In this document: positions 1 to 64,000 of the stretch, piece by piece
Position numbering within the stretch: the stretch's first letter is position 1
How the letters are laid out: the number at the start of each line of letters is the position of its first letter
From: an archaeon
GTDB lineage: Archaea; Iainarchaeota; Iainarchaeia; Iainarchaeales; JAAZKV01
Length of the DNA stretch: 64,000 nucleotides
Assembly (NCBI GenBank): GCA_041661245.1
Contig: JBAZUY010000002.1
Span: 178,153 to 242,152 of the forward strand
Direction: 5' to 3'
Translations under genes and position numbers: made by a program
The notes under the pieces: model-generated
Told to the model about the DNA's origin: nothing
The model's input: the letters and a program-made list of their open reading frames with translations, nothing else
Database searches by the model: none

Positions 1-33
1 GTCACTAAATACACTCTAATTCTTGCGGCAGGA

Positions 34-312
34 GTGATTGTGCCTGCAATACTAGGATTAATTATCGGATTAGTCTCGGGGATGAGTTTTGATGCAATGG
101 GAGAACTATCCCTGGGGCTAAGCACACAGGAAAGAAAAGAAATATTTAACTACGCAATAATTGGGACAACAATTTATGTTTTTGAATATGCATTATTAAG
201 TTCTTTTTTCTTATCTCTTCAAGAGGGCAATAAAAAGAACTTTTGGGTTTACTCTCTCGCGCTCGCGCCAATCGCAGGAGTGATTTTTTTTATTGCAAAA
301 ACGTTAAAGTAA
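34..312 (+). CDS. small integral membrane protein (hypothetical)
   Basis: 92-aa ORF with a GTG start and several hydrophobic helices. No family recognised. Confidence 0.4.
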   Translation: MIVPAILGLIIGLVSGMSFDAMGELSLGLSTQERKEIFNYAIIGTTIYVFEYALLSSFFLSLQEGNKKNFWVYSLALAPIAGVIFFIAKTLK

Positions 313-461
313 AGAGCCAAGGATATTTCACTTAGAAGTAAAGAAAAGCTTTATTAATAACAAAGGACTTTAGTCCTTTGCCAGATATCAAAAGACCAAT
401 CTTTTTGATTCGAGTACTTTTGAGTTTGTTAGTATGAGATAAATTATAGCGAGGGAACTTT

Positions 462-1193
462 ATGAGTGAAAAAGAAAAAATAATTAGTATTATTGAAACA
501 AAAAATACCCCTCTAAAAGGATTTACATTTATTGAAGGATTTCCTGACCTCGGACTCGCAGGAACTATTGGCGCAAGATATATTGTAGAAAAATTAAAAT
601 TTGAACAAATGGGGTACATTGATTCAAGTGCTTTCATGCCCATGATTAGAATCCAAAACGGAGTTCCAATACACCCCGTAAGGATTTATGTTAATAAAAA
701 GAACAAAGTTGTTGTTGTACTTTCTGAACAAATAATTGATAATAATCTTGCTTACCCAATGACTCAAGAGATTTTAGTATGGATAAAAAAGAAAGGCATT
801 ACAAGAGTAATATCTACTTCCGGAGTAAAAATCCCTGATGGAAAATCAATTTATGCTTTTGCAAGTAACGAAAAATCAAAGAAACTAATTAAAGAAAATA
901 AAATTGAAATAATTGAAAATGGAGTTACTTCTGGAGTAACTGCACTGTTAATGCTTGCACTAAAGGACAATAATATTGAAGCATTTTGTTTAATGGGTAA
1001 TGCAAAAAGTAATGCGGATTATGATGCTGCTGCGGAAGTAGTAAAAACAATTTGCTGTTTGACAAAAATGGAACTTGATGTTAAACCATTACTAAATGAA
1101 GCAAAGGTTCTTGAAAAAGCAATTGTGGAACACCTTAAATCAATTGAGGACACAAAAGACAATAAAACTGATTCAACTCCAATGTACACTTAA
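462..1193 (+). CDS. PAC2-family proteasome assembly chaperone-like protein
   Basis: 243 aa. The N-terminal FIEGFPDLGLAGTIGARYIVEKL motif is typical of archaeal PAC2/DUF75 proteins. Confidence 0.6.
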   Translation: MSEKEKIISIIETKNTPLKGFTFIEGFPDLGLAGTIGARYIVEKLKFEQMGYIDSSAFMPMIRIQNGVPIHPVRIYVNKKNKVVVVLSEQIIDNNLAYPMTQEILVWIKKKGITRVISTSGVKIPDGKSIYAFASNEKSKKLIKENKIEIIENGVTSGVTALLMLALKDNNIEAFCLMGNAKSNADYDAAAEVVKTICCLTKMELDVKPLLNEAKVLEKAIVEHLKSIEDTKDNKTDSTPMYT

Positions 1194-1239
1194 AAGTGAG
1201 CTGGAAACTAAAGTAGACAATTAGTCTGCATTAAACAAA

Positions 1240-1746
1240 TCAGTAACTTGTGTAAAAATAATTCCTGCACTTTTTTGATTTGCAATTACAAAACACCAAG
1301 GTGTTCTTTTCTTCAAGTGCACAATAATCAAGAGTTATTTCTTCCCCAACCTCAATATCTCTTTTTGCACGAAGAACTACTGATTGCTCTTGCATTAATA
1401 ATTCAGCATTTGCTTCACAGGAGTGATTAACAAAGTTAAGCACCATTGAATCTGAAATAAATTTTCCAAACGCAAGTTTTGAATAATTTAGCGCAGGAGA
1501 GGAGCGCACATCATTTACTGGAACTATGTAAAAGTTTTTTCCTTGACGAATCTTTGTTTTAGTAAAAACGCCGATTCCGTGAATTTCGCTTTTTTGTTTT
1601 ACAAGAACAATGGATTTTAGTCCGCTAATTTCGTCAATTACTGGAGAAGATTCTTTTTCGTCAATGCGCCAAGAGAACTTTTCTTCTTTCATAAGAATAA
1701 AATAACTACTAAAAAGATTATTTTTTTCAAAAGAACTATTTAACAA
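1240..1746 (-). CDS. SET-domain protein (putative lysine methyltransferase)
   Basis: Has the NHSCEANA and ITLDY core SET motifs plus a Cys-rich post-SET segment, CNCKSKKC. The more plausible start is the ATG at 1692 (MKEEKF...). Confidence 0.7.
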   Translation of the reverse strand: MLNSSFEKNNLFSSYFILMKEEKFSWRIDEKESSPVIDEISGLKSIVLVKQKSEIHGIGVFTKTKIRQGKNFYIVPVNDVRSSPALNYSKLAFGKFISDSMVLNFVNHSCEANAELLMQEQSVVLRAKRDIEVGEEITLDYCALEEKNTLVFCNCKSKKCRNYFYTSY

Positions 1747-1762
1747 TTACTTATTACTTTAT

Positions 1763-4700
1763 TCAAAGTTTCTTTTTTGTTCTTGAGGTTCTTTGAGTTA
1801 TCATGAATGCAACTATTAGGAAAGCACTTGCAAATAACACAATTCCTGCAGCAGTTTCTGGCATTGAAGGAATATTAAATCCGCTTCCTTCTTGTTGACC
1901 AATATTGAATGTCATTTTATTGTCCCCTGTTCCAGATACATTTCCGTTCTTGTCTGGAGCAAACCATGCACCATTATCTTTGAAGGATTGGTTTAGTGGA
2001 ATTCGTAATCCGTTTTCAGGATACCATAATCCTTTTTCTGGATCGTACCAAAATGAACCATTTGGACCTTGAGCTGAAAGTAGAGTTTCTGGAGTACCCC
2101 CATTGTAACTTACTTTTGGCACACCATTCTCTGCATCAAACTTTAAGTTTTGTTGCTTACCGTCAGCAGTAGTGAAACTAATTGAACCATCATCATTTAC
2201 TTTTATTCCGCCAACTATTTCTGAATCAGTTAATATTTTTCCAGTATCCTTATCTCTTACTCTGAAATAGTTCTTACAATCCCCGCTATTAGCATCTTTC
2301 TTTGAATAAAATTCATAAATCTTTTTGTCAGTAGTGAATTGAGTGAATGGACCTAAGTGATTCATGGAAGTATTAAAGTTTTCTACTTTCTTTGCACCAA
2401 GTTCATCATTTAATTGTGGAATTGCTTCAAGGTCTATTGCTGGCTGAGTACATCCAGTTTCAGGATCAACTATTGTTGTAGGAGTAGCACTTAGTCCTTT
2501 TACATCCGCACTATTTAGAACTGAATCTTTGTGTTGTCTTAAGTAAACAATTAGTTCGTTTGTTTCAGTGTTAAGAATAATTGAACCGTGTTCAAATGTC
2601 ATTCCTAAGAATTTTCCTGCTTCAACTGAGTTATTTCCATCAGCAACTAACTTTGATGCCCAATAACCGTTTACTATGAACTTACTACTTGATGCCCCTT
2701 CTGCTCTTGGACCGCTTCCTTCAAGTAAAATCTTTCCGTTTCTTGCAATAACCGCTCCGTAAACTTCGGTTTTAATTGAACTCAATTTTCCAAATACTTG
2801 AGTTAATTCATTTCCACTATAAGTAATTCCTGTTTGATCAAATACGGATTTTTGTATACAACTAATTACTGAACTATTTAGAACTCTTACTTCTCCGGAA
2901 GTATTAAGTTCAAACACTGTTGAATCATTCATTGGGGCAGCAACTTTATTTAGAGTCACTGGAACAAATTCAGCAGCTGCTCTTGTGTCAGTTGTCATCA
3001 TTCTTACATGGTCAGCTTTGTTTGAATCAAGAACTGTTTTTCCATTTATTGTTAAAGTTCCATTTTCTCTATCTGCTTTAACACTCATGTTTCCGTCAGT
3101 AATAACATCTGCACCAGTTGTTCTATAACTATTAGGCATTGCACTTCCTTTGAACCAAACATAAAATACATCTTTACCCATTAGTGTTCCTGTTGAGGGA
3201 GCCATTAGTTCAATTGCTGCTTGAAGAACTGCAGCTTTCTTTATGTTGCTTGTTAGTGTTTGGAATTGATCTTTTAATTTGTCCATTGAATTTTCAACTG
3301 GATTTCCTGGAGTTGCTTGTGGAACTGGAGTAGTTTTGTTTGTAACATCTTTTACAACTGTATTAGTTGCTTGTTCTTTTACAAATGAATCAAGTTTTCC
3401 ACTCATGTCTGATAATGCAGTGCTTACTGTTTCATTTGAAACTATTTCTTTTGATTTAGTTGCTGCAGCTTCTTTTTCAGGAGGAGCATAAAAGTGAACG
3501 TAATATCCTTCTTTGTCATCAACACAATCTTGTAATGCTCTTCCAACTGTCATTTGTTGAACGAATGTTGCAATTAAACCTGGTCCGAATCCAAAGAAGT
3601 ATGCTGCATTTTCAGTTAAACCTAATACTCCTCCAGTTGAGTTTCCAAAGAATCCTAAATGGTATTTTCTAAGAACGGCATCACAAGTTTCTTCATTGCT
3701 TGCTGCACTGGATAAATCAATTTTTCCGCCATCTATTTGAGTTGTTTTACCGCTTAAATCTGAGTGATGAGTGTATGAAATTAAAGTTGAACCGGATTTT
3801 TTCTTTGTTGCTTCGTCAGTTGCTTCAAGCAGGAATGCTTGCATGTTTACTCCTGAACTAAATCCATTAACTTTGAAATAATTATCTTCATAAGCAATTG
3901 GAACTGTACAACCTGAACAATTTTCATTGTGGGAATAAAATGCAACATCTCCAACAGTATCTCTCATTCCCCCACTCCCAAGGAATCCGCCAGTTACTTT
4001 TGTTAACATCTCACTTGTGAATTGGTTTGTTGCTGCTGCTTGTTCTATAATTTTATTCCAAATGAATGGAGCAGAGTTGAATACTCTCTTGAACATGTCT
4101 CCTTGATCGCTTCCTTCATTTGCGTAAAAGTCAGTGAATGAGTCTTTATACAATTTATCTGAGCCTTGACTAATAGTTGTTGTTGTCCATGTGTCTGGAA
4201 GCATGAACATTGAATAATCTTCATTTCCAAATCCTCTTTTTCCTTCCCAGTAAACGATTGGAAGAACAGATCCTTTCCACAAAGCTGTTTGAGGATTCTT
4301 AAAATAAGCTTTAACCATATCTCCTTCTTGAGCAAATTGTTGGTCTAATAAACTGTAATATTTTCTTCCAGCAAAATCATTTTGCACTAAAGCGTTACGT
4401 AAATCTTCCATGTTTCTTAGTGCTGTTGCTGGTCTTCCTACAATACGTTGGTGAGTAATTCTTGTAGCAAAGTCTTCAGGAGTCATTACTCCGGAAGGAA
4501 CGTATGCTGATTCGTAAATGTTTACTGCTCCGCCAAGTTGTGGTTGTCCTGAAATATATTCAACTGTGTTTGTATTAAGTGGCAAGTATCTTCCATCAGG
4601 GAGTCTTACTGAGTAAGTGCTTCCGCCCATTTTTGCCACGTGAAGCTTTAAGTCAGCTAATCCAACATTTTCTTGGTATAATTTTTCTGGTTTAATTCTA

Positions 4701-6475
4701 AACAATTCTAAACTTACTCCGTCTTCAGCAACTTTGTATTCTCCTGCCGCAGTACTATTTGCCCATCCAGACCAACTTCCTTCAGTACCAAACTTTTGAG
4801 TAATTTTTTTCAAGTTGAACGGAGGAGCTGTTGCAATATCAACGTAACCTTCCATGTCCCTTGTTACTCCGCTTTGTCTTACTGCAAGTCCGCCAAGAGA
4901 AGCAATTTCTTCTTTATCCTTCAACCAATCTTCAAAATCCATTGCAAGTATTTCATCCCAATCATCCATGTGAACCGCAACTTTTTGACCATAATCAATC
5001 TTTGCTGCTTTTAATGTAGCGGCTTTTACTACAGGATCAGTAATTGCATTTGCTGCAGCTATTGCAGCTTTATTTTCTTCCATTGCAGCTTCAATCATTG
5101 TTCTGTTTTCTCTTGTGTATGCGGTTAAGTGTTCAATTGCTTCAAAGAATTTTGCTCTCTTTTCAGGAGTGTATTTCCAAATTGGGGATTCAGGTTTAGT
5201 AATAGCATTTATTTCTCCACCTGCACCAGTACTAAATAATTTCTTCTTCAAATAAAGTGGACCAAGCACATCTTCAAATCCTTCTTCAAGAACCAAAGTT
5301 TTGAATCTTGCAATTCTTGCTTGACCAATTGTTTTACTTGCAGGCATTGTTAAAGTTTTAAGTACTGCTTGAGGAGTACCAACAAATTTTTCTCTTATTC
5401 TTGCAACACCAGCCATCCAAGAATTTGTTCCGGATTGCCCACTTGTTTTGAATGCCTTCATGAAAAATTTATTTGCTTTACCAAGCAAAGTTGGCCCAAC
5501 ATTTGTTACAACCATGTCAGTTGTTAGCCATGCGTTAAAGTATTTATCAAAAGCAGAATAAGTACTAATTGTACAAGCACTATTATTACAAGTAGTTGCA
5601 TTCTTTGCCGTGTATTGGTTTGTTTTAATTGAGTTCTTTAAATATTCTCCTTGAGCAAAAGAACCTGTTTGGAAGTCATTTGAATTAATATCCAAGTAAT
5701 TTGCTTTCAGTTTATTTGCATCCTCACTAGAAAGATTCAATTGAGCAATACTCTTTCCTGTACTTGCAAGGGATTGGAAAGCATTAACCATATCTGCTTT
5801 GAATCCAACTCCGCTAGTTCTAGTAGCTAAACCTTCTTGCATTATTTTACATTCTTTTTGCTGAGCAGTTGGCAAATCACATCTACCAACACGCAAAGTG
5901 TCGTCAAGAATTAATCCTACTCCAAAAGGACCATTAAACTCAATTCCTGCAAGGAAAGAAAATCTATCAGCACCTACAGCAACAGAGGGCGCATCTACTT
6001 TTACTGCTTGTTTGCCATCATTATCTTTTCCAACTAAACTTTGAGGACCAAGATCTTTTACGTTATTATCTTTTGCATTACCGTCTTGTCCGCTTCCAAT
6101 ATTTTTTCCATCAAATCCTTCATGAGTAAGATTCATTATATCCTTTGCTTCTGTTGGAGAAAGTTTTGAAACTGCACAATTATTAGAAGCAGAAGTCATT
6201 GGCTTTGAAACAGTAATAATCGGAGTTGTTATTGAAGATGAGGAAGTAGCTGGAGGAGTAGTTAATGGATTAGAAGCAGGAGTAGCTGCACTAGTTGTAC
6301 TGTCAGCAAAATACAAAACCCCTGTTGTTGAGGTTGGCAAAGCTGTAGGATACGCTTCTTGAGTAATGTGTGCAAAAGAGGGGTTTGCCATGAAAACGAT
6401 TAAGAACAGGAACCCAGCAACAAAAGTACTAAAGAATTCTTTTGCCAAAGTATCCATCAAAAAACACCCATTCAC
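1763..6475 (-). CDS. giant secreted / cell-surface protein (S-layer-like candidate), C-terminally membrane anchored
   Basis: 1570 aa. N-terminal hydrophobic signal, then a Thr/Ser/Pro-rich linker. The C-terminus is PETAAGIVLFASAFLIVAFMITQRTSRTKKKL, i.e. a TM helix plus a basic tail. No catalytic motif recognised. Confidence 0.7.
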   Translation of the reverse strand: MNGCFLMDTLAKEFFSTFVAGFLFLIVFMANPSFAHITQEAYPTALPTSTTGVLYFADSTTSAATPASNPLTTPPATSSSSITTPIITVSKPMTSASNNCAVSKLSPTEAKDIMNLTHEGFDGKNIGSGQDGNAKDNNVKDLGPQSLVGKDNDGKQAVKVDAPSVAVGADRFSFLAGIEFNGPFGVGLILDDTLRVGRCDLPTAQQKECKIMQEGLATRTSGVGFKADMVNAFQSLASTGKSIAQLNLSSEDANKLKANYLDINSNDFQTGSFAQGEYLKNSIKTNQYTAKNATTCNNSACTISTYSAFDKYFNAWLTTDMVVTNVGPTLLGKANKFFMKAFKTSGQSGTNSWMAGVARIREKFVGTPQAVLKTLTMPASKTIGQARIARFKTLVLEEGFEDVLGPLYLKKKLFSTGAGGEINAITKPESPIWKYTPEKRAKFFEAIEHLTAYTRENRTMIEAAMEENKAAIAAANAITDPVVKAATLKAAKIDYGQKVAVHMDDWDEILAMDFEDWLKDKEEIASLGGLAVRQSGVTRDMEGYVDIATAPPFNLKKITQKFGTEGSWSGWANSTAAGEYKVAEDGVSLELFRIKPEKLYQENVGLADLKLHVAKMGGSTYSVRLPDGRYLPLNTNTVEYISGQPQLGGAVNIYESAYVPSGVMTPEDFATRITHQRIVGRPATALRNMEDLRNALVQNDFAGRKYYSLLDQQFAQEGDMVKAYFKNPQTALWKGSVLPIVYWEGKRGFGNEDYSMFMLPDTWTTTTISQGSDKLYKDSFTDFYANEGSDQGDMFKRVFNSAPFIWNKIIEQAAATNQFTSEMLTKVTGGFLGSGGMRDTVGDVAFYSHNENCSGCTVPIAYEDNYFKVNGFSSGVNMQAFLLEATDEATKKKSGSTLISYTHHSDLSGKTTQIDGGKIDLSSAASNEETCDAVLRKYHLGFFGNSTGGVLGLTENAAYFFGFGPGLIATFVQQMTVGRALQDCVDDKEGYYVHFYAPPEKEAAATKSKEIVSNETVSTALSDMSGKLDSFVKEQATNTVVKDVTNKTTPVPQATPGNPVENSMDKLKDQFQTLTSNIKKAAVLQAAIELMAPSTGTLMGKDVFYVWFKGSAMPNSYRTTGADVITDGNMSVKADRENGTLTINGKTVLDSNKADHVRMMTTDTRAAAEFVPVTLNKVAAPMNDSTVFELNTSGEVRVLNSSVISCIQKSVFDQTGITYSGNELTQVFGKLSSIKTEVYGAVIARNGKILLEGSGPRAEGASSSKFIVNGYWASKLVADGNNSVEAGKFLGMTFEHGSIILNTETNELIVYLRQHKDSVLNSADVKGLSATPTTIVDPETGCTQPAIDLEAIPQLNDELGAKKVENFNTSMNHLGPFTQFTTDKKIYEFYSKKDANSGDCKNYFRVRDKDTGKILTDSEIVGGIKVNDDGSISFTTADGKQQNLKFDAENGVPKVSYNGGTPETLLSAQGPNGSFWYDPEKGLWYPENGLRIPLNQSFKDNGAWFAPDKNGNVSGTGDNKMTFNIGQQEGSGFNIPSMPETAAGIVLFASAFLIVAFMITQRTSRTKKKL

Positions 6476-6548
6476 TATAAGTAATTGTTTTCAACTTATT
6501 ATAAACCCTTTCCTTACTAAAAATTCACTAAAAAAACTCAAAAATTCA

Positions 6549-7196
6549 TTAAAAAAACATCACTAATGGAAGAGGATTTACTCCACCATAAAATACAAAA
6601 ATAAACAAACCATATATTGCCCAATCAAACACAAAGAGAATTAAAACTAAGAATATTGCACTTGCAACAAGCACTCCAATAAACTGAGAAACCCAATTAT
6701 TTGAAGAAGACTTTGATTTCTTTGAAGACTTTACTTCCTTTGATTTCATTAGCATACTTGCAACTAACTCAAAGAAAAGAAGGAAAATGGACAGGATTAC
6801 TGAAGCTATTAAAATTCGCCCTAAAGAAACAGCAATTCTGAAAATATTTTCAAACAAATCCATTTCCATGCTTGGGTCCCTAACTGGCGCTGAGGAAAAA
6901 CCCACAAAAACAAAATAAAAATAAAACAAAGCCAATGCCAAAAAGATAAAAACCAAATTAAAAACTAATACGGATTGAATCCATGAAAGAAAGTATTTTT
7001 TTTCAATCCATGTTCTTACCGGAGAGAATATTTTGTACAGTCCAAAAGAAACTATGGACAATAAAAGTAAGAGTTTTACAAAATCCACAATAGTGGGAAT
7101 AATCATTGAGAAATCCATTCGATAAGAATAAGACATTATTAGTATAAAAGAATTGCTCTTGAACAAAAAAATACCTTTCCAACTGATTAAACTCAA
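6549..7196 (-). CDS. polytopic membrane protein (hypothetical)
   Basis: 215 aa with about 6 hydrophobic helices and a KSSKKSKSS loop. No family recognised. Confidence 0.5.
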   Translation of the reverse strand: MSLISWKGIFLFKSNSFILIMSYSYRMDFSMIIPTIVDFVKLLLLLSIVSFGLYKIFSPVRTWIEKKYFLSWIQSVLVFNLVFIFLALALFYFYFVFVGFSSAPVRDPSMEMDLFENIFRIAVSLGRILIASVILSIFLLFFELVASMLMKSKEVKSSKKSKSSSNNWVSQFIGVLVASAIFLVLILFVFDWAIYGLFIFVFYGGVNPLPLVMFF

Positions 7197-7300
7197 AAAA
7201 ATAGCCCTAATAAAAAAACAGCACTAATAAATACTTCTAAAAACTTAATTTATTGCAATGACTACACAAAAGTGTTGGATTAAAAAATAAAATACAAAAA

Positions 7301-7966
7301 GTGAATTTGATAATGACTCCCTTAGTTTATGGATTTTTTTTACTTGGAAGCTTTCCACTAGGTTATGCTTTACTCAGGGCGGGTTTTCCATCCTCTCAAA
7401 AAAAAGGAGTTTTTACAAAACTTGCAATAGGGTACTTCTTGGGCTCCATAGTATTTGCAATTCCCCTTGCACTCATTTACGTATTCACTTTAGGCGCAGA
7501 GTATTTTGCACTCGCAAGTCTTGTAACTTTTGCTTTATTTTTCATTGTAATGTACACAAAAAGGATTTCATTTAAAGAAACTGATCCAATTATTCCAAAA
7601 ATCGTAAAACCAAAAAATGTTCCTGCTCCTCAAACAATAGACCGAGAAACACCTCCAAAAAAAATTGTTTTTGAAACTGGACTAATGGTTAAGACAAAAG
7701 AGGAGCCACAAGGGAAAAAGCAGGTTTTTAAAGAAAAAGAGGATACTATTCTAAGTGCATTAGCAAAAAAGACTAATGAAATAGAGTCAAAAAATCAACA
7801 ACAAGAAAAGAACGCTGCACTTGAAAAATTAAGGCAATCCGCTCAACAAATAAAAGAGAAAGCACAAATAAAAAAGAAAAGCGAACTAGCTGAAGCAGAG
7901 GATATGGATGAGATTGAAGAAGGATTATTGAATGAAATAACTAAAGATGAAGAAGAGGAATATTAA
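7301..7966 (+). CDS. membrane protein with a charged coiled-coil tail (hypothetical)
   Basis: N-terminal half has 3-4 TM helices. C-terminal half is Lys/Glu-rich and ends in an acidic DEEEEY tail. Confidence 0.5.
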   Translation: MNLIMTPLVYGFFLLGSFPLGYALLRAGFPSSQKKGVFTKLAIGYFLGSIVFAIPLALIYVFTLGAEYFALASLVTFALFFIVMYTKRISFKETDPIIPKIVKPKNVPAPQTIDRETPPKKIVFETGLMVKTKEEPQGKKQVFKEKEDTILSALAKKTNEIESKNQQQEKNAALEKLRQSAQQIKEKAQIKKKSELAEAEDMDEIEEGLLNEITKDEEEEY

Positions 7967-7988
7967 AGTAAAAGCGTGAAGTGAAAAT

Positions 7989-8819
7989 ATGGCTAACGTT
8001 CCAAGAAGACTTGCAAGATTTTATAGAAATGGGGAAGCGCCTGAACAAACTGAGGGACAAAATTGGCAACCCCCCGCGCAAGGACAAAAAGAAATTCTAA
8101 AAGAAGATCCTTTTGCCCCAAATGGAAGACCCCTTCTACAGGAAATACCTTCAATGGGTTATGAAGATCTTACTAACAAAAATTATGAAGAAATAAGACA
8201 AGTTGAACAAACAAATATGGAACAAAAATTAGCTCTTCAAGAAATAGAAAAGTTTAAACGAGAAAATAATAGAATGCCTACCCAAAAAGAATCTGATTCA
8301 ATTGCTGAAAGTCTTTTTAGTCAATTAAAAAATTCAGATATGAACGCATTATACCCTGAAAGTGCAATACCTGGAGAAAATCAACAACAAACCCAGCGAG
8401 GAGGACACAGGGGAAGAAGAGGAGAGAGAATGGAACAAACTCCAGCTCAAAAAATGCCCAGTACACAAAAAGGAATTCCTACTGAAGAACCTATACAAAA
8501 CCAACCCCTTAATGAGGTTAAGGATTTGTTTGGAGAGGAAGAAAGTAAGAAAGGTAAGAAAAAAAGTGAGGATGATTTTGATTTAGGATTGGATGAGGAT
8601 TTAGGAAATAGCGGAAATGAAGATATTAGTTCTATTGAAGATACTGGCGACATTGAAGACATTTCATTAGATGACAAGTCCGAGTGTCCTAATTGCAAAA
8701 AGGATACTGAACATATAGTATATTGTCCAAAATGCGGAACTGCTTTTTGTGAAAAATGTGGAAAAAAACAGGGAAACGAATACACTTGTCCAAAATGCGG
8801 AACAAAAACAAAAGGATAA
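7989..8819 (+). CDS. low-complexity protein with a C-terminal double zinc ribbon
   Basis: C-terminus carries four CxxC pairs: CPNCKK...CPKCGTAFCEKCGKK...CPKCGTKT. The rest of the protein is Glu/Gln-rich and likely disordered. Confidence 0.55.
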   Translation: MANVPRRLARFYRNGEAPEQTEGQNWQPPAQGQKEILKEDPFAPNGRPLLQEIPSMGYEDLTNKNYEEIRQVEQTNMEQKLALQEIEKFKRENNRMPTQKESDSIAESLFSQLKNSDMNALYPESAIPGENQQQTQRGGHRGRRGERMEQTPAQKMPSTQKGIPTEEPIQNQPLNEVKDLFGEEESKKGKKKSEDDFDLGLDEDLGNSGNEDISSIEDTGDIEDISLDDKSECPNCKKDTEHIVYCPKCGTAFCEKCGKKQGNEYTCPKCGTKTKG

Positions 8820-8873
8820 GTTAATCTAACTTTTTTAAAATCAACTAAATTTTCTTGGAACACTCTAACTAAA

Positions 8874-9656
8874 TTAACCCACTTGGGGAGTTTTTGTTAG
8901 AATTTGTGAACAATTCAAATCAGGATCGCTTTTTCCTTCAACGGAAAGCTCAGTTAAAACTGCAATACGCTTTGAAACCCAAGTGTGAAGCCCCATAATG
9001 TATGGAGAATCGTTTAAGTTTACTTTACCATAGGAAGAATCAATCTTCCCAACATTTGGAAATATTTTGGATTCAAGGACTTTGTTTACTGTAGGTTGAC
9101 AAGAATAAAACACTCTACTAACTTCTCTTGCAGAGGAACCGCCCGGGTTCTCGGCAATATTTCCTGAACAATTTGCAGTACACTCGTGTGTTGCAATAAT
9201 TAACGCTAAATATTTTGCGGAAGATGCAACATTACTCTCTTTAGAAATATAAAAAATATAATCAATTGAATCATCAAATGGACGAAGAACTGAATACAGG
9301 GTATTAGAAATCGCTATTTGGGTATCTACCCCAATGGAATTGTTTTGAGCAAAATCTTCTTTCATTAATGCAAGCAAATAATCGTATTCTGCAAGAGGCC
9401 CGGCAGTACTTGCACTCTCAAGACTTACAGGAGTTCCATCACGCATCACATTAATGTAAGTAATAACTTTTAGGGAATCCATCGCAAAATCAGAAGAATA
9501 AAACGAATTAAGTAATGCCTCAGGACCCAAACCATAATTAATCGCAAAGTAGAATAAACCTGTGCAAATTGTTGAAACTATTGCAATAAAGAAAAGCGAA
9601 TCAACTAGTGCGGCTTGTCCTTTTTGTTCGGTTAAGAAATCAAAAATCATTCCCAC
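8874..9656 (-). CDS. prepilin-like protein (class III signal-like N-terminus)
   Basis: N-terminus EQKGQAALVDSLFFIAIVSTICTGLFYF. It overlaps the upstream pilin-like gene by 10 nt, consistent with the same operon. Confidence 0.5.
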   Translation of the reverse strand: MGMIFDFLTEQKGQAALVDSLFFIAIVSTICTGLFYFAINYGLGPEALLNSFYSSDFAMDSLKVITYINVMRDGTPVSLESASTAGPLAEYDYLLALMKEDFAQNNSIGVDTQIAISNTLYSVLRPFDDSIDYIFYISKESNVASSAKYLALIIATHECTANCSGNIAENPGGSSAREVSRVFYSCQPTVNKVLESKIFPNVGKIDSSYGKVNLNDSPYIMGLHTWVSKRIAVLTELSVEGKSDPDLNCSQILTKTPQVG

Positions 9657-10213
9657 ACCACCATTGCAAGAATTGAAGGAATAATAATATATTGAGGAAA
9701 TTTAGAATCCCCGCTTCTAACCGCCACCGCTACAGGGTAATATCTCACCAAATAAGATTTTTCTTTCCCAGTAAAAGCCTTTGATCCAATCTTACCATAA
9801 GAACAAAAATAATATTCATCCGTTCCAAGTAAACTATCTTTTAGTATATTCTCCCCAAAATCTGCAGAACTAGCAATGTTCGCAAAATCGACTACGGCTT
9901 TTGAAATATCCTTTTCCGAAGGATATATTGCGGTCATAAAATTGTAAGGATATTTCTTTAGTTTAGTTGAACGACACTTTGTATCAAACTGGTTAACATC
10001 CAAAATTAGTGAATCTCCTTTGAGTTCTCTTGCAACAGAAGTCATTTCTACTTGCTTTGTTATCTCAAGGTTCTTTGTGTTATATGTATTGAGAGTAATT
10101 GTAAAAATAGTGAAAAACAAAAGTAGCGCGGTTACAATCGGAACTAATGAAGGCAAATCATCCCCAATTGGACCAATAAAACCTTTTTGAGTAAAACTCT
10201 TTTTAAATTTCAA
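9647..10213 (-). CDS. prepilin-like / pilus-associated membrane-anchored protein
   Basis: N-terminus TQKGFIGPIGDDLPSLVPIVTALLLFFTIF. Lies within the pilin operon. Confidence 0.45.
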   Translation of the reverse strand: MKFKKSFTQKGFIGPIGDDLPSLVPIVTALLLFFTIFTITLNTYNTKNLEITKQVEMTSVARELKGDSLILDVNQFDTKCRSTKLKKYPYNFMTAIYPSEKDISKAVVDFANIASSADFGENILKDSLLGTDEYYFCSYGKIGSKAFTGKEKSYLVRYYPVAVAVRSGDSKFPQYIIIPSILAMVVWE

Positions 10214-10248
10214 TTGAACACCAAAAGTAAAACGATTTCTTAATTAAT

Positions 10249-10330
10249 AACCCTTTGTATCAAAGGACAAACCCTTTGGTTACAGGTAACCCTTTGTATC
10301 AAAGGACAAACCCTTTGGTTCAAAGGACAA
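10249..10330. repeat. four tandem ~20-bp units (A)CCCTTTGKWTCAAAGGACAA with palindromic cores
   Basis: A 33-bp direct repeat occurs at 10249-10281 and 10288-10320. CCTTTG-N3-CAAAGG palindromes occur at about 10252, 10292 and 10312. The array is intergenic, between two pilin-like genes. Confidence 0.8.
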
Positions 10331-10364
10331 TCATATTAGTTACAAGTACTCTTTGTTACAGCAA

Positions 10365-11141
10365 CTAATTTAGTTCCCCAGTTACTTCAGGGAAGAAATT
10401 TTGACAATCTGCCCAAGTGTAGTTTTTTGTTTTCTCGGAAGTATCTGAAGCTTGAACTGCAACATTAAAACAAGAAGGAACAAGAGTAGAAGATGTTGGA
10501 GAGTTTTGTTTTAATTTATAACAACCTACTCGTAAAATGTTTCTCAAACAATTATTTGGTTCTTTAAGAGAAGAACAAGGAATAATGTAAAGCGTCTTTT
10601 TTCCGGCAATTGTTTCTTTTAAGGCTACAAAAGAATTTGGAGAACTGGCTTGAATATTATTTGTTGAAGCCGCTCGGGGGTATAACGCAATCTCAGGTTT
10701 ATCGTAAGATGCTTTTAGTCCGCTTCCTTCAAGTAAAAACTGAGTATCAACTAAAACAAACGAAGAATCGGACGGAATGCTTTTTGCATAAACAATGTTT
10801 TTTGTTTTCGAACTGGATTTATGCTCAATAACCGAGAGAATCAGGGTATTTTGAATGTTCTCACCCTCCCCGACAGTTTGTGTAGCAAAATCCAAGTCAT
10901 AGAAAAATCTTTGAGAGTTAAAGCCGTAAGTCAAATAATCCGGAATGTTAGCCAGTTTAAATGAACACAATAAATCATTAGTCAATTGTTCCTCAATTAA
11001 CTTTGTGTTCCCAACAGCCAAATCCCTTGAGGAGTTAACTAACCCAACTCTTGAAACAAAATCATAAAACATTAATGCAACAACCGCTATCCCAACTGCA
11101 AAAAGAAGCATTTGCATTTTACTCATTATAAATCCAAGCAC
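10365..11141 (-). CDS. prepilin-like / pilus-associated protein
   Basis: Short N-terminus followed by a hydrophobic helix, MSKMQMLLFAVGIAVVALMFYDF. Lies within the pilin operon. Confidence 0.45.
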   Translation of the reverse strand: MLGFIMSKMQMLLFAVGIAVVALMFYDFVSRVGLVNSSRDLAVGNTKLIEEQLTNDLLCSFKLANIPDYLTYGFNSQRFFYDLDFATQTVGEGENIQNTLILSVIEHKSSSKTKNIVYAKSIPSDSSFVLVDTQFLLEGSGLKASYDKPEIALYPRAASTNNIQASSPNSFVALKETIAGKKTLYIIPCSSLKEPNNCLRNILRVGCYKLKQNSPTSSTLVPSCFNVAVQASDTSEKTKNYTWADCQNFFPEVTGELN

Positions 11142-11165
11142 CCAAAAATCACCAAAACAAATCCA

Positions 11166-11774
11166 TTACGCTGCCTTGTACCAAATACAAACTTTAGGAT
11201 AAGTATCCCCTGCTGGAGAAACGTTCACAAGTCTATAACCGCCAATCAAAATTTGTCCTTCTTTTGTAGGATCTACAGTTTTATAATCAGCTGTATCCGG
11301 TCCGCCTTCACAACTCGTTTCTGTTAAAAAATTTGTTAACGGAGGTAAATCAATACACTTGGATTTGAAAGCATTAGGAATATTTGGATTAGAAAAAGTC
11401 ATAACATAACACTCTTCAGAAGGATAATTGCATCTTGCAGTACAAAGATTTTTGTTCGTTTCCACTTCAAGTTTCATCACGGTTTCTCTTGAAGCAAAAC
11501 ATTTTTCATCAGGGTGAAAATAAAAAGCATTTGAACTTTTTCTTGCAACTGTATCCTCAAGTGCAATTTTGAACTTAGTCATTTCTCTATCCACCGTATT
11601 AAGACAAACCTCAGTATTTACTTTCTCAAGCATGTTATACCCTACAATAACAACAAAAGTCATTATTATTACGGCTACAAATAATTCAAAGGGAGCAGCT
11701 GCTTGTCCTTTTTGACAAAAAAGGACTTGAGCTCGCTGATTCAAAAACCTAGTCATTTTACTACCACAATCCAC
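11166..11774 (-). CDS. archaeal type IV prepilin-like protein
   Basis: N-terminus CQKGQAAAPFELFVAVIIMTFVVIVGY (K-G-Q followed by a hydrophobic helix). The mature domain is Cys-rich. Confidence 0.55.
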   Translation of the reverse strand: MDCGSKMTRFLNQRAQVLFCQKGQAAAPFELFVAVIIMTFVVIVGYNMLEKVNTEVCLNTVDREMTKFKIALEDTVARKSSNAFYFHPDEKCFASRETVMKLEVETNKNLCTARCNYPSEECYVMTFSNPNIPNAFKSKCIDLPPLTNFLTETSCEGGPDTADYKTVDPTKEGQILIGGYRLVNVSPAGDTYPKVCIWYKAA

Positions 11775-11800
11775 TAACTTATATTCAAAAAATAAAAGAA

Positions 11801-11986
11801 CTAACTTCCACTTGCACTTGTTTTTGGAATTGTTTTCAAACTTGACTGGTACATTGGCTTAACTATTAACACAAGCAACAAAGCAGCAATAGCAAAAACA
11901 AGTATTAAGTAAACACTTCCAAAATCGCTTGTTCCACTCTCTTCAAAAAACAAAGAATCTTTTTTTATCAATACATTTGGTTTCAT
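11801..11986 (-). CDS. small single-pass membrane protein
   Basis: 61 aa with one TM helix (VYLILVFAIAALLLVLIV). Lies within the pilin operon. Confidence 0.35.
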   Translation of the reverse strand: MKPNVLIKKDSLFFEESGTSDFGSVYLILVFAIAALLLVLIVKPMYQSSLKTIPKTSASGS

Positions 11987-12049
11987 AAAAAGAATAAGGA
12001 GAAAAGAAGTATATAAAACTTCTTTTCCCGGTAAATTACTATTTCACGC

Positions 12050-12571
12050 TTATCTTATTGATCTAATTAAAATTATTCCACAACAAGGTTGAACTTTTTC
12101 ACAGAAAGATTCTGGGTCACCAAGAGTGTATGGTGTTGTTGATGCTTCAAGTAAAGCAAATTTCTTTACTAAATCTTCAGCAGTTTGTGCGCAAATAACT
12201 TTTGCAGCTAACTTCTTTTGTGTAGATCCAGTATAAACTAAAGAATCTCCTTCTGATCCGATTGACATAGAGTCTTTTGTTTCATCAAACTGACCGTATA
12301 CAAAGAACATGGATTTTTCATCAAGTTCTGTTTTTACTGCCAAATCAGATGTTGTGATTGGTTCGTCTTTCTTAAGAACAAATTCTTGAGATGTAGCTGG
12401 CCCACTTGGAGCAGCAGTTTTTACAGCATCCCCTAAAACTTTCTTTGCATCAGAATAGTTACCTATTCCAACATTTCCAATAACCATTAATAAAATTATT
12501 AATATTGCAAATGCAACAACACCCGCAATCATTAATTCAAATACACTAAAAGCTTGTCCTCTTTGATTCAT
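12050..12571 (-). CDS. archaeal type IV prepilin-like protein (possible major pilin)
   Basis: N-terminus MNQRGQAFSVFELMIAGVVAFAILIILLMVIG is a classic short basic leader, then G-Q, then a hydrophobic helix. It also has a C-terminal Cys cluster. Confidence 0.6.
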   Translation of the reverse strand: MNQRGQAFSVFELMIAGVVAFAILIILLMVIGNVGIGNYSDAKKVLGDAVKTAAPSGPATSQEFVLKKDEPITTSDLAVKTELDEKSMFFVYGQFDETKDSMSIGSEGDSLVYTGSTQKKLAAKVICAQTAEDLVKKFALLEASTTPYTLGDPESFCEKVQPCCGIILIRSIR

Positions 12572-12639
12572 GAATAAAACACCTGCAATAAGAAGAGCAA
12601 AGTAGTATTTAAACTTTGCATTATAACGCGGGACAAAAA

Positions 12640-13212
12640 TTAGTCAAGTTTCTTTCCAAAGGAGATTGTGCACTCCATACAACAAGAATTTTCAGGATCA
12701 TAGGGATTACAAGTTTGATCGGGCACACATTTTGAATATACTTTAATAGCCAGTGTTTGACTAAACTCGGCTTTTACCCCATCAACTATTTTTATTGATC
12801 CCTCCGAGGCACTGGAAACAAAATGAAAACACTTCTCATTCACTTGAGTCCAATTTTGAGCATCAAGACCATCAATACCAAATCCTCTTGCAAATGTTAA
12901 ATCACCGGAAGAGGCAATCGTTACTCCATTTGAAGAAGAGGCGGAGGATTTAACCAAATTAATTAAATCGTTCTTTGATTGTTCAATTATCTGACCATTA
13001 AAGTAATTAATCAGGGAAATAATAATCAATAAAATTGCAAGCCCCACTACGGAGTCAATCATTAAACGGAAAACTGCTTCAGCTTGAGCCTTTTGCTCTT
13101 CGAGCAAAACCCTCGGGAAAAAGAAGCCGCGGGCATGAGCCTTGTTTTCATTAAACACAGAAGAACTTAATTTTATTTGTTTTTGTTTAACCAAACAATT
13201 CACCAAACTCAA
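12640..13212 (-). CDS. prepilin-like protein
   Basis: N-terminus EQKAQAEAVFRLMIDSVVGLAILLIIISL. C-terminal Cys cluster CNPYDPENSCCMEC. Confidence 0.5.
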   Translation of the reverse strand: MSLVNCLVKQKQIKLSSSVFNENKAHARGFFFPRVLLEEQKAQAEAVFRLMIDSVVGLAILLIIISLINYFNGQIIEQSKNDLINLVKSSASSSNGVTIASSGDLTFARGFGIDGLDAQNWTQVNEKCFHFVSSASEGSIKIVDGVKAEFSQTLAIKVYSKCVPDQTCNPYDPENSCCMECTISFGKKLD

Positions 13213-13219
13213 ATTTACA

Positions 13220-15583
13220 TTATATTGGTTGCATTATTGAACCAATTGCAAGGTTTGCAACTATTGTTGTAACTAAATATACTGCCATTGCTATTGGAAG
13301 AGACTTGGATAAGTTTATTCTAAAAAGCAAATCGTTATCCTCTTTGATTTTTGTAGTAAAATAAGTAAGAATAATTACGATAAGTGCAACATAAATTCCA
13401 ATTATTATCATGTACATTAAAGGGGTTGCAAAAGTTTTGAACACAGTTATATCAATCTTGAAAAGAGAACTCATATTCATATTCCCTGCTAAATCTCCTA
13501 CATTCTCTCCGCCCGCACCCACATCCGAACCAACTACTTGGGCAAGAGTCATAATAACTACTTTTTGAAGAGCAGTAGTAATACCTAGTACCATTGGGGC
13601 AATAAAAATCGCCATAGTCTGCATTGTTGTTGTTACGTCACTAACCATTTCTTTTAGGGATTTGTTAACTTTGTCCATGTTTTCCATTTGAAGAGAAAGA
13701 GACATTAATGTTCTTGAGGCAACTTCTACCCCCAAACCAACGGAGTCAACTAGTAAACGCATTGCTGTTGAAAGAATTTTGGAAGGAATTCCTTTCATCG
13801 CACCATACATGGGATCAAAAACAGCGGCTTCAAGTGGAAGACCCATTAATTCAATATTTTCCACAGTTTTTCCAAAAATTCTTTTACTAATCATTAAATT
13901 TGGCAAAAACTCTTTTGCTTGTTTTAAGGCATTCTCAACAGGTTTATTTTCACCCATTCTTGAAGCAATCATGTACATGGATTCTTTGAATTCATCTTCC
14001 ATTTGAATAATAACATCTTGAGCTCTTTTCTTGTAAATATTTCTATAGTATAATAACACGCTTCCGGCACAAACAAATGAAAGAATTAATCCTGCCCAAA
14101 AAATGTATTTTGTGGAGTCACGTTGAGGAGAACTTTCCCACATTAACTTATCTTTAATCACTTTATTTTCTGCTTCAGTAGGATCAATTCCCGAGGCAGT
14201 CAATTGCAAATAATATTCCCCGTGCTGCAAATCTTCAAGCTGAATAAAGTACAAATCAGTTACCTTTGCAAAATAATTAATACTACTTTTTTCTTTCATA
14301 GTGTCTGTCAAAGTTCTATCAGCAGGAATTATTTGAGGCAATCCTTCTTCGATTTGATCTGCAGAAAAAATAAATTTTGGAGGAAGCCCTTGTGAAGAAA
14401 CAAATAAGGATATTAGTAAACCAAAAATCAAAATTCCTGCAGCAAACATTCTGGAATCAAACCACATTCCATTAAATTGCATCATCCATTTCTTTGGAAG
14501 TTCAGCAAAATCATCAGTAATATTTGGAGGCTCGTATGTCGGAGGTCTTTTTTTCACTACCCCTTTAGCAAAACTAAAAGCGAAAAATGGAATTGCAATA
14601 CAATAAATTCCAATCAAAATTGGGGGGGTGGCAAAAGGCATTCCGGAAAAAGCAGCACCAACAGGAAGAATAATTACAAGTAATAATGGGAGTAATACTC
14701 CAATATAGAATAACATTACGGCGGGTTGATTTAGAGATCTTGCATAATCCCCCATTTTGTCTTTAACACTATCAAGTACTTCAAGCATTGTTTTATCCAA
14801 AATTGCGTACCTGTGCGATTCACTTGGTTCCATTACACTTGAACGAATTCGCATTAAAGAATCTTTTAATTCACTGGAGTATTTTCCCCACCGAATTGCC
14901 ATTAAATCTAATCCTTCGCTTACTGAGGAATAAACTCCAATTTGAAAATCCCATAATAATCTTTTGAAATCATCAGCGACTTTTCCTTTACCGTGTTTCG
15001 CACTAAATTCAATTGCTTTTTCTAAATTTGGAACTAACTTCATGGACATTATCAAATATCCAACCATTTCAGGAACATACGTTAGCGATTTTGTTCTCTC
15101 TTCTTCTGCCATTGAGATGGGGTAAGTATAAATGTAATAAATTATTCCTCCAATTATTGCAAACAAAACAAAAGCAACTGCCATGAAAACTAGCGGAGCA
15201 ATGTCCATAAACATGTCAATAAGAAAAGTTCCCCCAATGTGATTAGATCCAATATCAAAACCAAATCCCATTATGTAAACAATCGCAAGTAAAATTAGGG
15301 AAGGGATTGCTCCAACAATTGCAATTCCTTTTATTGCGGACATAAATTCTTCCGCACTTAGTTTCCAACCCAAAAAGTCAATTGCTTCTTTATAATTCTC
15401 AGCGTAAACTGCTCCCCTTCCAAGGCCTGGAAATTGTTTATGCATTTTTTTACAAAAAATAACAAACTCGGGATCTTTCTCAACCATCATTTGAGTTTCG
15501 CCGTCAAAGTTCTCACTAACAGCAGTAATTCCACGATACAATTCTCCAGGAGATGCTTCGTATTGAATCTTTTTTTGAGGCAA
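13220..15583 (-). CDS. FlaJ/TadC-like (T2SS-F family) polytopic pilus assembly platform protein
   Basis: 787 aa with many TM helices separated by two soluble helical domains. It is the first gene of the pilin operon. The family assignment rests on architecture and context only. Confidence 0.6.
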   Translation of the reverse strand: MPQKKIQYEASPGELYRGITAVSENFDGETQMMVEKDPEFVIFCKKMHKQFPGLGRGAVYAENYKEAIDFLGWKLSAEEFMSAIKGIAIVGAIPSLILLAIVYIMGFGFDIGSNHIGGTFLIDMFMDIAPLVFMAVAFVLFAIIGGIIYYIYTYPISMAEEERTKSLTYVPEMVGYLIMSMKLVPNLEKAIEFSAKHGKGKVADDFKRLLWDFQIGVYSSVSEGLDLMAIRWGKYSSELKDSLMRIRSSVMEPSESHRYAILDKTMLEVLDSVKDKMGDYARSLNQPAVMLFYIGVLLPLLLVIILPVGAAFSGMPFATPPILIGIYCIAIPFFAFSFAKGVVKKRPPTYEPPNITDDFAELPKKWMMQFNGMWFDSRMFAAGILIFGLLISLFVSSQGLPPKFIFSADQIEEGLPQIIPADRTLTDTMKEKSSINYFAKVTDLYFIQLEDLQHGEYYLQLTASGIDPTEAENKVIKDKLMWESSPQRDSTKYIFWAGLILSFVCAGSVLLYYRNIYKKRAQDVIIQMEDEFKESMYMIASRMGENKPVENALKQAKEFLPNLMISKRIFGKTVENIELMGLPLEAAVFDPMYGAMKGIPSKILSTAMRLLVDSVGLGVEVASRTLMSLSLQMENMDKVNKSLKEMVSDVTTTMQTMAIFIAPMVLGITTALQKVVIMTLAQVVGSDVGAGGENVGDLAGNMNMSSLFKIDITVFKTFATPLMYMIIIGIYVALIVIILTYFTTKIKEDNDLLFRINLSKSLPIAMAVYLVTTIVANLAIGSIMQPI

Positions 15584-15753
15584 AATAACACACCAAATCT
15601 ATTGCTAAAAATAGGTTAATGGAATATAAAAAGGAAACTATTTATGAAAAGAAAATAAAAAAATGCTTGAAAAAAAGATACTTTGAGGAGTAAGATTGCA
15701 TTTTGAATAAATTTCCATTGCTTTTTGTAACTTTTTGCCTGCAAAAGAAACAA

Positions 15754-16317
15754 TCATTGCTTTTCATAACTCTTTTGCAATTTCTCAAGAGCGTCAGCAA
15801 TTTTCTTTGTTTCTTCTTCAACCATTTTCTTTGTCCAAGCATTAAAGGATTCTTTTAGAGAGTCACGCATTTCGCTTGTTGGAGAAGGATTAATCTTGTA
15901 CACTAAGCCATCTCTTACAATAAAACCTAAATCAATTATTCTATTCAAATGGTAACGAATTAACTTTTCGCTCATATCCACGGAGTTCTTTTCCATTATG
16001 AATGCTTTAATTTCAAGAGTTGTGGGAGCTTGCTTTTTTGTAAATAGCGAAGTGAATAAGGCATCAAAAACTAAGAAACCTTTATCCCTTGTTTCTTTTG
16101 GAGAAATTAACCCAAGGGACAAGCAACACCAGCGGAGCAAGGATTTTTTTGTTAAAGTTACAGAAGCGGGCAAATCTAATTGACGAAGGATTAATTCTTT
16201 TCTAATTAGTTCTGCTTCAGGAATAATATCTGCCAAAAAAACCACCACAAATTTAGGGAAAAACTCTTTTTCCTCAACAATTGATTGACTAAAGTAGTAT
16301 TTAATCCTTTTTAGCAA
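15754..16317 (-). CDS. winged-helix DNA-binding protein (putative transcription regulator)
   Basis: Contains KLIRYHLNRIIDLGFIVRDGLVYKINP, a wHTH recognition helix plus wing. The track start is a TTG. Palindromes lie immediately upstream. Confidence 0.5.
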   Translation of the reverse strand: MLKRIKYYFSQSIVEEKEFFPKFVVVFLADIIPEAELIRKELILRQLDLPASVTLTKKSLLRWCCLSLGLISPKETRDKGFLVFDALFTSLFTKKQAPTTLEIKAFIMEKNSVDMSEKLIRYHLNRIIDLGFIVRDGLVYKINPSPTSEMRDSLKESFNAWTKKMVEEETKKIADALEKLQKSYEKQ

Positions 16318-16318
16318 A

Positions 16319-16385
16319 AAAGGAGATAATCCTTTTCACAAAAAGGAGATAATCCTTTTTTTAAAAAAAGGATAAACCTTTTTTC
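16319..16385. promoter_or_regulatory. three tandem palindromes (AAAGGA-GATAA-TCCTTT x2 plus AAAAGG-ATAAA-CCTTTT), candidate operator
   Basis: Centres are about 23 bp apart and the array begins 2 nt upstream of the wHTH gene start. Confidence 0.4.
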
Positions 16386-16432
16386 AGAAAAAAGTTCAAC
16401 CTTTAACTAAGAGGCCTGCCTTTATCAAACAA

Positions 16433-16585
16433 TTAACCTTTAACTAGAAGGTATATTGCAATTAAGAACAAAGCTAATGTTCCTATTGGCGCCAAAGCAT
16501 TTACTACTGGTATGTATGGAAGCACTAATGCGATTAGCATTATTATTCCAATTAATTTATTATTAGAAATTTTGTTTTTACTCAT
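16433..16585 (-). CDS. unannotated 50-aa two-helix membrane peptide
   Basis: My own translation: MSKNKISNNKLIGIIMLIALVLPYIPVVNALAPIGTLALFLIAIYLLVKG. It falls below the ORF-track length cutoff. Confidence 0.3.
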   Translation of the reverse strand: MSKNKISNNKLIGIIMLIALVLPYIPVVNALAPIGTLALFLIAIYLLVKG

Positions 16586-16698
16586 ACTAAGTTATAGGTT
16601 TAACCCCTTATAATTCCCTCACCCAGATCAAGTATACATAATTAATCTTTAGAGTTAAATTTAATAAGTATGAGTGGATTACTTGTATTAGAATAATT

Positions 16699-17070
16699 TT
16701 GGTGGTAATAATGATAGATTTGAAAGCAGAACTAAATCCAATGAGAATGTTACTCTCAAGAAGAGAACCAGTTGAACTAATGATAGAAATGAACAACAAC
16801 ACAAACAAGTCCCAAATGGTTTCACTTGAAATTTACTCAGGAGAAATGCTTGCTTTTGACAAGGGCGGAAGAACTGGAATTGAAACAAAAAAAATAATTG
16901 ATTTTAAAGCTGGAGAAAGACAAAGAGATTATTACCACTTATACCCTAGACCAAACGCTAATTCGGGCAGCAGTCAAACAATTACGCTTGTAATCAACGA
17001 ACACTTCAACAATAGTTTCCAATACGTGCAAAGCAAAAAAACTAAGGAACTGACATTAAGGATTGATTAA
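16699..17070 (+). CDS. hypothetical protein
   Basis: 123-aa ORF. No motif recognised. Confidence 0.4.
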   Translation: MVVIMIDLKAELNPMRMLLSRREPVELMIEMNNNTNKSQMVSLEIYSGEMLAFDKGGRTGIETKKIIDFKAGERQRDYYHLYPRPNANSGSSQTITLVINEHFNNSFQYVQSKKTKELTLRID

Positions 17071-17194
17071 TCCTTTTTTCAGGCAAAAAAGTAAAAGAAC
17101 TAGCACTAAAAATTAACTACAAAATTCTTTAGTGTTTGACTTACTTTTTTAATTCCATACTAACAAATTTAATTTAGTTTTAGGGGTTGATTTA

Positions 17195-18277
17195 ATGAGA
17201 CTATTCATACCAGGACCAGTTAGTGTGTCAAACAATATTGTTCAAGCAATGGACAAAGAAATGATTGGGCACAGAGGAAAAGAATTCGCTGAGATCTTTG
17301 GAGAATGTAGTTCGGGACTAAAAAAAGTCTTCCAAACTAATAATAGAGTACTCATTTCAACTAGTTCAGGAACTGGATTAATGGAAGCGGCTATTAGAAA
17401 CTGTGTTAACTCTGACGTACTAATGGTTGAATGCGGAGCATTTGGAAAAAAATGGGTTGACATTGCTAAGGCTTGTGGAAAAAACGTGGATGTATTACAC
17501 GTGGAAGCTGGAAAAGCTGTTACTTATGAAGAACTTGAAAAGAAATTATCTGAGAAAAAATATGAAGCAGTTTGTGTAACACACAATGAAACTTCAACAG
17601 GAGTTGCTAATAACTTAGCAGATCTTACTCCTTTAATCAAAGAACACGGAGCACTATATTGCGTTGATACTGTTTCCTCAATGGGCGGAGCTAATGTGGC
17701 TGTTGATGAAATCGGAATTGATGTTTGTTTAACAAGCTCACAAAAATGCTTTTCATTACCACCAGGATTAAGTTTTGCTTCTGTTAGCGAACGTGCACTG
17801 GAAAAATCCAAAACTGTAAAAGGAAAAGGATATTATTTTGATTTTGTAGAACTAGCTAAAGAGTATGATACAAATCAAACCCCATACACTCCTGCAGTTG
17901 GATTAATCTTCGGGTTACGCGAACAACTCAAAGGAATGCTTACTGAAGGAATGGATAACGTTTGGGCAAGACATGTTGCTTTTGCAACTGAAACACAAAA
18001 TTGGGCCACTTCACACGGATTAGGATTATTCGCACAAGAAGGAAACAGGTCAGTAACAGTTACTTGTGTTGAAAACACTAAGAAAGCAAATTTAGAAGAT
18101 GTGAAGAAAAAAGTAAAAGCACGCGGATATGTAATGGATGCAGGGTACAGAAAGTTAAATGATAATTTAATCGCTGCAGGAAAAAATGAAACCCTACGAA
18201 TTCCACACATGGGAAACTTAACAATGGCTGAGTTGAAAGCATACTTGGATTGTTTAACTGAAGAAATGAAATTGTAG
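17195..18277 (+). CDS. class V (AGT-family) PLP aminotransferase, probably phosphoserine aminotransferase
   Basis: PLP-lysine context TSSQKCFSLPPG and full-length class V layout. It sits directly upstream of the serA-like gene. Confidence 0.8.
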   Translation: MRLFIPGPVSVSNNIVQAMDKEMIGHRGKEFAEIFGECSSGLKKVFQTNNRVLISTSSGTGLMEAAIRNCVNSDVLMVECGAFGKKWVDIAKACGKNVDVLHVEAGKAVTYEELEKKLSEKKYEAVCVTHNETSTGVANNLADLTPLIKEHGALYCVDTVSSMGGANVAVDEIGIDVCLTSSQKCFSLPPGLSFASVSERALEKSKTVKGKGYYFDFVELAKEYDTNQTPYTPAVGLIFGLREQLKGMLTEGMDNVWARHVAFATETQNWATSHGLGLFAQEGNRSVTVTCVENTKKANLEDVKKKVKARGYVMDAGYRKLNDNLIAAGKNETLRIPHMGNLTMAELKAYLDCLTEEMKL

Positions 18278-18331
18278 GAACACACTAAAACATGGACAAG
18301 AATTAATGCAATGAAAGTTTTTGGAGGATGA

Positions 18332-19303
18332 TTGAATATGGCAAAGGTATTAGTAACAGATCAAGTAAGTGAAACAGCTCTTGACATAATGAAACGAGCA
18401 GGACTTGAACTTGATGTAAAAACTGGACTAAAGGAAGACGAACTATCATCGATTGCAGGAAATTATGATGCCTTTGTTATTAGAAGCGGAGTAAAAATCA
18501 CTGCCAAGGTTTTAGAAGCAGGATCCAAAGGAAAATTAAAAATTATTGGAAGAGCTGGAGTTGGAGTAGATAATGTTGACAAAGATAGCGCAAAAGCACT
18601 TGGAATTGTTGTAGAAAATACTCCTTTTGGAAACACTAATGCTGCTGCGGAGCAAACACTTGCTTTGATGATGCTTTGTGCTAGACCAAATTATTTAGCA
18701 TGCAAATCCATGAAAGACGGAAAGTGGGATAGAAAAAGTTTTGAAGGAACTGAACTAAAAGCTAAAACACTTGGAATAGTTGGATTTGGAAATGTTGGAA
18801 AAAAAGTTGCTAAAGTTGCGTTAGCAATGGAAATGAATGTACTTGTATTTGATCCATTTATTCCAGATACAAAACTTGCTGAATTTGGAGTAAGCAAAGC
18901 AGAAGTATTTGATATTGTAAAAAACGCGGATTATATTACGGTTCACGTTCCACTAACTGATAAAACAAAAGACATGTTTTCGGATGATCAATTCGCACAA
19001 ATGAAAAATGGAGTAAGAATTTTGAATGTTGCACGCGGAGGGGTAATAAATGAAAATGCACTCCTTAAAGCACTTAACTCTGGGAAAGTTGCTGCAGCTG
19101 GACTAGATGTTTACTCAGAAGAACCCCCATTGAACAAAGAGCTAATAATGCATGACAAAGTTATTTGCACTCCCCACTTAGGAGCATCAACTTTTGAAGC
19201 CCAGGAAAACGTTGGACTTGAAGTTGCAGAACAAATGGTACTTGCTTTGCAAAAAGGCGAAGTAAAGAATTGTGTTAATGGATTAACAAAACTAAGAAAC
19301 TAA
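18332..19303 (+). CDS. serA: D-3-phosphoglycerate dehydrogenase-like 2-hydroxyacid dehydrogenase (short form, no ACT domain)
   Basis: Contains GRAGVGVDNVD, the NAD-binding GIVGFGNVGKKVA, and the catalytic region LNVARGG...TPHLGAST. Confidence 0.8.
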   Translation: MNMAKVLVTDQVSETALDIMKRAGLELDVKTGLKEDELSSIAGNYDAFVIRSGVKITAKVLEAGSKGKLKIIGRAGVGVDNVDKDSAKALGIVVENTPFGNTNAAAEQTLALMMLCARPNYLACKSMKDGKWDRKSFEGTELKAKTLGIVGFGNVGKKVAKVALAMEMNVLVFDPFIPDTKLAEFGVSKAEVFDIVKNADYITVHVPLTDKTKDMFSDDQFAQMKNGVRILNVARGGVINENALLKALNSGKVAAAGLDVYSEEPPLNKELIMHDKVICTPHLGASTFEAQENVGLEVAEQMVLALQKGEVKNCVNGLTKLRN

Positions 19304-19348
19304 TTATTAGAATTTGGCTTGGGTTTTACCCAAGTCCCTTATTTTTTA

Positions 19349-19804
19349 TTATAATCTTCTTTTCGTCATGTTATAATATTTCATTAAAGTTTTTGCTTGC
19401 AACGGAGTTACTTTTAATTTTCCTTGAAGAACTCCATCCTTTTTTCCCCTCTCCAAATCAAGCAATCTATTCACGAGTTCAACTAAAACAGTTTGCTCTA
19501 CAGAGCGTCTTTCAATAAACAATTCTCCTTTTTCAGCAGCAGACAAAACTGCATAAATTCTACTTGCGATTGGAGAATAAATGTGAGGCCTACTCTTTGG
19601 AGCTGTTGCAATAATATTTACTTCTTTAATCATTTGACGAGTAATATCTACTCCGTGATGCCCACTAACTCCAGGAACCCCAAGTGCGCCAACTGGTTTT
19701 TTTGCACCAGGCAAATTAAAGTTCCCACTTTTCTTAAGAGCACCAAACACGGCTCTTTTATTCAACGAATTCATCTTAGGCATAACTAAGTTTACTTCTT
19801 CCAA
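19349..19804 (-). CDS. hypothetical basic protein
   Basis: 151-aa ORF. No motif recognised. Confidence 0.4.
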   Translation of the reverse strand: MEEVNLVMPKMNSLNKRAVFGALKKSGNFNLPGAKKPVGALGVPGVSGHHGVDITRQMIKEVNIIATAPKSRPHIYSPIASRIYAVLSAAEKGELFIERRSVEQTVLVELVNRLLDLERGKKDGVLQGKLKVTPLQAKTLMKYYNMTKRRL

Positions 19805-19866
19805 ATATTTAATACTAATCGGAACAGGACAAAAGACTTAAAAGGACTAAAAGAATTTATTTAATC

Positions 19867-20658
19867 ATGGCGAGAAATATTTTGACAATTTTTATTGCAT
19901 TAGTCACTTTTTCCATTCTTTTTGGTTGCGTTGCAACCCCCCAACAAATGGTGGAGTCAAATGGAATTATTAAAGATTATTTATACGAGCACCCTAATTC
20001 AAAAGTTACTGTCGCACCTTATTCTGAAAAAATTGTTGTTAAATCCTTTTGGACGGATAACTGCAAAAATTCAATTAACTTTGACAGAAACTATTACTTG
20101 GCAGAAGTAGAAGACTCTAATTTAACTCTTAGAGCTTTATTTGAGAAAAGCCAAATGATTTTTATTTGCGGAGTAATAACTGACACTTCAACAAACGAAA
20201 TCATTCCACAAACAAATTCAAATACACTCCAACAAAAAACCTGTTCATCAGAAGGAGGACTAATTTGCGACCTTAACCAAAAATGCGCAGGAAACTGGAT
20301 GAAAGTAACTGACACGGACAGATGCTGTGATAATTTATGCAAAGTTGGATTAACTGTTGATTCAAAAGACACTACTCCAGAGGTTATTGAAAAAGCAATT
20401 TGTGAAGGAGTGCCTTTCCTTGATTGTAATTCAAATCAAAAATGCACTTCAATTGCAATTGATAGAAATGTTGAATGCGGATGCGCTAAATGCGAAGAAA
20501 AAATATGCACAGATTATGGAGGATTGGTTTGCCCGAGGGACACTAATTGTTATGGAAATATCACTTCCATGCCTGATACTCAAAACTGTTGCCTTGGGGT
20601 ATGTTACAAAGTAGAAGTAACTATGACTGATACGAACGATACTAATACCACTCAATAA
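19867..20658 (+). CDS. Cys-rich secreted lipoprotein-like protein with internal repeats
   Basis: Signal plus lipobox-like ILFGC. Contains three C-x4-GGL-x-C...CC-x3-C style modules. Confidence 0.55.
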   Translation: MARNILTIFIALVTFSILFGCVATPQQMVESNGIIKDYLYEHPNSKVTVAPYSEKIVVKSFWTDNCKNSINFDRNYYLAEVEDSNLTLRALFEKSQMIFICGVITDTSTNEIIPQTNSNTLQQKTCSSEGGLICDLNQKCAGNWMKVTDTDRCCDNLCKVGLTVDSKDTTPEVIEKAICEGVPFLDCNSNQKCTSIAIDRNVECGCAKCEEKICTDYGGLVCPRDTNCYGNITSMPDTQNCCLGVCYKVEVTMTDTNDTNTTQ

Positions 20659-20728
20659 AACTAACAAAATATTTATTTAATCTAAACTTGACTGATAAAA
20701 ATATAAATACTAAAAACATTGACTTAGT

Positions 20729-22513
20729 ATGCAATATCGTAGTATGATGCGAACACACAAATCATCCCGTGCAACAGCAAAGGGTCCATCTTGTGCACCT
20801 TTTGAGGCGCAGGCAACAGCAAAGGGCCTGCCCTGTGCAACAGCACAGGGAACAATAGAATACTTAGTAATTATTGGAATAGTAGTAGTACTTTCCCTTG
20901 TGGTAGTTAGTTTGATTACTTCTACTAGTAGCGGCTCTTCTTCAACAATTTCTTCAACTTCAAATAAAATATCCCAATCCACGGGATCAATAAGTATTAC
21001 TGAATCAGTTATTGATGCAAATGGAAATGGAATAATTGCACTAAGAAATAATAGTGGAAATGACTTAACGATTAGCAAAATTGTTGTAGAGGGAAAAGAA
21101 AGTAACTATAGTTCAAACCAGCCACTTCTCCAAGGAATGAATTCAATCTTTACAATGAGTAATCTATCCCCCTATTGTAATTGCAATGGATTCGAAGGAC
21201 AAAACAAAAAATGTACTGTTATTATTCATGCCAACTCAGAATATGGATTAGACAAAACATTTCAAATTGAAACAATTATTAATTGTGTTAATACAGCAAC
21301 TCCAGAAAATCCGACCAGGGCAATCAACCCCCTAGCACCAAGCGTTCTTTTACTTAGCCCTGCTGATAACAACAACTGGACATCAAGCACTACTGTAAGA
21401 TTTGATTACAACGTAAGCACTGACGCAAATATTACTAACTGCAATTTACTAATCAATGATTTAAACCAAGCAACAAATGTACCAATTAATGGAATCGGGT
21501 ACTTTAATTATCTCGCCCCTTATGATATTAATTACACTTGGAAAATTACCTGCACGGATAGTTATAGTAGCACAGGAACTACAAATTCCAGAACAATTAG
21601 GGTGGATGCTAACGCTTACCAAATAAATGACTGCAATCAACTACAAGCAGTAAATAACAACTTAAGTGGAAATTATATTTTAATGAATGATATTAATTGC
21701 TTTGACACAAAGAACTGGAACTCACAAGCGGGGTTTAATCCAATTGGAAGTTATAGCGCAAGTCCATTTTTAGGAACTTTTGATGGAAATTATCATACGA
21801 TTTCAAACTTAAGAATAAACAGAATTTCCCAAAGCTATGTTGCTTTATTTTCTTACGTTGGAACTGGAGGGAAAGTACAAAACGTTGGATTAATTGATTC
21901 AAATGTACTAGGAAGAGGAATGGTTGCTTCTCTAGTTGCGTTCCTAAGCGGAGATGTAAATAAGAGCTTTGTAAATAATCCAATTGTTGTTTCTGATCCT
22001 AATGCTGGTGGATCAGCTAATGGGGTTGGCGGACTTGTAGGACAAAATGGAGGAACAATAAATAATAGTTATACTCTTGGCGGAAGCGTTACTGGCGGAT
22101 GGGATTATGGAGGAGGAGTTTCAGTAGGAAATGGAATTACTAGAAACTCATACTCTACAACAACAATTAACATGCCCCATAATCAAGGAATTGGAGGAGG
22201 AATTGTATCAGAAGTTAATACCGCCCAAGTATACAATTGCTTTGCTGCAGGAGCAGTAAATACTTCATCAATTAATGCTGGTGCAATTGCTGGAAGAATT
22301 TGGGCTTGGGGAGTATTCTCAAATGTTCACTGGTATGACGCCATTGGAGACACAGCAACTAATTGTTATTACAATGGAAATACTAATTGTACAAAACAAA
22401 CAGATCTGAATTGGTTCTACTTAAAGACAAATCCCCCATTAAGTTCTTGGGATTTTAATAACGTTTGGAAAGAGAATGCAACTACATTCCCAACACTAAG
22501 AGGATTTAGTTAA
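20729..22513 (+). CDS. class III signal peptide (pilin-like) protein fused to a GLUG-motif adhesin-like domain
   Basis: The AQGTIEYLVIIGIVVVLSLVV segment resembles the QxSxExxxL class III signal. C-terminal repeats (GGLVGQNGGTINNSY, IGGGIVSEV..., GAIAGRI...) and FLGTFDGNYHTISNLRINR are typical of GLUG-repeat proteins. Confidence 0.65.
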   Translation: MQYRSMMRTHKSSRATAKGPSCAPFEAQATAKGLPCATAQGTIEYLVIIGIVVVLSLVVVSLITSTSSGSSSTISSTSNKISQSTGSISITESVIDANGNGIIALRNNSGNDLTISKIVVEGKESNYSSNQPLLQGMNSIFTMSNLSPYCNCNGFEGQNKKCTVIIHANSEYGLDKTFQIETIINCVNTATPENPTRAINPLAPSVLLLSPADNNNWTSSTTVRFDYNVSTDANITNCNLLINDLNQATNVPINGIGYFNYLAPYDINYTWKITCTDSYSSTGTTNSRTIRVDANAYQINDCNQLQAVNNNLSGNYILMNDINCFDTKNWNSQAGFNPIGSYSASPFLGTFDGNYHTISNLRINRISQSYVALFSYVGTGGKVQNVGLIDSNVLGRGMVASLVAFLSGDVNKSFVNNPIVVSDPNAGGSANGVGGLVGQNGGTINNSYTLGGSVTGGWDYGGGVSVGNGITRNSYSTTTINMPHNQGIGGGIVSEVNTAQVYNCFAAGAVNTSSINAGAIAGRIWAWGVFSNVHWYDAIGDTATNCYYNGNTNCTKQTDLNWFYLKTNPPLSSWDFNNVWKENATTFPTLRGFS

Positions 22514-22597
22514 TACCCCTTTGACAAGACACTTATACTTTACTGCGGCAAACTACCCACCAAATAATTAAAAGGCAAACCTTCTTCCCTTCTCCTT

Positions 22598-24592
22598 ATG
22601 AGAGTATATTTCCCTTATGAAAAAGTCCGAGCGGAGCAACAAACATTAATCGCTGATATTTCGGATGCAATTGCAAAAGAAAAAATCTTTCTAGCACATG
22701 CCCCAACTGGACTTGGTAAAACTGCTTCCTCACTTGCCCCTGCTTTAAGTTATGCACTTGAACACAAAAAGAAAGTATTCTTTCTCACTCCAAAAATATC
22801 CCAACACGAAATAGTACTTGAGACTGCTAATTTAATGAATGAAAAGTTTGACCTTGGAATTAAAGCAATTGATCTTGTTGGAAGAAAACAAATGTGCGTG
22901 GATCCATTTACCTCTCGAACCGGAGCTGGGTTTTATGAAGCTTGTGCGAAAAAGAAAAAAGACAAAATGTGCAAGTACTATACTAACACCAAAGGATTTA
23001 CTCCAAAAGCAAAAGCAATCGCAATGCGAAGAAAGCGAGGAATCTTAGAAGAATACAACAAACAATACACTGAAATTAAAGAACAATGCGCAATCAAAGA
23101 ACTCTGCCCATACGAAATCACTCTCGAAATGATAAAAAAAGCGGATCTTGTAGTATGTGATTATTCCCATATTTTTAATGAAGATATTAGAGAAGGGATT
23201 TTAGGGCCTGCTGAAATTAAACTAGAAGATATTATTCTTGTTGTTGATGAAGCACACAACTTGCCTGAGAGATTACGAGATATGCTTGCAACTAGTTTTG
23301 ATTTAAATGGACTTGACAAAGCAATTAAAGAAGCAAGAAATATTGGGGCATTTGAAACTGAACTATTACTCAAAGACATGGAGAAAGAAATCACTAAACT
23401 TGGAACTAAACTTTCTCTTGAAAAAAGTGAGAGTACCCTTGTCCCTGGCGATATTGAGTTCTTAAAAAAATTTGCTAAAGAAGGAATGGAAGGAATTGCG
23501 GAGACTGCAAGCAAGTTTATGACAAAAAATAAAACGGAGAACTCATACTTACTTGCACTTAATGAATTTCTCTATGATCTCTTACGCGAAAAAGCACACA
23601 CGCTTTATGTGGTGGAAAGAAAAGGAGCACTTGGACTTGTTGTTGCCCCGCTTGATCCTGCAGAGATTGCTGGAAATGTACTTGAGAACGTGCACTCAGC
23701 AGTACTCATGTCAGGAACGCTACTCCCCCTAAACATGTTCGCGGATGTACTTGGAGTGAGTGAGGATAGTAAAAAAGTAAAAGAAATAATTGCAAATGAT
23801 GCAAAAGCAAAACTAATCCAAACTGTAACTGCACACAGCATGTTGCAAACTAATCCGAGTGCAATAAGCGCAAGCAGCATATCACAGATAAATCCACTTC
23901 AACATAACACTACTCCAAAGGTTTTACTTAAAGAATATAAAAGTCCTTTTGCTAAAGAAAATAGATTGAACTTATTTGTTGAGAAAACTACTACTAAATA
24001 CACTTCAAGAAACGCGGAGCAATATAATCAAATCGCACAAATGGTGGACAAAATTGTTTCAAAAGTTCCTGGAAATACTATTGTGTTTTTTCCTTCATTT
24101 GAAACAATGGAGAACATTTCAAGGAGTCTACATACCAGAAGACAAATTCTAAAACAAGAAAGAGAAATGAGTCAGGATGATAAAACTAAACTTGTGCACA
24201 AATTCAAATTACTTGGATCTGGTTTTGGAGGAGTATTACTTGCTGTTAGCGGGGGAAGTATTGCGGAAGGACTTGATTTTCCTGGAGACTATTTATCATG
24301 TGCAATAATTGTGGGAGTTCCATTTGCAAGAATGGATATTTACACAAACGCCCTAATCGAATTTTATGATAAAAAATTCCACAAAGGATGGGAATACGCT
24401 TACAATGCCCCTGCAATTAGTAAAGCACTCCAAGCGAGCGGAAGAGTTATTCGAACAGAAACAGATCGCGGAGTATGCATATTCATGGACGAAAGATTTT
24501 CTGAACCACGATTTAGACAATACTATCCAAAAGACTTTGAATTCAAAAAAACACTAGAACCAGAAAAAGAAGTTGAAGAATTTTTTAAATAA
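22598..24592 (+). CDS. xpd: XPD/Rad3-type Fe-S DNA helicase
   Basis: Walker A AHAPTGLGKT, a four-Cys Fe-S module between motifs I and II (CVDP...C...C...C), the DEAH box VVDEAHNL, and C-terminal GRVIRTETDRG. Confidence 0.85.
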   Translation: MRVYFPYEKVRAEQQTLIADISDAIAKEKIFLAHAPTGLGKTASSLAPALSYALEHKKKVFFLTPKISQHEIVLETANLMNEKFDLGIKAIDLVGRKQMCVDPFTSRTGAGFYEACAKKKKDKMCKYYTNTKGFTPKAKAIAMRRKRGILEEYNKQYTEIKEQCAIKELCPYEITLEMIKKADLVVCDYSHIFNEDIREGILGPAEIKLEDIILVVDEAHNLPERLRDMLATSFDLNGLDKAIKEARNIGAFETELLLKDMEKEITKLGTKLSLEKSESTLVPGDIEFLKKFAKEGMEGIAETASKFMTKNKTENSYLLALNEFLYDLLREKAHTLYVVERKGALGLVVAPLDPAEIAGNVLENVHSAVLMSGTLLPLNMFADVLGVSEDSKKVKEIIANDAKAKLIQTVTAHSMLQTNPSAISASSISQINPLQHNTTPKVLLKEYKSPFAKENRLNLFVEKTTTKYTSRNAEQYNQIAQMVDKIVSKVPGNTIVFFPSFETMENISRSLHTRRQILKQEREMSQDDKTKLVHKFKLLGSGFGGVLLAVSGGSIAEGLDFPGDYLSCAIIVGVPFARMDIYTNALIEFYDKKFHKGWEYAYNAPAISKALQASGRVIRTETDRGVCIFMDERFSEPRFRQYYPKDFEFKKTLEPEKEVEEFFK

Positions 24593-24621
24593 AAAAAGTT
24601 AAAATTTGGATTGGAAAAAAG

Positions 24622-24771
24622 TTATCCAACCCAAGTGAAAGATTTTTGACCAGCAGAACTTGTGCTTGATGGAACATATCCTTTTTTTTGAGGGCAAACA
24701 GCCCCTTTGATGAATTGGGTTTTTGAATCATCATTAACTTGAATCGGTTCTCCATCAGCAAACAGCATCAT
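24622..24771 (-). CDS. unannotated 49-aa partner ORF of the beta-helix gene (ends QKSFTWVG)
   Basis: My translation: MMLFADGEPIQVNDDSKTQFIKGAVCPQKKGYVPSSTSSAGQKSFTWVG. It starts 2 nt after the upstream stop. Its C-terminus is shared with the ORF at 26537-26692. Confidence 0.45.
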   Translation of the reverse strand: MMLFADGEPIQVNDDSKTQFIKGAVCPQKKGYVPSSTSSAGQKSFTWVG

Positions 24772-24773
24772 AC

Positions 24774-26474
24774 TTAGCTCACCGTAAAATCATCAACATT
24801 AATTGCATAATTATTCATGTTCGGCAAGAACTCCATGCTTAGTTCTCCGTCAGCTGTAATCAAATTAGCAGCGCAAGTCCAAGTGTACAATACCCAATCA
24901 GTTGTAAGCGCAGTAATATTACTCTCGGTTTTAATTGTTACTCCGTCAAGTTTCCACTTAGGAGTTAATGTTCCTGCCCAAGAAGCATTACTTGCCTTAA
25001 GATACATTGCAAAAGTTTTTGCAGTACTTGCTTTTGCAAAACAAGAAACTATTTTTACATCAAGATTATTTGCAGTAGTTGTACTAACCCAAGAAATACC
25101 GCAACTTGGAGCAGTTGTTCTAAAAGTGTTATAATCTTTTGTCACAGAACCTGCCCCCCAAATGGTACCAGTTTGGCCAAATGAATTTTGGAAAGTATAC
25201 ATCTTTAACGCATAACCACTAACTGGTCGGGAATATGCTTTTGCAATTGATCCACTGTCAATCGTGCAACCATAACAAGAAACAACTCCGGATGTTCCAG
25301 TCTTATCAATCCCATAAGTTGTTGGAGAATTAAAAGTACAATTAGTCAAATAAACTTCCCCTGCATAACCATCCAAATAAATTCCTTTACCGCAAGCTGA
25401 AAAAGAACATGAATCAATGATTACTCCGTGAACTTGTTGAATAAATATTCCATAAGAAGTGCAATTTGTGAATACACAATTCTTGAAAACCATCCCGGCT
25501 TGGAGGGTATTTGTAGAAATCCCCGTACCACAATTCTCAAAAGTGCAGGCATCAATTACGACATTAGTGGTAACACTACTTATCCCAGTTGTTAAATTTC
25601 TAAAATAACAATTTGTTACTCCCCCGCCAGAACCAGAAATTGCGACAAGCCCGCTAGTTCCAGAAATTATTTTATTATTTACTATTGTACTTGATGCTGC
25701 AAAATTTCCAATTCCCCCAATTCCTAACAAAAAAGAATTTCTACAAGTAATGACTGCATTATTACCATAAACCCCTGAATAAGATACAACTGCAGAAGCA
25801 CAACAAGCATCAATAACCCCGCCAGTATTAGTATAAATTCCAATAGCGTAAGCATGCGCAGTACAATTAGAGATAGTCATTAAAGTAATACCAAAACCAT
25901 AATTTGTTTCAACACAATTTATTTTTGAAATAGTTGCATTAGTAGTAGTATTAACTCCATAGAAACTAACAGTTCTTGCATTATTTGATTTGAACCAAGT
26001 TTCTCCATCTTGAGTTTGAGAAGTTAAATTCCATCCGCCTGAAAGAATTGTTCCGTTGGACAAAGTCATTGCATGAGCCCCAGCAGCACCTGTTGTTACC
26101 ACAACTAATTTGTTGCAGGAAGAAGTTGATCCTGTTGACCCACCATATTTAAGTTCCAAAGTAACCGCTGTTGGAGAAACTCCATTTACTCGGTAAAATG
26201 TTTCTTCAGCCCCATTTCCCGCAGCAGTTGGTTTGCCAATATAACTTCCAACTGCAATACTTCCGGAAACATCCGAAGAAGTATTTACTGTAACACTATT
26301 CGCAGTCCAAGTAAAAGTTGAAGAAACAGAAACGTAATCCGCAGTCTTTGCAACCCTAATATCATGAGGCCCACTAGCTTTTGCTACCGCAGCATTAACA
26401 GTTAAAAGCGGAGCACCAGCAGTACCCGCCGCAGCATCACTCCCACTCGCAATATCAACATAATAAATTGCCAT
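24774..26474 (-). CDS. right-handed beta-helix protein, subfamily B (no signal peptide), C-terminal jelly-roll/CBM-like domain
   Basis: Starts MAIYYVDIASGSDAAAGT. Contains many NC[TVY]F / xNCxxG PbH1-like repeats. C-terminus is ...YAINVDDFTVS. It is a paralog of 26694-28454. Confidence 0.7.
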   Translation of the reverse strand: MAIYYVDIASGSDAAAGTAGAPLLTVNAAVAKASGPHDIRVAKTADYVSVSSTFTWTANSVTVNTSSDVSGSIAVGSYIGKPTAAGNGAEETFYRVNGVSPTAVTLELKYGGSTGSTSSCNKLVVVTTGAAGAHAMTLSNGTILSGGWNLTSQTQDGETWFKSNNARTVSFYGVNTTTNATISKINCVETNYGFGITLMTISNCTAHAYAIGIYTNTGGVIDACCASAVVSYSGVYGNNAVITCRNSFLLGIGGIGNFAASSTIVNNKIISGTSGLVAISGSGGGVTNCYFRNLTTGISSVTTNVVIDACTFENCGTGISTNTLQAGMVFKNCVFTNCTSYGIFIQQVHGVIIDSCSFSACGKGIYLDGYAGEVYLTNCTFNSPTTYGIDKTGTSGVVSCYGCTIDSGSIAKAYSRPVSGYALKMYTFQNSFGQTGTIWGAGSVTKDYNTFRTTAPSCGISWVSTTTANNLDVKIVSCFAKASTAKTFAMYLKASNASWAGTLTPKWKLDGVTIKTESNITALTTDWVLYTWTCAANLITADGELSMEFLPNMNNYAINVDDFTVS

Positions 26475-26536
26475 TTTAATTCACCAAAAGTATAACAAAC
26501 TAAACACAACGCAGTATTTAATTCTTATCAAAAAAG

Positions 26537-26692
26537 TTATCCAACCCAAGTAAAAGATTTTTGTGTGCTACAACTAGTGCCACTTGAAGGAGTGTAAGTA
26601 CTTATTGAGGGAACAATCCCCCCAGCCAGAAAAGCATTTTTTACTGGAATTTGTAACCCCAATGCTTGCCCCCTAACCACAATCATTGTCAT
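26537..26692 (-). CDS. unannotated 51-aa partner ORF (ends QKSFTWVG)
   Basis: My translation: MTMIVVRGQALGLQIPVKNAFLAGGIVPSISTYTPSSGTSCSTQKSFTWVG. It starts 1 nt after the upstream stop. Confidence 0.45.
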   Translation of the reverse strand: MTMIVVRGQALGLQIPVKNAFLAGGIVPSISTYTPSSGTSCSTQKSFTWVG

Positions 26693-26693
26693 T

Positions 26694-28454
26694 TTAACTC
26701 ACCACTAAATCATCCACGTACACAGCATATGCATTCATGTTTGTTTGAAACTCCAAACTTAATTCTCCATCAGAAGTAATTAAATTTCCTGCACAAGTAT
26801 AAGAGTACTGTACCCAACTTGTAGTAACTGAAGTTATACTCGACTCAGTTTTAATTAATTTTCCATTAATTTTCCATTTTGGAATTAATGTTCCGGACCA
26901 AGAAGCATTACTCGCTTTCAAATAAAATGCAAATGTTCGTGCATTATTTGCATTCACATATGCAGAACCAATCTTGATATCAAAAGCATTATTTGTTGTT
27001 AATGCCGCCCAAGAAATACTTAAAGACGGAGGAGTAGTTCGATAAACAGTGGCTTCTTGTAAAACTGCCCCAGCTCCATAAATTGTTCCTGATTGACCAA
27101 ATGACCCTTGCAAAATATATTGCACCATATTATAACCAACCGCAGTAATATTGTATGCTTTTGCTTGTGAAGCACTATCAATTGAACAACCATAAATGAA
27201 TGCAGTCCCACAAGCACCATTTTCTCTATAAATTGCATAATTTGTGGGAGTAGTAAAAGTACAATTTGTTAAAACATGGTCCCCCGAATATTGATCCATA
27301 CTAATCCCATAAGAAACTGAACTAAATGTGCAACTATCCACAAGTAGGGATTTACAATAACTTGTGGTAATTGCAGTCCCTGTACCATTTTGAAAAGTAC
27401 AATTTCTAATAACATAACCACTCGCCAAGTTATTTGTGACATTCGCTTTAACACCCGTCCCACAATTATTAAAAGTAAAACCATCAATTACTGCGTTTGC
27501 CCCCGGTTGGTAATAACCAGTAGTACAATTTGAAATAATATTATTAGAATAAGTAATTGGCGAAGCGGTAACAGAATTGCAATTAATACCATATATCCCA
27601 GAATTAAATTTACAATTCGAAACAGTTCCTGAAGGAGTTGAATTATAATAAAGACAACCTAGCCCACTTAACCCACTATAAAGATAACAAGAAGTAATTG
27701 TTATTGCTGGAGTTCCCGCAATATAAATCGCTGAATTAGCATTAAAGTTTGAGCCACAACAATTTTGAAAAGTACCTGCAGAACCTGCCGAAAAATAATA
27801 ACCAAGTACATAAGCTGAACTAGTACAATTTGTAAAAGTTGAGGCTGTGCCCCCATTAATAGTAAATCCAACATAAGATTCAGCACAATTCATTTTTGAA
27901 ACTGTTGCATTTGCAGTAAGGGTCAACCCGTATGCAGAAGTCGCTGTTCTTAGACCATTACTTTTAAACCAAGTCTCTCCATCCTGAGCTTGAGTAGATA
28001 AATTCCATCCGCCAGAAATAGTTGTTCCTGTAGTATTACAAGTCATTGCAGTTGCTCCCGCAGCACCTGTCGTTACAACTACAAGCTTATTTACAGAAGA
28101 TTCAGTTTTTGTTGTCCCCCCATATTTTAATTCAAGAGTAATTGTGGCTGAAGTAATTGACACAACTCTGTAAAATGTTTCTTCAGCCCCATTACCTGCA
28201 GCAGTTGTTGTCCCAATATAATCTCCTGCTGCAATCGAAGCAGTTTTGTCCGCTGAAGTAGAAACTGAGGTTGAGTTGTTAGTCCAAGTAAAAGTTGCAC
28301 CACTTATTGAAGTATAAGCACTTGTTTTTGCAACCCTAATATCATGAGGACCACTAGCTTTTGCAACAGCTGCATTAACAGTTAAAAGAGGAGCAACATT
28401 AGTGCCTGCAGCAGCATCACTCCCACTAGCCAAATCCACATAATAAATTGCCAT
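26694..28454 (-). CDS. right-handed beta-helix protein, subfamily B (no signal peptide)
   Basis: Starts MAIYYVDLASGSDAAAGT. Contains PbH1-like NCTF repeats. C-terminus is ...YAVYVDDLVVS. Confidence 0.7.
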   Translation of the reverse strand: MAIYYVDLASGSDAAAGTNVAPLLTVNAAVAKASGPHDIRVAKTSAYTSISGATFTWTNNSTSVSTSADKTASIAAGDYIGTTTAAGNGAEETFYRVVSITSATITLELKYGGTTKTESSVNKLVVVTTGAAGATAMTCNTTGTTISGGWNLSTQAQDGETWFKSNGLRTATSAYGLTLTANATVSKMNCAESYVGFTINGGTASTFTNCTSSAYVLGYYFSAGSAGTFQNCCGSNFNANSAIYIAGTPAITITSCYLYSGLSGLGCLYYNSTPSGTVSNCKFNSGIYGINCNSVTASPITYSNNIISNCTTGYYQPGANAVIDGFTFNNCGTGVKANVTNNLASGYVIRNCTFQNGTGTAITTSYCKSLLVDSCTFSSVSYGISMDQYSGDHVLTNCTFTTPTNYAIYRENGACGTAFIYGCSIDSASQAKAYNITAVGYNMVQYILQGSFGQSGTIYGAGAVLQEATVYRTTPPSLSISWAALTTNNAFDIKIGSAYVNANNARTFAFYLKASNASWSGTLIPKWKINGKLIKTESSITSVTTSWVQYSYTCAGNLITSDGELSLEFQTNMNAYAVYVDDLVVS

Positions 28455-28481
28455 ATTAATTCACCAAAAAATTTCTATAAT

Positions 28482-37376: not shown

Positions 37377-37673
37377 ATGGATCAAAAACTTAAGAGAAAC
37401 CTTTTGATGGGTTTAGTAATATTACTTATTGCAGGAGTATCATTCAGTATTGGATTTACAATGAACTCTACTCCCCCAACAGGATCAATACCAGTTTATT
37501 CAGGAACTGGAGACGTATGGAATCCTTCATCTACTGGAAGTTTAGCTGGAACTCCCCTTGCAGGAATAACAATTAAACCTGACCAAAATGCAATTTGCTT
37601 TCCAACAGAAGTCTCAGAATGTGACAAAAATATTATTTGGGACGGAAACAATCTAATAATTAGCAGTAACTAA
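37377..37673 (+). CDS. membrane-anchored small protein sharing a C-terminal domain with the 37714-38385 protein
   Basis: 98 aa with an N-terminal TM helix. C-terminal PVYSGTGDVW...ITIKPDQNAICF...CDKNI..DGNNL aligns with the C-terminus of the next gene. Confidence 0.5.
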   Translation: MDQKLKRNLLMGLVILLIAGVSFSIGFTMNSTPPTGSIPVYSGTGDVWNPSSTGSLAGTPLAGITIKPDQNAICFPTEVSECDKNIIWDGNNLIISSN

Positions 37674-37713
37674 AAAAAACAAGAATAATTTTTAATTGTG
37701 AGAAAGATTTACC

Positions 37714-38385
37714 ATGCATACTAAAGCACAAGGAACAACTGAATATTTAGTTATTATTGGAGTAGTAGTAGTGCTTGCACTTGTAGTAGTAGGAATATCA
37801 TTTGGACTACTCTCAGGCAGTAGCGATGCTAATGCCAAACAAACAAGATTATTTTGGGCTTCCCAAGAAGTTGCAATCACTGATGCAATAGCTGACTCAG
37901 CAGGAAATGCAACACTTGTAATACGAAATAATACTATTGATTCAATTACAATAAATTATATAATCTCTGACGGAACTAATTCACAAATTGTTTCTTCAGA
38001 TAGAAACACAATATATCGTGGAGAAAAAGGAACTTACAATTTTACTGGATTTGCTGCATGTACTGGGACTACAAAGACCTATGACTTGGCAATTAATTAC
38101 AACTCAGGGTATGGACTTGCAAAAAGCACTTCAACTAATCCGTTGGTAATTGATTGCAGAAGCGGAGCATCCAATTCAGCAAATTTTGATTTCCCCCTAA
38201 TTACAAACCCAATAACTGGAGCATTCCCAGTATACGATGGAACTCAATCAGGGTGGGTTGAATCAGGAAATAATGCTGGAGGAGTAACAATTAATCCTGA
38301 TGCAAATGCATTATGCTTTAATGGAAGTACTTGCGATGCAAACATTTCACAAATAGATGGAAACTTAGTTTTCGCAGTTAATTAA
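37714..38385 (+). CDS. class III signal peptide (pilin-like) protein
   Basis: Starts MHTKAQGTTEYLVIIGVVVVLALVVVG. It shares the pilin-domain motif (AITDAIADSAGNATLVIRNN) with the 20729 and 46440 proteins. Confidence 0.65.
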   Translation: MHTKAQGTTEYLVIIGVVVVLALVVVGISFGLLSGSSDANAKQTRLFWASQEVAITDAIADSAGNATLVIRNNTIDSITINYIISDGTNSQIVSSDRNTIYRGEKGTYNFTGFAACTGTTKTYDLAINYNSGYGLAKSTSTNPLVIDCRSGASNSANFDFPLITNPITGAFPVYDGTQSGWVESGNNAGGVTINPDANALCFNGSTCDANISQIDGNLVFAVN

Positions 38386-38460
38386 CAGAAACTAATTCTA
38401 TAATCTTTTTCCCAAATTCTGACTGCCGGCAAAACTACAGCTCGCCATAAAGTTTACTTT

Positions 38461-39423
38461 ATGGACGCAAGCAAATCCTTGATTTGCTTTGTTGCGTGCG
38501 CCGTGCCTGCACTAGCGCCGGCAAAACACTCTCCAAATGTTTATATGGGGTTAGAAGGAATAGATGTAACATCGGGTTTTGTGATGGAAAAACAATTAAT
38601 TGTCAAATTAACAAAGACTTTTGAAGATTTTGCGCATAAGAAAGACGGCGTTGAATTTTGGTTTGCGAGAGATTTGCAAACTCTTTTAGGGTATGACAAA
38701 TGGGAAAATTTTTCAACAGTTATTGAGAAGGCTAAAGAATCATGCAAGAATTCAGGATTTGACGCAAAGAACCATTTTCCCGACGTTAGGAAAATGGTAG
38801 GGCTTGGATCTGGTTCCGAAAGAGAAATTTTAGATTACACACTAACTCGGTATGCTTGTTATTTAATAGCACAAAACGGAGACCCAAGAAAAGAAGAGAT
38901 TGCTTTTGCGCAAAGTTATTTTGCTATCCAAACAAGAAAACAAGAATTAATTGAACAAAGAATTAAACTCGTTGAAAGAGTACAAGCAAGAAAAAAATTA
39001 ACAGAATCAGAGACAGAACTATCAAAACTCATTTATGAACGAGGAGTTGATGCTGACGGGTTTGCAAGAATTCGAAGCAAAGGAGATTTTGCACTATTTG
39101 GAGGAAATGACACAAACCAAATGAAACAAAAATTAAGTATTCCAAAAAACAGACCATTAGCTGATTTTTTGCCAACTGTAACAATTGCTGCAAAAAACTT
39201 GGCGACAGAGCTAACCAACTTCAATGTAAAACAAAACGATTTGGAAGGAGAAGTAAAAATATCCTCAGAACACATAAAAAATAACAAAGAAATGCGAAAT
39301 GTTTTAGCAAAAAACAAAATTATTCCTGAAAACTTACCTGCTGAAGAAGACCTTAAAAAACTAGAACGAAATGTAAAAAAAGATGAGAAAAAGCTTTACT
39401 CAAAAATAAACAAATCAAAATAA
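38461..39423 (+). CDS. dinD: DNA damage-inducible protein D (DinD)-like protein
   Basis: FEDFAHKKDGVEFWFARDLQTLLGYDKWENFSTVIEKAK matches my recollection of the DinD family. The true start is probably the ATG at 38584 (MEKQLIV...), because the upstream 41 codons are GC-rich and look non-coding. Confidence 0.65.
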   Translation: MDASKSLICFVACAVPALAPAKHSPNVYMGLEGIDVTSGFVMEKQLIVKLTKTFEDFAHKKDGVEFWFARDLQTLLGYDKWENFSTVIEKAKESCKNSGFDAKNHFPDVRKMVGLGSGSEREILDYTLTRYACYLIAQNGDPRKEEIAFAQSYFAIQTRKQELIEQRIKLVERVQARKKLTESETELSKLIYERGVDADGFARIRSKGDFALFGGNDTNQMKQKLSIPKNRPLADFLPTVTIAAKNLATELTNFNVKQNDLEGEVKISSEHIKNNKEMRNVLAKNKIIPENLPAEEDLKKLERNVKKDEKKLYSKINKSK

Positions 39424-40122
39424 TTAATCCTTTTTCTCTTCTTCCACAGGTTTCTTTCTTTTCCAAAGTCCAAATCCATCAAAGATACTGATTTCAAATA
39501 ACAAATACAATGGAAGGAATAATATTGTTTGACCAATTACATCCATTGGAGTGAATGGGCAAAATATTACAAACGCAAATATGGCAACAGCAACCATGGG
39601 CCTTTGTTTTGCTAATTTGTCCCGATTAATCCATCCCTTCTTTATTACATACCTCAACGGAATTGGAAACAAAAAGATTAATCCTGTTCCGAAAGAAACT
39701 GTTAGAATTGTTGTTAAAAGATTTCCATAATCCCAAAGAGAAGTAATTCCAATTGCTTTGTTTAATTCAACAAAATAGGGAACAACAAATTTAGTATAAG
39801 TTACTGCTCCAACAATTATTCCTGCTAAGAATAAAAATAAACCAAAAATAGAAGATTTTATTGCAAATTCTTTTTCTTCCTTATAGAGCGCACCCCACGC
39901 ATAAGACATAAAACTAATTACTGCCAAGGGAGCATACAAAAGTAAACCCGCTAAAACCCCGGTTTCCATTAGAGCCATAAATGAATTAACAGGATTAATA
40001 CTAACTACTTCAACAGATCCAACAAGGGAAACGAGAAACTTAGCTAGGTCCATTGAAAAGAACAAGCCAATGCAAAGCGCTAACACGAGCGCAATTGCAT
40101 TAGCAATTAATAGATTTCGCAC
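39424..40122 (-). CDS. tatC: twin-arginine translocase subunit TatC (short form)
   Basis: 232 aa with six TM helices. The FMALMETGVLAGLLLYAPLAVISFMSYAWGALYKEEKE region matches the conserved TatC TM2-TM3 loop (PGLY..E). Confidence 0.7.
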   Translation of the reverse strand: MRNLLIANAIALVLALCIGLFFSMDLAKFLVSLVGSVEVVSINPVNSFMALMETGVLAGLLLYAPLAVISFMSYAWGALYKEEKEFAIKSSIFGLFLFLAGIIVGAVTYTKFVVPYFVELNKAIGITSLWDYGNLLTTILTVSFGTGLIFLFPIPLRYVIKKGWINRDKLAKQRPMVAVAIFAFVIFCPFTPMDVIGQTILFLPLYLLFEISIFDGFGLWKRKKPVEEEKKD

Positions 40123-40126
40123 AAAA

Positions 40127-40321
40127 TCACTTTTTCTTTGCTTTTGTTTTTACTGCTTTGCCTTCACTAGCGTCAGCAAAAGCTTTCTTTGCTTCACCAA
40201 GTGATTTAGCCCACTCAATTACTTTTGGTGCTCCGAAAAGCAATATTACTGCTAAAACAACTATGATTAGCACTGTGTCTGTTATTCCAAACATTGATAA
40301 TTCCTCCAATAAAACTAACAC
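40127..40321 (-). CDS. tatA: twin-arginine translocase subunit TatA/E
   Basis: MFGITDTVLIIVVLAVILLFGAPKVIEWAKSLGEAKKAF shows the TatA pattern: TM helix, FG hinge, amphipathic helix. The likely start is the ATG at 40294. Confidence 0.7.
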   Translation of the reverse strand: MLVLLEELSMFGITDTVLIIVVLAVILLFGAPKVIEWAKSLGEAKKAFADASEGKAVKTKAKKK

Positions 40322-40359
40322 AAAGTAACTCTTTTCTTATTAAAAAGACTTACCATCAA

Positions 40360-41211
40360 CTATTTCGCAAGAGTGTTATCGTACATTTCTTTTACTTCTG
40401 TTGCACTTAGTGGTCTTCTCCAAATGGATAGATCTTGAATTGAACCAGTAAAATAATTATTTGTATTTACTCCATCAAAGTTTGCCCCAATGTATAATGG
40501 AGAAGTGTTTGTGAAATCTACTCCTTCAACTAAAGAACACAAGTCCTTTTCCACTAGTTTACCATCAATAAATCTCTGGCAATTACCAAAGTGATCTACC
40601 GAATAAACTAAGAAGTGATAATTTGATGCTGTGCTAGGGATACTTGCGTCATACACTACTTTTTCCCCATCAGCTAGTTTTAGAGATACTTCTGAAGATT
40701 GTTTAGTGTAAACTCCAAACCCAACCGAGTTTGTATTTGTATCCATTTTGGATAAGATTGTGGAGTTTTCTTTTGGAGAATATTTTACCCATAAAGCAAT
40801 TGTAAACCCTTGTTTTGGTGCAAAGTTTAACAAAGAATTATTTTCGACTTTAATGTACCCATTCCCATTGAAATTAATTGCTTTCTTTCCCCACATACCA
40901 TCAATATAATTTACTGAAGTTGCTTGTCCGTCCAAACCATTACCGCTTGAATCAAAAGTGTCCCCGTTAAAGTGCCACATTGCGGCTAAACCAGCAGCAA
41001 CATAATTGTCTTTTTCCACTACTTGATTATTAATTGTAACCACATTACTATCTGCTTCAATTGCACCTGAAGAAGTTCTTGGGACAACACTAGGAGTTGG
41101 ATTGAGTAAGAAATTTAGTCCCATAACAAGAACAGCTAATACAATTAGAATAACAAAAGCAATTCCCAAATATTCCAAAATTTTATTCCCAGTAACCTTC
41201 ATACAAACCAC
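40360..41211 (-). CDS. membrane-anchored LamG / concanavalin-like lectin domain protein
   Basis: N-terminal TM helix. WHFNGDTFDSSGNGLDGQ...AINFNGNGYI...FTIALWVK...SIWRRPLSATEV follows the typical LamG-jellyroll pattern. Confidence 0.6.
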   Translation of the reverse strand: MVCMKVTGNKILEYLGIAFVILIVLAVLVMGLNFLLNPTPSVVPRTSSGAIEADSNVVTINNQVVEKDNYVAAGLAAMWHFNGDTFDSSGNGLDGQATSVNYIDGMWGKKAINFNGNGYIKVENNSLLNFAPKQGFTIALWVKYSPKENSTILSKMDTNTNSVGFGVYTKQSSEVSLKLADGEKVVYDASIPSTASNYHFLVYSVDHFGNCQRFIDGKLVEKDLCSLVEGVDFTNTSPLYIGANFDGVNTNNYFTGSIQDLSIWRRPLSATEVKEMYDNTLAK

Positions 41212-41338
41212 TTAAACTAACTTTTAATTTTCTAGACTCTTTAAACTATTAATAACAAACTACTATCCACTTTGTCCACTTGATATAAGTGAATCCAACT
41301 ATAAAAATGTTTTGAGAGAGAAAACCCCCAAAAAATAA

Positions 41339-41809
41339 TCAACTAATTACACTAGTTGATTTAATGCTTGCCCCGGAATTTATCCCGGTCCCTTGTAAAA
41401 CAAAAAACTTAATCGCCATTGCTTTTGGATAACCTGGATAAAGATAAGTATTTCTAAAATGCATTGACGCAACTTTTGGATAATTTGGAGGAACATAATT
41501 ATTCTTGAATTTAATTGCTTTAAACTTTGGCCACCCAAAATTCAAATTTGCATTTGTATGGAAAGCCAAAAGCTTGGGATACCCGGGATAAGTATAGTTG
41601 TTTAGGGTGTTAAACGCCAATAATTTTGGATAGTTTGGAGGAACATAATTATTGTTAATTGCAAAACCTTTGAGAGTTGCGGTTGGGATTAGCCAAAAAT
41701 TCAACGCTTTTACTCTTAACCCTGAACTTTGTGTTTGAAAATTAATTCCTTTAACTTGAGGAGTTCTATCTGTTTGAAAATTAAGCCCTTTTATTGTTGG
41801 ATTAGACAT
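41339..41809 (-). CDS. 9-repeat micro-protein partner (fused triple version of the 3-repeat ORFs)
   Basis: 156 aa with nine units: PTIKGLNF, PQVKGINF, LRVKALNF, ATLKGFAI, PKLLAFNT, PKLLAFHT, PKFKAIKF, PKVASMHF, PKAMAIKF. Confidence 0.6.
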   Translation of the reverse strand: MSNPTIKGLNFQTDRTPQVKGINFQTQSSGLRVKALNFWLIPTATLKGFAINNNYVPPNYPKLLAFNTLNNYTYPGYPKLLAFHTNANLNFGWPKFKAIKFKNNYVPPNYPKVASMHFRNTYLYPGYPKAMAIKFFVLQGTGINSGASIKSTSVIS

Positions 41810-41814
41810 TCAAA

Positions 41815-43134
41815 TCACGCTGAGACATCGTCAGTTCTAAGAGTCAATCTTACTTGAATAAATCTTCCAGAAACTGGAGTTATGGGCATTTCCAATTTTA
41901 CTTCAGTCCAAGCAATAGTTCCATCATCTTGATTAAATGAAGTACCACTACCCCTCACTTCAATTGTTTGGTAATTTGGTTTTGTGTCAGAAGTAGTTGT
42001 ATCAACCATTGTTGTCCCCCAGGTTTGATCAACAGCAAGATTGATTTGTTTAATTGCTTGAACACTTCCAAAATCATATACAGGGGACCAAATTACCCCC
42101 GCCGTTCCACCAATTAACTCAAAAAATCCAGTTGTGCCATTCTTGCCAACATTTCCATCAGGATTATACCATCCTGAATTATCATGCCCTGCATCAGGAA
42201 TAATATTCCAATTACTTTGCGGATCATAAGCTTGTCCTCTTGCGTAACCAAAAGGGATTGCTCCTTGAGTAGATGAAATACTTGAAGCAGTTGTCAAATA
42301 AAATATTTCATTCGCAGGATCAGCAAAATTTGGATTAGCAGAAATACTACTTGCATCAAAACCAACGGCTTGCCAAGCTGCCAAAGTAGCATAAGTGCCC
42401 CCGCCAGTAATCCAACCACTTGTGATTGAATAATAATGATTTTTAATTATTATTGCCGATGCAAGGTTAGCATTTGAAGTGCCTGTCCTAAAGGCATAAG
42501 TACAATTTGAAACAATATTATTCATAAAAACTATCGGGAATGCGGCTTGATTTGCAAAAGTTTGATATAACGCATATCCACAATTGTAAAAGGTGTTATT
42601 TACAACCGTATTAATAACTGTAGAATTATTTGCGGATAAATAAATCGCATAATTTGCTCCACTAAATCCAGAAAACAAACAATTTTGAATTATTGTAGGG
42701 GCAGTGTATACTGTGTTATAAATTGCAGCAGTTTGTCCATTAGAATAAAACTCTACCCCTTGTACTGATAAGGTAGTAAGAACAGGAGTATTCAAATAAA
42801 GCAGATACGACCCAATATGATTCTTTATTATTAATTTTCCACCTGTCGAATAAGGAGCAAAGGATTTGGTTTGTGTCCCTGCAATGTTAATCGTTATTGC
42901 ATTTCCTGAAGCAAGACTTGTCCCATCAAGAATTACAGTCCCATCAAAATAAATTGTTCCATTGAAAGTAGAAGGGATAGTTATTTTTTCATTATACGTC
43001 CCGCTTCCTATCACTAATGCGTCTCCAGTAGTTGTAAGAAGATTTGCCCCTGCTTGAATAGTTAATTTTGCTAGTGCGGCGGTTGTTCCATTGTTTGAAT
43101 CCGAACCGGATTTGTTTACATAATATGTTGCCAT
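41815..43134 (-). CDS. right-handed beta-helix protein, subfamily A (no signal peptide)
   Basis: Starts MATYYVNKSGSDSNNGTTAALAKLTIQAG. C-terminus is ...RFIQVRLTLRTDDVSA. An AGGTGA Shine-Dalgarno sequence and an in-frame TGA lie upstream. Confidence 0.7.
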   Translation of the reverse strand: MATYYVNKSGSDSNNGTTAALAKLTIQAGANLLTTTGDALVIGSGTYNEKITIPSTFNGTIYFDGTVILDGTSLASGNAITINIAGTQTKSFAPYSTGGKLIIKNHIGSYLLYLNTPVLTTLSVQGVEFYSNGQTAAIYNTVYTAPTIIQNCLFSGFSGANYAIYLSANNSTVINTVVNNTFYNCGYALYQTFANQAAFPIVFMNNIVSNCTYAFRTGTSNANLASAIIIKNHYYSITSGWITGGGTYATLAAWQAVGFDASSISANPNFADPANEIFYLTTASSISSTQGAIPFGYARGQAYDPQSNWNIIPDAGHDNSGWYNPDGNVGKNGTTGFFELIGGTAGVIWSPVYDFGSVQAIKQINLAVDQTWGTTMVDTTTSDTKPNYQTIEVRGSGTSFNQDDGTIAWTEVKLEMPITPVSGRFIQVRLTLRTDDVSA

Positions 43135-43151
43135 TTTTCTTTTTCACCTAA

Positions 43152-44456
43152 TTATGCTTGAACATTATTATTTCTTAATGTGATTCTAAATTGAATGTAT
43201 TGCCCTGTAATGGAGGGAGTTATTGTTCCATTGTATCTTACTTCTGTCCAACTTGGAGAAGCATCTCCTTGATTGTATGTTGAGTTACTTACTCTTACTT
43301 CCATTGTTTGTGCATTTGGTTGAGTATCAGTTCCAGTTGTGTCCACCATATTTGTTGGCCAATATTGAACCGTTGCTAAATTTATTCTTGAAAAAGTTGC
43401 TACCCCACTCAAATTATATACTGGCGACCAAAGAACTCCTGCAGTCCCGCCAGAGAGTTCAAAAGATCCTGTTGTTCCACTTTTTGTAATATTTCCGTCG
43501 GGGTTGTACCAACCCGAATTATCTGCCGTGCCCGTAATAATCCACTTTGAATCAGAATCATTTCCTGCCCCTCTTGATAAACCAAAAGGATAAGCTCCAA
43601 CTTTCGGACCCAAAGGAGAAACTGTTTCTAAAAAGAAAACTTCATTTGCAGGATCTGTAAGGGTTGGATCTTCAAAAATACTTCCCTGTTCAAATCCTGC
43701 TACTTGTGCTTGTGCCAGAGTAGTGTATGTGTTAGCAACATTTCTCCAATTTGTAATATTATAAAACTGATTATTAAAAGAAACTAACGTTGCATTTGTA
43801 GCAGATACTTGGTACCAAGCGGTTGTAATATTTGAGAAAATATTATTCCACATGTAGGTTAAATGAGTTTGAGGTGCATAGAATCCAGTTCCACACCCAT
43901 AAAATGTATTATAGTAAATACTACTTGTTGCAGAATATCCACTATTTGATTGAACTGCATAAGTGAATGCTCCGCTAAAAACACAATAACTCATATTTAT
44001 TGCACAAGTTTGTCCTCCCCCACCATAACAAGATACTCCAATAGTATTAGTTGGAGAATACCTAAAAACACAATTGTTCAAATAATAAACTGTAGTTGTA
44101 TTAACCGCTAAATATAACAATGCGGCTCCAACATTATTTTGGAAAATCCATTGACCGCCAGTAGTATATGCTCCAATAGTATACGAGGTTCCTGCTCCCC
44201 CAGACATTTGGAAAAGATACCCACTACCAAATCCACTACCATCTACAATAACTGTTCCGTCAGCATAAAAGTTTCTTAGAGTGGAAGAAGGTCTTTCGTT
44301 GTACAACCCCGAACCCACAATTATTGTGTCTCCGGATGCAGAACCTGTAATCGCTCCGCTAATTGTTAACTTTGGCCCAGTTATTCCACTAACAAAAGTT
44401 TGAGAAGTACCATCATAGGAGTCACTTCCACTTTTGTTTACATATTTTATTGCCAT
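43152..44456 (-). CDS. right-handed beta-helix protein, subfamily A (no signal peptide)
   Basis: Starts MAIKYVNKSGSDSYDGTSQTFVSG. C-terminus is ...QYIQFRITLRNNNVQA. Confidence 0.7.
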   Translation of the reverse strand: MAIKYVNKSGSDSYDGTSQTFVSGITGPKLTISGAITGSASGDTIIVGSGLYNERPSSTLRNFYADGTVIVDGSGFGSGYLFQMSGGAGTSYTIGAYTTGGQWIFQNNVGAALLYLAVNTTTVYYLNNCVFRYSPTNTIGVSCYGGGGQTCAINMSYCVFSGAFTYAVQSNSGYSATSSIYYNTFYGCGTGFYAPQTHLTYMWNNIFSNITTAWYQVSATNATLVSFNNQFYNITNWRNVANTYTTLAQAQVAGFEQGSIFEDPTLTDPANEVFFLETVSPLGPKVGAYPFGLSRGAGNDSDSKWIITGTADNSGWYNPDGNITKSGTTGSFELSGGTAGVLWSPVYNLSGVATFSRINLATVQYWPTNMVDTTGTDTQPNAQTMEVRVSNSTYNQGDASPSWTEVRYNGTITPSITGQYIQFRITLRNNNVQA

Positions 44457-44473
44457 TTTTATTTTTCACCTAA

Positions 44474-45784
44474 TTATGCTTGAACACCATTATTTCTCAT
44501 TGTTAATCTAACTTGGAAATATCTCCCGCTCACTGCAGAGATTGCAACATTGTATTTTACTTCAACCCAACTTATTACTCCATCATTCTGATTAAAAGTA
44601 CTACCACTTGCACGAAGTTCTACGGTTTGATAATTTGGACGAACATCACTTGCAGTTGCATCAACCATATTTGTCGGCCAATATTGAGTAGAAGCTAAAT
44701 CAACTTCAGTCACTGTTACACTATTTCCTAAATCATAAATTGGAGAATATAACACTGCAACATTCCCATTTGTTAACTCAAAGAATCCTGTTGTTCCATT
44801 CTTAGTTGCATTTCCATCCGGATTATACCAACCAGAATTATCTGCGGTCCCAGTAATATTCCAAGTTGAACCAACATCATTTGCTGCACCCAAAGTAAAA
44901 CCAAATGGATACGCTCCAATATCCGCCCCAACAGGAGAAACAACTTTTGGATAAAATATTCCATTCGAGGGGTCAGTTAATTGAGGATCTACTGAAACTG
45001 AGTTTACTTCAAAACCTGCGGCTTGAATCAATGCTAAAGAATCATAGTCTTGATTATAGGGATGCCATTTGGAAACGTTGTACTCATGATTATTAATGGT
45101 AGTTGGCATAAGGGAGGTAGAAAAACTTAAGTACCACGCGTAAGTACAAGTGTGGAGCATATTTTGATAAAAATTATTTTCCATTCTAACAGTCCCATAA
45201 AGAGCATACGTGAGATTATAGAAAGTATTATTGTAAATACTATTAGTACTGCTTGGAGCTTGTCCTTGTCCTCCAACAGCACCAATCCCAGTACCTCCAA
45301 AAGTACTATTAGAAAAAACACAATGGTGTATTGCTAAATAATTATAACCTGCAGTGCCTGCGTAAATACCATACGTATTTCCAAATTGCATATTAAACGT
45401 ACAACTTGAAATGTAAAAATAAGCAACAGTGTTTGTTCCAGTTCCGGCAGAATATATAATGGAGGTACCAATATTATTTTGGAAAACCCACTGCCCCCCA
45501 GTTGAAGCAGCTGCAATAGATAAAGCAAAAGTAGCATTTCCAGACCATGACAGAAGCGGACCAGAAGAAAGAGAATAACCATCCCATATAACAATTCCAT
45601 CCGCTAACAAAGTTGTGGTTTTATTTGCAATAGAACATTTTTCATTATAAAGACCACTCCCGACAATAAGGGTATCATTAGTAGCAAGTAAATTAATTCC
45701 GGCTTGAATAGTCAATTTTGCTAAAGCCGCAGTAGTGCCATTATTTGCATTATCCCCACTTTTGTTTACGTAATATGTTGCCAT
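44474..45784 (-). CDS. right-handed beta-helix protein, subfamily A (no signal peptide)
   Basis: Starts MATYYVNKSGDNANNGTTAALAKLTIQAG. C-terminus is ...RYFQVRLTMRNNGVQA. Confidence 0.7.
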   Translation of the reverse strand: MATYYVNKSGDNANNGTTAALAKLTIQAGINLLATNDTLIVGSGLYNEKCSIANKTTTLLADGIVIWDGYSLSSGPLLSWSGNATFALSIAAASTGGQWVFQNNIGTSIIYSAGTGTNTVAYFYISSCTFNMQFGNTYGIYAGTAGYNYLAIHHCVFSNSTFGGTGIGAVGGQGQAPSSTNSIYNNTFYNLTYALYGTVRMENNFYQNMLHTCTYAWYLSFSTSLMPTTINNHEYNVSKWHPYNQDYDSLALIQAAGFEVNSVSVDPQLTDPSNGIFYPKVVSPVGADIGAYPFGFTLGAANDVGSTWNITGTADNSGWYNPDGNATKNGTTGFFELTNGNVAVLYSPIYDLGNSVTVTEVDLASTQYWPTNMVDATASDVRPNYQTVELRASGSTFNQNDGVISWVEVKYNVAISAVSGRYFQVRLTMRNNGVQA

Positions 45785-45793
45785 TTTTATTTT

Positions 45794-46450
45794 TCACCAT
45801 GTACTTATTGCTACTCTTTTCCAAGAATTGGTTGCGACACAAATGTAAACGTAATTTGCATCCCAACAAATATCTCCTTGTGTTCCTGCTGCTGTTGCAC
45901 TTGCAGGAGTTTTTGCGGTTCTTATTCTTATTCCATCATCTAAAATATCTAGTTTTCTTGTTGGAGCATTTGTTCCAATTCCTACTCTATTATTCAAAGC
46001 ATCAGTATAAATCAAATACTGATCGCCCACACTTTTTACATTAAATGAATCAGCAGCAGCATTTCCAAGTCCACTATTAACCACTAAACCTTTTGAAATG
46101 GTGGATTGCGCTGTTCCCCCAGTTATTGTTAAATATTTATTTGTATAATCCCAAGTAAAGTTTGCATTTCCTGAGATTGCACTTGGACCTATTCCGTAAG
46201 CAATTTGATTGTTCGCAATTGTTGGAGCAACATTAAGGAAACCTTCAACTGGATAATTTACCCCTCTGCTTCTGAAAACTAATCCTGAAGCATTAGCTAC
46301 TCCTGACAAGCCAATTACTCCAACACCAATTGCCCCTGCAATTAGTGCTTTTTTCTTTAGTGATTCTCTAAAATCTAAATCGGGTGTATCAACTGGAGTT
46401 GAACCGAAGAATTGTTTCTTTTTCTTTTCGATGTATTCTTCAAGATCCAT
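45794..46450 (-). CDS. Tat-like (xR) signal peptide protein with a tail-fibre-like mature domain, operon head 3
   Basis: Signal FRESLKKKALIAGAIGVGVIGLSGVANA|SG. The mature part contains NRVGIGTNAPTRKLDI and the C-terminal GDICWDANYVYICVATNSWKRVAISTW. Confidence 0.6.
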   Translation of the reverse strand: MDLEEYIEKKKKQFFGSTPVDTPDLDFRESLKKKALIAGAIGVGVIGLSGVANASGLVFRSRGVNYPVEGFLNVAPTIANNQIAYGIGPSAISGNANFTWDYTNKYLTITGGTAQSTISKGLVVNSGLGNAAADSFNVKSVGDQYLIYTDALNNRVGIGTNAPTRKLDILDDGIRIRTAKTPASATAAGTQGDICWDANYVYICVATNSWKRVAISTW

Positions 46451-47288
46451 CGCTAATCACCGTATTACCATTTTCGTCAATATACATTTTTCCCAAATTA
46501 TTATCTAATGAAGTAATAGTTATTGAGGGATTAGATTTGTAAACATTAAGATCCATTGTTACTGGATTTGTTAATCCTGCTCCGCCCCCTCCGCAAGTTC
46601 CCCAACTTAATGCACCGCTAACTATTTTCAGACAATTACCATCTTGTCCGGTGTAATCTGGTAAACTTGATCCTCCTTGGCATGCTTGAACTTCTCCCTG
46701 CGCTACACACACTACATTATTTATTCCTTCAAAATTCCAAGTAACATTATCTTTTTTTCCCAACACTAATGCTTCTCCTCCAGAGATTAATTTTTGGGTT
46801 TGATTTAGCGGAGAGTAATAAAATAATATTTTGTCATACGCACAACCATTACTTGTTGGACATACTCCAATATCCGGAAAGAAAATTGCTTTTTGTTCTT
46901 TTGGATTAAATACAATTCCATTTCCACTAATTGTGAATTCATTTTCATCAACTTTGTAACCAATTAAACGCAAACCAAACTCAGTATTGTTTGTTAAAAC
47001 AAAAACAGCATCCCCGTTTTCATCAACCATCGCATCTGCTAACGCAATTGTTTGAGTACTCCAATATTGTTTATTTTGAATAGAAGTCAAGTTTGGACTT
47101 TTTGCTCCTCCCTCAAAAACTGTAACAAACAAAGTTATTGCAGCAATAGAAATTACAATTATTACAACTACAATTGTTAAGTATTCAGTTATCCCTTGCG
47201 CCCTCTCCGATACCCGCGCTCTATTCCCAACAAAACCCATGCGTAATATTAGTCTTAAGTAGTTAAAAAAGGTTTTCTTAATGAACAA
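46440..47288 (-). CDS. class III signal peptide (pilin-like) protein
   Basis: Contains RAQGITEYLTIVVVIIVISIAAITL. The likely start is the ATG at 47240 (MGFVGNRARVSERAQG...). It overlaps the next gene by 11 nt. Confidence 0.6.
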   Translation of the reverse strand: MFIKKTFFNYLRLILRMGFVGNRARVSERAQGITEYLTIVVVIIVISIAAITLFVTVFEGGAKSPNLTSIQNKQYWSTQTIALADAMVDENGDAVFVLTNNTEFGLRLIGYKVDENEFTISGNGIVFNPKEQKAIFFPDIGVCPTSNGCAYDKILFYYSPLNQTQKLISGGEALVLGKKDNVTWNFEGINNVVCVAQGEVQACQGGSSLPDYTGQDGNCLKIVSGALSWGTCGGGGAGLTNPVTMDLNVYKSNPSITITSLDNNLGKMYIDENGNTVISDGS

Positions 47289-47290
47289 AC

Positions 47291-47836
47291 TTGAAGTATG
47301 CTGGGGAAAAAAAATTCAAGGCAAGACTTAAATACTTCCTAAACACATCTCTTAGTATGACACCAAGAAAAAGAGTATCAATAGGGCAACACATTGGTTA
47401 CTTGCCAGGAATACACCCTGCACTCATGCCTGCGTCAAATGGATTAACTGCAGCACATAAAAGTCAAATACGAGAGGTGCTTAGAAGAACAAAAAATGCG
47501 CGTAAACCCTCAACAGCCATAATGGAAGAAACTACGGCTAGAGCTAGACCAACAATGAAACTTTCAGGAAAAGCACTCTTAGCAAGAGCAAGATTTGATA
47601 GAGCAATGAATGAAATAAAAAGGTTAATGGCAGAGTACGCTAAACTTACTGGAAAATCAGAAAGATCAATTTTTTATTCACACAATAAAGCAACGGATAT
47701 TTATGGAGAATTAAACAAGTTAAGTGTAAATAATACTTTCCACATTACAATTGGCTCAAACCACATTGCGGCAGCTAAACAAATACTGGAAGTAGCTAAA
47801 AAAAGATTACAAGAAGCAAAAGCTAAAGCTAATTAG
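47291..47836 (+). CDS. hypothetical basic protein
   Basis: 181-aa Lys/Arg-rich ORF with a TTG track start. A plausible ATG is at 47357 (MTPRKRV...). Confidence 0.4.
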   Translation: MKYAGEKKFKARLKYFLNTSLSMTPRKRVSIGQHIGYLPGIHPALMPASNGLTAAHKSQIREVLRRTKNARKPSTAIMEETTARARPTMKLSGKALLARARFDRAMNEIKRLMAEYAKLTGKSERSIFYSHNKATDIYGELNKLSVNNTFHITIGSNHIAAAKQILEVAKKRLQEAKAKAN

Positions 47837-48393
47837 TTCTTCTCGTACCATTTTAGTGCTTTCTTTAATGTACTTTCAATAAACTTTAGTTTGAATTTAA
47901 CATATTTTTTTCCTTCTTTTGAATGCAAGTGCGAAGCTTTCTTTTTAAGTTGCGCGTATTGTTCTCTAACTTTTTTATGCGCACGAAGGTATTCTCTAAA
48001 AGCTAATGCAATTTCTATTTCTCCAGAACCAAAATAAGTTAAATGTAAGTGAACTAATCTTGGAACTCCCTTAAAATCCACATAATATCTTCTGTGAAAG
48101 TGTCTCTTCTTTCGCATTGTATGATCATATAAGAATCCACTCTCGTGCAAAATTTTCTTTGCTTTAGAAAAATTCTTTTTATCTACTTCCACAATAATAT
48201 CCAATATTCCTTTTCCACCCAAAGTTGGAACGGAGGTGGAACCAATGTGGTGAACTTCTACATTTTGAAACGCATTTAAGCGTTTTAGAACAAATCTTTT
48301 TTGTTGCAAAAAGAGTTTTGGAAAAGAAGGACTATAAGACTTGAACTTATACCTGTTTGAAATTGCATTCTCTAAGGAAGTCATACTATTCAA
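47833..48393 (-). CDS. GrpB-family (UPF0157) nucleotidyltransferase-fold protein
   Basis: HHIGSTSVPTLGGKGILDIIVEV is the characteristic GrpB motif. Confidence 0.65.
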   Translation of the reverse strand: MNSMTSLENAISNRYKFKSYSPSFPKLFLQQKRFVLKRLNAFQNVEVHHIGSTSVPTLGGKGILDIIVEVDKKNFSKAKKILHESGFLYDHTMRKKRHFHRRYYVDFKGVPRLVHLHLTYFGSGEIEIALAFREYLRAHKKVREQYAQLKKKASHLHSKEGKKYVKFKLKFIESTLKKALKWYEKN

Positions 48394-48492
48394 AAGAGCA
48401 AATCAAAATATAAAGTATTTCTAAATCAAACAAAAACAAATTCCGCCCACTTGACAAATAAATTAATAAAGGGGGTCTAATACAAGTAGGGT

Positions 48493-48837
48493 ATGAGTAC
48501 ACCATTAAGAAGAACAGTTAGAAATGCAAAATTCGCTTTAGCACCTTCTGTAAAAAGACGAGTACAAGCACTTACACAGCCAACTACTAAAAGAACAAGA
48601 GTTCTTCCAGCAGTAAGAGTAATTGTAAGAGCAAAATTAATGGGAAGCGCAGCAAATAGAGAAGCGCGAATAAAAGAACTGGAAAAAGAATATGGCAGAA
48701 TAAATAAGAGACTTTCAGCTATTGAGGGCAAAAAAGGAACTGAAGAACTGCGAGGAAAACTAATTACTCAATCAATGAGACTCCACTCTAGGTTATTAGA
48801 AATAAGAAATCCTAAAGCAGCAAAAAGAAAAGCTTAA
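48493..48837 (+). CDS. hypothetical small basic protein
   Basis: 114-aa Arg/Lys-rich helical ORF. No family recognised. Confidence 0.4.
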   Translation: MSTPLRRTVRNAKFALAPSVKRRVQALTQPTTKRTRVLPAVRVIVRAKLMGSAANREARIKELEKEYGRINKRLSAIEGKKGTEELRGKLITQSMRLHSRLLEIRNPKAAKRKA

Positions 48838-48867
48838 ACATAACTAATTCTTTTGTTTTTGAATTAA

Positions 48868-49194
48868 TTACCTGAGAAGTTTATCTATTTTTGAAGCAAA
48901 AATAAAATCATTTCTTGATAATCCTTCCAATTGGTTTGTTTGTAAGTACACTTCTACTTTTTCATTTTGAAGAAGAATTTTTGGATTTTGATTTTCTTGA
49001 CTAGCAATCATTGCTATTTTATTTGCAAAAGCTAAACCTGAAACTAACGAAGGAAAAGCATACTCTTTAAGTAAAAAATCATCCTCAATTCTCCAACCCC
49101 AAACTTGTTTTAATAACTCATCAATTTCATCCTCGTTGAGCAAAAACATTCTCCCCTCATCCATCTCGCACTTTATTTCTGATAAATCAACCAT
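48868..49194 (-). CDS. pterin-4a-carbinolamine dehydratase (PCD/DCoH)-like protein
   Basis: Length and pattern fit: W.......L.KEY.F........F.NKIA.IA...NQNP.......KVEVYLQT....GLS..D...A.KID. Confidence 0.5.
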   Translation of the reverse strand: MVDLSEIKCEMDEGRMFLLNEDEIDELLKQVWGWRIEDDFLLKEYAFPSLVSGLAFANKIAMIASQENQNPKILLQNEKVEVYLQTNQLEGLSRNDFIFASKIDKLLR

Positions 49195-49279
49195 AACGAA
49201 AAATTACAACAGAAAAGTAGTAAAAGGTTAGCTCCAAACAAAAAGTAATAAATACTCCCGAAAGAGTAACTATTTACAC

Positions 49280-49963
49280 ATGGAATACTTTGACGAAGTG
49301 TCTGAGAAAGACATTGAACAAACTGCAAGAGCAATAACTGCCTCAAAAGGAAGAGCAGTTTTAATTGTTCACCCTTTTGACCCATCAAACAGAGAAATGC
49401 ATCCGAATACGGCTTATGAACAAAAAACCAGGGAATATGAAACTGCCCTAGTTAATGCTATGAAAGCTACTAAGCTCCCAATCTTACTTTTTGAAGAGTA
49501 TCCAGTTATTGAAAAAACAAGGAAAAGACTTGCAAAAGCAGGAGTTAAAGCGTTAATTCTTCCAACCAAAAAAGGATTTTGCATGCTTAATGAAAGAAAT
49601 GACAATTCTTTTTCCCGAGAACCAATAATTAGATTACTTGCTTCATTTGGATTAAGACATGCATTTATCGGCGGATCGTATACCGAAAGCAACTATGCTC
49701 AGGAGGTTTGGGAACACGAAGCAAAACTAGGAGCAAAAAGAACTGTCCCCTCAATAAAAACTGTTTCCAAAGGATGCGCAGGAGGACTTTATTGGGATTT
49801 AATTAGATCAGGACAATTTGAAGCAATCAGATTAATGCCAAATCTTTTGTTTGGAGACAAACCAAAACGAATCAAAACAAAAACAAATGTAATTGACAGA
49901 AGAAGAACTGTGATTACAAGAAAATTTCAAAGACAAATTAACGCACACTTATTTAAAAGATAA
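49280..49963 (+). CDS. hypothetical protein
   Basis: 227-aa ORF with a basic C-terminal tail. No motif recognised. Confidence 0.45.
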   Translation: MEYFDEVSEKDIEQTARAITASKGRAVLIVHPFDPSNREMHPNTAYEQKTREYETALVNAMKATKLPILLFEEYPVIEKTRKRLAKAGVKALILPTKKGFCMLNERNDNSFSREPIIRLLASFGLRHAFIGGSYTESNYAQEVWEHEAKLGAKRTVPSIKTVSKGCAGGLYWDLIRSGQFEAIRLMPNLLFGDKPKRIKTKTNVIDRRRTVITRKFQRQINAHLFKR

Positions 49964-49978
49964 ATCTTGTTAAGAAAG

Positions 49979-50248
49979 TTAATTTCCTTTTTTCTTTTTT
50001 GAAGGAAACATTCGATGCATTTCTTCTCTCGCACCTTTTGCAACTAACAAAGAAGCAAATTCGGAAGTGGATAATTTTGTACCGCTTCTAAGTCTGGCCA
50101 ACTCTAACAACCTAACTGCGGGCGTACTAGTGCTTAAACGCATTTTTATTCGAGAAGGATTTTTTCTTTTTTTAGGAAGAACCATGTGCAAACACAGGAA
50201 ATTGGAATTAATAAATTTACTTTTTTCACGGGGGATACACAAAAGCAT
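49979..50248 (-). CDS. hypothetical small basic protein
   Basis: The likely start is the ATG at 50185 (MVLPKKRKNPSR...). Confidence 0.35.
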   Translation of the reverse strand: MLLCIPREKSKFINSNFLCLHMVLPKKRKNPSRIKMRLSTSTPAVRLLELARLRSGTKLSTSEFASLLVAKGAREEMHRMFPSKKKKGN

Positions 50249-50296
50249 AAAAATATTCCAAGAGCCTCCAAAATGTTAAGTTTATAATCTAGAAAG

Positions 50297-50620
50297 TTGT
50301 TCTTTTCTGATATGGCTAAAGCAAAAGAAACTCAAACAGAGAATGCACTCATAACGATGCTAATGAATAATCTTAAGGATAATTTCATCGGCAAAATGAG
50401 CGCGATGATTAAAGAAAAAATAAAAAAAGCAGAAAAAATGACCATTGAACTTGCGTTAAGCATGATTTTTTTTCTAATGGCAATTTTGTTCATTTTAGGA
50501 GCACTAATGTTTTTCTTAAGAGAATATTTCTTGTTGACTTATTCATTAAGTTTTTTCGCAACAGGAGTAGTTGCAATAATAGTTTCGTACGTATTGTACA
50601 AATTCGCAACTAAAGAATAA
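50297..50620 (+). CDS. small two-TM membrane protein
   Basis: 107 aa with two hydrophobic helices in the C-terminal half. Confidence 0.45.
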   Translation: MFFSDMAKAKETQTENALITMLMNNLKDNFIGKMSAMIKEKIKKAEKMTIELALSMIFFLMAILFILGALMFFLREYFLLTYSLSFFATGVVAIIVSYVLYKFATKE

Positions 50621-50647
50621 TTTTTATAAAATCCCGGGGGATATATT

Positions 50648-50890
50648 ATGGCAAAAGGAAATATAATAAAAAACACAGAAAAAAAAGCTGCTAAAGCAAT
50701 AGCTGCTTCAAAGAAAAAAGCTAAAGCTGCATTAGCTGCTGCTAAAGCTAAATTCAATAAAACACACGCTGCAATCGATAAAAAAATCGAAACCCACCCA
50801 GACAAGGCAGTACTTGTTGCTGGAGCACTTGGAGCAGCAATAGGCGGAATAGCAGTATATAGTCTACTAAAAGGAAAGAAGAAACAATAA
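50648..50890 (+). CDS. ElaB/YqjD (DUF883)-like tail-anchored protein
   Basis: Lys/Ala-rich helix followed by the C-terminal anchor HPDKAVLVAGALGAAIGGIAVYSLLKGKKKQ. Confidence 0.45.
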   Translation: MAKGNIIKNTEKKAAKAIAASKKKAKAALAAAKAKFNKTHAAIDKKIETHPDKAVLVAGALGAAIGGIAVYSLLKGKKKQ

Positions 50891-50899
50891 ATATTTTTT

Positions 50900-50933
50900 G
50901 GCCGGCCAATTGGTCGGCTAATCTATTTTTTTT
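50900..50933 (+). terminator. hairpin plus T-tract terminator candidate
   Basis: GCCGGCC-AATT-GGTCGGC stem-loop (one G.U pair), followed 7 nt later by a T8 run. It lies directly after the 50648-50890 gene. Confidence 0.5.
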
Positions 50934-51340
50934 AAAACAATTTTTTTAACTGAACAGAAGGATAACAATAACTCTATTTATTGGACACTTTTTAAAATTC
51001 AAAAAAAATAAGAATTAAAGATTTTCAACCCAAGTTTATCGAGTTTTAGAATATTTTTCTTCTCTTTTGTTTTGTAAAACACGATTCAACCTAGTTGGAG
51101 AACCTTGTCTTTTTGAAACATTTCTTTTCCCTTCAGGCATAGTACAATTACGAAGAACTTTGAAGTTAATAAAGACTCTGTTGAAAATAATTAACCTAAA
51201 AAGAAAAGGCATTTTCTAATAAATTACCCCCTCTTCGTAGTCACAAGCTAAGCTGAACCAAACTTGCCCAAGAAACCCAAAACACCCAAAAGTGCTTTTT
51301 CCAAAAGAATAAACAACTCCGCTAATTAAAATCAAAGTTA

Positions 51341-52333
51341 TTATTGTTCCACATATATATTATTTCCCAGAATTTTATTTAACTCATTAAACTGATTTAC
51401 ATCTTTTATGAAAAACTCCATGTATCCTTTGCTTGTAAATTCATTCTCAATAATAGTATATACGCGCGGTTCGTAACCTGCAAACCAATTAACTCGCGCA
51501 ATTGATTTTGGTAAAAGCAATTTACCTTTCTTATTAAAATAAATTGAGCTTATGGAATTTGACAAAGGAGAGTTTTTTGACAAAACATCATTCTCAATCA
51601 AATAATTCTCCAACTCCTTAGTAGGCGTAAGGAAATAGTTATAAGTTTCAACTTCGGGCTCCGCTTTTCCTAAAAATGAATCAAGCATGAAAAAAGGAAG
51701 CACTAAAAGATACTCTGGCTCACTAACGATACTAGAAGTTCCTTTGCTTAATAACTTAGCCCCAAAATTTTTTTCCAAATAATCCCCAAAAGTGGTTTTT
51801 TCATAAAAAGTAAAAAAAGGAAAAGAGCTTTTTAGTTTTGGTAAAATATTCCCTTTGTAGGGTTGAACAAGAATGTGTACTTCTGAAGAGTTGGACAAAA
51901 TGTACCCTAATATTTCTTTTGAATGCGGCCAAATCTCTTCCATTCTCACAGGGTAAGTAAGCCCATAATTAAGAGAATCACTAACCGTAAGTGCTTTGTA
52001 ATACCAAGAAGAAACCTTTGAATCCAAATTGTAATCCTCTGGATGCACTAAAAATGGAGCTTTCCCATCACGAGGCACTGATACAAAAAAATCTGATTTT
52101 TTTTCGGAGTTACTCTTAAAATAAAAAACCCAATCATCAACCTGGAGAAGCGTTTTCTCAGGGACCAATGCATAAACCTCTTCAGATTCAAAGGCAAACG
52201 CACATTCAAGCGCTTTTTTTTCAGCAACTTCCTTAGAACTTATTTCCTCTTGAGCTGACACAAAAAACCCCCCTAATAAAACCACAATTAAAAGCAAGGA
52301 CAATCTACTAAATAAAACAATTGTTTTCATCAA
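51341..52333 (-). CDS. secreted hypothetical protein
   Basis: N-terminal signal peptide MMKTIVLFSRLSLLLIVVLLGGFFVSAQ. No family recognised. Confidence 0.5.
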   Translation of the reverse strand: MMKTIVLFSRLSLLLIVVLLGGFFVSAQEEISSKEVAEKKALECAFAFESEEVYALVPEKTLLQVDDWVFYFKSNSEKKSDFFVSVPRDGKAPFLVHPEDYNLDSKVSSWYYKALTVSDSLNYGLTYPVRMEEIWPHSKEILGYILSNSSEVHILVQPYKGNILPKLKSSFPFFTFYEKTTFGDYLEKNFGAKLLSKGTSSIVSEPEYLLVLPFFMLDSFLGKAEPEVETYNYFLTPTKELENYLIENDVLSKNSPLSNSISSIYFNKKGKLLLPKSIARVNWFAGYEPRVYTIIENEFTSKGYMEFFIKDVNQFNELNKILGNNIYVEQ

Positions 52334-52448
52334 ATTACAACCAACAGCAATGGTAGTTTATTGTATATAAGTATTTTGGATTAACTCTCTAACTTATTTT
52401 AATGTAATTAAGAGATTTGAAAAATAAAGTTTGGTACATAATAATCTT

Positions 52449-52655
52449 TCAGCGGAGCAAACAATTTTCTTTGTATTTTTGAACTATTTCTTTTACAAAA
52501 GCAGGAGTGGTTTTTAGATCATAACCTGAGATTATACGAATAGCAATTTCATCAACTGACAAAATGCCCTTAAAGAGAGCACTCTTTAGTTCTGTGTTTT
52601 GTGCAAGTGCTTTGAAAATAAAACTTTCCAAATCCTTTGGTTGATGTTTAACCAT
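52449..52655 (-). CDS. small conserved hypothetical protein (paralog of 54382-54594)
   Basis: Starts MVKHQPKDLESFIFKALAQNTELKSALFKG. A second copy lies 1.9 kb away. Confidence 0.5.
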   Translation of the reverse strand: MVKHQPKDLESFIFKALAQNTELKSALFKGILSVDEIAIRIISGYDLKTTPAFVKEIVQKYKENCLLR

Positions 52656-52746
52656 ACAAAAAAAGAATAAAGTTTTTCTTTTGGAAGTTAAGTTTGCACA
52701 ATAGATTTAATTACTTTGAAGTAATTATTCATGAGAAGGATAGAAC

Positions 52747-53136
52747 ATGGAAATTGAAACAAAGAACTTTAGCATCAGATCGTTAAAAATCAAGGATGCC
52801 CAAACCTTGTTGCAAAAACTTAATTTATCCCATAAGGATAGCATTCAAAAAATTATTAGGGCAACTCCCCCCTATTCACTTGATACAGCTAAAAAATATA
52901 TTGAGTTTCAAATTGAGAAATCAAAGGAAGAGCCGGAAAATTGTATAGTAGTAGGAATCTTTCACAAGAATGAAGATCTGGTTGGACTCATCGAGTTAAA
53001 GCACATTAGTTATTCCAAGGGCAGTGCAGAACTTAATTATTGGAATGAAGAGAAATATTTAGAACAAATATATCAAGCAATAAATGATTTCAAGAACTAT
53101 TGTTCAAAAAAATTAGGCATCCATAACTTTAATTAA
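52747..53136 (+). CDS. short GNAT-like acetyltransferase-fold protein (tentative)
   Basis: FSIRSLKIKDAQTL...VGLIELKHISYSKGSAELNYW resembles the RimJ/RimL N-terminal half. The protein appears truncated relative to full GNATs. Confidence 0.3.
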   Translation: MEIETKNFSIRSLKIKDAQTLLQKLNLSHKDSIQKIIRATPPYSLDTAKKYIEFQIEKSKEEPENCIVVGIFHKNEDLVGLIELKHISYSKGSAELNYWNEEKYLEQIYQAINDFKNYCSKKLGIHNFN

Positions 53137-53156
53137 TTTTGACAAGGTTGAATTAA

Positions 53157-53801
53157 ATGAAAATTAAAAAATCCGGAATTGCTTTAGATATTGATGAAAC
53201 ATTATCCAATACTGCCTTGCATTGGTTTAGTTCAATGATTAAACTATTTGGAACCCCTGAGAAACTTACGGCAAAAGAAATGATAATTAAATACAAATAT
53301 ACAAAACATGTCCCTTATTGGCAAACTAAAGAAGCGCAAGAGTGGTTGAACTCACAAAGAATGAGCAATAACATGCAAAGAGAGATTCCCTTAATTAAAA
53401 ATTCTAACCACTCGGTTGAAAAAATAAATAAAATTATTCCAATAGTTGCATACCTTACAGTGCGCCCAAACTCCGTTGAAAAGGGAACAAAAGACTGGCT
53501 ACTTAAACATAACTTCCCTGTTGCAAAAATAATATGCAGACCGGATAATATTGCTTTTTCTGACGGAAATAAATGGAAAGCAAAAATGCTTACGGAACTT
53601 TACCCAAAAGTACTCGGAATTATTGATGACAACCCAGAGCTATTAACATTTTTACCCACGGATTACAAAGGAACTATTTTTGTTTATGGATCAGAACACA
53701 TTGAAACTAAACTTAATGCAATTCCTTGCAAGGATTGGAAAACTACATTAGAAGAAGTGCAAAGAGTTTTTCATTTAGAAAAGAAGGAATTTAAACAATA
53801 A
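53157..53801 (+). CDS. HAD-superfamily hydrolase-like protein (nucleotidase-like)
   Basis: Motif I-like ALDIDETLSNT and motif IV-like GIIDDNPE. Confidence 0.45.
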   Translation: MKIKKSGIALDIDETLSNTALHWFSSMIKLFGTPEKLTAKEMIIKYKYTKHVPYWQTKEAQEWLNSQRMSNNMQREIPLIKNSNHSVEKINKIIPIVAYLTVRPNSVEKGTKDWLLKHNFPVAKIICRPDNIAFSDGNKWKAKMLTELYPKVLGIIDDNPELLTFLPTDYKGTIFVYGSEHIETKLNAIPCKDWKTTLEEVQRVFHLEKKEFKQ

Positions 53802-53847
53802 GTTTAATATACTGCAAAAGCATGAATAACTGCAAAACGGGATTAGC

Positions 53848-54165
53848 ATGGAAGGAAAAGTAACAATTCTTGGAGTAAAATACTTACAAAGTGGACTTAC
53901 TCAATCCGGAGAGAATGGAGTAAAAGTTTTTGAAAAAATTTCAATAACATGCAATTTAGCTTGGGCTCCAATAGAAGCACTAAAAGGAATTGGAACAAAT
54001 AAAATAACAAGTGCATTTAACGAAATCAAAAAATGTAATCCCGATGACACTGATATAATTGTGAACATTCAGCAAAGATATTCTTTAGCAGAAATAAAAA
54101 AAATTCTTAAACTAAAACAAACAAAAGAAGAAAACTTACCCAATTTCCATTTCAATCCCACTTAA
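53848..54165 (+). CDS. hypothetical protein (possibly continues in another frame to 54379)
   Basis: 105-aa ORF. A protein-like open frame at 54116-54379 overlaps its 3' end. Confidence 0.4.
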   Translation: MEGKVTILGVKYLQSGLTQSGENGVKVFEKISITCNLAWAPIEALKGIGTNKITSAFNEIKKCNPDDTDIIVNIQQRYSLAEIKKILKLKQTKEENLPNFHFNPT

Positions 54166-54381
54166 AGATTTTGAAGTATTCCTTAAATACGGCACCCAGT
54201 GTGAGCGAAAAGTGGAAGCAAAAACTTTCGAAGAAGCGATTAAAAAAATTGGTGAAAAAGAAATTAATAAACTTTTAAAATTAAGTAAAAAACTAAAAGA
54301 ACACTCTACACCAAATACTTTGGATTTAATGTACACAATAAAATACCGTGAAAAACAAGTGCTAAAAATATTAGGCTAACT

Positions 54382-54594
54382 TTAGCGGAGCAAGCAATTC
54401 GCTTTGTATTTTGCAATTATTTTTTTAGTGAATGCAGGGGTGGATTTAATTCCATAATCTGCAATCATTTTTTTAGTAATTTCATCAACGGACATTGTAC
54501 CCTTAAAGAGAGCACTTTTTAGCGCAGTATTTTGCGCAAGCGCTTTGAAAATAAATCCTTCCAAATCCTTGGGTTGATGCTTAACCATACACAC
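54382..54594 (-). CDS. small conserved hypothetical protein (paralog of 52449-52655)
   Basis: Starts MVKHQPKDLEGFIFKALAQNTALKSALFKG. The similarity extends into the upstream non-coding DNA. Confidence 0.5.
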   Translation of the reverse strand: MCMVKHQPKDLEGFIFKALAQNTALKSALFKGTMSVDEITKKMIADYGIKSTPAFTKKIIAKYKANCLLR

Positions 54595-54745
54595 TTTTTA
54601 CTTTCAAAGTATTAATAATTACCTAAGACAAAAAAGAAATAGAGTTTTTCCTTTGGATAAAAAGAATTCGTGAAGGAAATAACGCACATTGTAGGGCACT
54701 TTTTCCAATACAAAGAGTTTTATTTAAAGAAAAAGTAGAATAGTT

Positions 54746-55462
54746 ATGCCTGTTTTAAGAATTGCCCGAAGGAGAAAAAAACTTCTTCATTTGAATGAAA
54801 GAAGGAAACGTTCGCTTGTAAAAGAAGAATTAGTTAAACGAAGAATGTACGCAGAGGATTTTTCTAAAATTACTGTTGAAGCGAAAAGAGCTTTTGTCAA
54901 AGAACGAACGTTAATTAAAAGAATGAATCAATTTGCTGCAAAGGATGAAACACTCGAACTCTTTATTGGACTTTACAAAGAAATGCGTAATCAACTTGGG
55001 AATTTAACTGGGAAAAAAGTTCTTACGATTTCTGAAAGATCGGATTTTATTAGATTTTTAACTGAAGGAGAAAAAGCAAATGTAACTCCTTTATCCTTTC
55101 GTGGAGGAACTTTTCAAGAAATGAATCTTTCACACATTGCAGGAAAAATGGATTGCATTGTTGCCAATGCTGTTTTTGAGAGAGATGCATTTTTTTACAC
55201 GGCAATGGATTTTCCTGCTTCAATTAGATTTAATGATAGATCAGAAAATTTAAAAGCAACTGTTAAAGAAAGAATGACCACTCTTGGGAAAATGCGCGAA
55301 GCACTAAAAATTGGAGGCAAAGTAATTATCACCGGAACCTCAAGCAAAACCATGTTCAAACCCCAAGAAATAGCACAAGCTGGATTTAGAATAATCAAAC
55401 TAAACCAACCCGATATGACTTCACATGGAAGAACCATAACGGTTTTTGAGAAAATCAAATAA
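54746..55462 (+). CDS. hypothetical protein with a basic N-terminus
   Basis: 238-aa ORF. There is only a weak resemblance to Rossmann-type methyltransferases (..ALKIGGKVIITG), so I do not assign it. Confidence 0.4.
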   Translation: MPVLRIARRRKKLLHLNERRKRSLVKEELVKRRMYAEDFSKITVEAKRAFVKERTLIKRMNQFAAKDETLELFIGLYKEMRNQLGNLTGKKVLTISERSDFIRFLTEGEKANVTPLSFRGGTFQEMNLSHIAGKMDCIVANAVFERDAFFYTAMDFPASIRFNDRSENLKATVKERMTTLGKMREALKIGGKVIITGTSSKTMFKPQEIAQAGFRIIKLNQPDMTSHGRTITVFEKIK

Positions 55463-55641
55463 GGAACAATCTGTTTCTTTAGGAAAAACTCTATTGTTAT
55501 GTTTTAAATCACTACATAACATGGCTTTGGCCCAAGGTTTGATCCCAAAAAGCACTTTTAACCCATTTCTTTTTCTCCATCTTCACAACTAATACACACA
55601 TTTTCTAGGACACTTTGTACCCATGGGTTGAAATTGAAATT

Positions 55642-55930
55642 AAAAAATGCCCCCAAAACCAAGGGGCTAAAACTACCCACTTTGCAGCCACCAGATTTGA
55701 TCCACGGGTTGTTGGATATAGCCCTAAGCCCTCGTTCACTCTTGTTCCCGACCGCCCACTTCCCCAGCCAGTCAAAATCCTAATTTTTGCCCCACAATCC
55801 CTTTGAGCCATAAAGGAATCAAAGTTTAGGAACTGGACTAAGTAATCAAGGCCAATTCCCGGCAATAGCTTTGCCCCGCAGCTCGTTTACCCTGGCCCTG
55901 CGGCAAACTCTTTTCCCACCCACAGGAATC
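55642..55930 (-). ncRNA. candidate structured non-coding RNA (family unknown)
   Basis: A local GC-rich island in AT-rich DNA with no credible ORF. It contains several stable hairpins. On the minus strand it ends with GCCCC-UUGGUUUU-GGGGC followed by U6. Confidence 0.3.
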
Positions 55931-56293
55931 TTTATACATAACAATTAATGCCGCCTTAAAGATTCATGCCACTTTTAAGAGCATGGCACACTTCCACTAA
56001 TAAATTATTGCAGGCATATTTGAGAAAATACCCAAATATTGTGAAGGAATTTTAAAGGATAACGATGATTATACTGTATCCTGGAGGGTGGTTTTTGGGC
56101 CATTTTGAAGAGGAAAAAGGACAGAATGTGTCAAATTGGCAAAATAAGCACTTTTAGCAAAATACGGGATAATTTTATGTGAGTTTCGCGCGAAAAAATT
56201 TATGTGACCGGCTGTCTAGACTTTGATTTGGACCTAGTAGTGGAACTGAGTGAAGGGATTCCAAAGAAGTGAGGGCTAGTTATGTATCAAAAA

Positions 56294-56608
56294 TTATTTT
56301 ATTGGCAGACCTCCAACAAAATACAACCACAAATTTACTGCCAATAAAACTAGATTAAAAACGCCTAAACAAATCTGCACTTTATTATTCCAACGTATAC
56401 TTGAACTTAAACCCATATTAATTTCCAATTGTTGCTTGCTCAAAACAAGTTGTTCAAAGTTATTTGCTGTTTGGGCATCCTCTGTCAAACTATGCCTATA
56501 TTCATTATTAAAGTTTGGCAAGGCATTGTGCCAATATGTTGCTCGCTCTTCCCACACACCCCTATCTTTTTTTGCTTGATCTAACGTTTTTTTGTCTAAT
56601 TCAACCAT
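56294..56608 (-). CDS. tail-anchored hypothetical protein
   Basis: 104 aa with a C-terminal TM helix (ICLGVFNLVLLAVNLWLYFVGG). Confidence 0.45.
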   Translation of the reverse strand: MVELDKKTLDQAKKDRGVWEERATYWHNALPNFNNEYRHSLTEDAQTANNFEQLVLSKQQLEINMGLSSSIRWNNKVQICLGVFNLVLLAVNLWLYFVGGLPIK

Positions 56609-56759
56609 TCAAAACACCTCTTTGTACAAATAAAAGAAAGGTTACTTATATTAGTTTCTTAAGTGTTTTGCCGGTGGTGAGAAAAAAGTGAGTGTTAAAA
56701 ATATTTTTTCTTGACGAGAGTTAAATATGTCCTATAAAATGTGATATTATTAGTTTCTT

Positions 56760-57638
56760 TTATTTTTGATTGACCGCTGGTTGTGGGCGATACATAGCAC
56801 CGTCGATGTTATCGGAAACTGCGTGAATATAATTAGTTTCAATCTCTTTTAGGGAAATTATTGCTTTTTCTATTTCTGCTTTAAACTCCTCAGTTATCAG
56901 ATGAACTTCAACATCAACCTCAGGAACTTCTTTACCAGTAACTTCTTTGCCAGCATTTCGAGTTAGAGCTATGACCCCTAAATCAGTCTCTTTTCCAACA
57001 CTACTAACCCTCTCCGAGATTTTTTTTGCGTTGAACACACGAAAAAGAACCTCCCCGAGAGAAGCACTAGTCGAATATTTATTCTTTGTTATTTCTGGAA
57101 AAGATAATCTTTGGCCCTCCCCAATTATTGAAAAACCCAAATAATCTTTAGCCGTTAATTGCCCATTTCCTGTAACTTCAAATATGTGCGTCCCGCTGCT
57201 GTCAATCCCCGCAATGATTAAAGAAACCATTTCTTCAAAATTAAGCTGGAACAATTTTATCCTTTCATCAAGATCTTTAAATAATTCAATTGGCAAGGGA
57301 CAACCTTTAGAATAAAACTGTTTAAACTTTAAACCTCTTGAGTTCAAAAATTTTTCTTCAACAAGCTTTCGAAATTGAAACTGAGAATAAATCTTACAAA
57401 GCTCAGCTAGATTAGCAACAGTTAAATTTTCTCCTGAAGGGGCATCCTTAGTAGCATTATTGATTATTTCAATACAATCTTCAGTTTGCCCTGAAAACAT
57501 AATAACAACATTTTTAAGATAACGAACCTTAGAGGCGTGCTCAAAATTGACAGACGTAGACTGTTGCCGATCAGCACAAAAAACAATCTTCGGCCCTTCA
57601 GTATTGTTTTCACTTATTGCGGCAATACAAACAGTCAT
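56760..57638 (-). CDS. Ntn-hydrolase / proteasome beta-type (Anbu-like) protein
   Basis: Begins MTVCIAAIS, i.e. Thr directly after Met. Then IVFCADRQQS, SKV, FSGQTED and GFSIIGEG follow in the order of proteasome-fold catalytic motifs. A C-terminal extension of about 80 aa follows. Confidence 0.5.
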   Translation of the reverse strand: MTVCIAAISENNTEGPKIVFCADRQQSTSVNFEHASKVRYLKNVVIMFSGQTEDCIEIINNATKDAPSGENLTVANLAELCKIYSQFQFRKLVEEKFLNSRGLKFKQFYSKGCPLPIELFKDLDERIKLFQLNFEEMVSLIIAGIDSSGTHIFEVTGNGQLTAKDYLGFSIIGEGQRLSFPEITKNKYSTSASLGEVLFRVFNAKKISERVSSVGKETDLGVIALTRNAGKEVTGKEVPEVDVEVHLITEEFKAEIEKAIISLKEIETNYIHAVSDNIDGAMYRPQPAVNQK

Positions 57639-57794
57639 ACCATCACACCTTATCTTTTCCTTTCCTTTTCTCCAAAAGATACTTCGAACTCACGCCATAC
57701 AATAACAAAAACAAGCATAAACCAATTCTTAATTCTTTGTAACCAAAATCACCACAACCAAAAGAATTAAATGTAAGTAAATTCAATTAAATTT

Positions 57795-58664
57795 ATGAAA
57801 AAGACCCACTTCGCAATACTTGTCATTGCAGTCATTGTAATTTTAATTTCAATAGGACTCTCAGGATACTCGGCATATTTAGGATCACAAAATAGTTCGT
57901 TTTTATCAAAACAAATAGAATTTGACAATAATGTTAACGCAGCACTTGTTTATCAAAATTCATTGCAACAGGCAACAATTAGAGCTTTAATAGACATAAA
58001 TAATTCTCTGCAACTTGAATCTGAATCGCATTTTGAACAAATAATGGACTCCCTTGACAATTCAGTCTTAATGATAATGTCTGGTCCTGCAAATGCTAGT
58101 GATTCAACTCAACAAGACATCATATTTGTTGATGCCCAAGGAAATTCCTGGAAAATAGGAACGGGTTTCAGTATAAATAAAAGAGGAACAATTATGACTG
58201 CACGACATGTTGTAGAAAATTCTCCTTTAGTAAGAATAGTATTAAAAGACGGAACATGGATTAACGTCCCAAATAAGGACATCTATTTACACACCCAAGC
58301 GGACTTAGCAATACTTGACATAAATTCAGGACTTCCACCAGTTAATTTAATTAAAACTGGCGTCATTTCAACTGGAGCTGAAATTGGATTTATCGGATTT
58401 CCATTGGGAAATGACAGTGTACTTACCCGAACAAAAACTAAAGGAAATGTATCAGCATTATTCAATTATGCATATAACGGACATAAAATTCCAGCATATG
58501 TAATAAACTCATTTGTAAATCATGGAAACAGCGGCGGACCCTTATTTTCTATGAAGACTGGAGAAGTCATTGGTTTGATTAATGCAGTGCACGCAGAAAC
58601 CAATGGGATAGGAGTAGCCACTATTCTAGACCAAGGGTACATTCCAGCCCAATTTGTAAATTGA
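57795..58664 (+). CDS. membrane-anchored trypsin-like (S1/HtrA-type, no PDZ) serine protease
   Basis: N-terminal TM helix. Catalytic triad contexts are TARHVV, ADLAILD and HGNSGGPLF. Confidence 0.7.
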   Translation: MKKTHFAILVIAVIVILISIGLSGYSAYLGSQNSSFLSKQIEFDNNVNAALVYQNSLQQATIRALIDINNSLQLESESHFEQIMDSLDNSVLMIMSGPANASDSTQQDIIFVDAQGNSWKIGTGFSINKRGTIMTARHVVENSPLVRIVLKDGTWINVPNKDIYLHTQADLAILDINSGLPPVNLIKTGVISTGAEIGFIGFPLGNDSVLTRTKTKGNVSALFNYAYNGHKIPAYVINSFVNHGNSGGPLFSMKTGEVIGLINAVHAETNGIGVATILDQGYIPAQFVN

Positions 58665-58729
58665 CTTACCTACTATAGTGAGCCACTATTCAAACAACCA
58701 ATAAAAAAGTAAGCACTATTCCAAAATCC

Positions 58730-58812
58730 CTTTTATCTCAATTAAATCAGTAATCACGTAGTCCGCTCCTACTAAGTGAGCGTTAGAGTCCGTATCAGCA
58801 CAGTTTTCATTT
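58730..58812 (-). pseudogene. fragment of a HAD hydrolase gene 3' end (copy of 59795-59890)
   Basis: ...AGTCCGCTCCTACTAAGTGAGCGTTAG[deletion]AGTCCGTATCAGCACAGTTTTCATT aligns with the C-terminal coding end of the 59786-60484 gene. Confidence 0.6.
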
Positions 58813-58827
58813 TCAAAGCGTATTCTT

Positions 58828-59730
58828 TTACCCGAGTAGTTTTTGTTGTTTCATTTCAGCAGACATTCTTTCCATGTATTCTTCTCGAGACATTACTAAC
58901 CTTAGTTCCAAAAATCTATGGTAAAAATGATCAAAAATGTGCCTAATTTCTGGTTCGGAAAGTTTTCGCCCTTTCTCACGAATTAAAAGTTCATTGATAA
59001 GGACTCCAGAGAATTGCCCGATATCCTTTGACTCTTGATCTGTAAAAGTCATTAATTTTCTTTCTTCTGATTCTTTCATCATGGCCTCTGACATAAACCC
59101 ATGTTTTTTTAGACCCATCAAATCATTCATAGCATCACTAACCATTAAATGGTTCCAAATAGCTAGTCTAATTTCAAGAGCCCTTGCTTTTTTTTCTTCA
59201 GGTAGACGACGAATCGTTTTGTCCACAGTTTCTTCAAAAAGTCTAATCACTCTTCGCGAAGATGCCTCATCTTTTCTTTGTTTTTGTTTCCACTTTTTCA
59301 CATATTTTTTATCCATGCCCACTCTATACAAATCAGGATTGAATCTTCCCGCCCTGATCTCGGTATCAGTCGATAAAACTGAATGCAAATAAGAATCCGC
59401 AGACATTGCGGCCTGTTCAAGTACTTGCTCTGGTGATCGAGCCACCCCATAATTCTCCGTGAGCAATGCTTTTCGTTTAGGATCTAAATTGTATGCAATC
59501 ATTGAATTAAAGGCGAATTTAATACTGTGATTAAGCGGGTACTTCGCAAGCCACTGTTGTCTCAATACTCGACCAAGTTTTGGATCTTTATACGATGCAA
59601 TAAGATCAGCCCTTAATTGTCCGGGCTCAATTTTGGGCATAGTTGGTTTTGCTTTCTTTTTCCTGCCCATGAAAAGAACCGGCAAGTTTCTTTTCCCCTT
59701 TGAAAACATTCTTGAAAAAAAATTTTGCAT
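58828..59730 (-). CDS. hypothetical protein
   Basis: 300-aa helical ORF with a basic N-terminus. No family recognised. Confidence 0.45.
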   Translation of the reverse strand: MQNFFSRMFSKGKRNLPVLFMGRKKKAKPTMPKIEPGQLRADLIASYKDPKLGRVLRQQWLAKYPLNHSIKFAFNSMIAYNLDPKRKALLTENYGVARSPEQVLEQAAMSADSYLHSVLSTDTEIRAGRFNPDLYRVGMDKKYVKKWKQKQRKDEASSRRVIRLFEETVDKTIRRLPEEKKARALEIRLAIWNHLMVSDAMNDLMGLKKHGFMSEAMMKESEERKLMTFTDQESKDIGQFSGVLINELLIREKGRKLSEPEIRHIFDHFYHRFLELRLVMSREEYMERMSAEMKQQKLLG

Positions 59731-59785
59731 AAATAAAAGTAATTTCTTTGAACTATTTAAGGTTTAGTTTAAGCCTTTATCTTAC

Positions 59786-60484
59786 TCAAATAATCTCTTT
59801 TATCTCCATTAAATCCTTTATCACAAAATCCGCCCCAACTAAGTGAGCGTTAGTATTATTTTTTGGAGTCCGTATCAGCACTGTTTTCATTCCTACTTTG
59901 CGTGCACCTTTGACATCATTCTCTGGGTCGTCTCCAACGAAGAGAGTATCGGAAGCAACGCATCCGAGTTTGTGTAAAGCAATGTGAAATATTGGTGAGC
60001 GTGGTTTCTCCGCACCAACTTCATTAGAAGTTACAATACAATCAAGGTATGTAGAAATGCCTAATGCTGCTATCTTTTTTAGTTGAGCATAAGTAGTCAT
60101 GTTTGTTGCAATACCAACTTTAATTTTCTTTTCCTTCAAATAAGAAAGCAACTCAATTAATCCATCCCTAGGCTTAATGTTCGCAAGGAACACTTTCCAA
60201 TACTCTTCATACAACTCTATTGTTTCTGGGGCAGAAGGCTTACCTAACTTCTTTTCAATTATCCTTTGAAAATAAAGAGTACGAGAATGATAAGCTGGAA
60301 GAGAAGAAAGTTCCTCCATGAAATGCTTACGAGCAGAAGAATACAACTCTAAAAACTCTTCCTTGGAAGTAGAAATAATTCCTTTTGATTTTACTGCAAC
60401 TGCTTCCAAAGCTTTTTCATGCGCAGGAACATAATCATACAACGTATCATCCAAATCAAAAAGAACAGCTTTCATAAACAACAA
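59786..60484 (-). CDS. HAD-IA family hydrolase (phosphatase)
   Basis: Motif I VLFDLDDTLYDY, motif II ATNM, and motif IV FVGDDPENDVKGA. Confidence 0.75.
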   Translation of the reverse strand: MLFMKAVLFDLDDTLYDYVPAHEKALEAVAVKSKGIISTSKEEFLELYSSARKHFMEELSSLPAYHSRTLYFQRIIEKKLGKPSAPETIELYEEYWKVFLANIKPRDGLIELLSYLKEKKIKVGIATNMTTYAQLKKIAALGISTYLDCIVTSNEVGAEKPRSPIFHIALHKLGCVASDTLFVGDDPENDVKGARKVGMKTVLIRTPKNNTNAHLVGADFVIKDLMEIKEII

Positions 60485-60516
60485 TGAAGCGTATGTTGTA
60501 CTTTAAACTTCTGGCG

Positions 60517-61101
60517 CTAGATGGCAAGTGCGTTACCATGTTTTTCAACTAGTCTTTGCCACAACCTTCGCTGTTTTGGATCAGGAATGATTTTTTCAAG
60601 TTGAGCACTAATTATTTGAACAGCTAGTTTTTCTTCAGTCTTAGTTAACTCTGCTCGTCCATTAGTTGATGCTAGCCAAGAAGAAACTGCGGTAAGGTAC
60701 TTCACCCTTTCTTCAGCAGGGACCTTAACGGCAACTCGCTTAAGAGAACTATGAATTGAATCAACTAATTCTTTCTTACTGTCAGCAAACCAAACATGGG
60801 ATTTTGCTAGTTCCAAAACATCCTTGAGTGGAAGTTTGTATCTCTTAGCAAACTTTTCCTGCAACTCAGGATTAACTAGTATTCGTTTCCAACCAGCAAG
60901 TCCAACTCGTTGTTGAATAAGATTAAACCTTTCCTGATAAGTTATCTTAAACCTAGTTCCTTTCCCAAAATAGAACTCAGACAAAGAAGGCCTTTTCCTT
61001 GGTTTAGTTTTGGCTTTCATCACAAAGACTAAACTTTGAAATATATAAAAGTGAGTGTTAAATATTTTGGCATTTTCCATAAGTCTTATATTTTCAAACA
61101 A
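60517..61101 (-). CDS. hypothetical basic protein
   Basis: The likely true start is the ATG at 61020 (MKAKTKPRKRPS...), preceded by a TATA box at 61041-61048. Confidence 0.45.
   Translation of the reverse strand: MFENIRLMENAKIFNTHFYIFQSLVFVMKAKTKPRKRPSLSEFYFGKGTRFKITYQERFNLIQQRVGLAGWKRILVNPELQEKFAKRYKLPLKDVLELAKSHVWFADSKKELVDSIHSSLKRVAVKVPAEERVKYLTAVSSWLASTNGRAELTKTEEKLAVQIISAQLEKIIPDPKQRRLWQRLVEKHGNALAI
61033..61062 (-). promoter_or_regulatory. TATA-box promoter with a conserved flanking block
   Basis: The minus strand reads CACTCACTTTTATATATTTCAA about 21-28 nt upstream of ATG 61020. A 22-nt identical block occurs at 62225-62246. Confidence 0.5.
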
Positions 61102-61113
61102 CCTAATTGAAGA

Positions 61114-61479
61114 ATGGATTTTGCAGAAAAGAGCCCCAGGGACTTAGAATTGATTTTTGTTAAGAGACAACGAGAATTATTTGCCATTGGGCGAGATCTT
61201 TCATCCACTTATGGCGCAGGAGGCGCAAATCAACACTTAGACAAAACTATTTCAGATTTAGTAGAAATAGCAAAAGAGCTCACTAAAAGAAGAATCCGCG
61301 TGCCCTTAGATATTTCCATCCAGCACCCAGTTATTCAAAAAAGAATACTCAAAGCCATTAGTAAAACCACTTTACTAACTGCCATGGCTCTTCAAAAAAG
61401 ACCAAGACGAACTAGAGAAGTACAAACGGAGTTTAGTGCTTTCCCAAAAGCCACTAAAATACGCAGAAGATTAAAGTGA
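61114..61479 (+). CDS. hypothetical protein
   Basis: 121-aa ORF with a basic C-terminus. Confidence 0.4.
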   Translation: MDFAEKSPRDLELIFVKRQRELFAIGRDLSSTYGAGGANQHLDKTISDLVEIAKELTKRRIRVPLDISIQHPVIQKRILKAISKTTLLTAMALQKRPRRTREVQTEFSAFPKATKIRRRLK

Positions 61480-61492
61480 GTGTTAAACTTTT

Positions 61493-62215
61493 TTACTCAA
61501 ACCCATTTTTCTCCAAAAACTTTGTTAATTTAGAATAGTTTTCATCACTGAAATCATTAATGAACAGTATTCTTTCCAAATTAAGTTTTTCTCCAAGTAT
61601 TTTAGAAATATTTTCAAGAAGAACTTTTTTAGAAAATGTTGTGGTCAGAGCAACAATCCTTGCCCCTGCTCTTAATCCCGCAACTATTCCGCTAGGAGCA
61701 TCTTCAAACACAATTGAACTTTCACAATTAATTCCAATTTGTTTCGCAGAGTGCAAGTAAATATCAGGATAAGGTTTGTGCCTTGCAACAGTATCCGAAC
61801 GAAAGATTTTGTTATTAAATAATTCACTTATCTTTAATCTCTTATCAATAAGATCAAAGTACTCTTTGTTGCATGCGGTAGCAATTGCTACAGGCAAAGG
61901 ATAGTTCAGAAGTAGTTTTGAGTAAAAACCCAAAAAGCCTTTCATATAAGGAATTTCCTCTTCATAGAAATGTTTTTTGTTTTCTCTTCGTAAAGAATCA
62001 AACTCACTCCCACTAATAGGCACTTTATGGTACTTGACTAATATTTCCATTCCTTCAACATCTGACTTTCCAACCATTAATGGTTTTACTGCATCCCTAT
62101 CATATTTCTTCCCAAAAGTCTCCAAAAGCAATGCACAAGCCTTGTCATTATAGGGCTCACTATCAATAACTACCCCATCAAGATCAAACAAAAAACCTTC
62201 AAGTTTCATAAGCAA
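61493..62215 (-). CDS. HAD-IA hydrolase (beta-phosphoglucomutase/phosphatase-like)
   Basis: Contains FLFDLDGVVIDSEP, ATAC and VFEDAPSGIVAG. The likely start is the ATG at 62209. Confidence 0.75.
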   Translation of the reverse strand: MLMKLEGFLFDLDGVVIDSEPYNDKACALLLETFGKKYDRDAVKPLMVGKSDVEGMEILVKYHKVPISGSEFDSLRRENKKHFYEEEIPYMKGFLGFYSKLLLNYPLPVAIATACNKEYFDLIDKRLKISELFNNKIFRSDTVARHKPYPDIYLHSAKQIGINCESSIVFEDAPSGIVAGLRAGARIVALTTTFSKKVLLENISKILGEKLNLERILFINDFSDENYSKLTKFLEKNGFE

Positions 62216-62221
62216 TCAACT

Positions 62222-62250
62222 CAATTGAAATATATAAAAGTGAGTGCTAA
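62222..62250 (-). promoter_or_regulatory. TATA-box promoter, duplicate of the 61033-61062 element
   Basis: TTGAAATATATAAAAGTGAGTG is identical to the block upstream of the 60517 gene. The TATA box lies about 21 nt from ATG 62209. Confidence 0.5.
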
Positions 62251-62302
62251 TCTTTTTTTATAAACCCAAACATTTAAATTCATTGTTTGAGTTATTGTCC
62301 AT

Positions 62303-62950
62303 ATGGTTGATATTCCTAAGTTTAATGGAACTGGCATGGCGCTTGCAAGAGAGGTTAGTGAGTGGGTTAATGCACAATTGTCTCCAACACAAATGACTGT
62401 TGTTGGTTTGCTTAGATTGGGATCTAGAACTCCAATGCAGGTTTTAGAGAGAGGAAAATTTGCCCCTATTTTGGGTTGTTATGATAAATCAATAATCATA
62501 GCTTCAATTATGAAAGATCATGGGTATGATTCAAGAATAATATTGCAACAGGTTTTATCCGAAGGGAAACCGATTAGTTGTCATTTTGCAGTTGATGCAA
62601 AACGAGATGCTGAAAGAATTGGAATTGACCCGCATCCTTTTAGAACAGATTTTTATCCAAATGGAGTTCCTGAAAATGTTCCAGGAAAGATGACTTCTCC
62701 TTTTGAAGGAAAACAAGAAGTGGTTTATAGAAAAGTTAAGGAACACCAAGTGAACGGAAATCACTGGAATACCCCCGGATACAAGTTAGCTGGATTAAGA
62801 ACCGGCTTAGGTGTTTTAACTGCAGCAGGCGTACCAAAAGTAACTTTTGCAAAATTCGCTTGGGGCAGAATAAAAGGCCCAAAAAATAAGAGTGTAAAAA
62901 AGGGAAGTTTAAGCGAAAGAGCTGCAAGAGTTGCCCAACGAAAGAAATAG
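62303..62950 (+). CDS. hypothetical protein, possibly transglutaminase-like cysteine protease fold
   Basis: A Cys...His...Asp order (LGCYDKS...CHFAVDA...IDPHP) resembles transglutaminase-core spacing. This is tentative. Confidence 0.35.
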   Translation: MVDIPKFNGTGMALAREVSEWVNAQLSPTQMTVVGLLRLGSRTPMQVLERGKFAPILGCYDKSIIIASIMKDHGYDSRIILQQVLSEGKPISCHFAVDAKRDAERIGIDPHPFRTDFYPNGVPENVPGKMTSPFEGKQEVVYRKVKEHQVNGNHWNTPGYKLAGLRTGLGVLTAAGVPKVTFAKFAWGRIKGPKNKSVKKGSLSERAARVAQRKK

Positions 62951-63023
62951 AAACCAATTCTTGAAAAAAAATAATCTTCTAATCTTTTCAACCATTGTAA
63001 AATATGTCCAAGTAATAGTGTTA

Positions 63024-64000: not shown

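What the first reader, a model, noticed from the sequence alone, without database searches (positions are those of the whole stretch)
24622..47288. 22.7-kb block of tail-fibre-like, beta-helix and micro-ORF genes with an embedded Tat translocase: candidate undescribed surface-fibre system
Between XPD and a run of orphan genes, nearly everything is on the minus strand and forms three operon-like units.

- Unit 1 (29009->24622): Tat-like head, 586-aa beta-helix, 51-aa ORF, 566-aa beta-helix, 49-aa ORF.
- Unit 2 (37153->29146): Tat-like head, then four beta-helix + 3-repeat micro-ORF cassettes.
- Unit 3 (47288->41339): class III pilin-like protein, Tat-like head, three beta-helix genes, then a 9-repeat micro-ORF.

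Between units 2 and 3 lie tatC, tatA, a LamG lectin-fold protein, two pilin-related genes and a dinD-like gene.

The parts resemble phage receptor-binding hardware: fibre-like proteins, tailspike-like beta-helices with C-terminal jelly-rolls, and small downstream chaperone-like ORFs. However, there is no capsid, terminase, portal or integrase gene. The parts are instead wired to cellular export signals.

For an organism that may live attached to other cells, a multi-paralog adhesin/depolymerase arsenal is a plausible role. That is inference only.
Basis: partly seen in the sequence, partly recalled or inferred. Interest (0 to 1): 0.9.

Follow-up and report, generated by a model that had tools for sequence, protein, structure and literature searches.

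The report
Phage tail-fibre tips domesticated by an archaeon
An archaeal chromosome carries three operons of phage receptor-binding genes in which the long tail-fibre shaft has been replaced by a shared export signal, next to a Tat export machine, which suggests the cell displays virus-derived "grappling" proteins on its own surface.

Summary
In detail: coordinates, gene order, repeat counts, tatA/tatC, the LamG gene and the Bro-N gene are all as described.

The parts are homologous to phage hardware, not merely similar. In uncultured tailed-phage contigs the same gene order recurs: a long tail fibre (600 to over 1,100 aa), then one to three beta-helix proteins, then a small protein with N-terminal PKLxAFxF-type repeats.

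In the window each "head" is only the last ~120-190 residues of such a fibre. It is fused to a shared ~45-residue N-terminal module: [KF]R-x-SLKK, an Ala/Gly-rich h-region, ANA-SG and a short strand. The three signals are 63-86% identical. The three mature domains are unrelated.

The flanks are archaeal housekeeping genes with no capsid, terminase, portal or integrase, and the same 306-kb contig carries archaeal ribosomal genes.

The beta-helix plus micro-protein pair is the conserved core. Repeat number rises with the number of beta-helix genes.

Best reading: an exapted viral receptor-binding arsenal, displayed on the cell. Export of pre-assembled complexes through the adjacent TatAC is inferred. 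The signal falls just below the Tat HMM cut-off and lacks a twin arginine. The target and biological role are not shown.

The parts
46440..47288 (-). Unit 3, gene 1: pilin-like protein, 282 aa, with a class III-type signal (RAQG/ITEYLTIVVVIIVI). Its 3' end overlaps the head gene by 11 nt.
   Evidence: Translation and motif. No Pfam, PHROG or PADLOC hit.
45794..46450 (-). Unit 3 head, 218 aa. Shared signal module (FRESLKK...ANASG-LVFR) plus a phage fibre-tip domain.
   Evidence: The C-terminus matches phrog_17312 'tail protein', E 1.7e-10. It is homologous to the C-termini of a fibre fragment of at least 940 aa (L073) and a 1042-aa fibre (L003) that precede beta-helix genes.
44474..45784 (-). 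Unit 3 beta-helix protein, 436 aa, no signal peptide.
   Evidence: HMM of the family, 590 bits. Nearest relatives are listed.
43152..44456 (-). Unit 3 beta-helix protein, 434 aa, no signal peptide.
   Evidence: Nearest relative is P0033 from an 'uncultured archaeon' contig, 51% identity.
41815..43134 (-). Unit 3 beta-helix protein, 439 aa: beta-helix plus C-terminal beta-sandwich.
   Evidence: AF2 pLDDT 90.5. Foldseek finds phage tail fibres, tailspikes and polysaccharide lyases. Nearest relatives are phage-borne P0002 and P0004, 48-50% identity.
41339..41809 (-). Unit 3 micro-protein, 156 aa, nine PKLxAFxF-type repeats; follows three beta-helix genes.
   Evidence: Weak phmmer hits to the phage micro-ORFs of L073 and L077.
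40360..41211 (-). LamG / concanavalin-like protein, 283 aa, with an N-terminal hydrophobic pilin-like segment; lies directly upstream of tatA-tatC.
   Evidence: PF13385, E 1.2e-20. Weak hit to NF052521 'TafC family fimbrial protein', E 4e-8, far below cut-off.
40127..40321 (-). tatA (probable true start at the internal MFGI...).
   Evidence: TIGR01411 tatAE, E 6.5e-8, 32 bits, below the cut-off of 53.9.
39424..40122 (-). tatC, 232 aa.
   Evidence: PF00902, E 5.6e-27, 95 bits. TIGR00945, E 7e-22.
38461..39423 (+). Bro-N / DinD-like protein of phage type.
   Evidence: PF02498, E 1.5e-10. phrog_8036, E 1.3e-87. PADLOC candidate PDC-S13, E 2.4e-116.
37714..38385 (+). Pilin-like protein, 223 aa (KAQG/TTEYLVIIGVVVV).
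   Evidence: PF04021 Class_IIIsignal, E 0.0096, sub-threshold, plus the motif.
37377..37673 (+). 98-aa protein that shares a C-terminal motif with the 223-aa pilin-like protein.
   Evidence: Translation only. No family hit.
36404..37153 (-). Unit 2 head, 249 aa. Shared signal module (KRDSLKK...ANASG-VILR) plus a phage fibre-tip domain.
   Evidence: The last 55 aa are 71% identical to the tail fibre of cyanophage KBS-S-2A. The C-terminus is homologous to the end of a collagen-like fibre of at least 1189 aa in L004. Orthologue P0069 is 70% identical and also carries the signal.
34252..36351 (-). Unit 2 beta-helix protein, 699 aa (tandem beta-helix).
   Evidence: The same architecture occurs in P0005, P0006 and L154.
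34058..34255 (-). Unit 2 micro-protein, 65 aa, three repeats; overlaps the upstream gene by 4 nt.
32478..34028 (-). Unit 2 beta-helix protein, 516 aa, with an N-terminal insert.
   Evidence: By my count from the alignment with phage-borne P0010, identity is about 70% in the N-terminal insert, about 25-30% in the helix body and about 68% in the C-terminal domain.
32263..32475 (-). Unit 2 micro-protein, 70 aa, three repeats.
30883..32241 (-). Unit 2 beta-helix protein, 452 aa.
30689..30880 (-). Unit 2 micro-protein, 63 aa, three repeats.
   Evidence: phmmer hit to the L071/L152 micro-ORF, E 2.6e-6.
29343..30668 (-). Unit 2 beta-helix protein, 441 aa.
29146..29340 (-). Unit 2 micro-protein, 64 aa, three repeats.
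28482..29009 (-). Unit 1 head, 175 aa. Shared signal module (KRNSLKK...ANASG-IIFR) plus a jelly-roll fibre-tip domain.
   Evidence: phrog_35197, E 5.7e-34, and phrog_10330 'virion structural protein'. Homologous to the last ~115 aa of a 725-aa phage fibre in L156, E 4e-38. AF2 gives a jelly-roll with pLDDT about 96. The domain occurs in 11,860 protein clusters, almost always at the C-terminus.
26694..28454 (-). Unit 1 beta-helix protein, 586 aa.
   Evidence: PF13229, E 3e-14. Homologues sit in podophage-like contigs L156 and L157.
26537..26692 (-). Unit 1 micro-protein, 51 aa, a different type from the Unit 2/3 micro-proteins.
   Evidence: ORFs of 48-50 aa lie just downstream of the phage homologues, directly in L157 and after a 107-aa gene in L156.
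24774..26474 (-). Unit 1 beta-helix protein, 566 aa.
   Evidence: PF13229, E 1.9e-16. 54% identical to its 586-aa paralogue.
24622..24771 (-). Unit 1 micro-protein, 49 aa.
   Evidence: Weak match to the 48-aa ORF of L156, E 0.0045.

Best explanation
The block is a chromosomal arsenal of receptor-binding modules taken from tailed viruses and refitted for use by an archaeal cell.

In phages the module is a long tail fibre, then one or more tailspike-like proteins, then a small repeat protein. Each tailspike-like protein has a conserved N-terminal cap, a hypervariable beta-helix body and a conserved C-terminal beta-sandwich.

In this archaeon the fibre has been cut down three separate times to its distal domain. 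Each stub is fused to one shared N-terminal module: a Tat-like signal plus a short strand.

Shown here: homology and conserved gene order with phage modules; the cellular context; the shared signal under purifying selection; co-localisation with tatA-tatC.

Inferred:
1. The signal-less beta-helix proteins and micro-proteins assemble with the stub in the cytoplasm, as they would during phage assembly.
2. The folded complex is exported by the adjacent TatAC, riding on the stub's signal ('hitchhiking').
3. The micro-protein acts as an adaptor whose repeated short strands each dock one beta-helix protein.
4. The displayed complexes bind or cut surface glycans of partner cells.
For: Phage origin and gene order:
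- Fibre -> beta-helix -> repeat micro-ORF is found in contigs with terminase, portal, capsid, tail or adaptor genes (L151, L157, and the contig of P0002).
- It is also found in huge phage-like contigs (L003, L004) and in IMG/VR viral contigs.
- Fibre C-termini match the three heads: L004 for Unit 2, L003 and L073 for Unit 3, L156 for Unit 1. PHROG and cyanophage hits agree.

Cellular host:
- Flanks encode PAC2, SET, an aminotransferase, a 2-hydroxyacid dehydrogenase, GrpB, HAD and pilins.
- The same 305,976-bp contig carries the L11 protein of the L152 region, where TBP, Spt5 and the L11/L1/L10 genes lie.
- No viral hallmark genes, no tRNA and no flanking direct repeats.

Signal:
- Only the three heads in the window have it.
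- U1 and U2 signal cores are 86% identical, with 15 synonymous against 5 non-synonymous codon differences. The mature parts are unrelated.
- The h-region is less hydrophobic (Kyte-Doolittle 2.1-2.2) than the Sec-like and pilin signals of the same window (2.5-3.7).
- TIGR01409 scores 15.4 bits against a cut-off of 16.7.
- tatA and tatC lie about 1 kb downstream of Unit 3 on the same strand.
- Signal-bearing orthologues exist in other samples: P0069, P0219, P0222.

Pairing of beta-helix and micro-protein:
- By my tally, a repeat protein follows the beta-helix array in most evaluable arrays (about 20 of about 23), including high-GC relatives at 27-30% identity.
- Repeat number tracks the number of beta-helix genes: 3 for 1, 4 for 2, 9 for 3 by my reading of the sequences; Spearman 0.71 with a hand-made regex.
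- The micro-protein type follows the beta-helix C-domain type, not the fibre-tip type.

Fold and conservation:
- Fold as.
- Conservation profile: N-cap 0.53, body 0.29, C-domain 0.48.
Against: - None of the heads has a twin arginine (KR, KR, FR; YR in P0222). The Tat-signal HMM is below its cut-off.
- Complexes of several 45-75 kDa beta-helix proteins, possibly trimers, may be too large for Tat. This rests on general knowledge of Tat and was not tested.
- A lone beta-helix + micro pair elsewhere on the contig has no head next to it.
- No interaction, export, surface location or glycan activity has been shown.
- The beta-helix body has no conserved acidic catalytic pair across the family.
- The neighbour-joining tree has no support values.
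- 'DPANN' is my inference; the public records say only 'archaeon'.
Confidence: 0.6

Rival explanations
1. The block is decaying remnants of one or more integrated viruses: tail-fibre modules left behind with no function for the cell.
For: All three unit types have phage counterparts. A phage-type Bro-N gene lies inside the block.
Against: - More than 20 consecutive intact ORFs with Shine-Dalgarno-like motifs.
- One signal module grafted onto three unrelated fibre tips and kept under purifying selection.
- The head + beta-helix arrangement is conserved at 70% identity in two other samples.
- No hallmark genes, integrase, tRNA or att-like repeats.
Confidence: 0.08
2. The beta-helix proteins are secreted polysaccharide lyases or hydrolases used for feeding. 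The heads and micro-ORFs are accessory, and the phage similarity reflects only a shared enzyme fold.
For: Foldseek finds rhamnogalacturonan lyase, PL6 alginate lyase, RbmB and pectin methylesterase. The C-terminal beta-sandwich gives only weak, non-significant matches to carbohydrate-binding modules (E about 1).
Against: - The beta-helix proteins have no signal peptide.
- Homology and gene order with phage fibre modules go well beyond fold.
- No sugar transporter or catabolic genes were found in the block or flanks.
- The helix body is hypervariable with no conserved catalytic residues.
Confidence: 0.12
3. The block has an antiviral role: virus-derived receptor-binding proteins expressed by the cell to mask, destroy or mimic its own virus receptors (superinfection exclusion or decoy).
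For: Viral origin of the parts. The Bro-N gene inside the block matches a PADLOC defence candidate, PDC-S13, at E 2.4e-116.
Against: - No head, beta-helix or micro protein hits PADLOC.
- The phage contigs carrying the nearest relatives encode peptidoglycan hydrolases (NlpC/P60, Amidase_2, Peptidase_M23) or a sigma-70 factor. That suggests bacterial, not archaeal, hosts.
- Ten diverse paralogues seem many for self-receptor masking.
Confidence: 0.1
4. The origin is the same, but export is not by Tat. The shared N-terminus would be a Sec signal or signal-anchor. The beta-helix proteins would reach the outside another way, or join the stub only after lysis or vesicle release.
For: No twin arginine. 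TIGR01409 is below its cut-off. A homologous stub, P0249, carries a classical hydrophobic Sec-like N-terminus. A lone beta-helix + micro pair has no adjacent head.
Against: - The motif [KFY]R-[DEN]-[SK]-L-K aligns with the RR-x-F-L-K core, keeping the second Arg.
- The Ala/Gly-rich h-region is clearly less hydrophobic than the Sec-like and pilin signals of the same window.
- tatA and tatC are embedded in the block.
- Sec cannot carry pre-folded partners that lack a signal (established knowledge).
Confidence: 0.3
5. The block is an assembly chimera of phage and archaeal DNA.
For: None found.
Against: Window proteins and the L11 protein of the L152 ribosomal-protein region lie on one 305,976-bp contig, and are held by several independent sources. 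Signal-bearing heads followed by beta-helix genes were recovered from two other samples. Base composition is even across the junctions.
Confidence: 0.02

Closest known systems
Tailspike / tail-fibre receptor-binding modules of tailed phages (for example Klebsiella K2-2 tailspike 8iqe, Agrobacterium phage 7-7-1 tail fibres 9rkv)
   Same: Right-handed beta-helix with a C-terminal beta-sandwich. Direct homologues sit in phage tail modules in the same gene order. Conserved ends and a variable body.
   Different: This family has no match in cultured-phage genomes, and its Unit 2/3 members reach no Pfam family cut-off. It has no N-terminal particle-binding domain. It is always followed by a repeat micro-protein. 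Here it is chromosomal in an archaeon, with the fibre cut down to a signal-bearing stub.
Bdellovibrio bacteriovorus MAT (mosaic adhesive trimer) fibres (PMC10769870)
   Same: A cell-encoded, multi-paralogue family of phage-fibre-like proteins with diverse tips. They are displayed on the surface of a cell that depends on contact with other cells.
   Different: MATs are single polypeptides of about 1,000 aa: signal peptide, a conserved ~130-aa domain, a trimeric fibre, and often an S74 chaperone. Here the system is split into stub, separate signal-less beta-helix proteins and a micro-protein. No S74 domain was found. The host is an archaeon, and a Tat-like signal sits next to tatAC.
Tat 'hitchhiker' export of folded hetero-oligomers (for example hydrogenase small/large subunits; general principle stated in PMC10924467)
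   Same: One partner carries the signal and the others have none. The Tat genes are adjacent (abstract listed).
   Different: Known cases are redox enzymes with true RR signals. Here the signal is KR or FR, the cargo would be viral structural proteins, and nothing has been tested.
Tat-fimbriae (tafi) of Haloarcula hispanica (PMC11821415)
   Same: An archaeal surface appendage whose subunits depend on Tat and are joined by donated beta-strands. The LamG protein upstream of tatA gives a weak TafC hit.
   Different: No Taf-family model was hit by any of the ten proteins scanned apart from the weak TafC match of the LamG protein, and no TafD-like peptidase was noticed. The components here derive from phages.
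Tailocins and contractile injection systems (domesticated phage tails; my own knowledge)
   Same: Phage structural genes kept in a cellular chromosome for the cell's own use, without capsid or packaging genes.
   Different: Those keep sheath, tube and baseplate and are released by lysis. Here only the distal receptor-binding module is kept, and it has gained an export signal.

Membership tests
Phage tailspike-like right-handed beta-helix receptor-binding proteins | Right-handed parallel beta-helix fold | tested here: met
   AF2 pLDDT 90.5 with a beta-helix over roughly residues 1-290. Foldseek hits to tailspikes and pectate-lyase-like proteins. PF13229 for the two Unit 1 proteins.
Phage tailspike-like right-handed beta-helix receptor-binding proteins | Encoded in the tail / receptor-binding module of tailed-phage genomes | tested here: met
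   Homologues lie beside terminase, portal, capsid, adaptor or tail genes and in IMG/VR viral contigs.
Phage tailspike-like right-handed beta-helix receptor-binding proteins | Pfam Beta_helix / Pectate_lyase model above the gathering score (Unit 2/3 proteins) | tested here: not met
   Only DUF5123 at 25 bits, below its cut-off of 35.
Phage tailspike-like right-handed beta-helix receptor-binding proteins | Homotrimer with glycan-binding or glycan-cleaving activity | not testable with these tools
   Only monomer prediction was available, and there is no biochemistry.
Tat (twin-arginine) signal peptide | S/T-R-R-x-F-L-K twin-arginine motif | tested here: not met
   The heads have KRNSLKK, KRDSLKK and FRESLKK. 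Only the second Arg is conserved, also in P0219 and P0222.
Tat (twin-arginine) signal peptide | TIGR01409 TAT_signal_seq at or above 16.7 bits | tested here: not met
   15.4 bits (E 0.017) for the Unit 1 and Unit 2 heads. No hit for the Unit 3 head.
Tat (twin-arginine) signal peptide | Weakly hydrophobic h-region followed by an A-x-A cleavage motif | tested here: met
   Kyte-Doolittle 2.14-2.17, against 2.5-3.7 for the other signals in the window. ANA-SG is present in all three heads.
Tat (twin-arginine) signal peptide | Export that depends on TatAC | not testable with these tools
   Needs genetics or reporter assays.
TatAC translocase | TatC and TatA family models | tested here: met
   TatC: PF00902, 95 bits, cut-off 25. 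TatA: TIGR01411, E 6.5e-8, but below the curated cut-off.
Integrated provirus / prophage | Capsid, portal, terminase and integrase genes, and attachment sites | tested here: not met
   Pfam and PHROG scans of the block and of 40 flanking ORFs found none. No tRNA. No flanking direct repeats of 12 nt or more.
Tailocin / contractile injection system | Sheath, tube and baseplate genes | tested here: not met
   None found in Pfam or PHROG scans.
Bdellovibrio MAT fibre superfamily | Single ~1,000-aa chain: signal peptide, conserved ~130-aa beta-rich domain, trimeric fibre, often a Peptidase_S74 domain | tested here: not met
   The heads are 175-249 aa with no fibre shaft and no S74 hit. MAT features are taken from PMC10769870.
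Tat-fimbriae (tafi) | TafA/DUF1102-type subunits, TafD peptidase, TafG | tested here: not met
   Only a far sub-threshold TafC hit for the LamG protein, 32.7 bits against a cut-off of 410.
Archaeal type IV pilin (class III signal peptide) | PF04021 above cut-off, or a cleavage motif followed by a hydrophobic helix | tested here: inconclusive
   PF04021 scores 16.3 bits against a cut-off of 23.7 for 37714-38385. The motif KAQG/TTEYL or RAQG/ITEYL plus a strongly hydrophobic helix is present.

The most novel reading that the evidence does not exclude
A small-genome archaeon, probably an episymbiont, has captured receptor-binding modules from bacteriophages across the domain boundary. It pre-assembles them in the cytoplasm on a signal-bearing fibre stub, with repeat micro-proteins as strand-donating adaptors. 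It exports the folded complexes by Tat hitchhiking and uses this diversifiable arsenal to latch onto bacterial or other cells, or to cut into their glycan coats. That would be an archaeal, multi-subunit counterpart of the Bdellovibrio MAT fibres and a new class of Tat cargo.
Probability: 0.2. Interest if true: 0.9.

Novelty: new variant of a known kind. Interest (0 to 1): 0.72.

Why it matters
How tiny symbiotic archaea recognise and hold on to partner cells is largely unknown. This locus offers concrete candidates: about ten diversified, virus-derived glycan-binding proteins in one genome.

It would also be a way of domesticating viral parts that I found no description of in the held literature. 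Only the distal receptor-binding module is kept, made cell-autonomous by grafting on an export signal.

It defines three uncharacterised but widespread phage elements:
- a beta-helix family with no match in cultured-phage genomes, whose Unit 2/3 members reach no Pfam cut-off;
- its obligatory repeat micro-protein partner;
- a fibre-tip jelly-roll domain present in about 12,000 protein clusters, for which I found no Pfam family and no solved structure by sequence search.

If Tat hitchhiking holds, it extends Tat cargo from redox enzymes to viral structural assemblies.

Tried and rejected
- Pfam, PHROGs and PADLOC on the micro-ORFs, and Pfam and PADLOC on the Unit 2 and Unit 3 heads, gave no family hit.
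- tblastn of a Unit 3 beta-helix protein against 50,697 cultured-phage records gave no match.
- Sequence search of the three heads against the PDB gave nothing significant.
- A scan of GTDB genome representatives found only two full-length relatives. The other 56 loci share only the generic ~50-90-residue beta-helix N-cap, so I ignored them.
- No tRNA or Rfam hits and no flanking direct repeats, so there is no sign of an integration site.
- The prophage, tailocin and chimera readings are rejected for the reasons given under rival explanations and in the membership table.
- The regex repeat count is hand-tuned. It both misses true repeats (0 in L003, 8 of 9 in Unit 3) and adds false ones, so the Spearman value shows only a trend.
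- The neighbour-joining tree is star-like and has no support values. I use it only to say that the window paralogues are not one clean clade.
- The context look-up for the signal-bearing orthologue P0219 returned a 1-kb contig with no information.
- I did not submit an artificial beta-helix + micro fusion for structure prediction.
- I could not place the organism below 'archaeon'.

Full report
**1. What is in the sequence**

The ORF layout matches the finding exactly. Three minus-strand units share one plan.
- Unit 1 (29009->24622): head 175 aa, beta-helix 586, micro 51, beta-helix 566, micro 49.
- Unit 2 (37153->29146): head 249 aa, then four beta-helix + micro cassettes.
- Unit 3 (47288->41339): pilin-like 282 aa (overlapping the head by 11 nt), head 218, three beta-helix genes, then a 156-aa micro-protein.

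Micro-ORFs start -4 to +5 nt from the preceding stop. Like almost every gene in the block, they have a GGTGA/GTGA motif 5-10 nt upstream.

Between Units 3 and 2 lie LamG (PF13385), tatA (TIGR01411, E 6.5e-8), tatC (PF00902, 95 bits), a Bro-N gene and two pilin-like genes. Unit 3, LamG, tatA and tatC follow one another on the same strand.

**2. Cellular, not proviral**

Pfam scans of 38 flanking ORFs found housekeeping genes: PAC2, SET, a class V aminotransferase, a 2-hydroxyacid dehydrogenase, GrpB, pterin dehydratase, HAD hydrolases and a trypsin-like protease. By reading the translations I also see a cluster of pilin-like proteins at about 8.8-16 kb; Pfam found no family there.

No capsid, portal, terminase or integrase gene turned up in Pfam or PHROG scans. 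There are no tRNA or Rfam hits and no flanking direct repeats.

The window's XPD, TatC and aminotransferase lie on a 305,976-bp contig. That contig also carries the L11 protein of locus L152, where FtsZ, TBP, L21e, Spt5 and the L11/L1/L10/L12 genes lie. NCBI labels these proteins '[archaeon]'.

That region holds a tenth family member: a lone beta-helix (433 aa) with an 85-aa repeat micro-ORF, between ftsZ and secE.

**3. The parts are phage receptor-binding modules by homology**

*Unit 2/3 beta-helix family.*
- It has about 60 unnamed relatives and no match in cultured phages.
- Where context is available, most relatives sit in tailed-phage contigs:
  - L151: GpA terminase, Mu portal, Phage_tail_S.
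  - P0002's 43.9-kb contig: SU10 adaptor, DNA polymerase A, NlpC/P60.
  - P0037's contig: HNH, Amidase_2.
  - L150.
  - Two huge phage-like contigs, L003 (222 kb) and L004 (143 kb, with DnaB, primase and a sigma-70 factor).
  - IMG/VR viral contigs.
- In each, the gene just upstream is a fibre and the gene just downstream is a small repeat protein.
- The fibre of at least 1189 aa in L004 (collagen-like; the contig cuts off its start) ends with the same domain as the Unit 2 head. The L003 fibre (1042 aa) and the L073 fibre fragment (at least 940 aa) end like the Unit 3 head.

*Unit 1.*
- It has its own beta-helix family of 22 relatives. These lie in podophage-like contigs:
  - L157: terminase, SU10 portal, capsid, adaptor.
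  - L156: Peptidase_M23.
- The last ~115 residues of the 725-aa fibre in L156 match the Unit 1 head at E 4e-38. ORFs of 48-50 aa lie just downstream of the beta-helix gene, directly in L157 and after a 107-aa gene in L156.
- PHROGs call the Unit 1 head domain a 'virion structural protein'.
- An exhaustive search finds this domain in 11,860 clusters, almost always at the C-terminus of proteins of 170-1450 aa.

*Other links.* The last 55 residues of the Unit 2 head are 71% identical to a cyanophage tail fibre.

**4. What the archaeon changed**

Each head is a fibre tip without its shaft, fused to one shared N-terminal module: [K/F]R-[N/D/E]-SLKK, an 18-residue Ala/Gly-rich h-region, ANA-SG, and a short strand [IVL][IV][FL]R.
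- The module is 63-86% identical between units, while the mature domains are unrelated.
- Between Units 1 and 2, 15 of the 20 codon differences in the module are synonymous. It is therefore conserved by selection rather than by recent copying.
- In the window only these three proteins carry it.
- Orthologues with the same module occur in other samples:
  - P0069: 70% identical to the Unit 2 head and again followed by a tandem beta-helix gene.
  - P0219 and P0222.
- A further stub, P0249, has an ordinary Sec-like N-terminus.

**5. Is it a Tat signal?**

For:
- The motif aligns with RR-x-F-L-K and keeps the second Arg.
- The h-region is much less hydrophobic (Kyte-Doolittle 2.1-2.2) than the Sec-like and pilin signals of the same window (2.5-3.7).
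- TIGR01409 scores 15.4 bits against a cut-off of 16.7.
- tatA and tatC are embedded in the block.

Against:
- There is no twin arginine.
- The HMM is sub-threshold, and the Unit 3 head does not hit it at all.

I treat Tat targeting as plausible but unproven.

**6. The beta-helix + micro-protein pair**

*Structure.* AF2 (52-sequence alignment, pLDDT 90.5) gives a right-handed beta-helix plus a C-terminal beta-sandwich. The best structural matches are phage tail fibres and tailspikes (9rkv, 8iqe) and polysaccharide lyases. E-values are modest and TM-scores low, so this is fold-class evidence only.

*Conservation.* Mean column identity is 0.53 for the N-cap, 0.29 for the helix body and 0.48 for the C-domain. 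By my count from the alignment, one window paralogue is about 70% / 25-30% / 68% identical to a phage homologue across these three parts. This is the mosaic pattern expected of receptor-binding proteins.

*Repeat protein.*
- By my tally, a repeat protein follows the beta-helix array in about 20 of about 23 evaluable arrays. This includes high-GC relatives at 27-30% identity.
- Repeat number rises with the number of preceding beta-helix genes (with caveats).
- The repeat module also forms the N-terminus of 821- to 991-aa Ser-rich proteins.
- The micro-protein type follows the beta-helix C-domain type, not the fibre-tip type.
- I therefore infer that it is an adaptor that docks beta-helix proteins through short strands. 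This is not shown.

*Unit 1 head.* Its mature domain is a jelly-roll (pLDDT about 96) that also resembles the 7-7-1 tail-fibre entry.

**7. History**

The three downstream Unit 2 paralogues (441, 452 and 516 aa) are each other's nearest relatives at 50-57% identity. The others are nearest to phage-borne or other-genome copies at 45-51%. The neighbour-joining tree interleaves window and phage sequences (no support values).

This suggests both local duplication and exchange with phages.

Several donor-like phage contigs encode peptidoglycan hydrolases or a sigma-70 factor. That points to bacterial hosts and hence transfer between domains, but this is inference.

**8. Comparison with the known**

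The closest functional analogue is the Bdellovibrio MAT fibre family. The closest mechanistic analogues are Tat hitchhiking and Tat-fimbriae. The closest evolutionary analogue is the tailocins.

None has this split architecture. Full-text searches found no paper linking DPANN archaea with domesticated tail-fibre modules.

**9. Verdict**

It needs one correction: the triad is a native phage module, and the archaeon has cut it down and fitted it with an export signal. Function and export route remain hypotheses.

Noticed in passing
L152 10001-11586 (same 306-kb contig as the window, outside it): A tenth family member: a lone 433-aa beta-helix gene with an 85-aa four-repeat micro-ORF and no adjacent head. 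It is inserted between ftsZ and the secE-spt5-L11 cluster. A 660-aa pilin-like protein (DUF5018, a homologue of window 20729-22513) sits between the L11 and L1 genes.
   Followed up: partly
window 38461-39423 (+): The Bro-N / DinD-like protein matches phrog_8036 almost end to end (E 1.3e-87). It also matches the PADLOC defence candidate PDC-S13 (E 2.4e-116). It may be an independent defence or mobile-element gene inside the block.
   Followed up: partly
window 40360-41211 (-): The LamG protein directly upstream of tatA-tatC gives a weak hit to NCBIfam 'TafC family fimbrial protein', the tip subunit of Tat-fimbriae (E 4e-8, far below cut-off). The hit probably reflects only the shared lectin fold.
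   Followed up: no
window 28482-29009 (-), residues 58-175: The jelly-roll domain of the Unit 1 head occurs in 11,860 protein clusters, nearly always at the C-terminus. It matched no Pfam family and no solved structure by sequence. It looks like a very common, unnamed phage fibre-tip domain.
   Followed up: partly
L001 11335-14310; L080 3230-5692: In phage-like loci the PKLQ-type repeat module is the N-terminus of proteins of 821 to 991 aa. It is followed by a conserved GPTYWLNGxPVGDLF motif and long Ser-rich tracts.
   Followed up: no
L001 9169-10020; L072 3623-4669: Paralogous Cys-rich proteins are inserted within or after beta-helix arrays in related loci. From the CxxC and HH motifs I read them as HNH-type endonucleases; this was not tested.
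   Followed up: no
window 8874-16317 (-): A cluster of proteins with class III-like signals, plus a 787-aa polytopic membrane protein. It looks like an archaeal type IV pilus locus, yet none of these proteins hit any Pfam family at E <= 0.001.
   Followed up: no
window 1763-6475 (-): A 1570-aa protein with an N-terminal signal-like segment and a C-terminal hydrophobic anchor. It has no Pfam or PHROG hit.
   Followed up: no
window 47291-47836, 48493-48837, 54746-55462, 58828-59730, 60517-61101: Several Lys/Arg-rich orphan proteins downstream of the block have no Pfam or PHROG hit.
   Followed up: partly
window 24622-47288, gene starts: Almost every gene in the block, including the micro-ORFs, has a GGTGA/GTGA Shine-Dalgarno-like motif 5-10 nt upstream of its start.
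   Followed up: partly

What the first reader, a model, noticed from the sequence alone, without database searches (positions are those of the whole stretch)
39424..40321. tatA-tatC embedded in the cluster: possible hitchhiker export of folded, signal-less beta-helix proteins
The only translocase genes in the window, tatA (40127-40294) and a short tatC (39424-40122), sit between units 2 and 3.

Eleven large beta-helix proteins in the block lack any signal peptide. The heads of their operons carry Tat-like signals. The Tat pathway exports folded proteins, and it is known to co-export signal-less partners bound to a signal-bearing subunit. E. coli hydrogenase-2 HybOC and DmsAB are examples.

This operon logic suggests that fibre-head/beta-helix complexes assemble in the cytoplasm, perhaps with help from the micro-ORFs, and then cross the membrane together. 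That is entirely inference.

The TatC here also lacks the usual N-terminal amphipathic segment that precedes TM1.
Basis: inference. Interest (0 to 1): 0.75.

Follow-up and report, generated by a model that had tools for sequence, protein, structure and literature searches.

The report
Truncated Tat exporter beside phage-like fibre genes
An uncultured archaeon carries a real but unusual folded-protein exporter (TatA/TatC) next to phage-tail-like surface protein genes; the exporter and the export signals on those genes appear to have lost the same half of the classic twin-arginine recognition pair, while the proposed piggy-back export of the signal-less beta-helix proteins remains untested.

Summary
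tatA (40127-40294) and tatC (39424-40122) are genuine: both pass Pfam's cut-offs, the TatC model has the TatC fold, and tatC has dN/dS of 0.10-0.24. TatC starts at the equivalent of E. coli L16, and four of its five versions (window plus four relatives) have no longer reading frame.

Three things change the picture:
- **Position.** tatAC ends the unit-3 gene string. It again lies beside a beta-helix gene or a gene with the same signal in all three related contigs whose neighbours could be read.
- **Signals.** The head signals are Tat-like in shape but never have two arginines. The motif is cap-x-R-[DNE]-[SG]-L-K. The cap, second Arg, Leu and Lys are kept. The first Arg and the Phe are lost. 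In the 2026 E. coli TatBC-substrate structure, those two positions contact TatC L9/H12/L13/E15, which is the segment deleted here. The second-arginine site (E103, Y100, F94 equivalents) is retained.
- **Origin.** The heads, beta-helix proteins, LamG protein and micro-ORFs form a phage tail-fibre/tailspike module. In phage-like contigs the head homologue seen whole (L017) has no signal, and none of those contigs has the signal or tatAC, so the beta-helix proteins are signal-less by ancestry.

My best reading is a dedicated "single-arginine" TatAC system that exports phage-derived fibre heads. Hitchhiking is plausible but unproven (about 0.2). I count nine beta-helix genes, not eleven.

The parts
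39424..40122 (-). tatC, 232 aa. It begins at the equivalent of E. coli L16, so it lacks L9/H12/L13/E15. It keeps Y74 (=F94), L79 (=L99), Y80 (=Y100), E83 (=E103), T191 (=T208), D194 (=D211) and Q198 (=Q215).
   Evidence: Pfam 95.3 bits. Aligned to E. coli TatC 9dzz_A residues 16-246. Seven-sequence alignment. AF2 model plus Foldseek: TatC takes the top seven hits; the first six have TM 0.55-0.62. dN/dS is 0.10-0.24.
40127..40294 (-). tatA, 55 aa. It has a TM helix with a conserved D6, the LLFG hinge, an amphipathic helix and a Lys-rich tail. It is the only TatA-family gene in the window, so this is a TatAC-type two-component system.
   Evidence: Pfam TatA_B_E 31.3 bits. GGAGG upstream and a 4-nt gap to the tatC GTG. 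73-93% identical copies sit next to tatC in L005, L007 and L008.
40360..41211 (-). LamG/concanavalin-like protein with a very hydrophobic N-terminal TM anchor. It lies directly upstream of tatA. LamG>tatA>tatC is conserved in L005.
   Evidence: Pfam Laminin_G_3, E = 1.2e-20. PHROG virion structural protein hits. 63% identical copy in L005.
41339..41809 (-). 156-aa repeat protein (P-K-L-x-A-F-x-F type repeats). It is the long form of the micro-ORF family that follows beta-helix genes.
   Evidence: Sequence. Short relatives occur in phage-like loci L009 and L015.
41815..45784 (-). Three tandem signal-less right-handed beta-helix paralogues (41815-43134, 43152-44456, 44474-45784). They are 42-47% identical to one another, with conserved N-cap and C-terminal domain and a variable middle.
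   Evidence: Alignment A3. AF2 model and Foldseek hits to lyases, esterases and tailspikes. Family search.
45794..46450 (-). Head 3, 218 aa. The Tat-type signal spans residues 1-54 (46289-46450), with motif D-F-R-E-S-L-K-K and cleavage at ANA|S. The C-terminus resembles a phage tail protein.
   Evidence: PHROG tail protein hit, E = 1.7e-10. 62% identical to the signal-less fibre protein of L017.
46440..47288 (-). Pilin-like protein with an archaeal class III signal (RAQGITEYLTIVVV). It is the first gene of the unit-3 string and overlaps the head-3 start by 11 nt.
   Evidence: Sequence. Hydrophobicity.
36404..37153 (-). Head 2, 249 aa. The signal spans residues 1-46 (37016-37153), with motif S-K-R-D-S-L-K-K. 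The mature part is a mosaic: an APLKFTSG tail-fibre module plus a 55-aa C-terminal module.
29146..36351 (-). Unit 2: four signal-less beta-helix genes (34252-36351, 32478-34028, 30883-32241, 29343-30668). Each is followed by a 63-70 aa micro-ORF (34058-34249, 32263-32475, 30689-30880, 29146-29340).
28482..29009 (-). Head 1, 175 aa. The signal spans residues 1-39 (28893-29009), with motif T-K-R-N-S-L-K-K. The mature part matches phrog_35197 and phrog_10330 (virion structural protein).
24622..28454 (-). Unit 1: two signal-less beta-helix genes of a second subfamily (26694-28454, 24774-26474). Each is followed by a roughly 50-aa micro-ORF ending QKSFTWVG (26537-26692, 24622-24771).
   Evidence: Pfam Beta_helix, E = 1.9e-16 and 3.3e-14.. 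Orthologous pair in L005.

Best explanation
tatA-tatC encode a working but divergent two-component (TatAC) folded-protein translocase of an uncultured archaeon. It appears to be dedicated to the neighbouring surface-protein cluster.

**Likely direct clients: the head proteins.**
- These are phage tail-fibre-like proteins that gained a long Tat-type signal peptide in this lineage.
- The signal motif is [S/T/D/N]-x-R-[D/N/E]-[S/G]-L-K-[K/R], followed by a Gly/Ala-rich h-region and ANA|S.

**Recognition is 'single-arginine'.**
- TatC keeps the E103/Y100/F94-equivalent site, which in E. coli salt-bridges the second arginine.
- TatC has lost the first 15 residues (L9, H12, L13, E15), which in E. 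coli hold the first arginine and the consensus phenylalanine.
- The signals have lost exactly those two positions.

**Proposed sequence of events.**
1. The head folds, and probably trimerises, in the cytoplasm as phage fibres do (inferred).
2. Its signal binds TatC through the invariant Arg (inferred from the E. coli structure).
3. TatA (D6, FG hinge, amphipathic helix) supplies both the TatB-like and the pore functions, as in Bacillus TatAC (inferred).
4. Signal peptidase cuts after ANA (inferred).

Whether the signal-less beta-helix proteins ride along bound to the head is an open extension, not part of what I consider supported.
For: **Shown:**
- Both genes pass Pfam's cut-offs.
- The TatC model has the TatC fold.
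- tatC is under purifying selection, with dN/dS 0.10-0.24 across four sequences.
- The N-terminus is short in the window and its relatives; only L005 has an open upstream frame, which overlaps tatA. Residue 1 aligns to E. coli L16.
- E83/Y80/L79/T191/D194/Q198 are invariant across all seven TatC sequences aligned, and position 74 is always aromatic.
- Six signal peptides were aligned or read, from the window (three), L005, L019/L020 (protein P0009) and L007. All keep the cap, the Arg, L-K and the ANA site. Position R1 is K, K, F, K, K, Q and position F is S, S, S, S, S, G.
- Their n-regions are 18-34 aa. Their best 12-residue Kyte-Doolittle hydropathy is 2.1-2.5, against 2.8-3.9 for Sec, TM and pilin leaders in the same window.
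- tatAC lies beside a gene with this signal or a beta-helix gene in the window, L005, L007 and L008.
- No canonical RR signal and no other Tat-like signal occurs in the 64-kb window or about 10 kb of extra flank.

**From the literature (PMC13323110, read), for E. coli TatBC-MdoD:**
- R1 bonds through a water molecule to E15 and stacks under F94.
- R2 forms a salt bridge to E103 and packs on Y100.
- The consensus F packs into a pocket made of F94, L9, H12 and L13.
- L and K contact lipid.
- E103 is called essential for signal binding in PMC5201420.
Against: - No signal has twin arginines, so rule-based Tat predictors that require RR would reject all of them (own knowledge of TATFIND and TatP rules).
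- A Sec route for the heads is not excluded.
- The co-variation rests on one narrow clade: five TatC sequences at 70-92% identity, and six related signals that are paralogues or orthologues. It may reflect only two or three independent events.
- TatC and TatA score below the NCBIfam equivalog cut-offs.
- The whole genome was not available. A second, full-length TatC or ordinary RR substrates elsewhere cannot be excluded.
- A 65-nt gap with a TATA-like run precedes tatA, and a 127-nt gap with a terminator-like hairpin precedes the LamG gene. Co-transcription with the heads is therefore not shown.
- One related contig (protein P0002) shows only an unread partial ORF upstream of tatAC and a PAPS reductase gene downstream.
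Confidence: 0.55

Rival explanations
1. Hitchhiker export. The signal-less beta-helix proteins bind the signal-bearing head in the cytoplasm, perhaps with the micro-ORF products. They then cross the membrane with it through TatAC and build a fibre-plus-spikes structure on the cell surface.
For: - The beta-helix genes follow each head gene with gaps of 9-52 nt on the same strand.
- The order head-homologue then beta-helix recurs in phage-like contigs L015/L016 and L017, and the L017 homologue, seen whole, has no signal. This suggests a physical partnership that predates the signal.
- Only the head gained a signal in the archaeal lineage.
- Distant relatives that are clearly secreted carry their own Sec signal directly before the same N-cap motif (P0202, P0223, P0227, P0236, P0237). 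The fold is therefore normally extracytoplasmic or part of a virion.
- Tat co-export of a signal-less partner is established (Rodrigue et al. 1999, cited in PMC6708511). It is also shown for signal-less MdoD in a figure legend of PMC13323110.
Against: - Lack of a signal is the ancestral state of the family. Nearly all of the 110 N-termini I read out of the 150 best hits start at residue 1, and the family sits in phage tail modules with no Tat genes. It therefore needs no special explanation.
- No head-to-beta-helix contact was tested.
- There are two to four paralogues per head, and tailspike-type beta-helices are usually trimers of about 140 kDa (own knowledge). The assembled complex would exceed any known Tat cargo.
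- No cofactor logic applies, unlike HybOC and DmsAB.
- The AF2 model of the beta-helix protein is only moderately confident, with pLDDT 60.
Confidence: 0.2
2. Coincidental neighbour. tatAC is the organism's general housekeeping Tat system and happens to lie in a variable surface-protein island. The heads use Sec.
For: - The signals lack RR.
- tatA has its own Shine-Dalgarno sequence and a possible promoter-like AT-rich run upstream.
- The island is variable. dinD in the window is replaced by a toxin-antitoxin pair in L005, and unit content differs between the two.
- One relative has a PAPS reductase gene next to tatC.
Against: - The adjacency recurs in the three related contigs whose flanks could be read, down to 70% TatC identity and saturated synonymous sites (dS about 1). 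Gene content differs each time, but there is always a signal-bearing or beta-helix gene.
- The head signals differ sharply from the Sec-type leaders in the same window.
- They keep the cap-R-x-x-L-K register of the Tat motif.
- The deleted TatC residues match the degenerate signal positions.
Confidence: 0.15
3. Viral module. The whole block is part of an integrated or remnant virus. The heads, beta-helix proteins, LamG protein and micro-ORF products are virion fibre and spike proteins assembled in the cytoplasm or at the membrane. The Tat signal only brings the fibre to the membrane for virion assembly or budding.
For: - Heads hit PHROG tail and virion structural families.
- 308 homologues of head 2 were found, and those read are phage tail-fibre-like.
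- The beta-helix family occurs on IMG/VR contigs and beside Collar, DUF1353, LamG and glucosaminidase-bearing giant proteins.
- The BRO-N/DinD gene abuts tatC.
- A sub-threshold holin-like ORF lies at 50297-50620.
Against: - No capsid, portal, terminase, integrase or replication gene was found among about 55 ORFs scanned with Pfam and about 19 scanned with PHROGs.
- The block is flanked by cellular genes (XPD helicase, serine-pathway enzymes, GrpB, HAD hydrolases). The XPD helicase also adjoins the corresponding head/beta-helix genes in the related MAG contig L005.
- Neither this TatC nor this signal is found on any IMG/VR contig.
- Archaeal class III pilin genes are interleaved with the units.
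Confidence: 0.1

Closest known systems
Substrate-dedicated minimal TatAC translocases of Gram-positive bacteria (Bacillus subtilis TatAd-TatCd with PhoD)
   Same: - It is a two-component system with a single, presumably bifunctional TatA and no TatB gene nearby.
- The translocase genes sit next to the genes of the presumed substrate.
- TatA carries a polar or acidic residue near the start of its TM helix (D6).
   Different: - It is archaeal.
- TatC lacks the first roughly 15 residues.
- The signals have one arginine, not two.
- The clients are phage-fibre-like proteins rather than a phosphodiesterase.
- Dedication is inferred from synteny only.
E. coli TatBC signal-peptide receptor site (Deme et al. 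2026, PMC13323110; PDB 9e01)
   Same: - The TatC fold is the same (Foldseek TM 0.56 to 9e01_A).
- The equivalents of E103, Y100, L99 and F94 (aromatic) and of the T208/Q215 polar cluster are conserved.
- The signal keeps the helix-cap residue, the second Arg, the Leu and the Lys in the same register.
   Different: - The TMH1 residues L9/H12/L13/E15, which hold the first Arg and the Phe, are absent.
- The signals have K/F/Q in place of the first Arg and S/G in place of the Phe.
Tat hitchhiker pairs (E. coli HybO-HybC, DmsA-DmsB)
   Same: One signal-bearing gene product and signal-less partners are encoded side by side in one gene string next to, or served by, a Tat system.
   Different: - No cofactor is involved.
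- There are two to four alternative partners per signal-bearing protein.
- The partners are probably large oligomers.
- No complex has been demonstrated.
- The partners' lack of a signal is inherited from phage ancestors.
Natural Tat signals with a non-canonical pair (KR in Salmonella TtrB and plant Rieske protein; own knowledge)
   Same: The first arginine is replaced and the second is kept.
   Different: In those cases the TatC is full-length and KR is an exception among many RR substrates. Here every signal seen lacks the first Arg (even F and Q occur there), and the receptor half-site is deleted.
Phage branched tail-fibre/tailspike modules (for example CBA120 TSP1-4 and Klebsiella phage depolymerase sets; own knowledge plus Foldseek hits)
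   Same: - A fibre-like protein is followed by several diversified right-handed beta-helix paralogues.
- The ends are conserved and the middle is variable.
- There are small companion ORFs and a LamG protein.
- The same families occur on phage-like contigs.
   Different: - The genes are chromosomal in an archaeon with no virion genes nearby.
- The fibre carries a cleavable export signal.
- The genes are interleaved with archaeal pilin genes and tatAC.

Membership tests
TatC (PF00902) | Sequence match above the curated family threshold | tested here: met
   Pfam scores 95.3 bits against 25.1. The protein is below the stricter NCBIfam equivalog cut-offs: TIGR00945 scores 78.4 against 132.7, and TIGR01912 scores 65.9 against 192.6.
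TatC (PF00902) | Six-TM 'cupped hand' fold | tested here: met
   The AF2 model has pLDDT 67. The top seven Foldseek PDB hits are all TatC; the first six (4b4a, 9e01, 4hts, 9dzz, 9e02, 9e07) have TM 0.55-0.62 and probability 1.00, and the seventh (9e03) has TMq 0.48. The next hit has E = 0.37. Model confidence is only moderate.
TatC (PF00902) | Second-arginine binding site (E. coli E103, Y100, F94) | tested here: met
   E83 and Y80 are invariant across all seven sequences. Position 74 is Y or F.
TatC (PF00902) | First-arginine and phenylalanine site in the N-terminal part of TMH1 (E. coli L9, H12, L13, E15) | tested here: not met
   The protein starts at the equivalent of E. coli L16. The upstream frame is closed and overlaps tatA. 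The relatives start at the same point, apart from an open overlapping frame in L005, whereas canonical TatCs in the same alignment carry H-L/I-x-E-L-R.
TatC (PF00902) | Polar cluster for the TatA/B TM helix (E. coli T208, Q215) | tested here: met
   T191 and Q198 are invariant.
TatA/E (PF02416) | Family match, plus N-terminal TM helix, F-G hinge and amphipathic helix, encoded next to tatC | tested here: met
   Pfam scores 31.3 bits against 21. TIGR01411 scores 32 against 53.9, which is not reached. The sequence MFGITDTVLIIVVLAVILLFGAPKVIEWAKSLGEAKKAF shows the layout. The pairing with tatC is conserved in L005, L007 and L008.
Twin-arginine signal peptide | Two consecutive arginines in S/T-R-R-x-F-L-K | tested here: not met
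   The pair is KR, KR, FR, KR, KR and QR in the six signals. The Phe position is S or G.
Twin-arginine signal peptide | Long n-region, weakly hydrophobic h-region and an AxA cleavage site | tested here: met
   The n-region is 18-34 aa. The best 12-residue Kyte-Doolittle hydropathy is 2.1-2.5, against 2.8-3.9 for other leaders in the window. The G+A+S fraction is 0.55-0.60. All end in ANA|S or ANA|D.
Twin-arginine signal peptide | Export depends on Tat | not testable with these tools
   This needs an export assay.
Tat hitchhiker complex | A signal-less partner encoded beside the signal-bearing subunit | tested here: met
   Nine beta-helix genes follow three head genes on the same strand.
Tat hitchhiker complex | A stable cytoplasmic complex of the partners before export | not testable with these tools
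   Only single-chain prediction is available. The recurring order head then beta-helix in phage-like contigs is indirect support.
Tat hitchhiker complex | The signal-less partner ends up outside the cytoplasm | not testable with these tools
   No localisation data exist.
Substrate-dedicated TatAC (Bacillus TatAdCd-PhoD type) | tatA-tatC encoded next to the substrate gene, with no tatB | tested here: met
   Seen in the window, L005, L007 and L008. There is one TatA-family gene in the window. The rest of the genome was not seen.
Prophage or integrated virus | Capsid, portal, terminase, integrase or replication genes in the block | tested here: not met
   None was found among the ORFs scanned with Pfam and PHROGs. 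The flanks are cellular, and the XPD helicase flank recurs in L005.

The most novel reading that the evidence does not exclude
This would be a natural 'single-arginine' Tat pathway. TatC has shed the TMH1 segment that reads the first arginine and the phenylalanine, and its substrates have shed those same two residues. An archaeon has recruited this pathway to put a pre-folded, phage-derived fibre-and-spike apparatus on its own surface. The heads go through by their signal, and the signal-less beta-helix spikes go through as hitchhikers.
Probability: 0.15. Interest if true: 0.85.

Novelty: new variant of a known kind. Interest (0 to 1): 0.6.

Why it matters
**For the Tat field.**
- The twin-arginine pair and the TatC residues H12/E15 are treated as near-universal.
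- A lineage under purifying selection lacks both the first-arginine site and the first arginine. That makes it a natural dissection of the recognition code mapped by cryo-EM in 2026.
- The idea is directly testable. One can swap N-termini between TatCs, swap x-R for R-R in the signals, and measure export.

**For archaeal and virus biology.**
- The locus shows a phage receptor-binding module (fibre, diversified spikes, LamG protein and small companion proteins) living in a cellular chromosome.
- The only addition is an export signal on one protein, with a folded-protein exporter next door.
- This is a concrete route by which a cell could display phage-type adhesins or depolymerases. It would matter for cell-to-cell attachment in small episymbiotic archaea if this organism is one, which I did not test.

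**For the hitchhiker question.** Cargo would be far larger than any known Tat substrate, so either outcome is informative.

Tried and rejected
1. **Hidden N-terminal helix of TatC.** I translated all three frames upstream of the GTG.
   - The tatC frame is closed nine codons upstream and lies inside the tatA 3' end.
   - An H-L-V-K-Q-R-K-L-L string appears further upstream in that overlapping frame. It is followed by a stop and a highly charged stretch, so I treat it as chance.
   - In L005 the frame is open, but it overlaps tatA by 89 nt.
   - By eye, a -1 or +1 shift at AAG-AAA-AAG-TGA does not lead into the tatC frame.
2. **Profile search with the five aligned signal peptides** against 5.8 billion proteins. 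Nothing reached E <= 0.001, because the query is too short and compositionally biased.
3. **Metagenome scan with the signal.** It returned one locus, which is the same strain as the window.
4. **Genome-collection scan with TatC.** It returned one related MAG contig. The lineage is rare, so no statistical co-occurrence test was possible.
5. **IMG/VR scans with TatC and with the signal.** Both found nothing.
6. **Search for canonical RR signals** in every ORF of 60 aa or more. None was found.
7. **tRNA and Rfam scans of the window.** Both were empty.
8. **Sigma-70 promoter and intrinsic terminator scan.** It is uninformative for an archaeon, and the counts were close to those from shuffled sequence.
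9. **AF2 of a beta-helix protein.** Confidence was only moderate (pLDDT 60). Foldseek gave generic right-handed beta-helix hits, so no specific enzyme class can be assigned.
10. **Provirus reading.** I rejected it for lack of any virion-core or replication gene.
11. **Literature search for the assembly accession.** No paper was found. The organism is known only as 'uncultured archaeon' from the record title of L005. DPANN affiliation is my guess and was not tested.
12. **Walking outward with two extra flank look-ups.** This added a T2SSF pilus platform gene on the left and ordinary genes on the right. It found no further tat genes or signals.
Full report
**1. What is at the coordinates.**

On the minus strand, tatA and tatC lie four bases apart.
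- tatA is 40127-40294. Its ATG is preceded by GGAGG, and the maximal ORF runs to 40321.
- tatC is 39424-40122, with a GTG start, and encodes 232 aa.

Both pass Pfam's curated cut-offs.
- TatC scores 95.3 bits against 25.1, E = 5.6e-27.
- TatA_B_E scores 31.3 bits against 21.
- Both stay below NCBIfam's stricter equivalog cut-offs. They are real family members but divergent ones.

Other support for tatC:
- A profile of it and its relatives finds the solved TatC chains of E. coli and Aquifex.
- An AF2 model (pLDDT 67) retrieves TatC as its seven best PDB matches and nothing else of significance. The first six have TM 0.55-0.62.
- Across the window and three relatives, tatC has dN/dS of 0.10-0.24 with dS up to about 1.2. 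The short gene is maintained by selection.

No other translocase was found among about 55 ORFs scanned.

The window is archaeal.
- It encodes class III (pilin) signals, PAC2, a SET-domain protein and an XPD helicase.
- The only related genome record is titled 'uncultured archaeon'.
- The same sequence is on NCBI contig JBAYKM010000051.1 of GCA_041664545.1.

**2. The short N-terminus is real and specific.**

- Residue 1 of this TatC aligns with E. coli L16.
- The reading frame upstream is closed by a stop nine codons up and lies inside the end of tatA.
- Of the four relatives, the three at 70-74% identity begin at the same place: MRNLLIANA, MRKLLIANA and VSFLKKLLIANA. The fourth (L005, 92%) reads VRNLLIANA at that point; its frame is open further upstream but overlaps tatA by about 89 nt.
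- The nearest ordinary TatCs in the same alignment carry the usual F-L-x-H-[LI]-x-E-L-R in front of that point.

The rest of the recognition and assembly surface is intact.
- E83 (= E. coli E103), Y80 (= Y100), L79 (= L99), T191 (= T208), D194 (= D211) and Q198 (= Q215) are invariant.
- Position 74 (= F94) is always aromatic.

**3. The head signals.**

The window has exactly three Tat-like leaders, on the three heads:

| Head | Coordinates |
|---|---|
| 1 | 28482-29009 |
| 2 | 36404-37153 |
| 3 | 45794-46450 |

- No ORF of 60 aa or more has RR followed by an uncharged stretch.
- The leaders have 18-34 residue n-regions, Gly/Ala/Ser-rich h-regions and ANA|S sites.
- Their best 12-residue Kyte-Doolittle hydropathy is 2.1-2.5.
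- The Sec-type, TM-anchor and pilin leaders in the same window score 2.8-3.9 and have 3-19 residue n-regions.
- None has twin arginines.

I aligned or read six signals from this lineage. These are the three heads, the L005 head, protein P0009 on L019/L020, and a collagen-like protein immediately downstream of tatC in L007. The motif is [S/T/D/N]-x-R-[D/N/E]-[S/G]-L-K-[K/R].

| Position in S-R-R-x-F-L-K | State in the six signals |
|---|---|
| Helix-cap residue | kept (S, T, D or N) |
| First Arg | K, K, F, K, K, Q |
| Second Arg | invariant |
| Phe | S, S, S, S, S, G |
| Leu | invariant |
| Lys | invariant |

**4. The reciprocal loss.**

The 2026 cryo-EM study of E. coli TatBC bound to MdoD (PMC13323110, read) assigns each motif position a contact.

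| Motif position | Contact in E. coli TatBC-MdoD |
|---|---|
| Cap residue | caps the signal helix |
| First Arg | bonded through a water molecule to TatC E15; stacks under F94 |
| Second Arg | salt bridge to E103; packs on Y100 |
| Phe | pocket made of F94, L9, H12 and L13 |
| Leu, Lys | face lipid |

- The segment missing here (E. coli residues 1-15) holds L9, H12, L13 and E15.
- Those are the partners of the two motif positions that are degenerate in these signals.
- Everything that reads the retained Arg is conserved.

I take this as the strongest argument that the leaders are Tat leaders read by this TatC, in a 'single-arginine' mode.

The argument has limits.
- It is an inference from an E. 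coli structure.
- It rests on one narrow clade, with perhaps two or three independent events.
- It has not been tested against the whole genome.

**5. Linkage of tatAC to the cluster.**

In the window, tatAC ends a tightly packed minus-strand string. The order is: pilin-like gene, head 3, three beta-helix genes, 156-aa repeat protein, LamG protein with a TM anchor, tatA, tatC. Most gaps are 4-17 nt. Two are longer, at 127 nt and 65 nt.

| Contig | TatC identity | Arrangement |
|---|---|---|
| L005 | 92% | LamG>tatA>tatC, then a toxin-antitoxin pair, two pilin genes, a head with the KR signal and a beta-helix gene, then the XPD helicase |
| L007 | 72% | tatA>tatC directly followed by the collagen-like protein with the QR signal |
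| L008 | 70% | a beta-helix gene, a 69-aa ORF, then tatA>tatC |
| P0002 contigs | 74% | an unread partial ORF before tatA; PAPS reductase after tatC |

- L008 comes from the same sample as a contig with a KR-signal head followed by a large beta-helix gene.
- Adjacency therefore survives saturated synonymous divergence while the neighbouring gene content changes. This argues for a functional tie.
- Co-transcription is not shown. A hairpin plus T-run follows the 156-aa gene, and AT-rich runs precede the LamG gene and tatA.

**6. What the cluster is.**

The mature heads are phage tail-fibre-like mosaics.
- Head 1 hits phrog_35197 (E = 5.7e-34) and a virion structural protein family.
- The head 3 C-terminus hits tail protein families.
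- Head 2 has 308 homologues. They share either an APLKFTSG...AGAVEF fibre module or a 55-residue module.
- That 55-residue module sits at the extreme C-terminus in all 64 relevant hits.
- Only one homologue, from the same lineage, has the signal.

The beta-helix proteins are right-handed beta-helices.
- Two pass the Pfam Beta_helix cut-off.
- Foldseek hits are polysaccharide lyases, pectin methylesterases and phage tailspikes.
- The five roughly 440-aa paralogues are 42-47% identical to one another. The N-cap and the roughly 130-aa C-terminal domain are conserved and the middle is variable.

An exhaustive profile search found 1537 relatives, 60 clusters below 1e-30.
- Nearly all of the 110 N-termini I read out of the 150 best hits are 400-450 aa and begin with the MATYYVNKSG motif at residue 1.
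- Only distant, giant relatives carry a Sec signal in front of it.

Members of the family sit on phage-like contigs.
- Four tandem copies are on IMG/VR contig L009.
- Copies lie next to Collar, DUF1353, LamG and a glucosaminidase-bearing giant protein in L018.
- Copies lie after a string of large proteins in L015.
- Copies are on 163-166 kb contigs L013 and L014.

In L017, a signal-less 367-aa fibre protein directly precedes two beta-helix genes. It is 48% identical to head 2 and 62% identical to head 3 over the aligned parts.

- A P-[KQ]-L-x-A-F-x-F repeat family follows each unit-2 beta-helix gene.
- The same family occurs in L009 and L015.

None of the phage-like loci has this signal or tatAC. 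IMG/VR has neither.

The window block itself has no capsid, terminase, integrase or replication genes and is flanked by cellular genes. I read it as a domesticated phage receptor-binding module, not a provirus.

**7. Mechanism I consider most likely (confidence about 0.55).**

This is a dedicated TatAC system, comparable in logic to Bacillus TatAdCd-PhoD. It exports the fibre-like heads.
- The heads are the kind of protein that folds and trimerises in the cytoplasm (own knowledge of phage fibres).
- Recognition is through the single invariant Arg and E83.
- The genes, the fold, the selection, the truncation, the signal anatomy and the synteny are shown.
- The binding mode, TatA bifunctionality, cleavage and the extracellular destination are inferred.

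**8. The hitchhiker idea (about 0.2).**

It gains some support.
- Head and beta-helix genes are partners in phage-like contexts.
- Only the head acquired a signal in this lineage.
- Tat is the one exporter that could take pre-folded partners.

It also loses its original main argument. The beta-helix proteins lack signals because the whole family does, as virion proteins, so the absence of a signal is not evidence of piggy-back export.

Size is a further problem. With two to four paralogues per head and probable trimers, the complex would be several hundred kDa, above any known Tat cargo (own knowledge).

Other fates remain open.
- The proteins could stay in the cytoplasm.
- They could be released by lysis or a holin. 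A sub-threshold holin-like ORF lies at 50297-50620.
- They could be built into particles.

**9. Comparison with the known, and novelty.**

- As genes, tatA and tatC are members of known families.
- As a system, this is a variant I could not find described. The TatC lacks the conserved H12/E15 segment and is paired with signals lacking the first arginine and the phenylalanine. It sits inside a phage-derived fibre/spike module of an archaeon.
- My literature searches on Tat in archaea and DPANN, and on TatC structure, turned up nothing like it. Those searches were limited.
- I rate it a new variant of a known kind, with interest 0.6.

Noticed in passing
window 34058-34249, 32263-32475, 30689-30880, 29146-29340, 41339-41809 (minus strand); L009 1094-1378 and 6254-6544; L015 11293-11469: A family of small proteins (58-96 aa, with one 156-aa form) starts M-x-[DN]-P and carries repeated P-[KQ]-L-x-A-F-x-F units. 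A member follows beta-helix genes within a few bases, both in the archaeal window and in phage-like contigs. The function is unknown; it might be a fibre/spike assembly or docking factor.
   Followed up: partly
window 26537-26692 and 24622-24771 (minus strand); L005 6036-6200: A second micro-ORF family (49-54 aa) ends in (Q)-[KR]-[SC]-F-T-W-V-G. A member follows each of the 566-586 aa beta-helix genes of unit 1 and their orthologue in the related MAG.
   Followed up: partly
L007 1007-1915: A 302-aa protein directly downstream of tatC in a relative carries the same single-arginine signal (N-Q-R-E-G-L-K-R...SSVANA|D). This is followed by about 130 residues of collagen-like G-A-T-G-P-T-G repeats. 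It is a second cargo type for the same signal.
   Followed up: partly
L013 and L014, 16108-17493 (minus strand): A reverse transcriptase (RVT_1) lies beside a beta-helix x2 + LamG module on 163-166 kb phage-like contigs (GC 49%). It may be a diversity-generating retroelement acting on the receptor-binding genes.
   Followed up: no
window 38461-39423 (plus strand): A DinD/BRO-N gene (NCBIfam DNA damage-inducible protein D, 358 bits) converges on tatC with no spacer at all (39423/39424). In the 92%-identical relative L005 the same slot holds a MazF-like toxin-antitoxin pair, so this is a variable insertion spot.
   Followed up: partly
window 20729-22513, 37714-38385, 46440-47288; also 11166-11774, 12050-12571, 12640-13212; L021 216-1166: Several large pilin-like proteins with archaeal class III signals (QGT[IT]EYL..., QKGQAA..., RGQAFS...) are interleaved with the units. 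A run of them lies at 8.8-16.3 kb. A T2SSF/FlaJ-like platform gene sits just left of the window. Together these look like a type IV pilus locus next to the fibre/spike cluster.
   Followed up: no
window 50297-50620 (plus strand): A 107-aa two-TM protein gives a sub-threshold match to a holin family (PF07332, 21.8 bits against a cut-off of 28.4). If real, it would offer a lysis-type route for releasing signal-less proteins.
   Followed up: no
window 1763-6475 (minus strand): A 1570-aa protein with a Sec-like hydrophobic leader and Thr/Ser/Pro-rich start has no Pfam or PHROG match. It is probably a giant surface protein.
   Followed up: no
window 40170-40260 (minus strand, frame overlapping tatA); L005 1036-1128: The frame that leads into tatC reads L-N-H-L-V-K-Q-R-K-L-L-L inside the tatA coding region. 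This resembles the missing H-L-x-E-L-R-x-R-L-L of canonical TatC. A stop separates it from tatC in the window, but the frame is open in L005. I judged it to be chance, given the charged, non-TM sequence between the two.
   Followed up: partly
window 63024-63667 (minus strand): A PemK/MazF-type toxin gene lies next to an overlapping 109-aa partner ORF, forming a toxin-antitoxin pair near the right end of the window.
   Followed up: no

What the first reader, a model, noticed from the sequence alone, without database searches (positions are those of the whole stretch)
41339..41809. Nine-repeat micro-protein after three beta-helix genes: a 3-repeats-per-gene stoichiometry
In unit 3, the three beta-helix genes (44474-45784, 43152-44456, 41815-43134) are packed 17 nt apart with no micro-ORF between them.

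Instead, a single 156-aa ORF follows. By my count it has nine units of the same motif: PTIKGLNF, PQVKGINF, LRVKALNF, ATLKGFAI, PKLLAFNT, PKLLAFHT, PKFKAIKF, PKVASMHF, PKAMAIKF.

In unit 2 there are four genes with 3 repeats each. Here there are three genes with one protein of 9 repeats.

A constant ratio of three repeats per beta-helix gene argues that each repeat is a functional binding or assembly unit. For example, one strand could bind per subunit of a trimer, with the 9-mer acting as a fused triple adaptor. It also argues that the micro-ORFs are real genes.
Basis: seen in the sequence. Interest (0 to 1): 0.8.

Follow-up and report, generated by a model that had tools for sequence, protein, structure and literature searches.

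The report
Repeat mini-protein beside tailspike-like genes
A real but undescribed small protein, made of nine short beta-strand motifs, closes an operon of three phage-type beta-helix (tailspike-like) genes; in related loci its motif count rises with the number of beta-helix genes but not at a fixed three per gene, so it looks like a modular docking or assembly partner.

Summary
The 156-aa ORF (41339-41809, minus strand) is real. It has nine copies of P-x-[LVI]-[KQ]-[AGS]-[IFLV]-x-[IFL]; shuffles average 0.19. The repeat exists at protein level only.

It belongs to a tiny, unannotated family of about 25-30 proteins. Members always sit directly after genes of one beta-helix (BH) family, in uncultured tailed phages and in this archaeal genome. 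Purifying selection (dN/dS 0.22-0.55) shows the micro-ORFs are genes.

m156 is a composite of three triplet blocks. Block 1 matches the stand-alone micro-proteins that follow BH699/BH439-type genes. Blocks 2 and 3 match those that follow BH434-type genes elsewhere.

Across 21 complete runs, repeat number rises with BH-gene number (Spearman 0.75). The ratio is 3 in 10 runs, 2 in 8 and 4 in 3. Near-identical alleles carry 3, 4 or 5 repeats, and the same MAG has one BH gene with 4 repeats. The constant 3:1 trimer stoichiometry is therefore not supported, but "one homotypic block per BH gene" often holds.

AlphaFold2 finds no autonomous fold (pLDDT 43). The module also forms the N-terminus of long fibre-like proteins.

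Best reading: a multivalent, fold-on-binding adaptor or assembly partner of BH tailspikes. This mechanism is inferred, not shown.

The parts
41339..41809 (-). m156: 156-aa micro-protein with nine P-x-[LVI]-[KQ]-[AGS]-[IFLV]-x-[IFL] repeats. It is the last gene of the operon.
   Evidence: the identical protein (P0001) is on record on a 306-kb contig.
41681..41809 (-). Block 1 (aa 1-43): three 13-14-aa repeats of the 'xKGxNFQT' type.
   Evidence: Best matches are the L014 micro-protein (z 17.7) and m65 (z 13.9). These follow BH699-type genes, and BH699 is one of the nearer relatives of BH439 (61% C-terminal identity, third among window paralogues after BH441 at 67%).
41531..41680 (-). Block 2 (aa 44-93): three 16-17-aa repeats with NNYVPPNYPK and YPGYPK linkers.
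   Evidence: Best match is the L005 micro-protein (z 11.4). The L005 beta-helix is closest to BH434.
41339..41530 (-). Block 3 (aa 94-134) plus the C-terminal Ser/Thr-rich tail GTGINSGASIKSTSVIS.
   Evidence: The linkers parallel those of block 2 (29 of 30 nt identical in NNYVPPNYPK), while the cores differ. Best matches are the L028b and L005 micro-proteins.
41314..41338 (-). T-rich tract directly after the m156 stop codon; probable end of the operon.
   Evidence: Sequence TTATTTTTTGGGGGTTTTCTCTCTC. Its role as a terminator is inferred.
41815..43134 (-). BH439: right-handed beta-helix plus a C-terminal beta-sandwich; no signal peptide.
   Evidence: AlphaFold2 pLDDT 91.4. Foldseek gives weak hits to phage tail fibres, tailspikes, polysaccharide lyases and GH136 enzymes. 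Pfam gives only a sub-threshold DUF5123 hit.
43152..44456 (-). BH434, a paralogue about 45% identical.
   Evidence: L001b is its orthologue (72% identity in the C-terminal domain).
44474..45784 (-). BH436, a paralogue.
   Evidence: L001a is its orthologue.
45794..46450 (-). Starter protein of unit 3: an N-terminal hydrophobic, Tat-like segment and a C-terminus resembling a phage tail protein.
   Evidence: PHROG 17312, tail protein, E 1.7e-10. The signal-like segment is read.
29146..36351 (-). Unit 2: four BH genes, each followed by its own 3-repeat micro-ORF (34058-34255, 32263-32475, 30689-30880, 29146-29340).
36404..37153 (-). Starter protein of unit 2, with a KR-type Tat-like signal.
   Evidence: TIGR01409 scores 15.4 bits against a cut-off of 16.7.

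Best explanation
**What it is.** m156 belongs to a small, previously undescribed family of accessory proteins. These proteins are co-translated with a specific family of phage-type beta-helix (tailspike or depolymerase-like) proteins.

**Architecture.** Each member has three parts:
- a short conserved N-terminus, M-[AS]-[ND]-(E)-P;
- a variable number (2-9) of Pro-capped amphipathic beta-strand motifs, separated by 5-12-residue linkers;
- a lineage-specific C-terminal tail.

**Proposed mechanism (inferred).** Alone the protein has no fold. Each motif, in homotypic blocks of two or three, docks as an added beta-strand onto a cognate BH protein. One micro-protein would therefore tether or co-assemble the products of all BH genes in its run. 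In fused versions it would also tether an extra distal domain. m156 would be the three-block version serving BH436, BH434 and BH439.

**What is shown:**
- it is a coding gene;
- it is conserved in synteny with BH genes and translationally coupled to them;
- its repeats fall into blocks;
- repeat number scales with BH-gene number;
- no autonomous fold is predicted;
- the module occurs as the N-terminus of larger proteins.

**What is inferred:** physical binding to BH proteins, beta-strand augmentation, and which block binds which BH protein.
For: **It is a gene**
- dN/dS is 0.22-0.55 in six pairwise comparisons.
- Family members were recovered by two independent searches.

**Position and coupling**
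- The gene always lies 0-27 nt (or a 4-nt overlap) after the last BH gene of a run, in the window and in L003, L005, L008, L010, L012, L013, L014, L019, L021, L025, L026 and L028-L033.
- Its reading frame relative to the BH gene varies, so it is a separate cistron (coordinates).

**Motif**
- Across 106 repeats, Pro occupies position 1 in 82%, with hydrophobic residues at +2, +5 and +7 and a small residue at +4. Spacing is 13-20 residues.

**Block structure**
- In m156 the similarity scores between adjacent cores are 28, 23 | 4, 5, 24 | -1, 5, 6.
- Thirteen of fourteen 4-repeat members score high-low-high, that is 2+2. L028b is 3+3.

**Blocks travel with BH types**
- The 'LKAFNxQT[DE]' block follows BH699/BH439-type genes in window unit 2, window unit 3, L014 and L028.
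- 'NNY.PPN.PK'-linker blocks follow BH434-type beta-helices in L005, and the related L028b micro-protein follows L028c.

**Scaling**
- Repeat number correlates with BH-gene number, rho 0.75.

**No autonomous fold**
- The AlphaFold2 model of m156, built with a 16-sequence alignment, has pLDDT 42.7 and no secondary structure. The BH439 model has pLDDT 91.4.

**N-terminal anchor-like use**
- In L011 (821+ aa) and L026 (991 aa) the module is followed by a poly-Ser linker and a globular domain.

**BH proteins lack an attachment domain**
- They begin directly with the beta-helix (alignment). In phage loci they follow a 700-1200-aa fibre gene.
Against: - No direct evidence of binding exists.
- A low pLDDT with a 16-sequence alignment does not prove disorder.
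- The block-to-gene correspondence fails in L003 and L012a (1 BH gene, 2 blocks), possibly in L013b (3 BH genes if the one before the HNH gene is counted, 2 blocks), and in L014 (one block of 5).
- Some BH runs are seen without any micro gene between members (L001, L004, L007). Those contigs end before the run does.
- Adjacent-repeat similarity and the co-occurrence of blocks with BH types are also expected from tandem duplication and co-inheritance alone.
- The correlation is not corrected for phylogeny, and the repeat counts were curated by eye.
Confidence: 0.4

Rival explanations
1. Transient folding or assembly chaperone. The micro-protein helps the BH proteins fold or oligomerise and is then released. 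Known parallels are phage tail-fibre assembly proteins encoded just downstream of fibre genes, and LnbY, which is needed for the beta-helix enzyme LnbX.
For: - The gene lies immediately downstream of the BH gene and is translationally coupled to it.
- It is small and has no predicted fold of its own.
- The BH439 model gives weak Foldseek matches to GH136 LnbX-type structures. LnbX is reported to need the chaperone LnbY (PMC10884991).
- Downstream tail-fibre chaperones are documented for the phages Pam3 and V22 (PMC9608196 and PMC10579305).
Against: - Pfam, PHROGs and NCBIfam give no match to any chaperone family.
- The module occurs as the N-terminus of 800-1000-aa structural-looking proteins, which is unusual for a released chaperone.
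- Many BH genes inside a run have no micro gene of their own.
Confidence: 0.2
2. Self-assembling mini-fibre. The repeats build a homotrimeric beta-structured shaft, like a triple beta-spiral or triple beta-helix. Repeat number would set its length, and the tail would form a small tip.
For: - The repeats are 13-20 residues long, with a conserved Pro and hydrophobic positions.
- Repeat number is variable.
- Obligate trimeric fibre folds are expected to be poorly modelled as single chains, consistent with pLDDT 43.
- The fused versions look like a fibre: N-terminal repeats, a linker and a globular domain.
Against: - The motif does not fit the 15-residue triple beta-spiral consensus, which has hydrophobic residues at c, e, g, k and m and Pro/Gly at j (PMC3150272). 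Here the hydrophobic residues lie at +2, +5 and +7 after the Pro, and nothing is conserved in the 3-7 positions before the next Pro.
- Spacing varies from 13 to 17 residues within a single protein.
- Heterotypic blocks within one chain, and scaling with BH-gene number, are not explained by a simple shaft.
Confidence: 0.12
3. One reading: exactly three repeats per BH gene, because one strand binds each subunit of a BH homotrimer, with m156 as a fused triple adaptor.
For: The ratio is 3 in 10 of 21 complete runs. These include all five runs in the window, and L028 with 3 repeats after 1 BH gene and 3+3 after 2. m156 is a composite of three triplets.
Against: - The ratio is 2 in 8 runs and 4 in 3 runs.
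- One BH gene has 4 repeats in the same MAG.
- The orthologues m65 and L014 have 3 and 5 repeats.
- Alleles carry 5, 4 or 3 repeats.
- L033a has at least 4 identical repeats after one BH gene.
- Trimer formation by these BH proteins was not tested.
Confidence: 0.1
4. Inhibitor or substrate mimic. An extended repeat peptide occupies the polysaccharide-binding groove of the BH enzymes and keeps them inactive until they are assembled or exported.
For: There is only indirect support: tight co-expression with a probable glycan-degrading beta-helix, and an extended, periodic, non-globular nature.
Against: - No precedent was found and there is no specific evidence.
- The fused N-terminal versions and the conserved tails are not explained.
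- No catalytic activity of the BH proteins has been demonstrated.
Confidence: 0.04
5. Not a functional gene: a chance ORF, or a repetitive intergenic DNA element read as protein.
For: There is no database annotation and no Pfam, PHROG or NCBIfam family. Only the protein itself was found by single-sequence search.
Against: - Protein-level conservation with synonymous divergence; for example, L013b versus L008 has 19.5 synonymous and 16.5 non-synonymous differences, dN/dS 0.22.
- No DNA tandem repeat.
- Nine motifs against 0.19 expected by chance.
- Homologues in at least 15 loci, always in the same position.
Confidence: 0.02

Closest known systems
Phage tail-fibre assembly or chaperone proteins encoded directly downstream of receptor-binding protein genes (lambda Tfa and Mu U' type; cyanophage Pam3 gp25, PMC9608196; the Alteromonas phage V22/A5 'chaperone caps', PMC10579305)
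   Same: A small gene lies immediately 3' of the fibre or tailspike gene. It is cognate to that gene, travels with it between genomes, and occurs in tailed-phage structural modules.
   Different: There is no sequence or profile similarity. The protein is built from 2-9 short strand motifs of variable number rather than a globular domain. One copy can follow two or three different BH genes. The module is also used as the N-terminus of long proteins.
Branched multi-tailspike complexes (phage CBA120 TSP1-4, PMC8825819)
   Same: Several paralogous beta-helix tailspike genes lie in tandem and must be joined into one receptor-binding complex.
   Different: In CBA120 the joining is done by N-terminal domains of the tailspikes themselves. 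Here the BH proteins start directly with the beta-helix, and a separate micro-protein is the candidate connector. That role is inferred.
GH136 lacto-N-biosidase LnbX with its designated chaperone LnbY (PMC10884991, citing Sakurama et al. 2013)
   Same: A right-handed beta-helix glycan-active protein depends on a dedicated partner protein. BH439 gives weak Foldseek hits to GH136 structures.
   Different: The micro-proteins found no match to LnbY or any other solved or annotated protein. The Foldseek TM-scores are low (0.2-0.3). No catalytic residues were examined.
Triple beta-spiral fibre shafts (adenovirus fibre, reovirus sigma1; PMC3150272)
   Same: Pseudo-repeats of about 15 residues with a conserved Pro or Gly and hydrophobic positions; variable repeat number; viral attachment context.
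   Different: The hydrophobic pattern and Pro position do not fit the a-o consensus. Spacing is irregular, and there is no head domain in the stand-alone micro-proteins.
Scaffoldin-type multivalent docking arrays (cellulosome cohesin-dockerin logic; from general knowledge)
   Same: The concept matches: a chain of repeated docking units whose number and type match the set of enzymes to be assembled.
   Different: Here the units are roughly 8-residue strands rather than folded domains, and docking is unproven.

Membership tests
Phage tail-fibre assembly proteins (Pfam Caudo_TAP / Tfa-like; PHROG tail-assembly families) | Significant profile match to the family | tested here: not met
   Pfam, PHROGs and NCBIfam scans of m156 and m63 return no tail-assembly family.
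Phage tail-fibre assembly proteins (Pfam Caudo_TAP / Tfa-like; PHROG tail-assembly families) | Gene immediately downstream of, and co-oriented with, a receptor-binding protein gene in a tailed-phage structural module | tested here: met
   This holds for L028, L029, L030, L031, L032 and L033, and for the contig carrying P0042. Terminase, portal, HK97-type capsid and SU10 adaptor genes are nearby.
Phage tail-fibre assembly proteins (Pfam Caudo_TAP / Tfa-like; PHROG tail-assembly families) | Required for folding or oligomerisation of the fibre, and binds its distal end | not testable with these tools
   This needs co-expression or a multimer prediction.
Triple beta-spiral fibre repeat | 15-residue a-o repeat with hydrophobic residues at c, e, g, k and m, and Pro/Gly at j (PMC3150272) | tested here: not met
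   The logo of 106 repeats has Pro at position 1 and hydrophobic residues at +2, +5 and +7 only. Spacing is 12-20 residues, with modes at 13 and 17 (compared).
Triple beta-spiral fibre repeat | Obligate homotrimer | not testable with these tools
   Only single-chain AlphaFold2 was available. That model has pLDDT 42.7.
Right-handed parallel beta-helix tailspike / pectate-lyase superfamily (for the BH partners) | Right-handed beta-helix fold | tested here: met
   The AlphaFold2 model has pLDDT 91.4 with stacked short strands over residues 1-290. Foldseek hits include phage tail fibres and tailspikes, PL6 and rhamnogalacturonan lyases, and pectin methylesterases. Pfam Beta_helix matches the unit-1 paralogue.
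Right-handed parallel beta-helix tailspike / pectate-lyase superfamily (for the BH partners) | Homotrimer with an N-terminal virion-attachment domain (classical tailspike) | tested here: inconclusive
   There is no N-terminal domain ahead of the helix. Oligomeric state was not tested. Foldseek TM-scores to tailspikes are only 0.15-0.25.
Twin-arginine (Tat) signal peptides (for the unit starter proteins) | TIGR01409 / S-R-R-x-F-L-K motif above the cut-off | tested here: inconclusive
   Two of the three starter proteins score 15.4 bits against a cut-off of 16.7, with KR in place of RR. The third has no hit.

The most novel reading that the evidence does not exclude
The micro-proteins are miniature scaffoldins. 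Each homotypic block of two or three 8-residue strand motifs would be a specific docking site for one BH paralogue, so the block composition of the micro-protein encodes which tailspike enzymes are assembled into one complex.

In this archaeon the phage module would have been domesticated. A starter protein with a Tat-type signal, the signal-less BH enzymes and the micro-protein would be pre-assembled in the cytoplasm and exported together as 'hitch-hikers'. The TatA and TatC genes lie between the units. This would give a small symbiotic archaeon a phage-derived, glycan-targeting surface apparatus.
Probability: 0.15. Interest if true: 0.8.

Novelty: new variant of a known kind. Interest (0 to 1): 0.5.

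Why it matters
If the docking model is right, this is an unusually simple and readable assembly code. A string of 8-residue motifs, whose number and type track the adjacent enzyme genes, would decide which tailspike-like depolymerases are combined. That would matter for three reasons.

- It would help predict the receptor-binding repertoires of uncultured phages.
- It would suggest a minimal scaffold for engineering multivalent depolymerase complexes.
- It would point to phage receptor-binding modules being reused by an archaeon with a small genome, possibly for attachment to a host.

Even on the conservative reading, the work defines a new protein family. It has about 25-30 members and no annotation, and it has a clear genomic signature. 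It also corrects the attractive but over-general '3 per gene' rule.

Tried and rejected
- **Single-sequence search with m156.** It found only itself. Family members appeared only with a profile.
- **Large 'hits' in the exhaustive search.** P0017, P0019, P0020, P0022-P0025, P0027 and P0028 are cadherin, LRR or other tandem-repeat proteins. They match through low-complexity periodicity, are not in BH contexts, and were discarded.
- **AlphaFold2 of m156 alone.** The model has no usable structure, so no fold search was run on it.
- **Programmed frameshift or read-through joining BH and micro.** In the window most micro-ORFs are in the -1 frame relative to the BH gene. Across loci the relative frame is 0, +1 or -1 (coordinates), so this was rejected.
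- **A DNA-level repeat or regulatory element.** Rejected.
- **The micro repeat as a copy of the last BH beta-strand (…YVQVRLTFR…).** The hydrophobic register differs on inspection, so this was not pursued.
- **Cultured-phage databases.** tblastn of BH439 and of m156 against 50,697 phage records gave nothing significant.
- **PDB sequence search with the BH profile.** Nothing significant.
- **A Mantel-type covariation test between BH proteins and blocks.** Not run, because co-inheritance of neighbouring genes would produce the same signal.
Full report
**1.

ORF 41339-41809 on the minus strand encodes 156 aa starting with ATG.

The loose pattern [PLA]x[LIVFA]x[AGS][LIVFM]x[FILT] occurs nine times. 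In 20,000 shuffles of the protein it averages 0.19 and never exceeds 4. Among 321 ORFs of at least 40 aa in the window, the only other short ORFs with three matches are the four micro-ORFs of unit 2.

Tandem Repeats Finder sees no DNA array, so the periodicity is in the protein.

The three upstream BH genes are 17 nt apart. The near-identical spacers carry GGTGA and hold no ORF. m156 begins 5 nt after the BH439 stop codon and is followed by a T-rich tract.

**2. The micro-ORFs are genes, and form a family**

A profile of the window's micro-proteins plus those found in related loci recovered 13 proteins from 5.8 billion clusters. It recovered 23 from an exhaustive scan of 1.84 billion representatives. 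About half of the latter are true members. The rest are unrelated tandem-repeat proteins.

No member has a Pfam, PHROG or NCBIfam match.

Pairwise codon comparisons give dN/dS of 0.22-0.55. For L013b versus L008 there are 19.5 synonymous and 16.5 non-synonymous differences over 96 codons.

The family architecture has three parts:
- an N-terminus M-[AS]-[ND]-(E)-P;
- n repeats;
- a lineage-specific tail, such as ...GPTYWLNG..., ...PPTTIKTASFNSETTLL, ...YxGxFYxG..., or a Ser/Thr-rich ...IKSxSxIS tail as in m156.

A logo of 106 repeats reads P(82%)-[KQR]-[LVI]-[KQ]-[AGS]-[IFLV]-x-[IFL]. Spacing is 12-20 residues, with modes at 13 and 17.

**3. The partner and the context**

The seven BH paralogues in units 2 and 3 are about 45% identical. 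They begin directly with the helix ('MATYYVNKSGSD...') and have no signal peptide.

The AlphaFold2 model of BH439, built from 55 homologues, has pLDDT 91.4. It shows a right-handed beta-helix (about residues 1-290) and a C-terminal beta-sandwich. Foldseek gives weak matches to phage tail fibres and tailspikes, polysaccharide lyases, pectin methylesterases and GH136 enzymes.

The BH family is rare:
- 2 loci among 185,579 species-representative genomes;
- 12 loci in the JGI metagenome set;
- 69 protein clusters;
- none in 50,697 deposited phage genomes.

Most longer contigs that carry it are tailed phages:

| Locus | Neighbouring genes |
|---|---|
| L031 | terminase and portal/Mu-F genes |
| L033 | HK97-type capsid genes and protease |
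| contig carrying P0042 | SU10-type adaptor and DNA polymerase A |
| L029 | collagen-like fibre, SNF2, DnaB |
| L013 | also listed in the IMG/VR viral collection (as L015) |

In these phages the order is: long fibre gene, then one to three BH genes, then the micro gene, then a conserved gene of about 50 aa.

The window itself is cellular and archaeal in character. It carries XPD with an HBB domain, TatC/TatA, GrpB and HAD genes, and class-III-signal pilin-like ORFs. There are no capsid or terminase genes.

In the window each unit starts with a small protein with a Tat-like hydrophobic N-terminus. The C-termini of two of these three starters (28482-29009 and 45794-46450) match phage tail or virion families; the unit-2 starter 36404-37153 has no PHROG hit.

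**4. The stoichiometry claim**

I counted repeats and the uninterrupted run of BH genes directly upstream for 21 complete runs (summary).

| BH genes in run | Repeat counts observed |
|---|---|
| 1 | 2, 2, 2, 3 (eight runs), 4, 4, 4 |
| 2 | 4 (five runs), 6 |
| 3 | 9 |

Repeat number rises with BH number. Spearman rho is 0.75 overall and 0.68 outside the window, with no phylogenetic correction. The ratio, however, is 3 in ten runs, 2 in eight and 4 in three.

Direct counter-examples to a fixed 3:1 ratio:
- The same MAG carries a lone BH gene plus an 85-aa micro-protein with 4 repeats. This is L003/P0006/P0041, on the same 306-kb contig.
- The BH699-m65 pair has an orthologue, L014, with 76% identity in the BH C-terminal domain. 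Its micro-protein has 5 repeats rather than 3.
- P0002, P0004 and P0012 are near-identical proteins with 5, 4 and 3 repeats. L013 and L021 have the same gene order with 5 and 4 repeats.
- L033 has at least four identical 17-aa units after one BH gene, broken by an assembly gap.

Examples that support the pattern are L028 (1 BH gene with 3 repeats, then 2 BH genes with 3+3), and L005, L029 and L032 (1 BH gene with 3 repeats each).

**5. Block structure: the more general pattern**

Repeats come in homotypic blocks. In m156 the similarity scores between adjacent cores are 28, 23 | 4, 5, 24 | -1, 5, 6.

Blocks 2 and 3 share linker syntax: NNYVPPNYPK, identical at 29 of 30 nt, then YPGYPK. Their cores differ between blocks. 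Within a block, cores are similar at protein level but not at DNA level. For example, cores 5 and 6 share 7 of 8 aa but only 15 of 24 nt.

Thirteen of fourteen 4-repeat proteins score high-low-high, that is 2+2, and L028b is 3+3. The block count equals the BH-gene count in most complete runs. It does not in L003, L012a, possibly L013b, and L014.

m156 is a composite:
- Block 1 is most similar to the L014 micro-protein and to m65 (z 17.7 and 13.9).
- Block 2 is most similar to the L005 micro-protein (z 11.4).
- Block 3 is most similar to the L028b and L005 micro-proteins (z 13.5 and 11.4).

These stand-alone relatives follow BH genes related to those of unit 3. The BH699 and L014 C-termini are among the nearer relatives of BH439's: 61% and 65% identity, against 67% for BH441 and 68-69% for L003, L030 and L032. 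The L005 and L028c beta-helices are closest to BH434, at 43% and 53%.

This fits modules of 'BH type plus block type'. Co-inheritance alone would give the same picture.

**6. Mechanism**

AlphaFold2 gives m156 no fold: pLDDT 42.7 and no secondary structure, with a 16-row alignment.

The motif is a Pro-capped strand with hydrophobic residues on both faces (+2 with a small residue at +4, and +5 with +7). That is the pattern of a strand buried in an interface.

The module is also the N-terminus of long proteins. In L011 (821+ aa) and L026 (991 aa) it is followed by poly-Ser and a globular domain. In fibre proteins the N-terminus is usually the attachment end; this point rests on general knowledge of phage fibres.

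The BH proteins lack any attachment domain of their own.

The explanation I consider most likely (about 0.4) is a multivalent, fold-on-binding adaptor or assembly partner. It would dock onto BH proteins by strand addition and hold together the products of a BH gene run.

Rivals, in order of weight:
- A transient chaperone (0.2).
- A self-assembling trimeric mini-fibre (0.12). The repeat does not fit the triple beta-spiral consensus.
- The strict 3:1 trimer model (0.1).
- An inhibitor or substrate mimic (0.04).
- A non-gene (0.02).

**7. Comparison with known systems, and novelty**

In function it resembles the accessory genes that follow phage receptor-binding protein genes (PMC9608196, PMC10579305). 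It also addresses the connector problem that N-terminal domains solve in the CBA120 tailspikes (PMC8825819).

It is not a member of any of those families by sequence or profile.

Several features look new:
- a repeat architecture of variable number;
- organisation of the repeats into blocks;
- scaling of repeat number with the number of adjacent BH genes;
- presence in an archaeal chromosome next to tatA and tatC.

I found no paper describing such a protein.

I classify it as a new variant of a known kind, with interest 0.5. The attractive stoichiometric rule is only a lineage-level tendency, and the mechanism is inferred.

Noticed in passing
window 36404-37153 (-), 28482-29009 (-), 45794-46450 (-); tatC 39424-40122 (-), tatA 40127-40321 (-): Each BH unit starts with a small protein whose N-terminus reads ...S[KR]R[DN]SLKKAAIGAAA...VANA|SG. 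This looks like a KR-variant Tat signal (TIGR01409 scores 15.4 bits against a cut-off of 16.7 for two of the three). The C-termini of 28482-29009 and 45794-46450 match phage tail or virion PHROGs; 36404-37153 has no PHROG hit. TatC and TatA are encoded between units 2 and 3. The BH and micro-proteins have no signal peptide, so co-export as Tat 'hitch-hikers' is conceivable.
   Followed up: partly
window 26537-26692 (-) and 24622-24771 (-): The two unit-1 micro-ORFs (51 and 49 aa) follow larger BH genes of a different subfamily. They lack the PxLKAF repeats but end in 'QKSFTWVG'. This resembles the 'NDSVFTWFID' end of the L008/L013b class of micro-proteins, so they may be repeat-poor relatives.
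   Followed up: no
L011 3230-5692; L026 11335-14310: The micro module (2-4 repeats plus GPTYWLNGxPVGDLF) forms the N-terminus of 800-1000-aa proteins. These consist mostly of poly-serine, with one globular domain of about 170 aa.
   Followed up: partly
L033 9341-9703: A micro-ORF built of identical 17-aa units (PRIKAIKIDNTGVYKPK) is interrupted by a run of N. The assembler seems to have collapsed the repeat, so the true copy number is unknown but at least 4.
   Followed up: partly
L004 3623-4669; L013 2680-3513; L021 2003-2836; L026 9169-10020: Cys-rich genes of about 280-350 aa, resembling zinc-finger or HNH proteins, are inserted between BH genes in several phage loci. They look like homing-endonuclease-type insertions. 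They have no Pfam hit.
   Followed up: no
L005 4473-4622; L028 10813-10965; L029 5064-5231; L030 9798-9965; L033 11136-11288: A conserved gene of about 50 aa ('ME.K.EEM...ELKAL.YDQ...LE....N...LQ.E..KR') always follows the micro gene in phage loci. A protein of about 110-140 aa comes next. Neither has a Pfam match.
   Followed up: no
window 41531-41680 versus 41339-41530: The linker NNYVPPNYPK is 29 of 30 nt identical between blocks 2 and 3 of m156, while the flanking 24-nt cores are only about 50% identical. Either gene conversion is confined to the linker, or the cores have diverged rapidly.
   Followed up: partly
window 38461-39423 (+), 37714-38385 (+), 46440-47288 (-), 40360-41211 (-): The BH units are interleaved with a Bro-N domain protein, two ORFs with archaeal class-III (pilin-like) signal sequences, and a LamG / TafC-like protein. 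This suggests a surface-structure or mobile-element island.
   Followed up: partly
loci carrying P0042 and P0072, and L028 (gene tables): Phage contigs that carry this BH family encode peptidoglycan hydrolases (NlpC/P60, Amidase_2, Hydrolase_2), which imply bacterial hosts. The window and L003 are archaeal. The module seems to cross the domain boundary.
   Followed up: no
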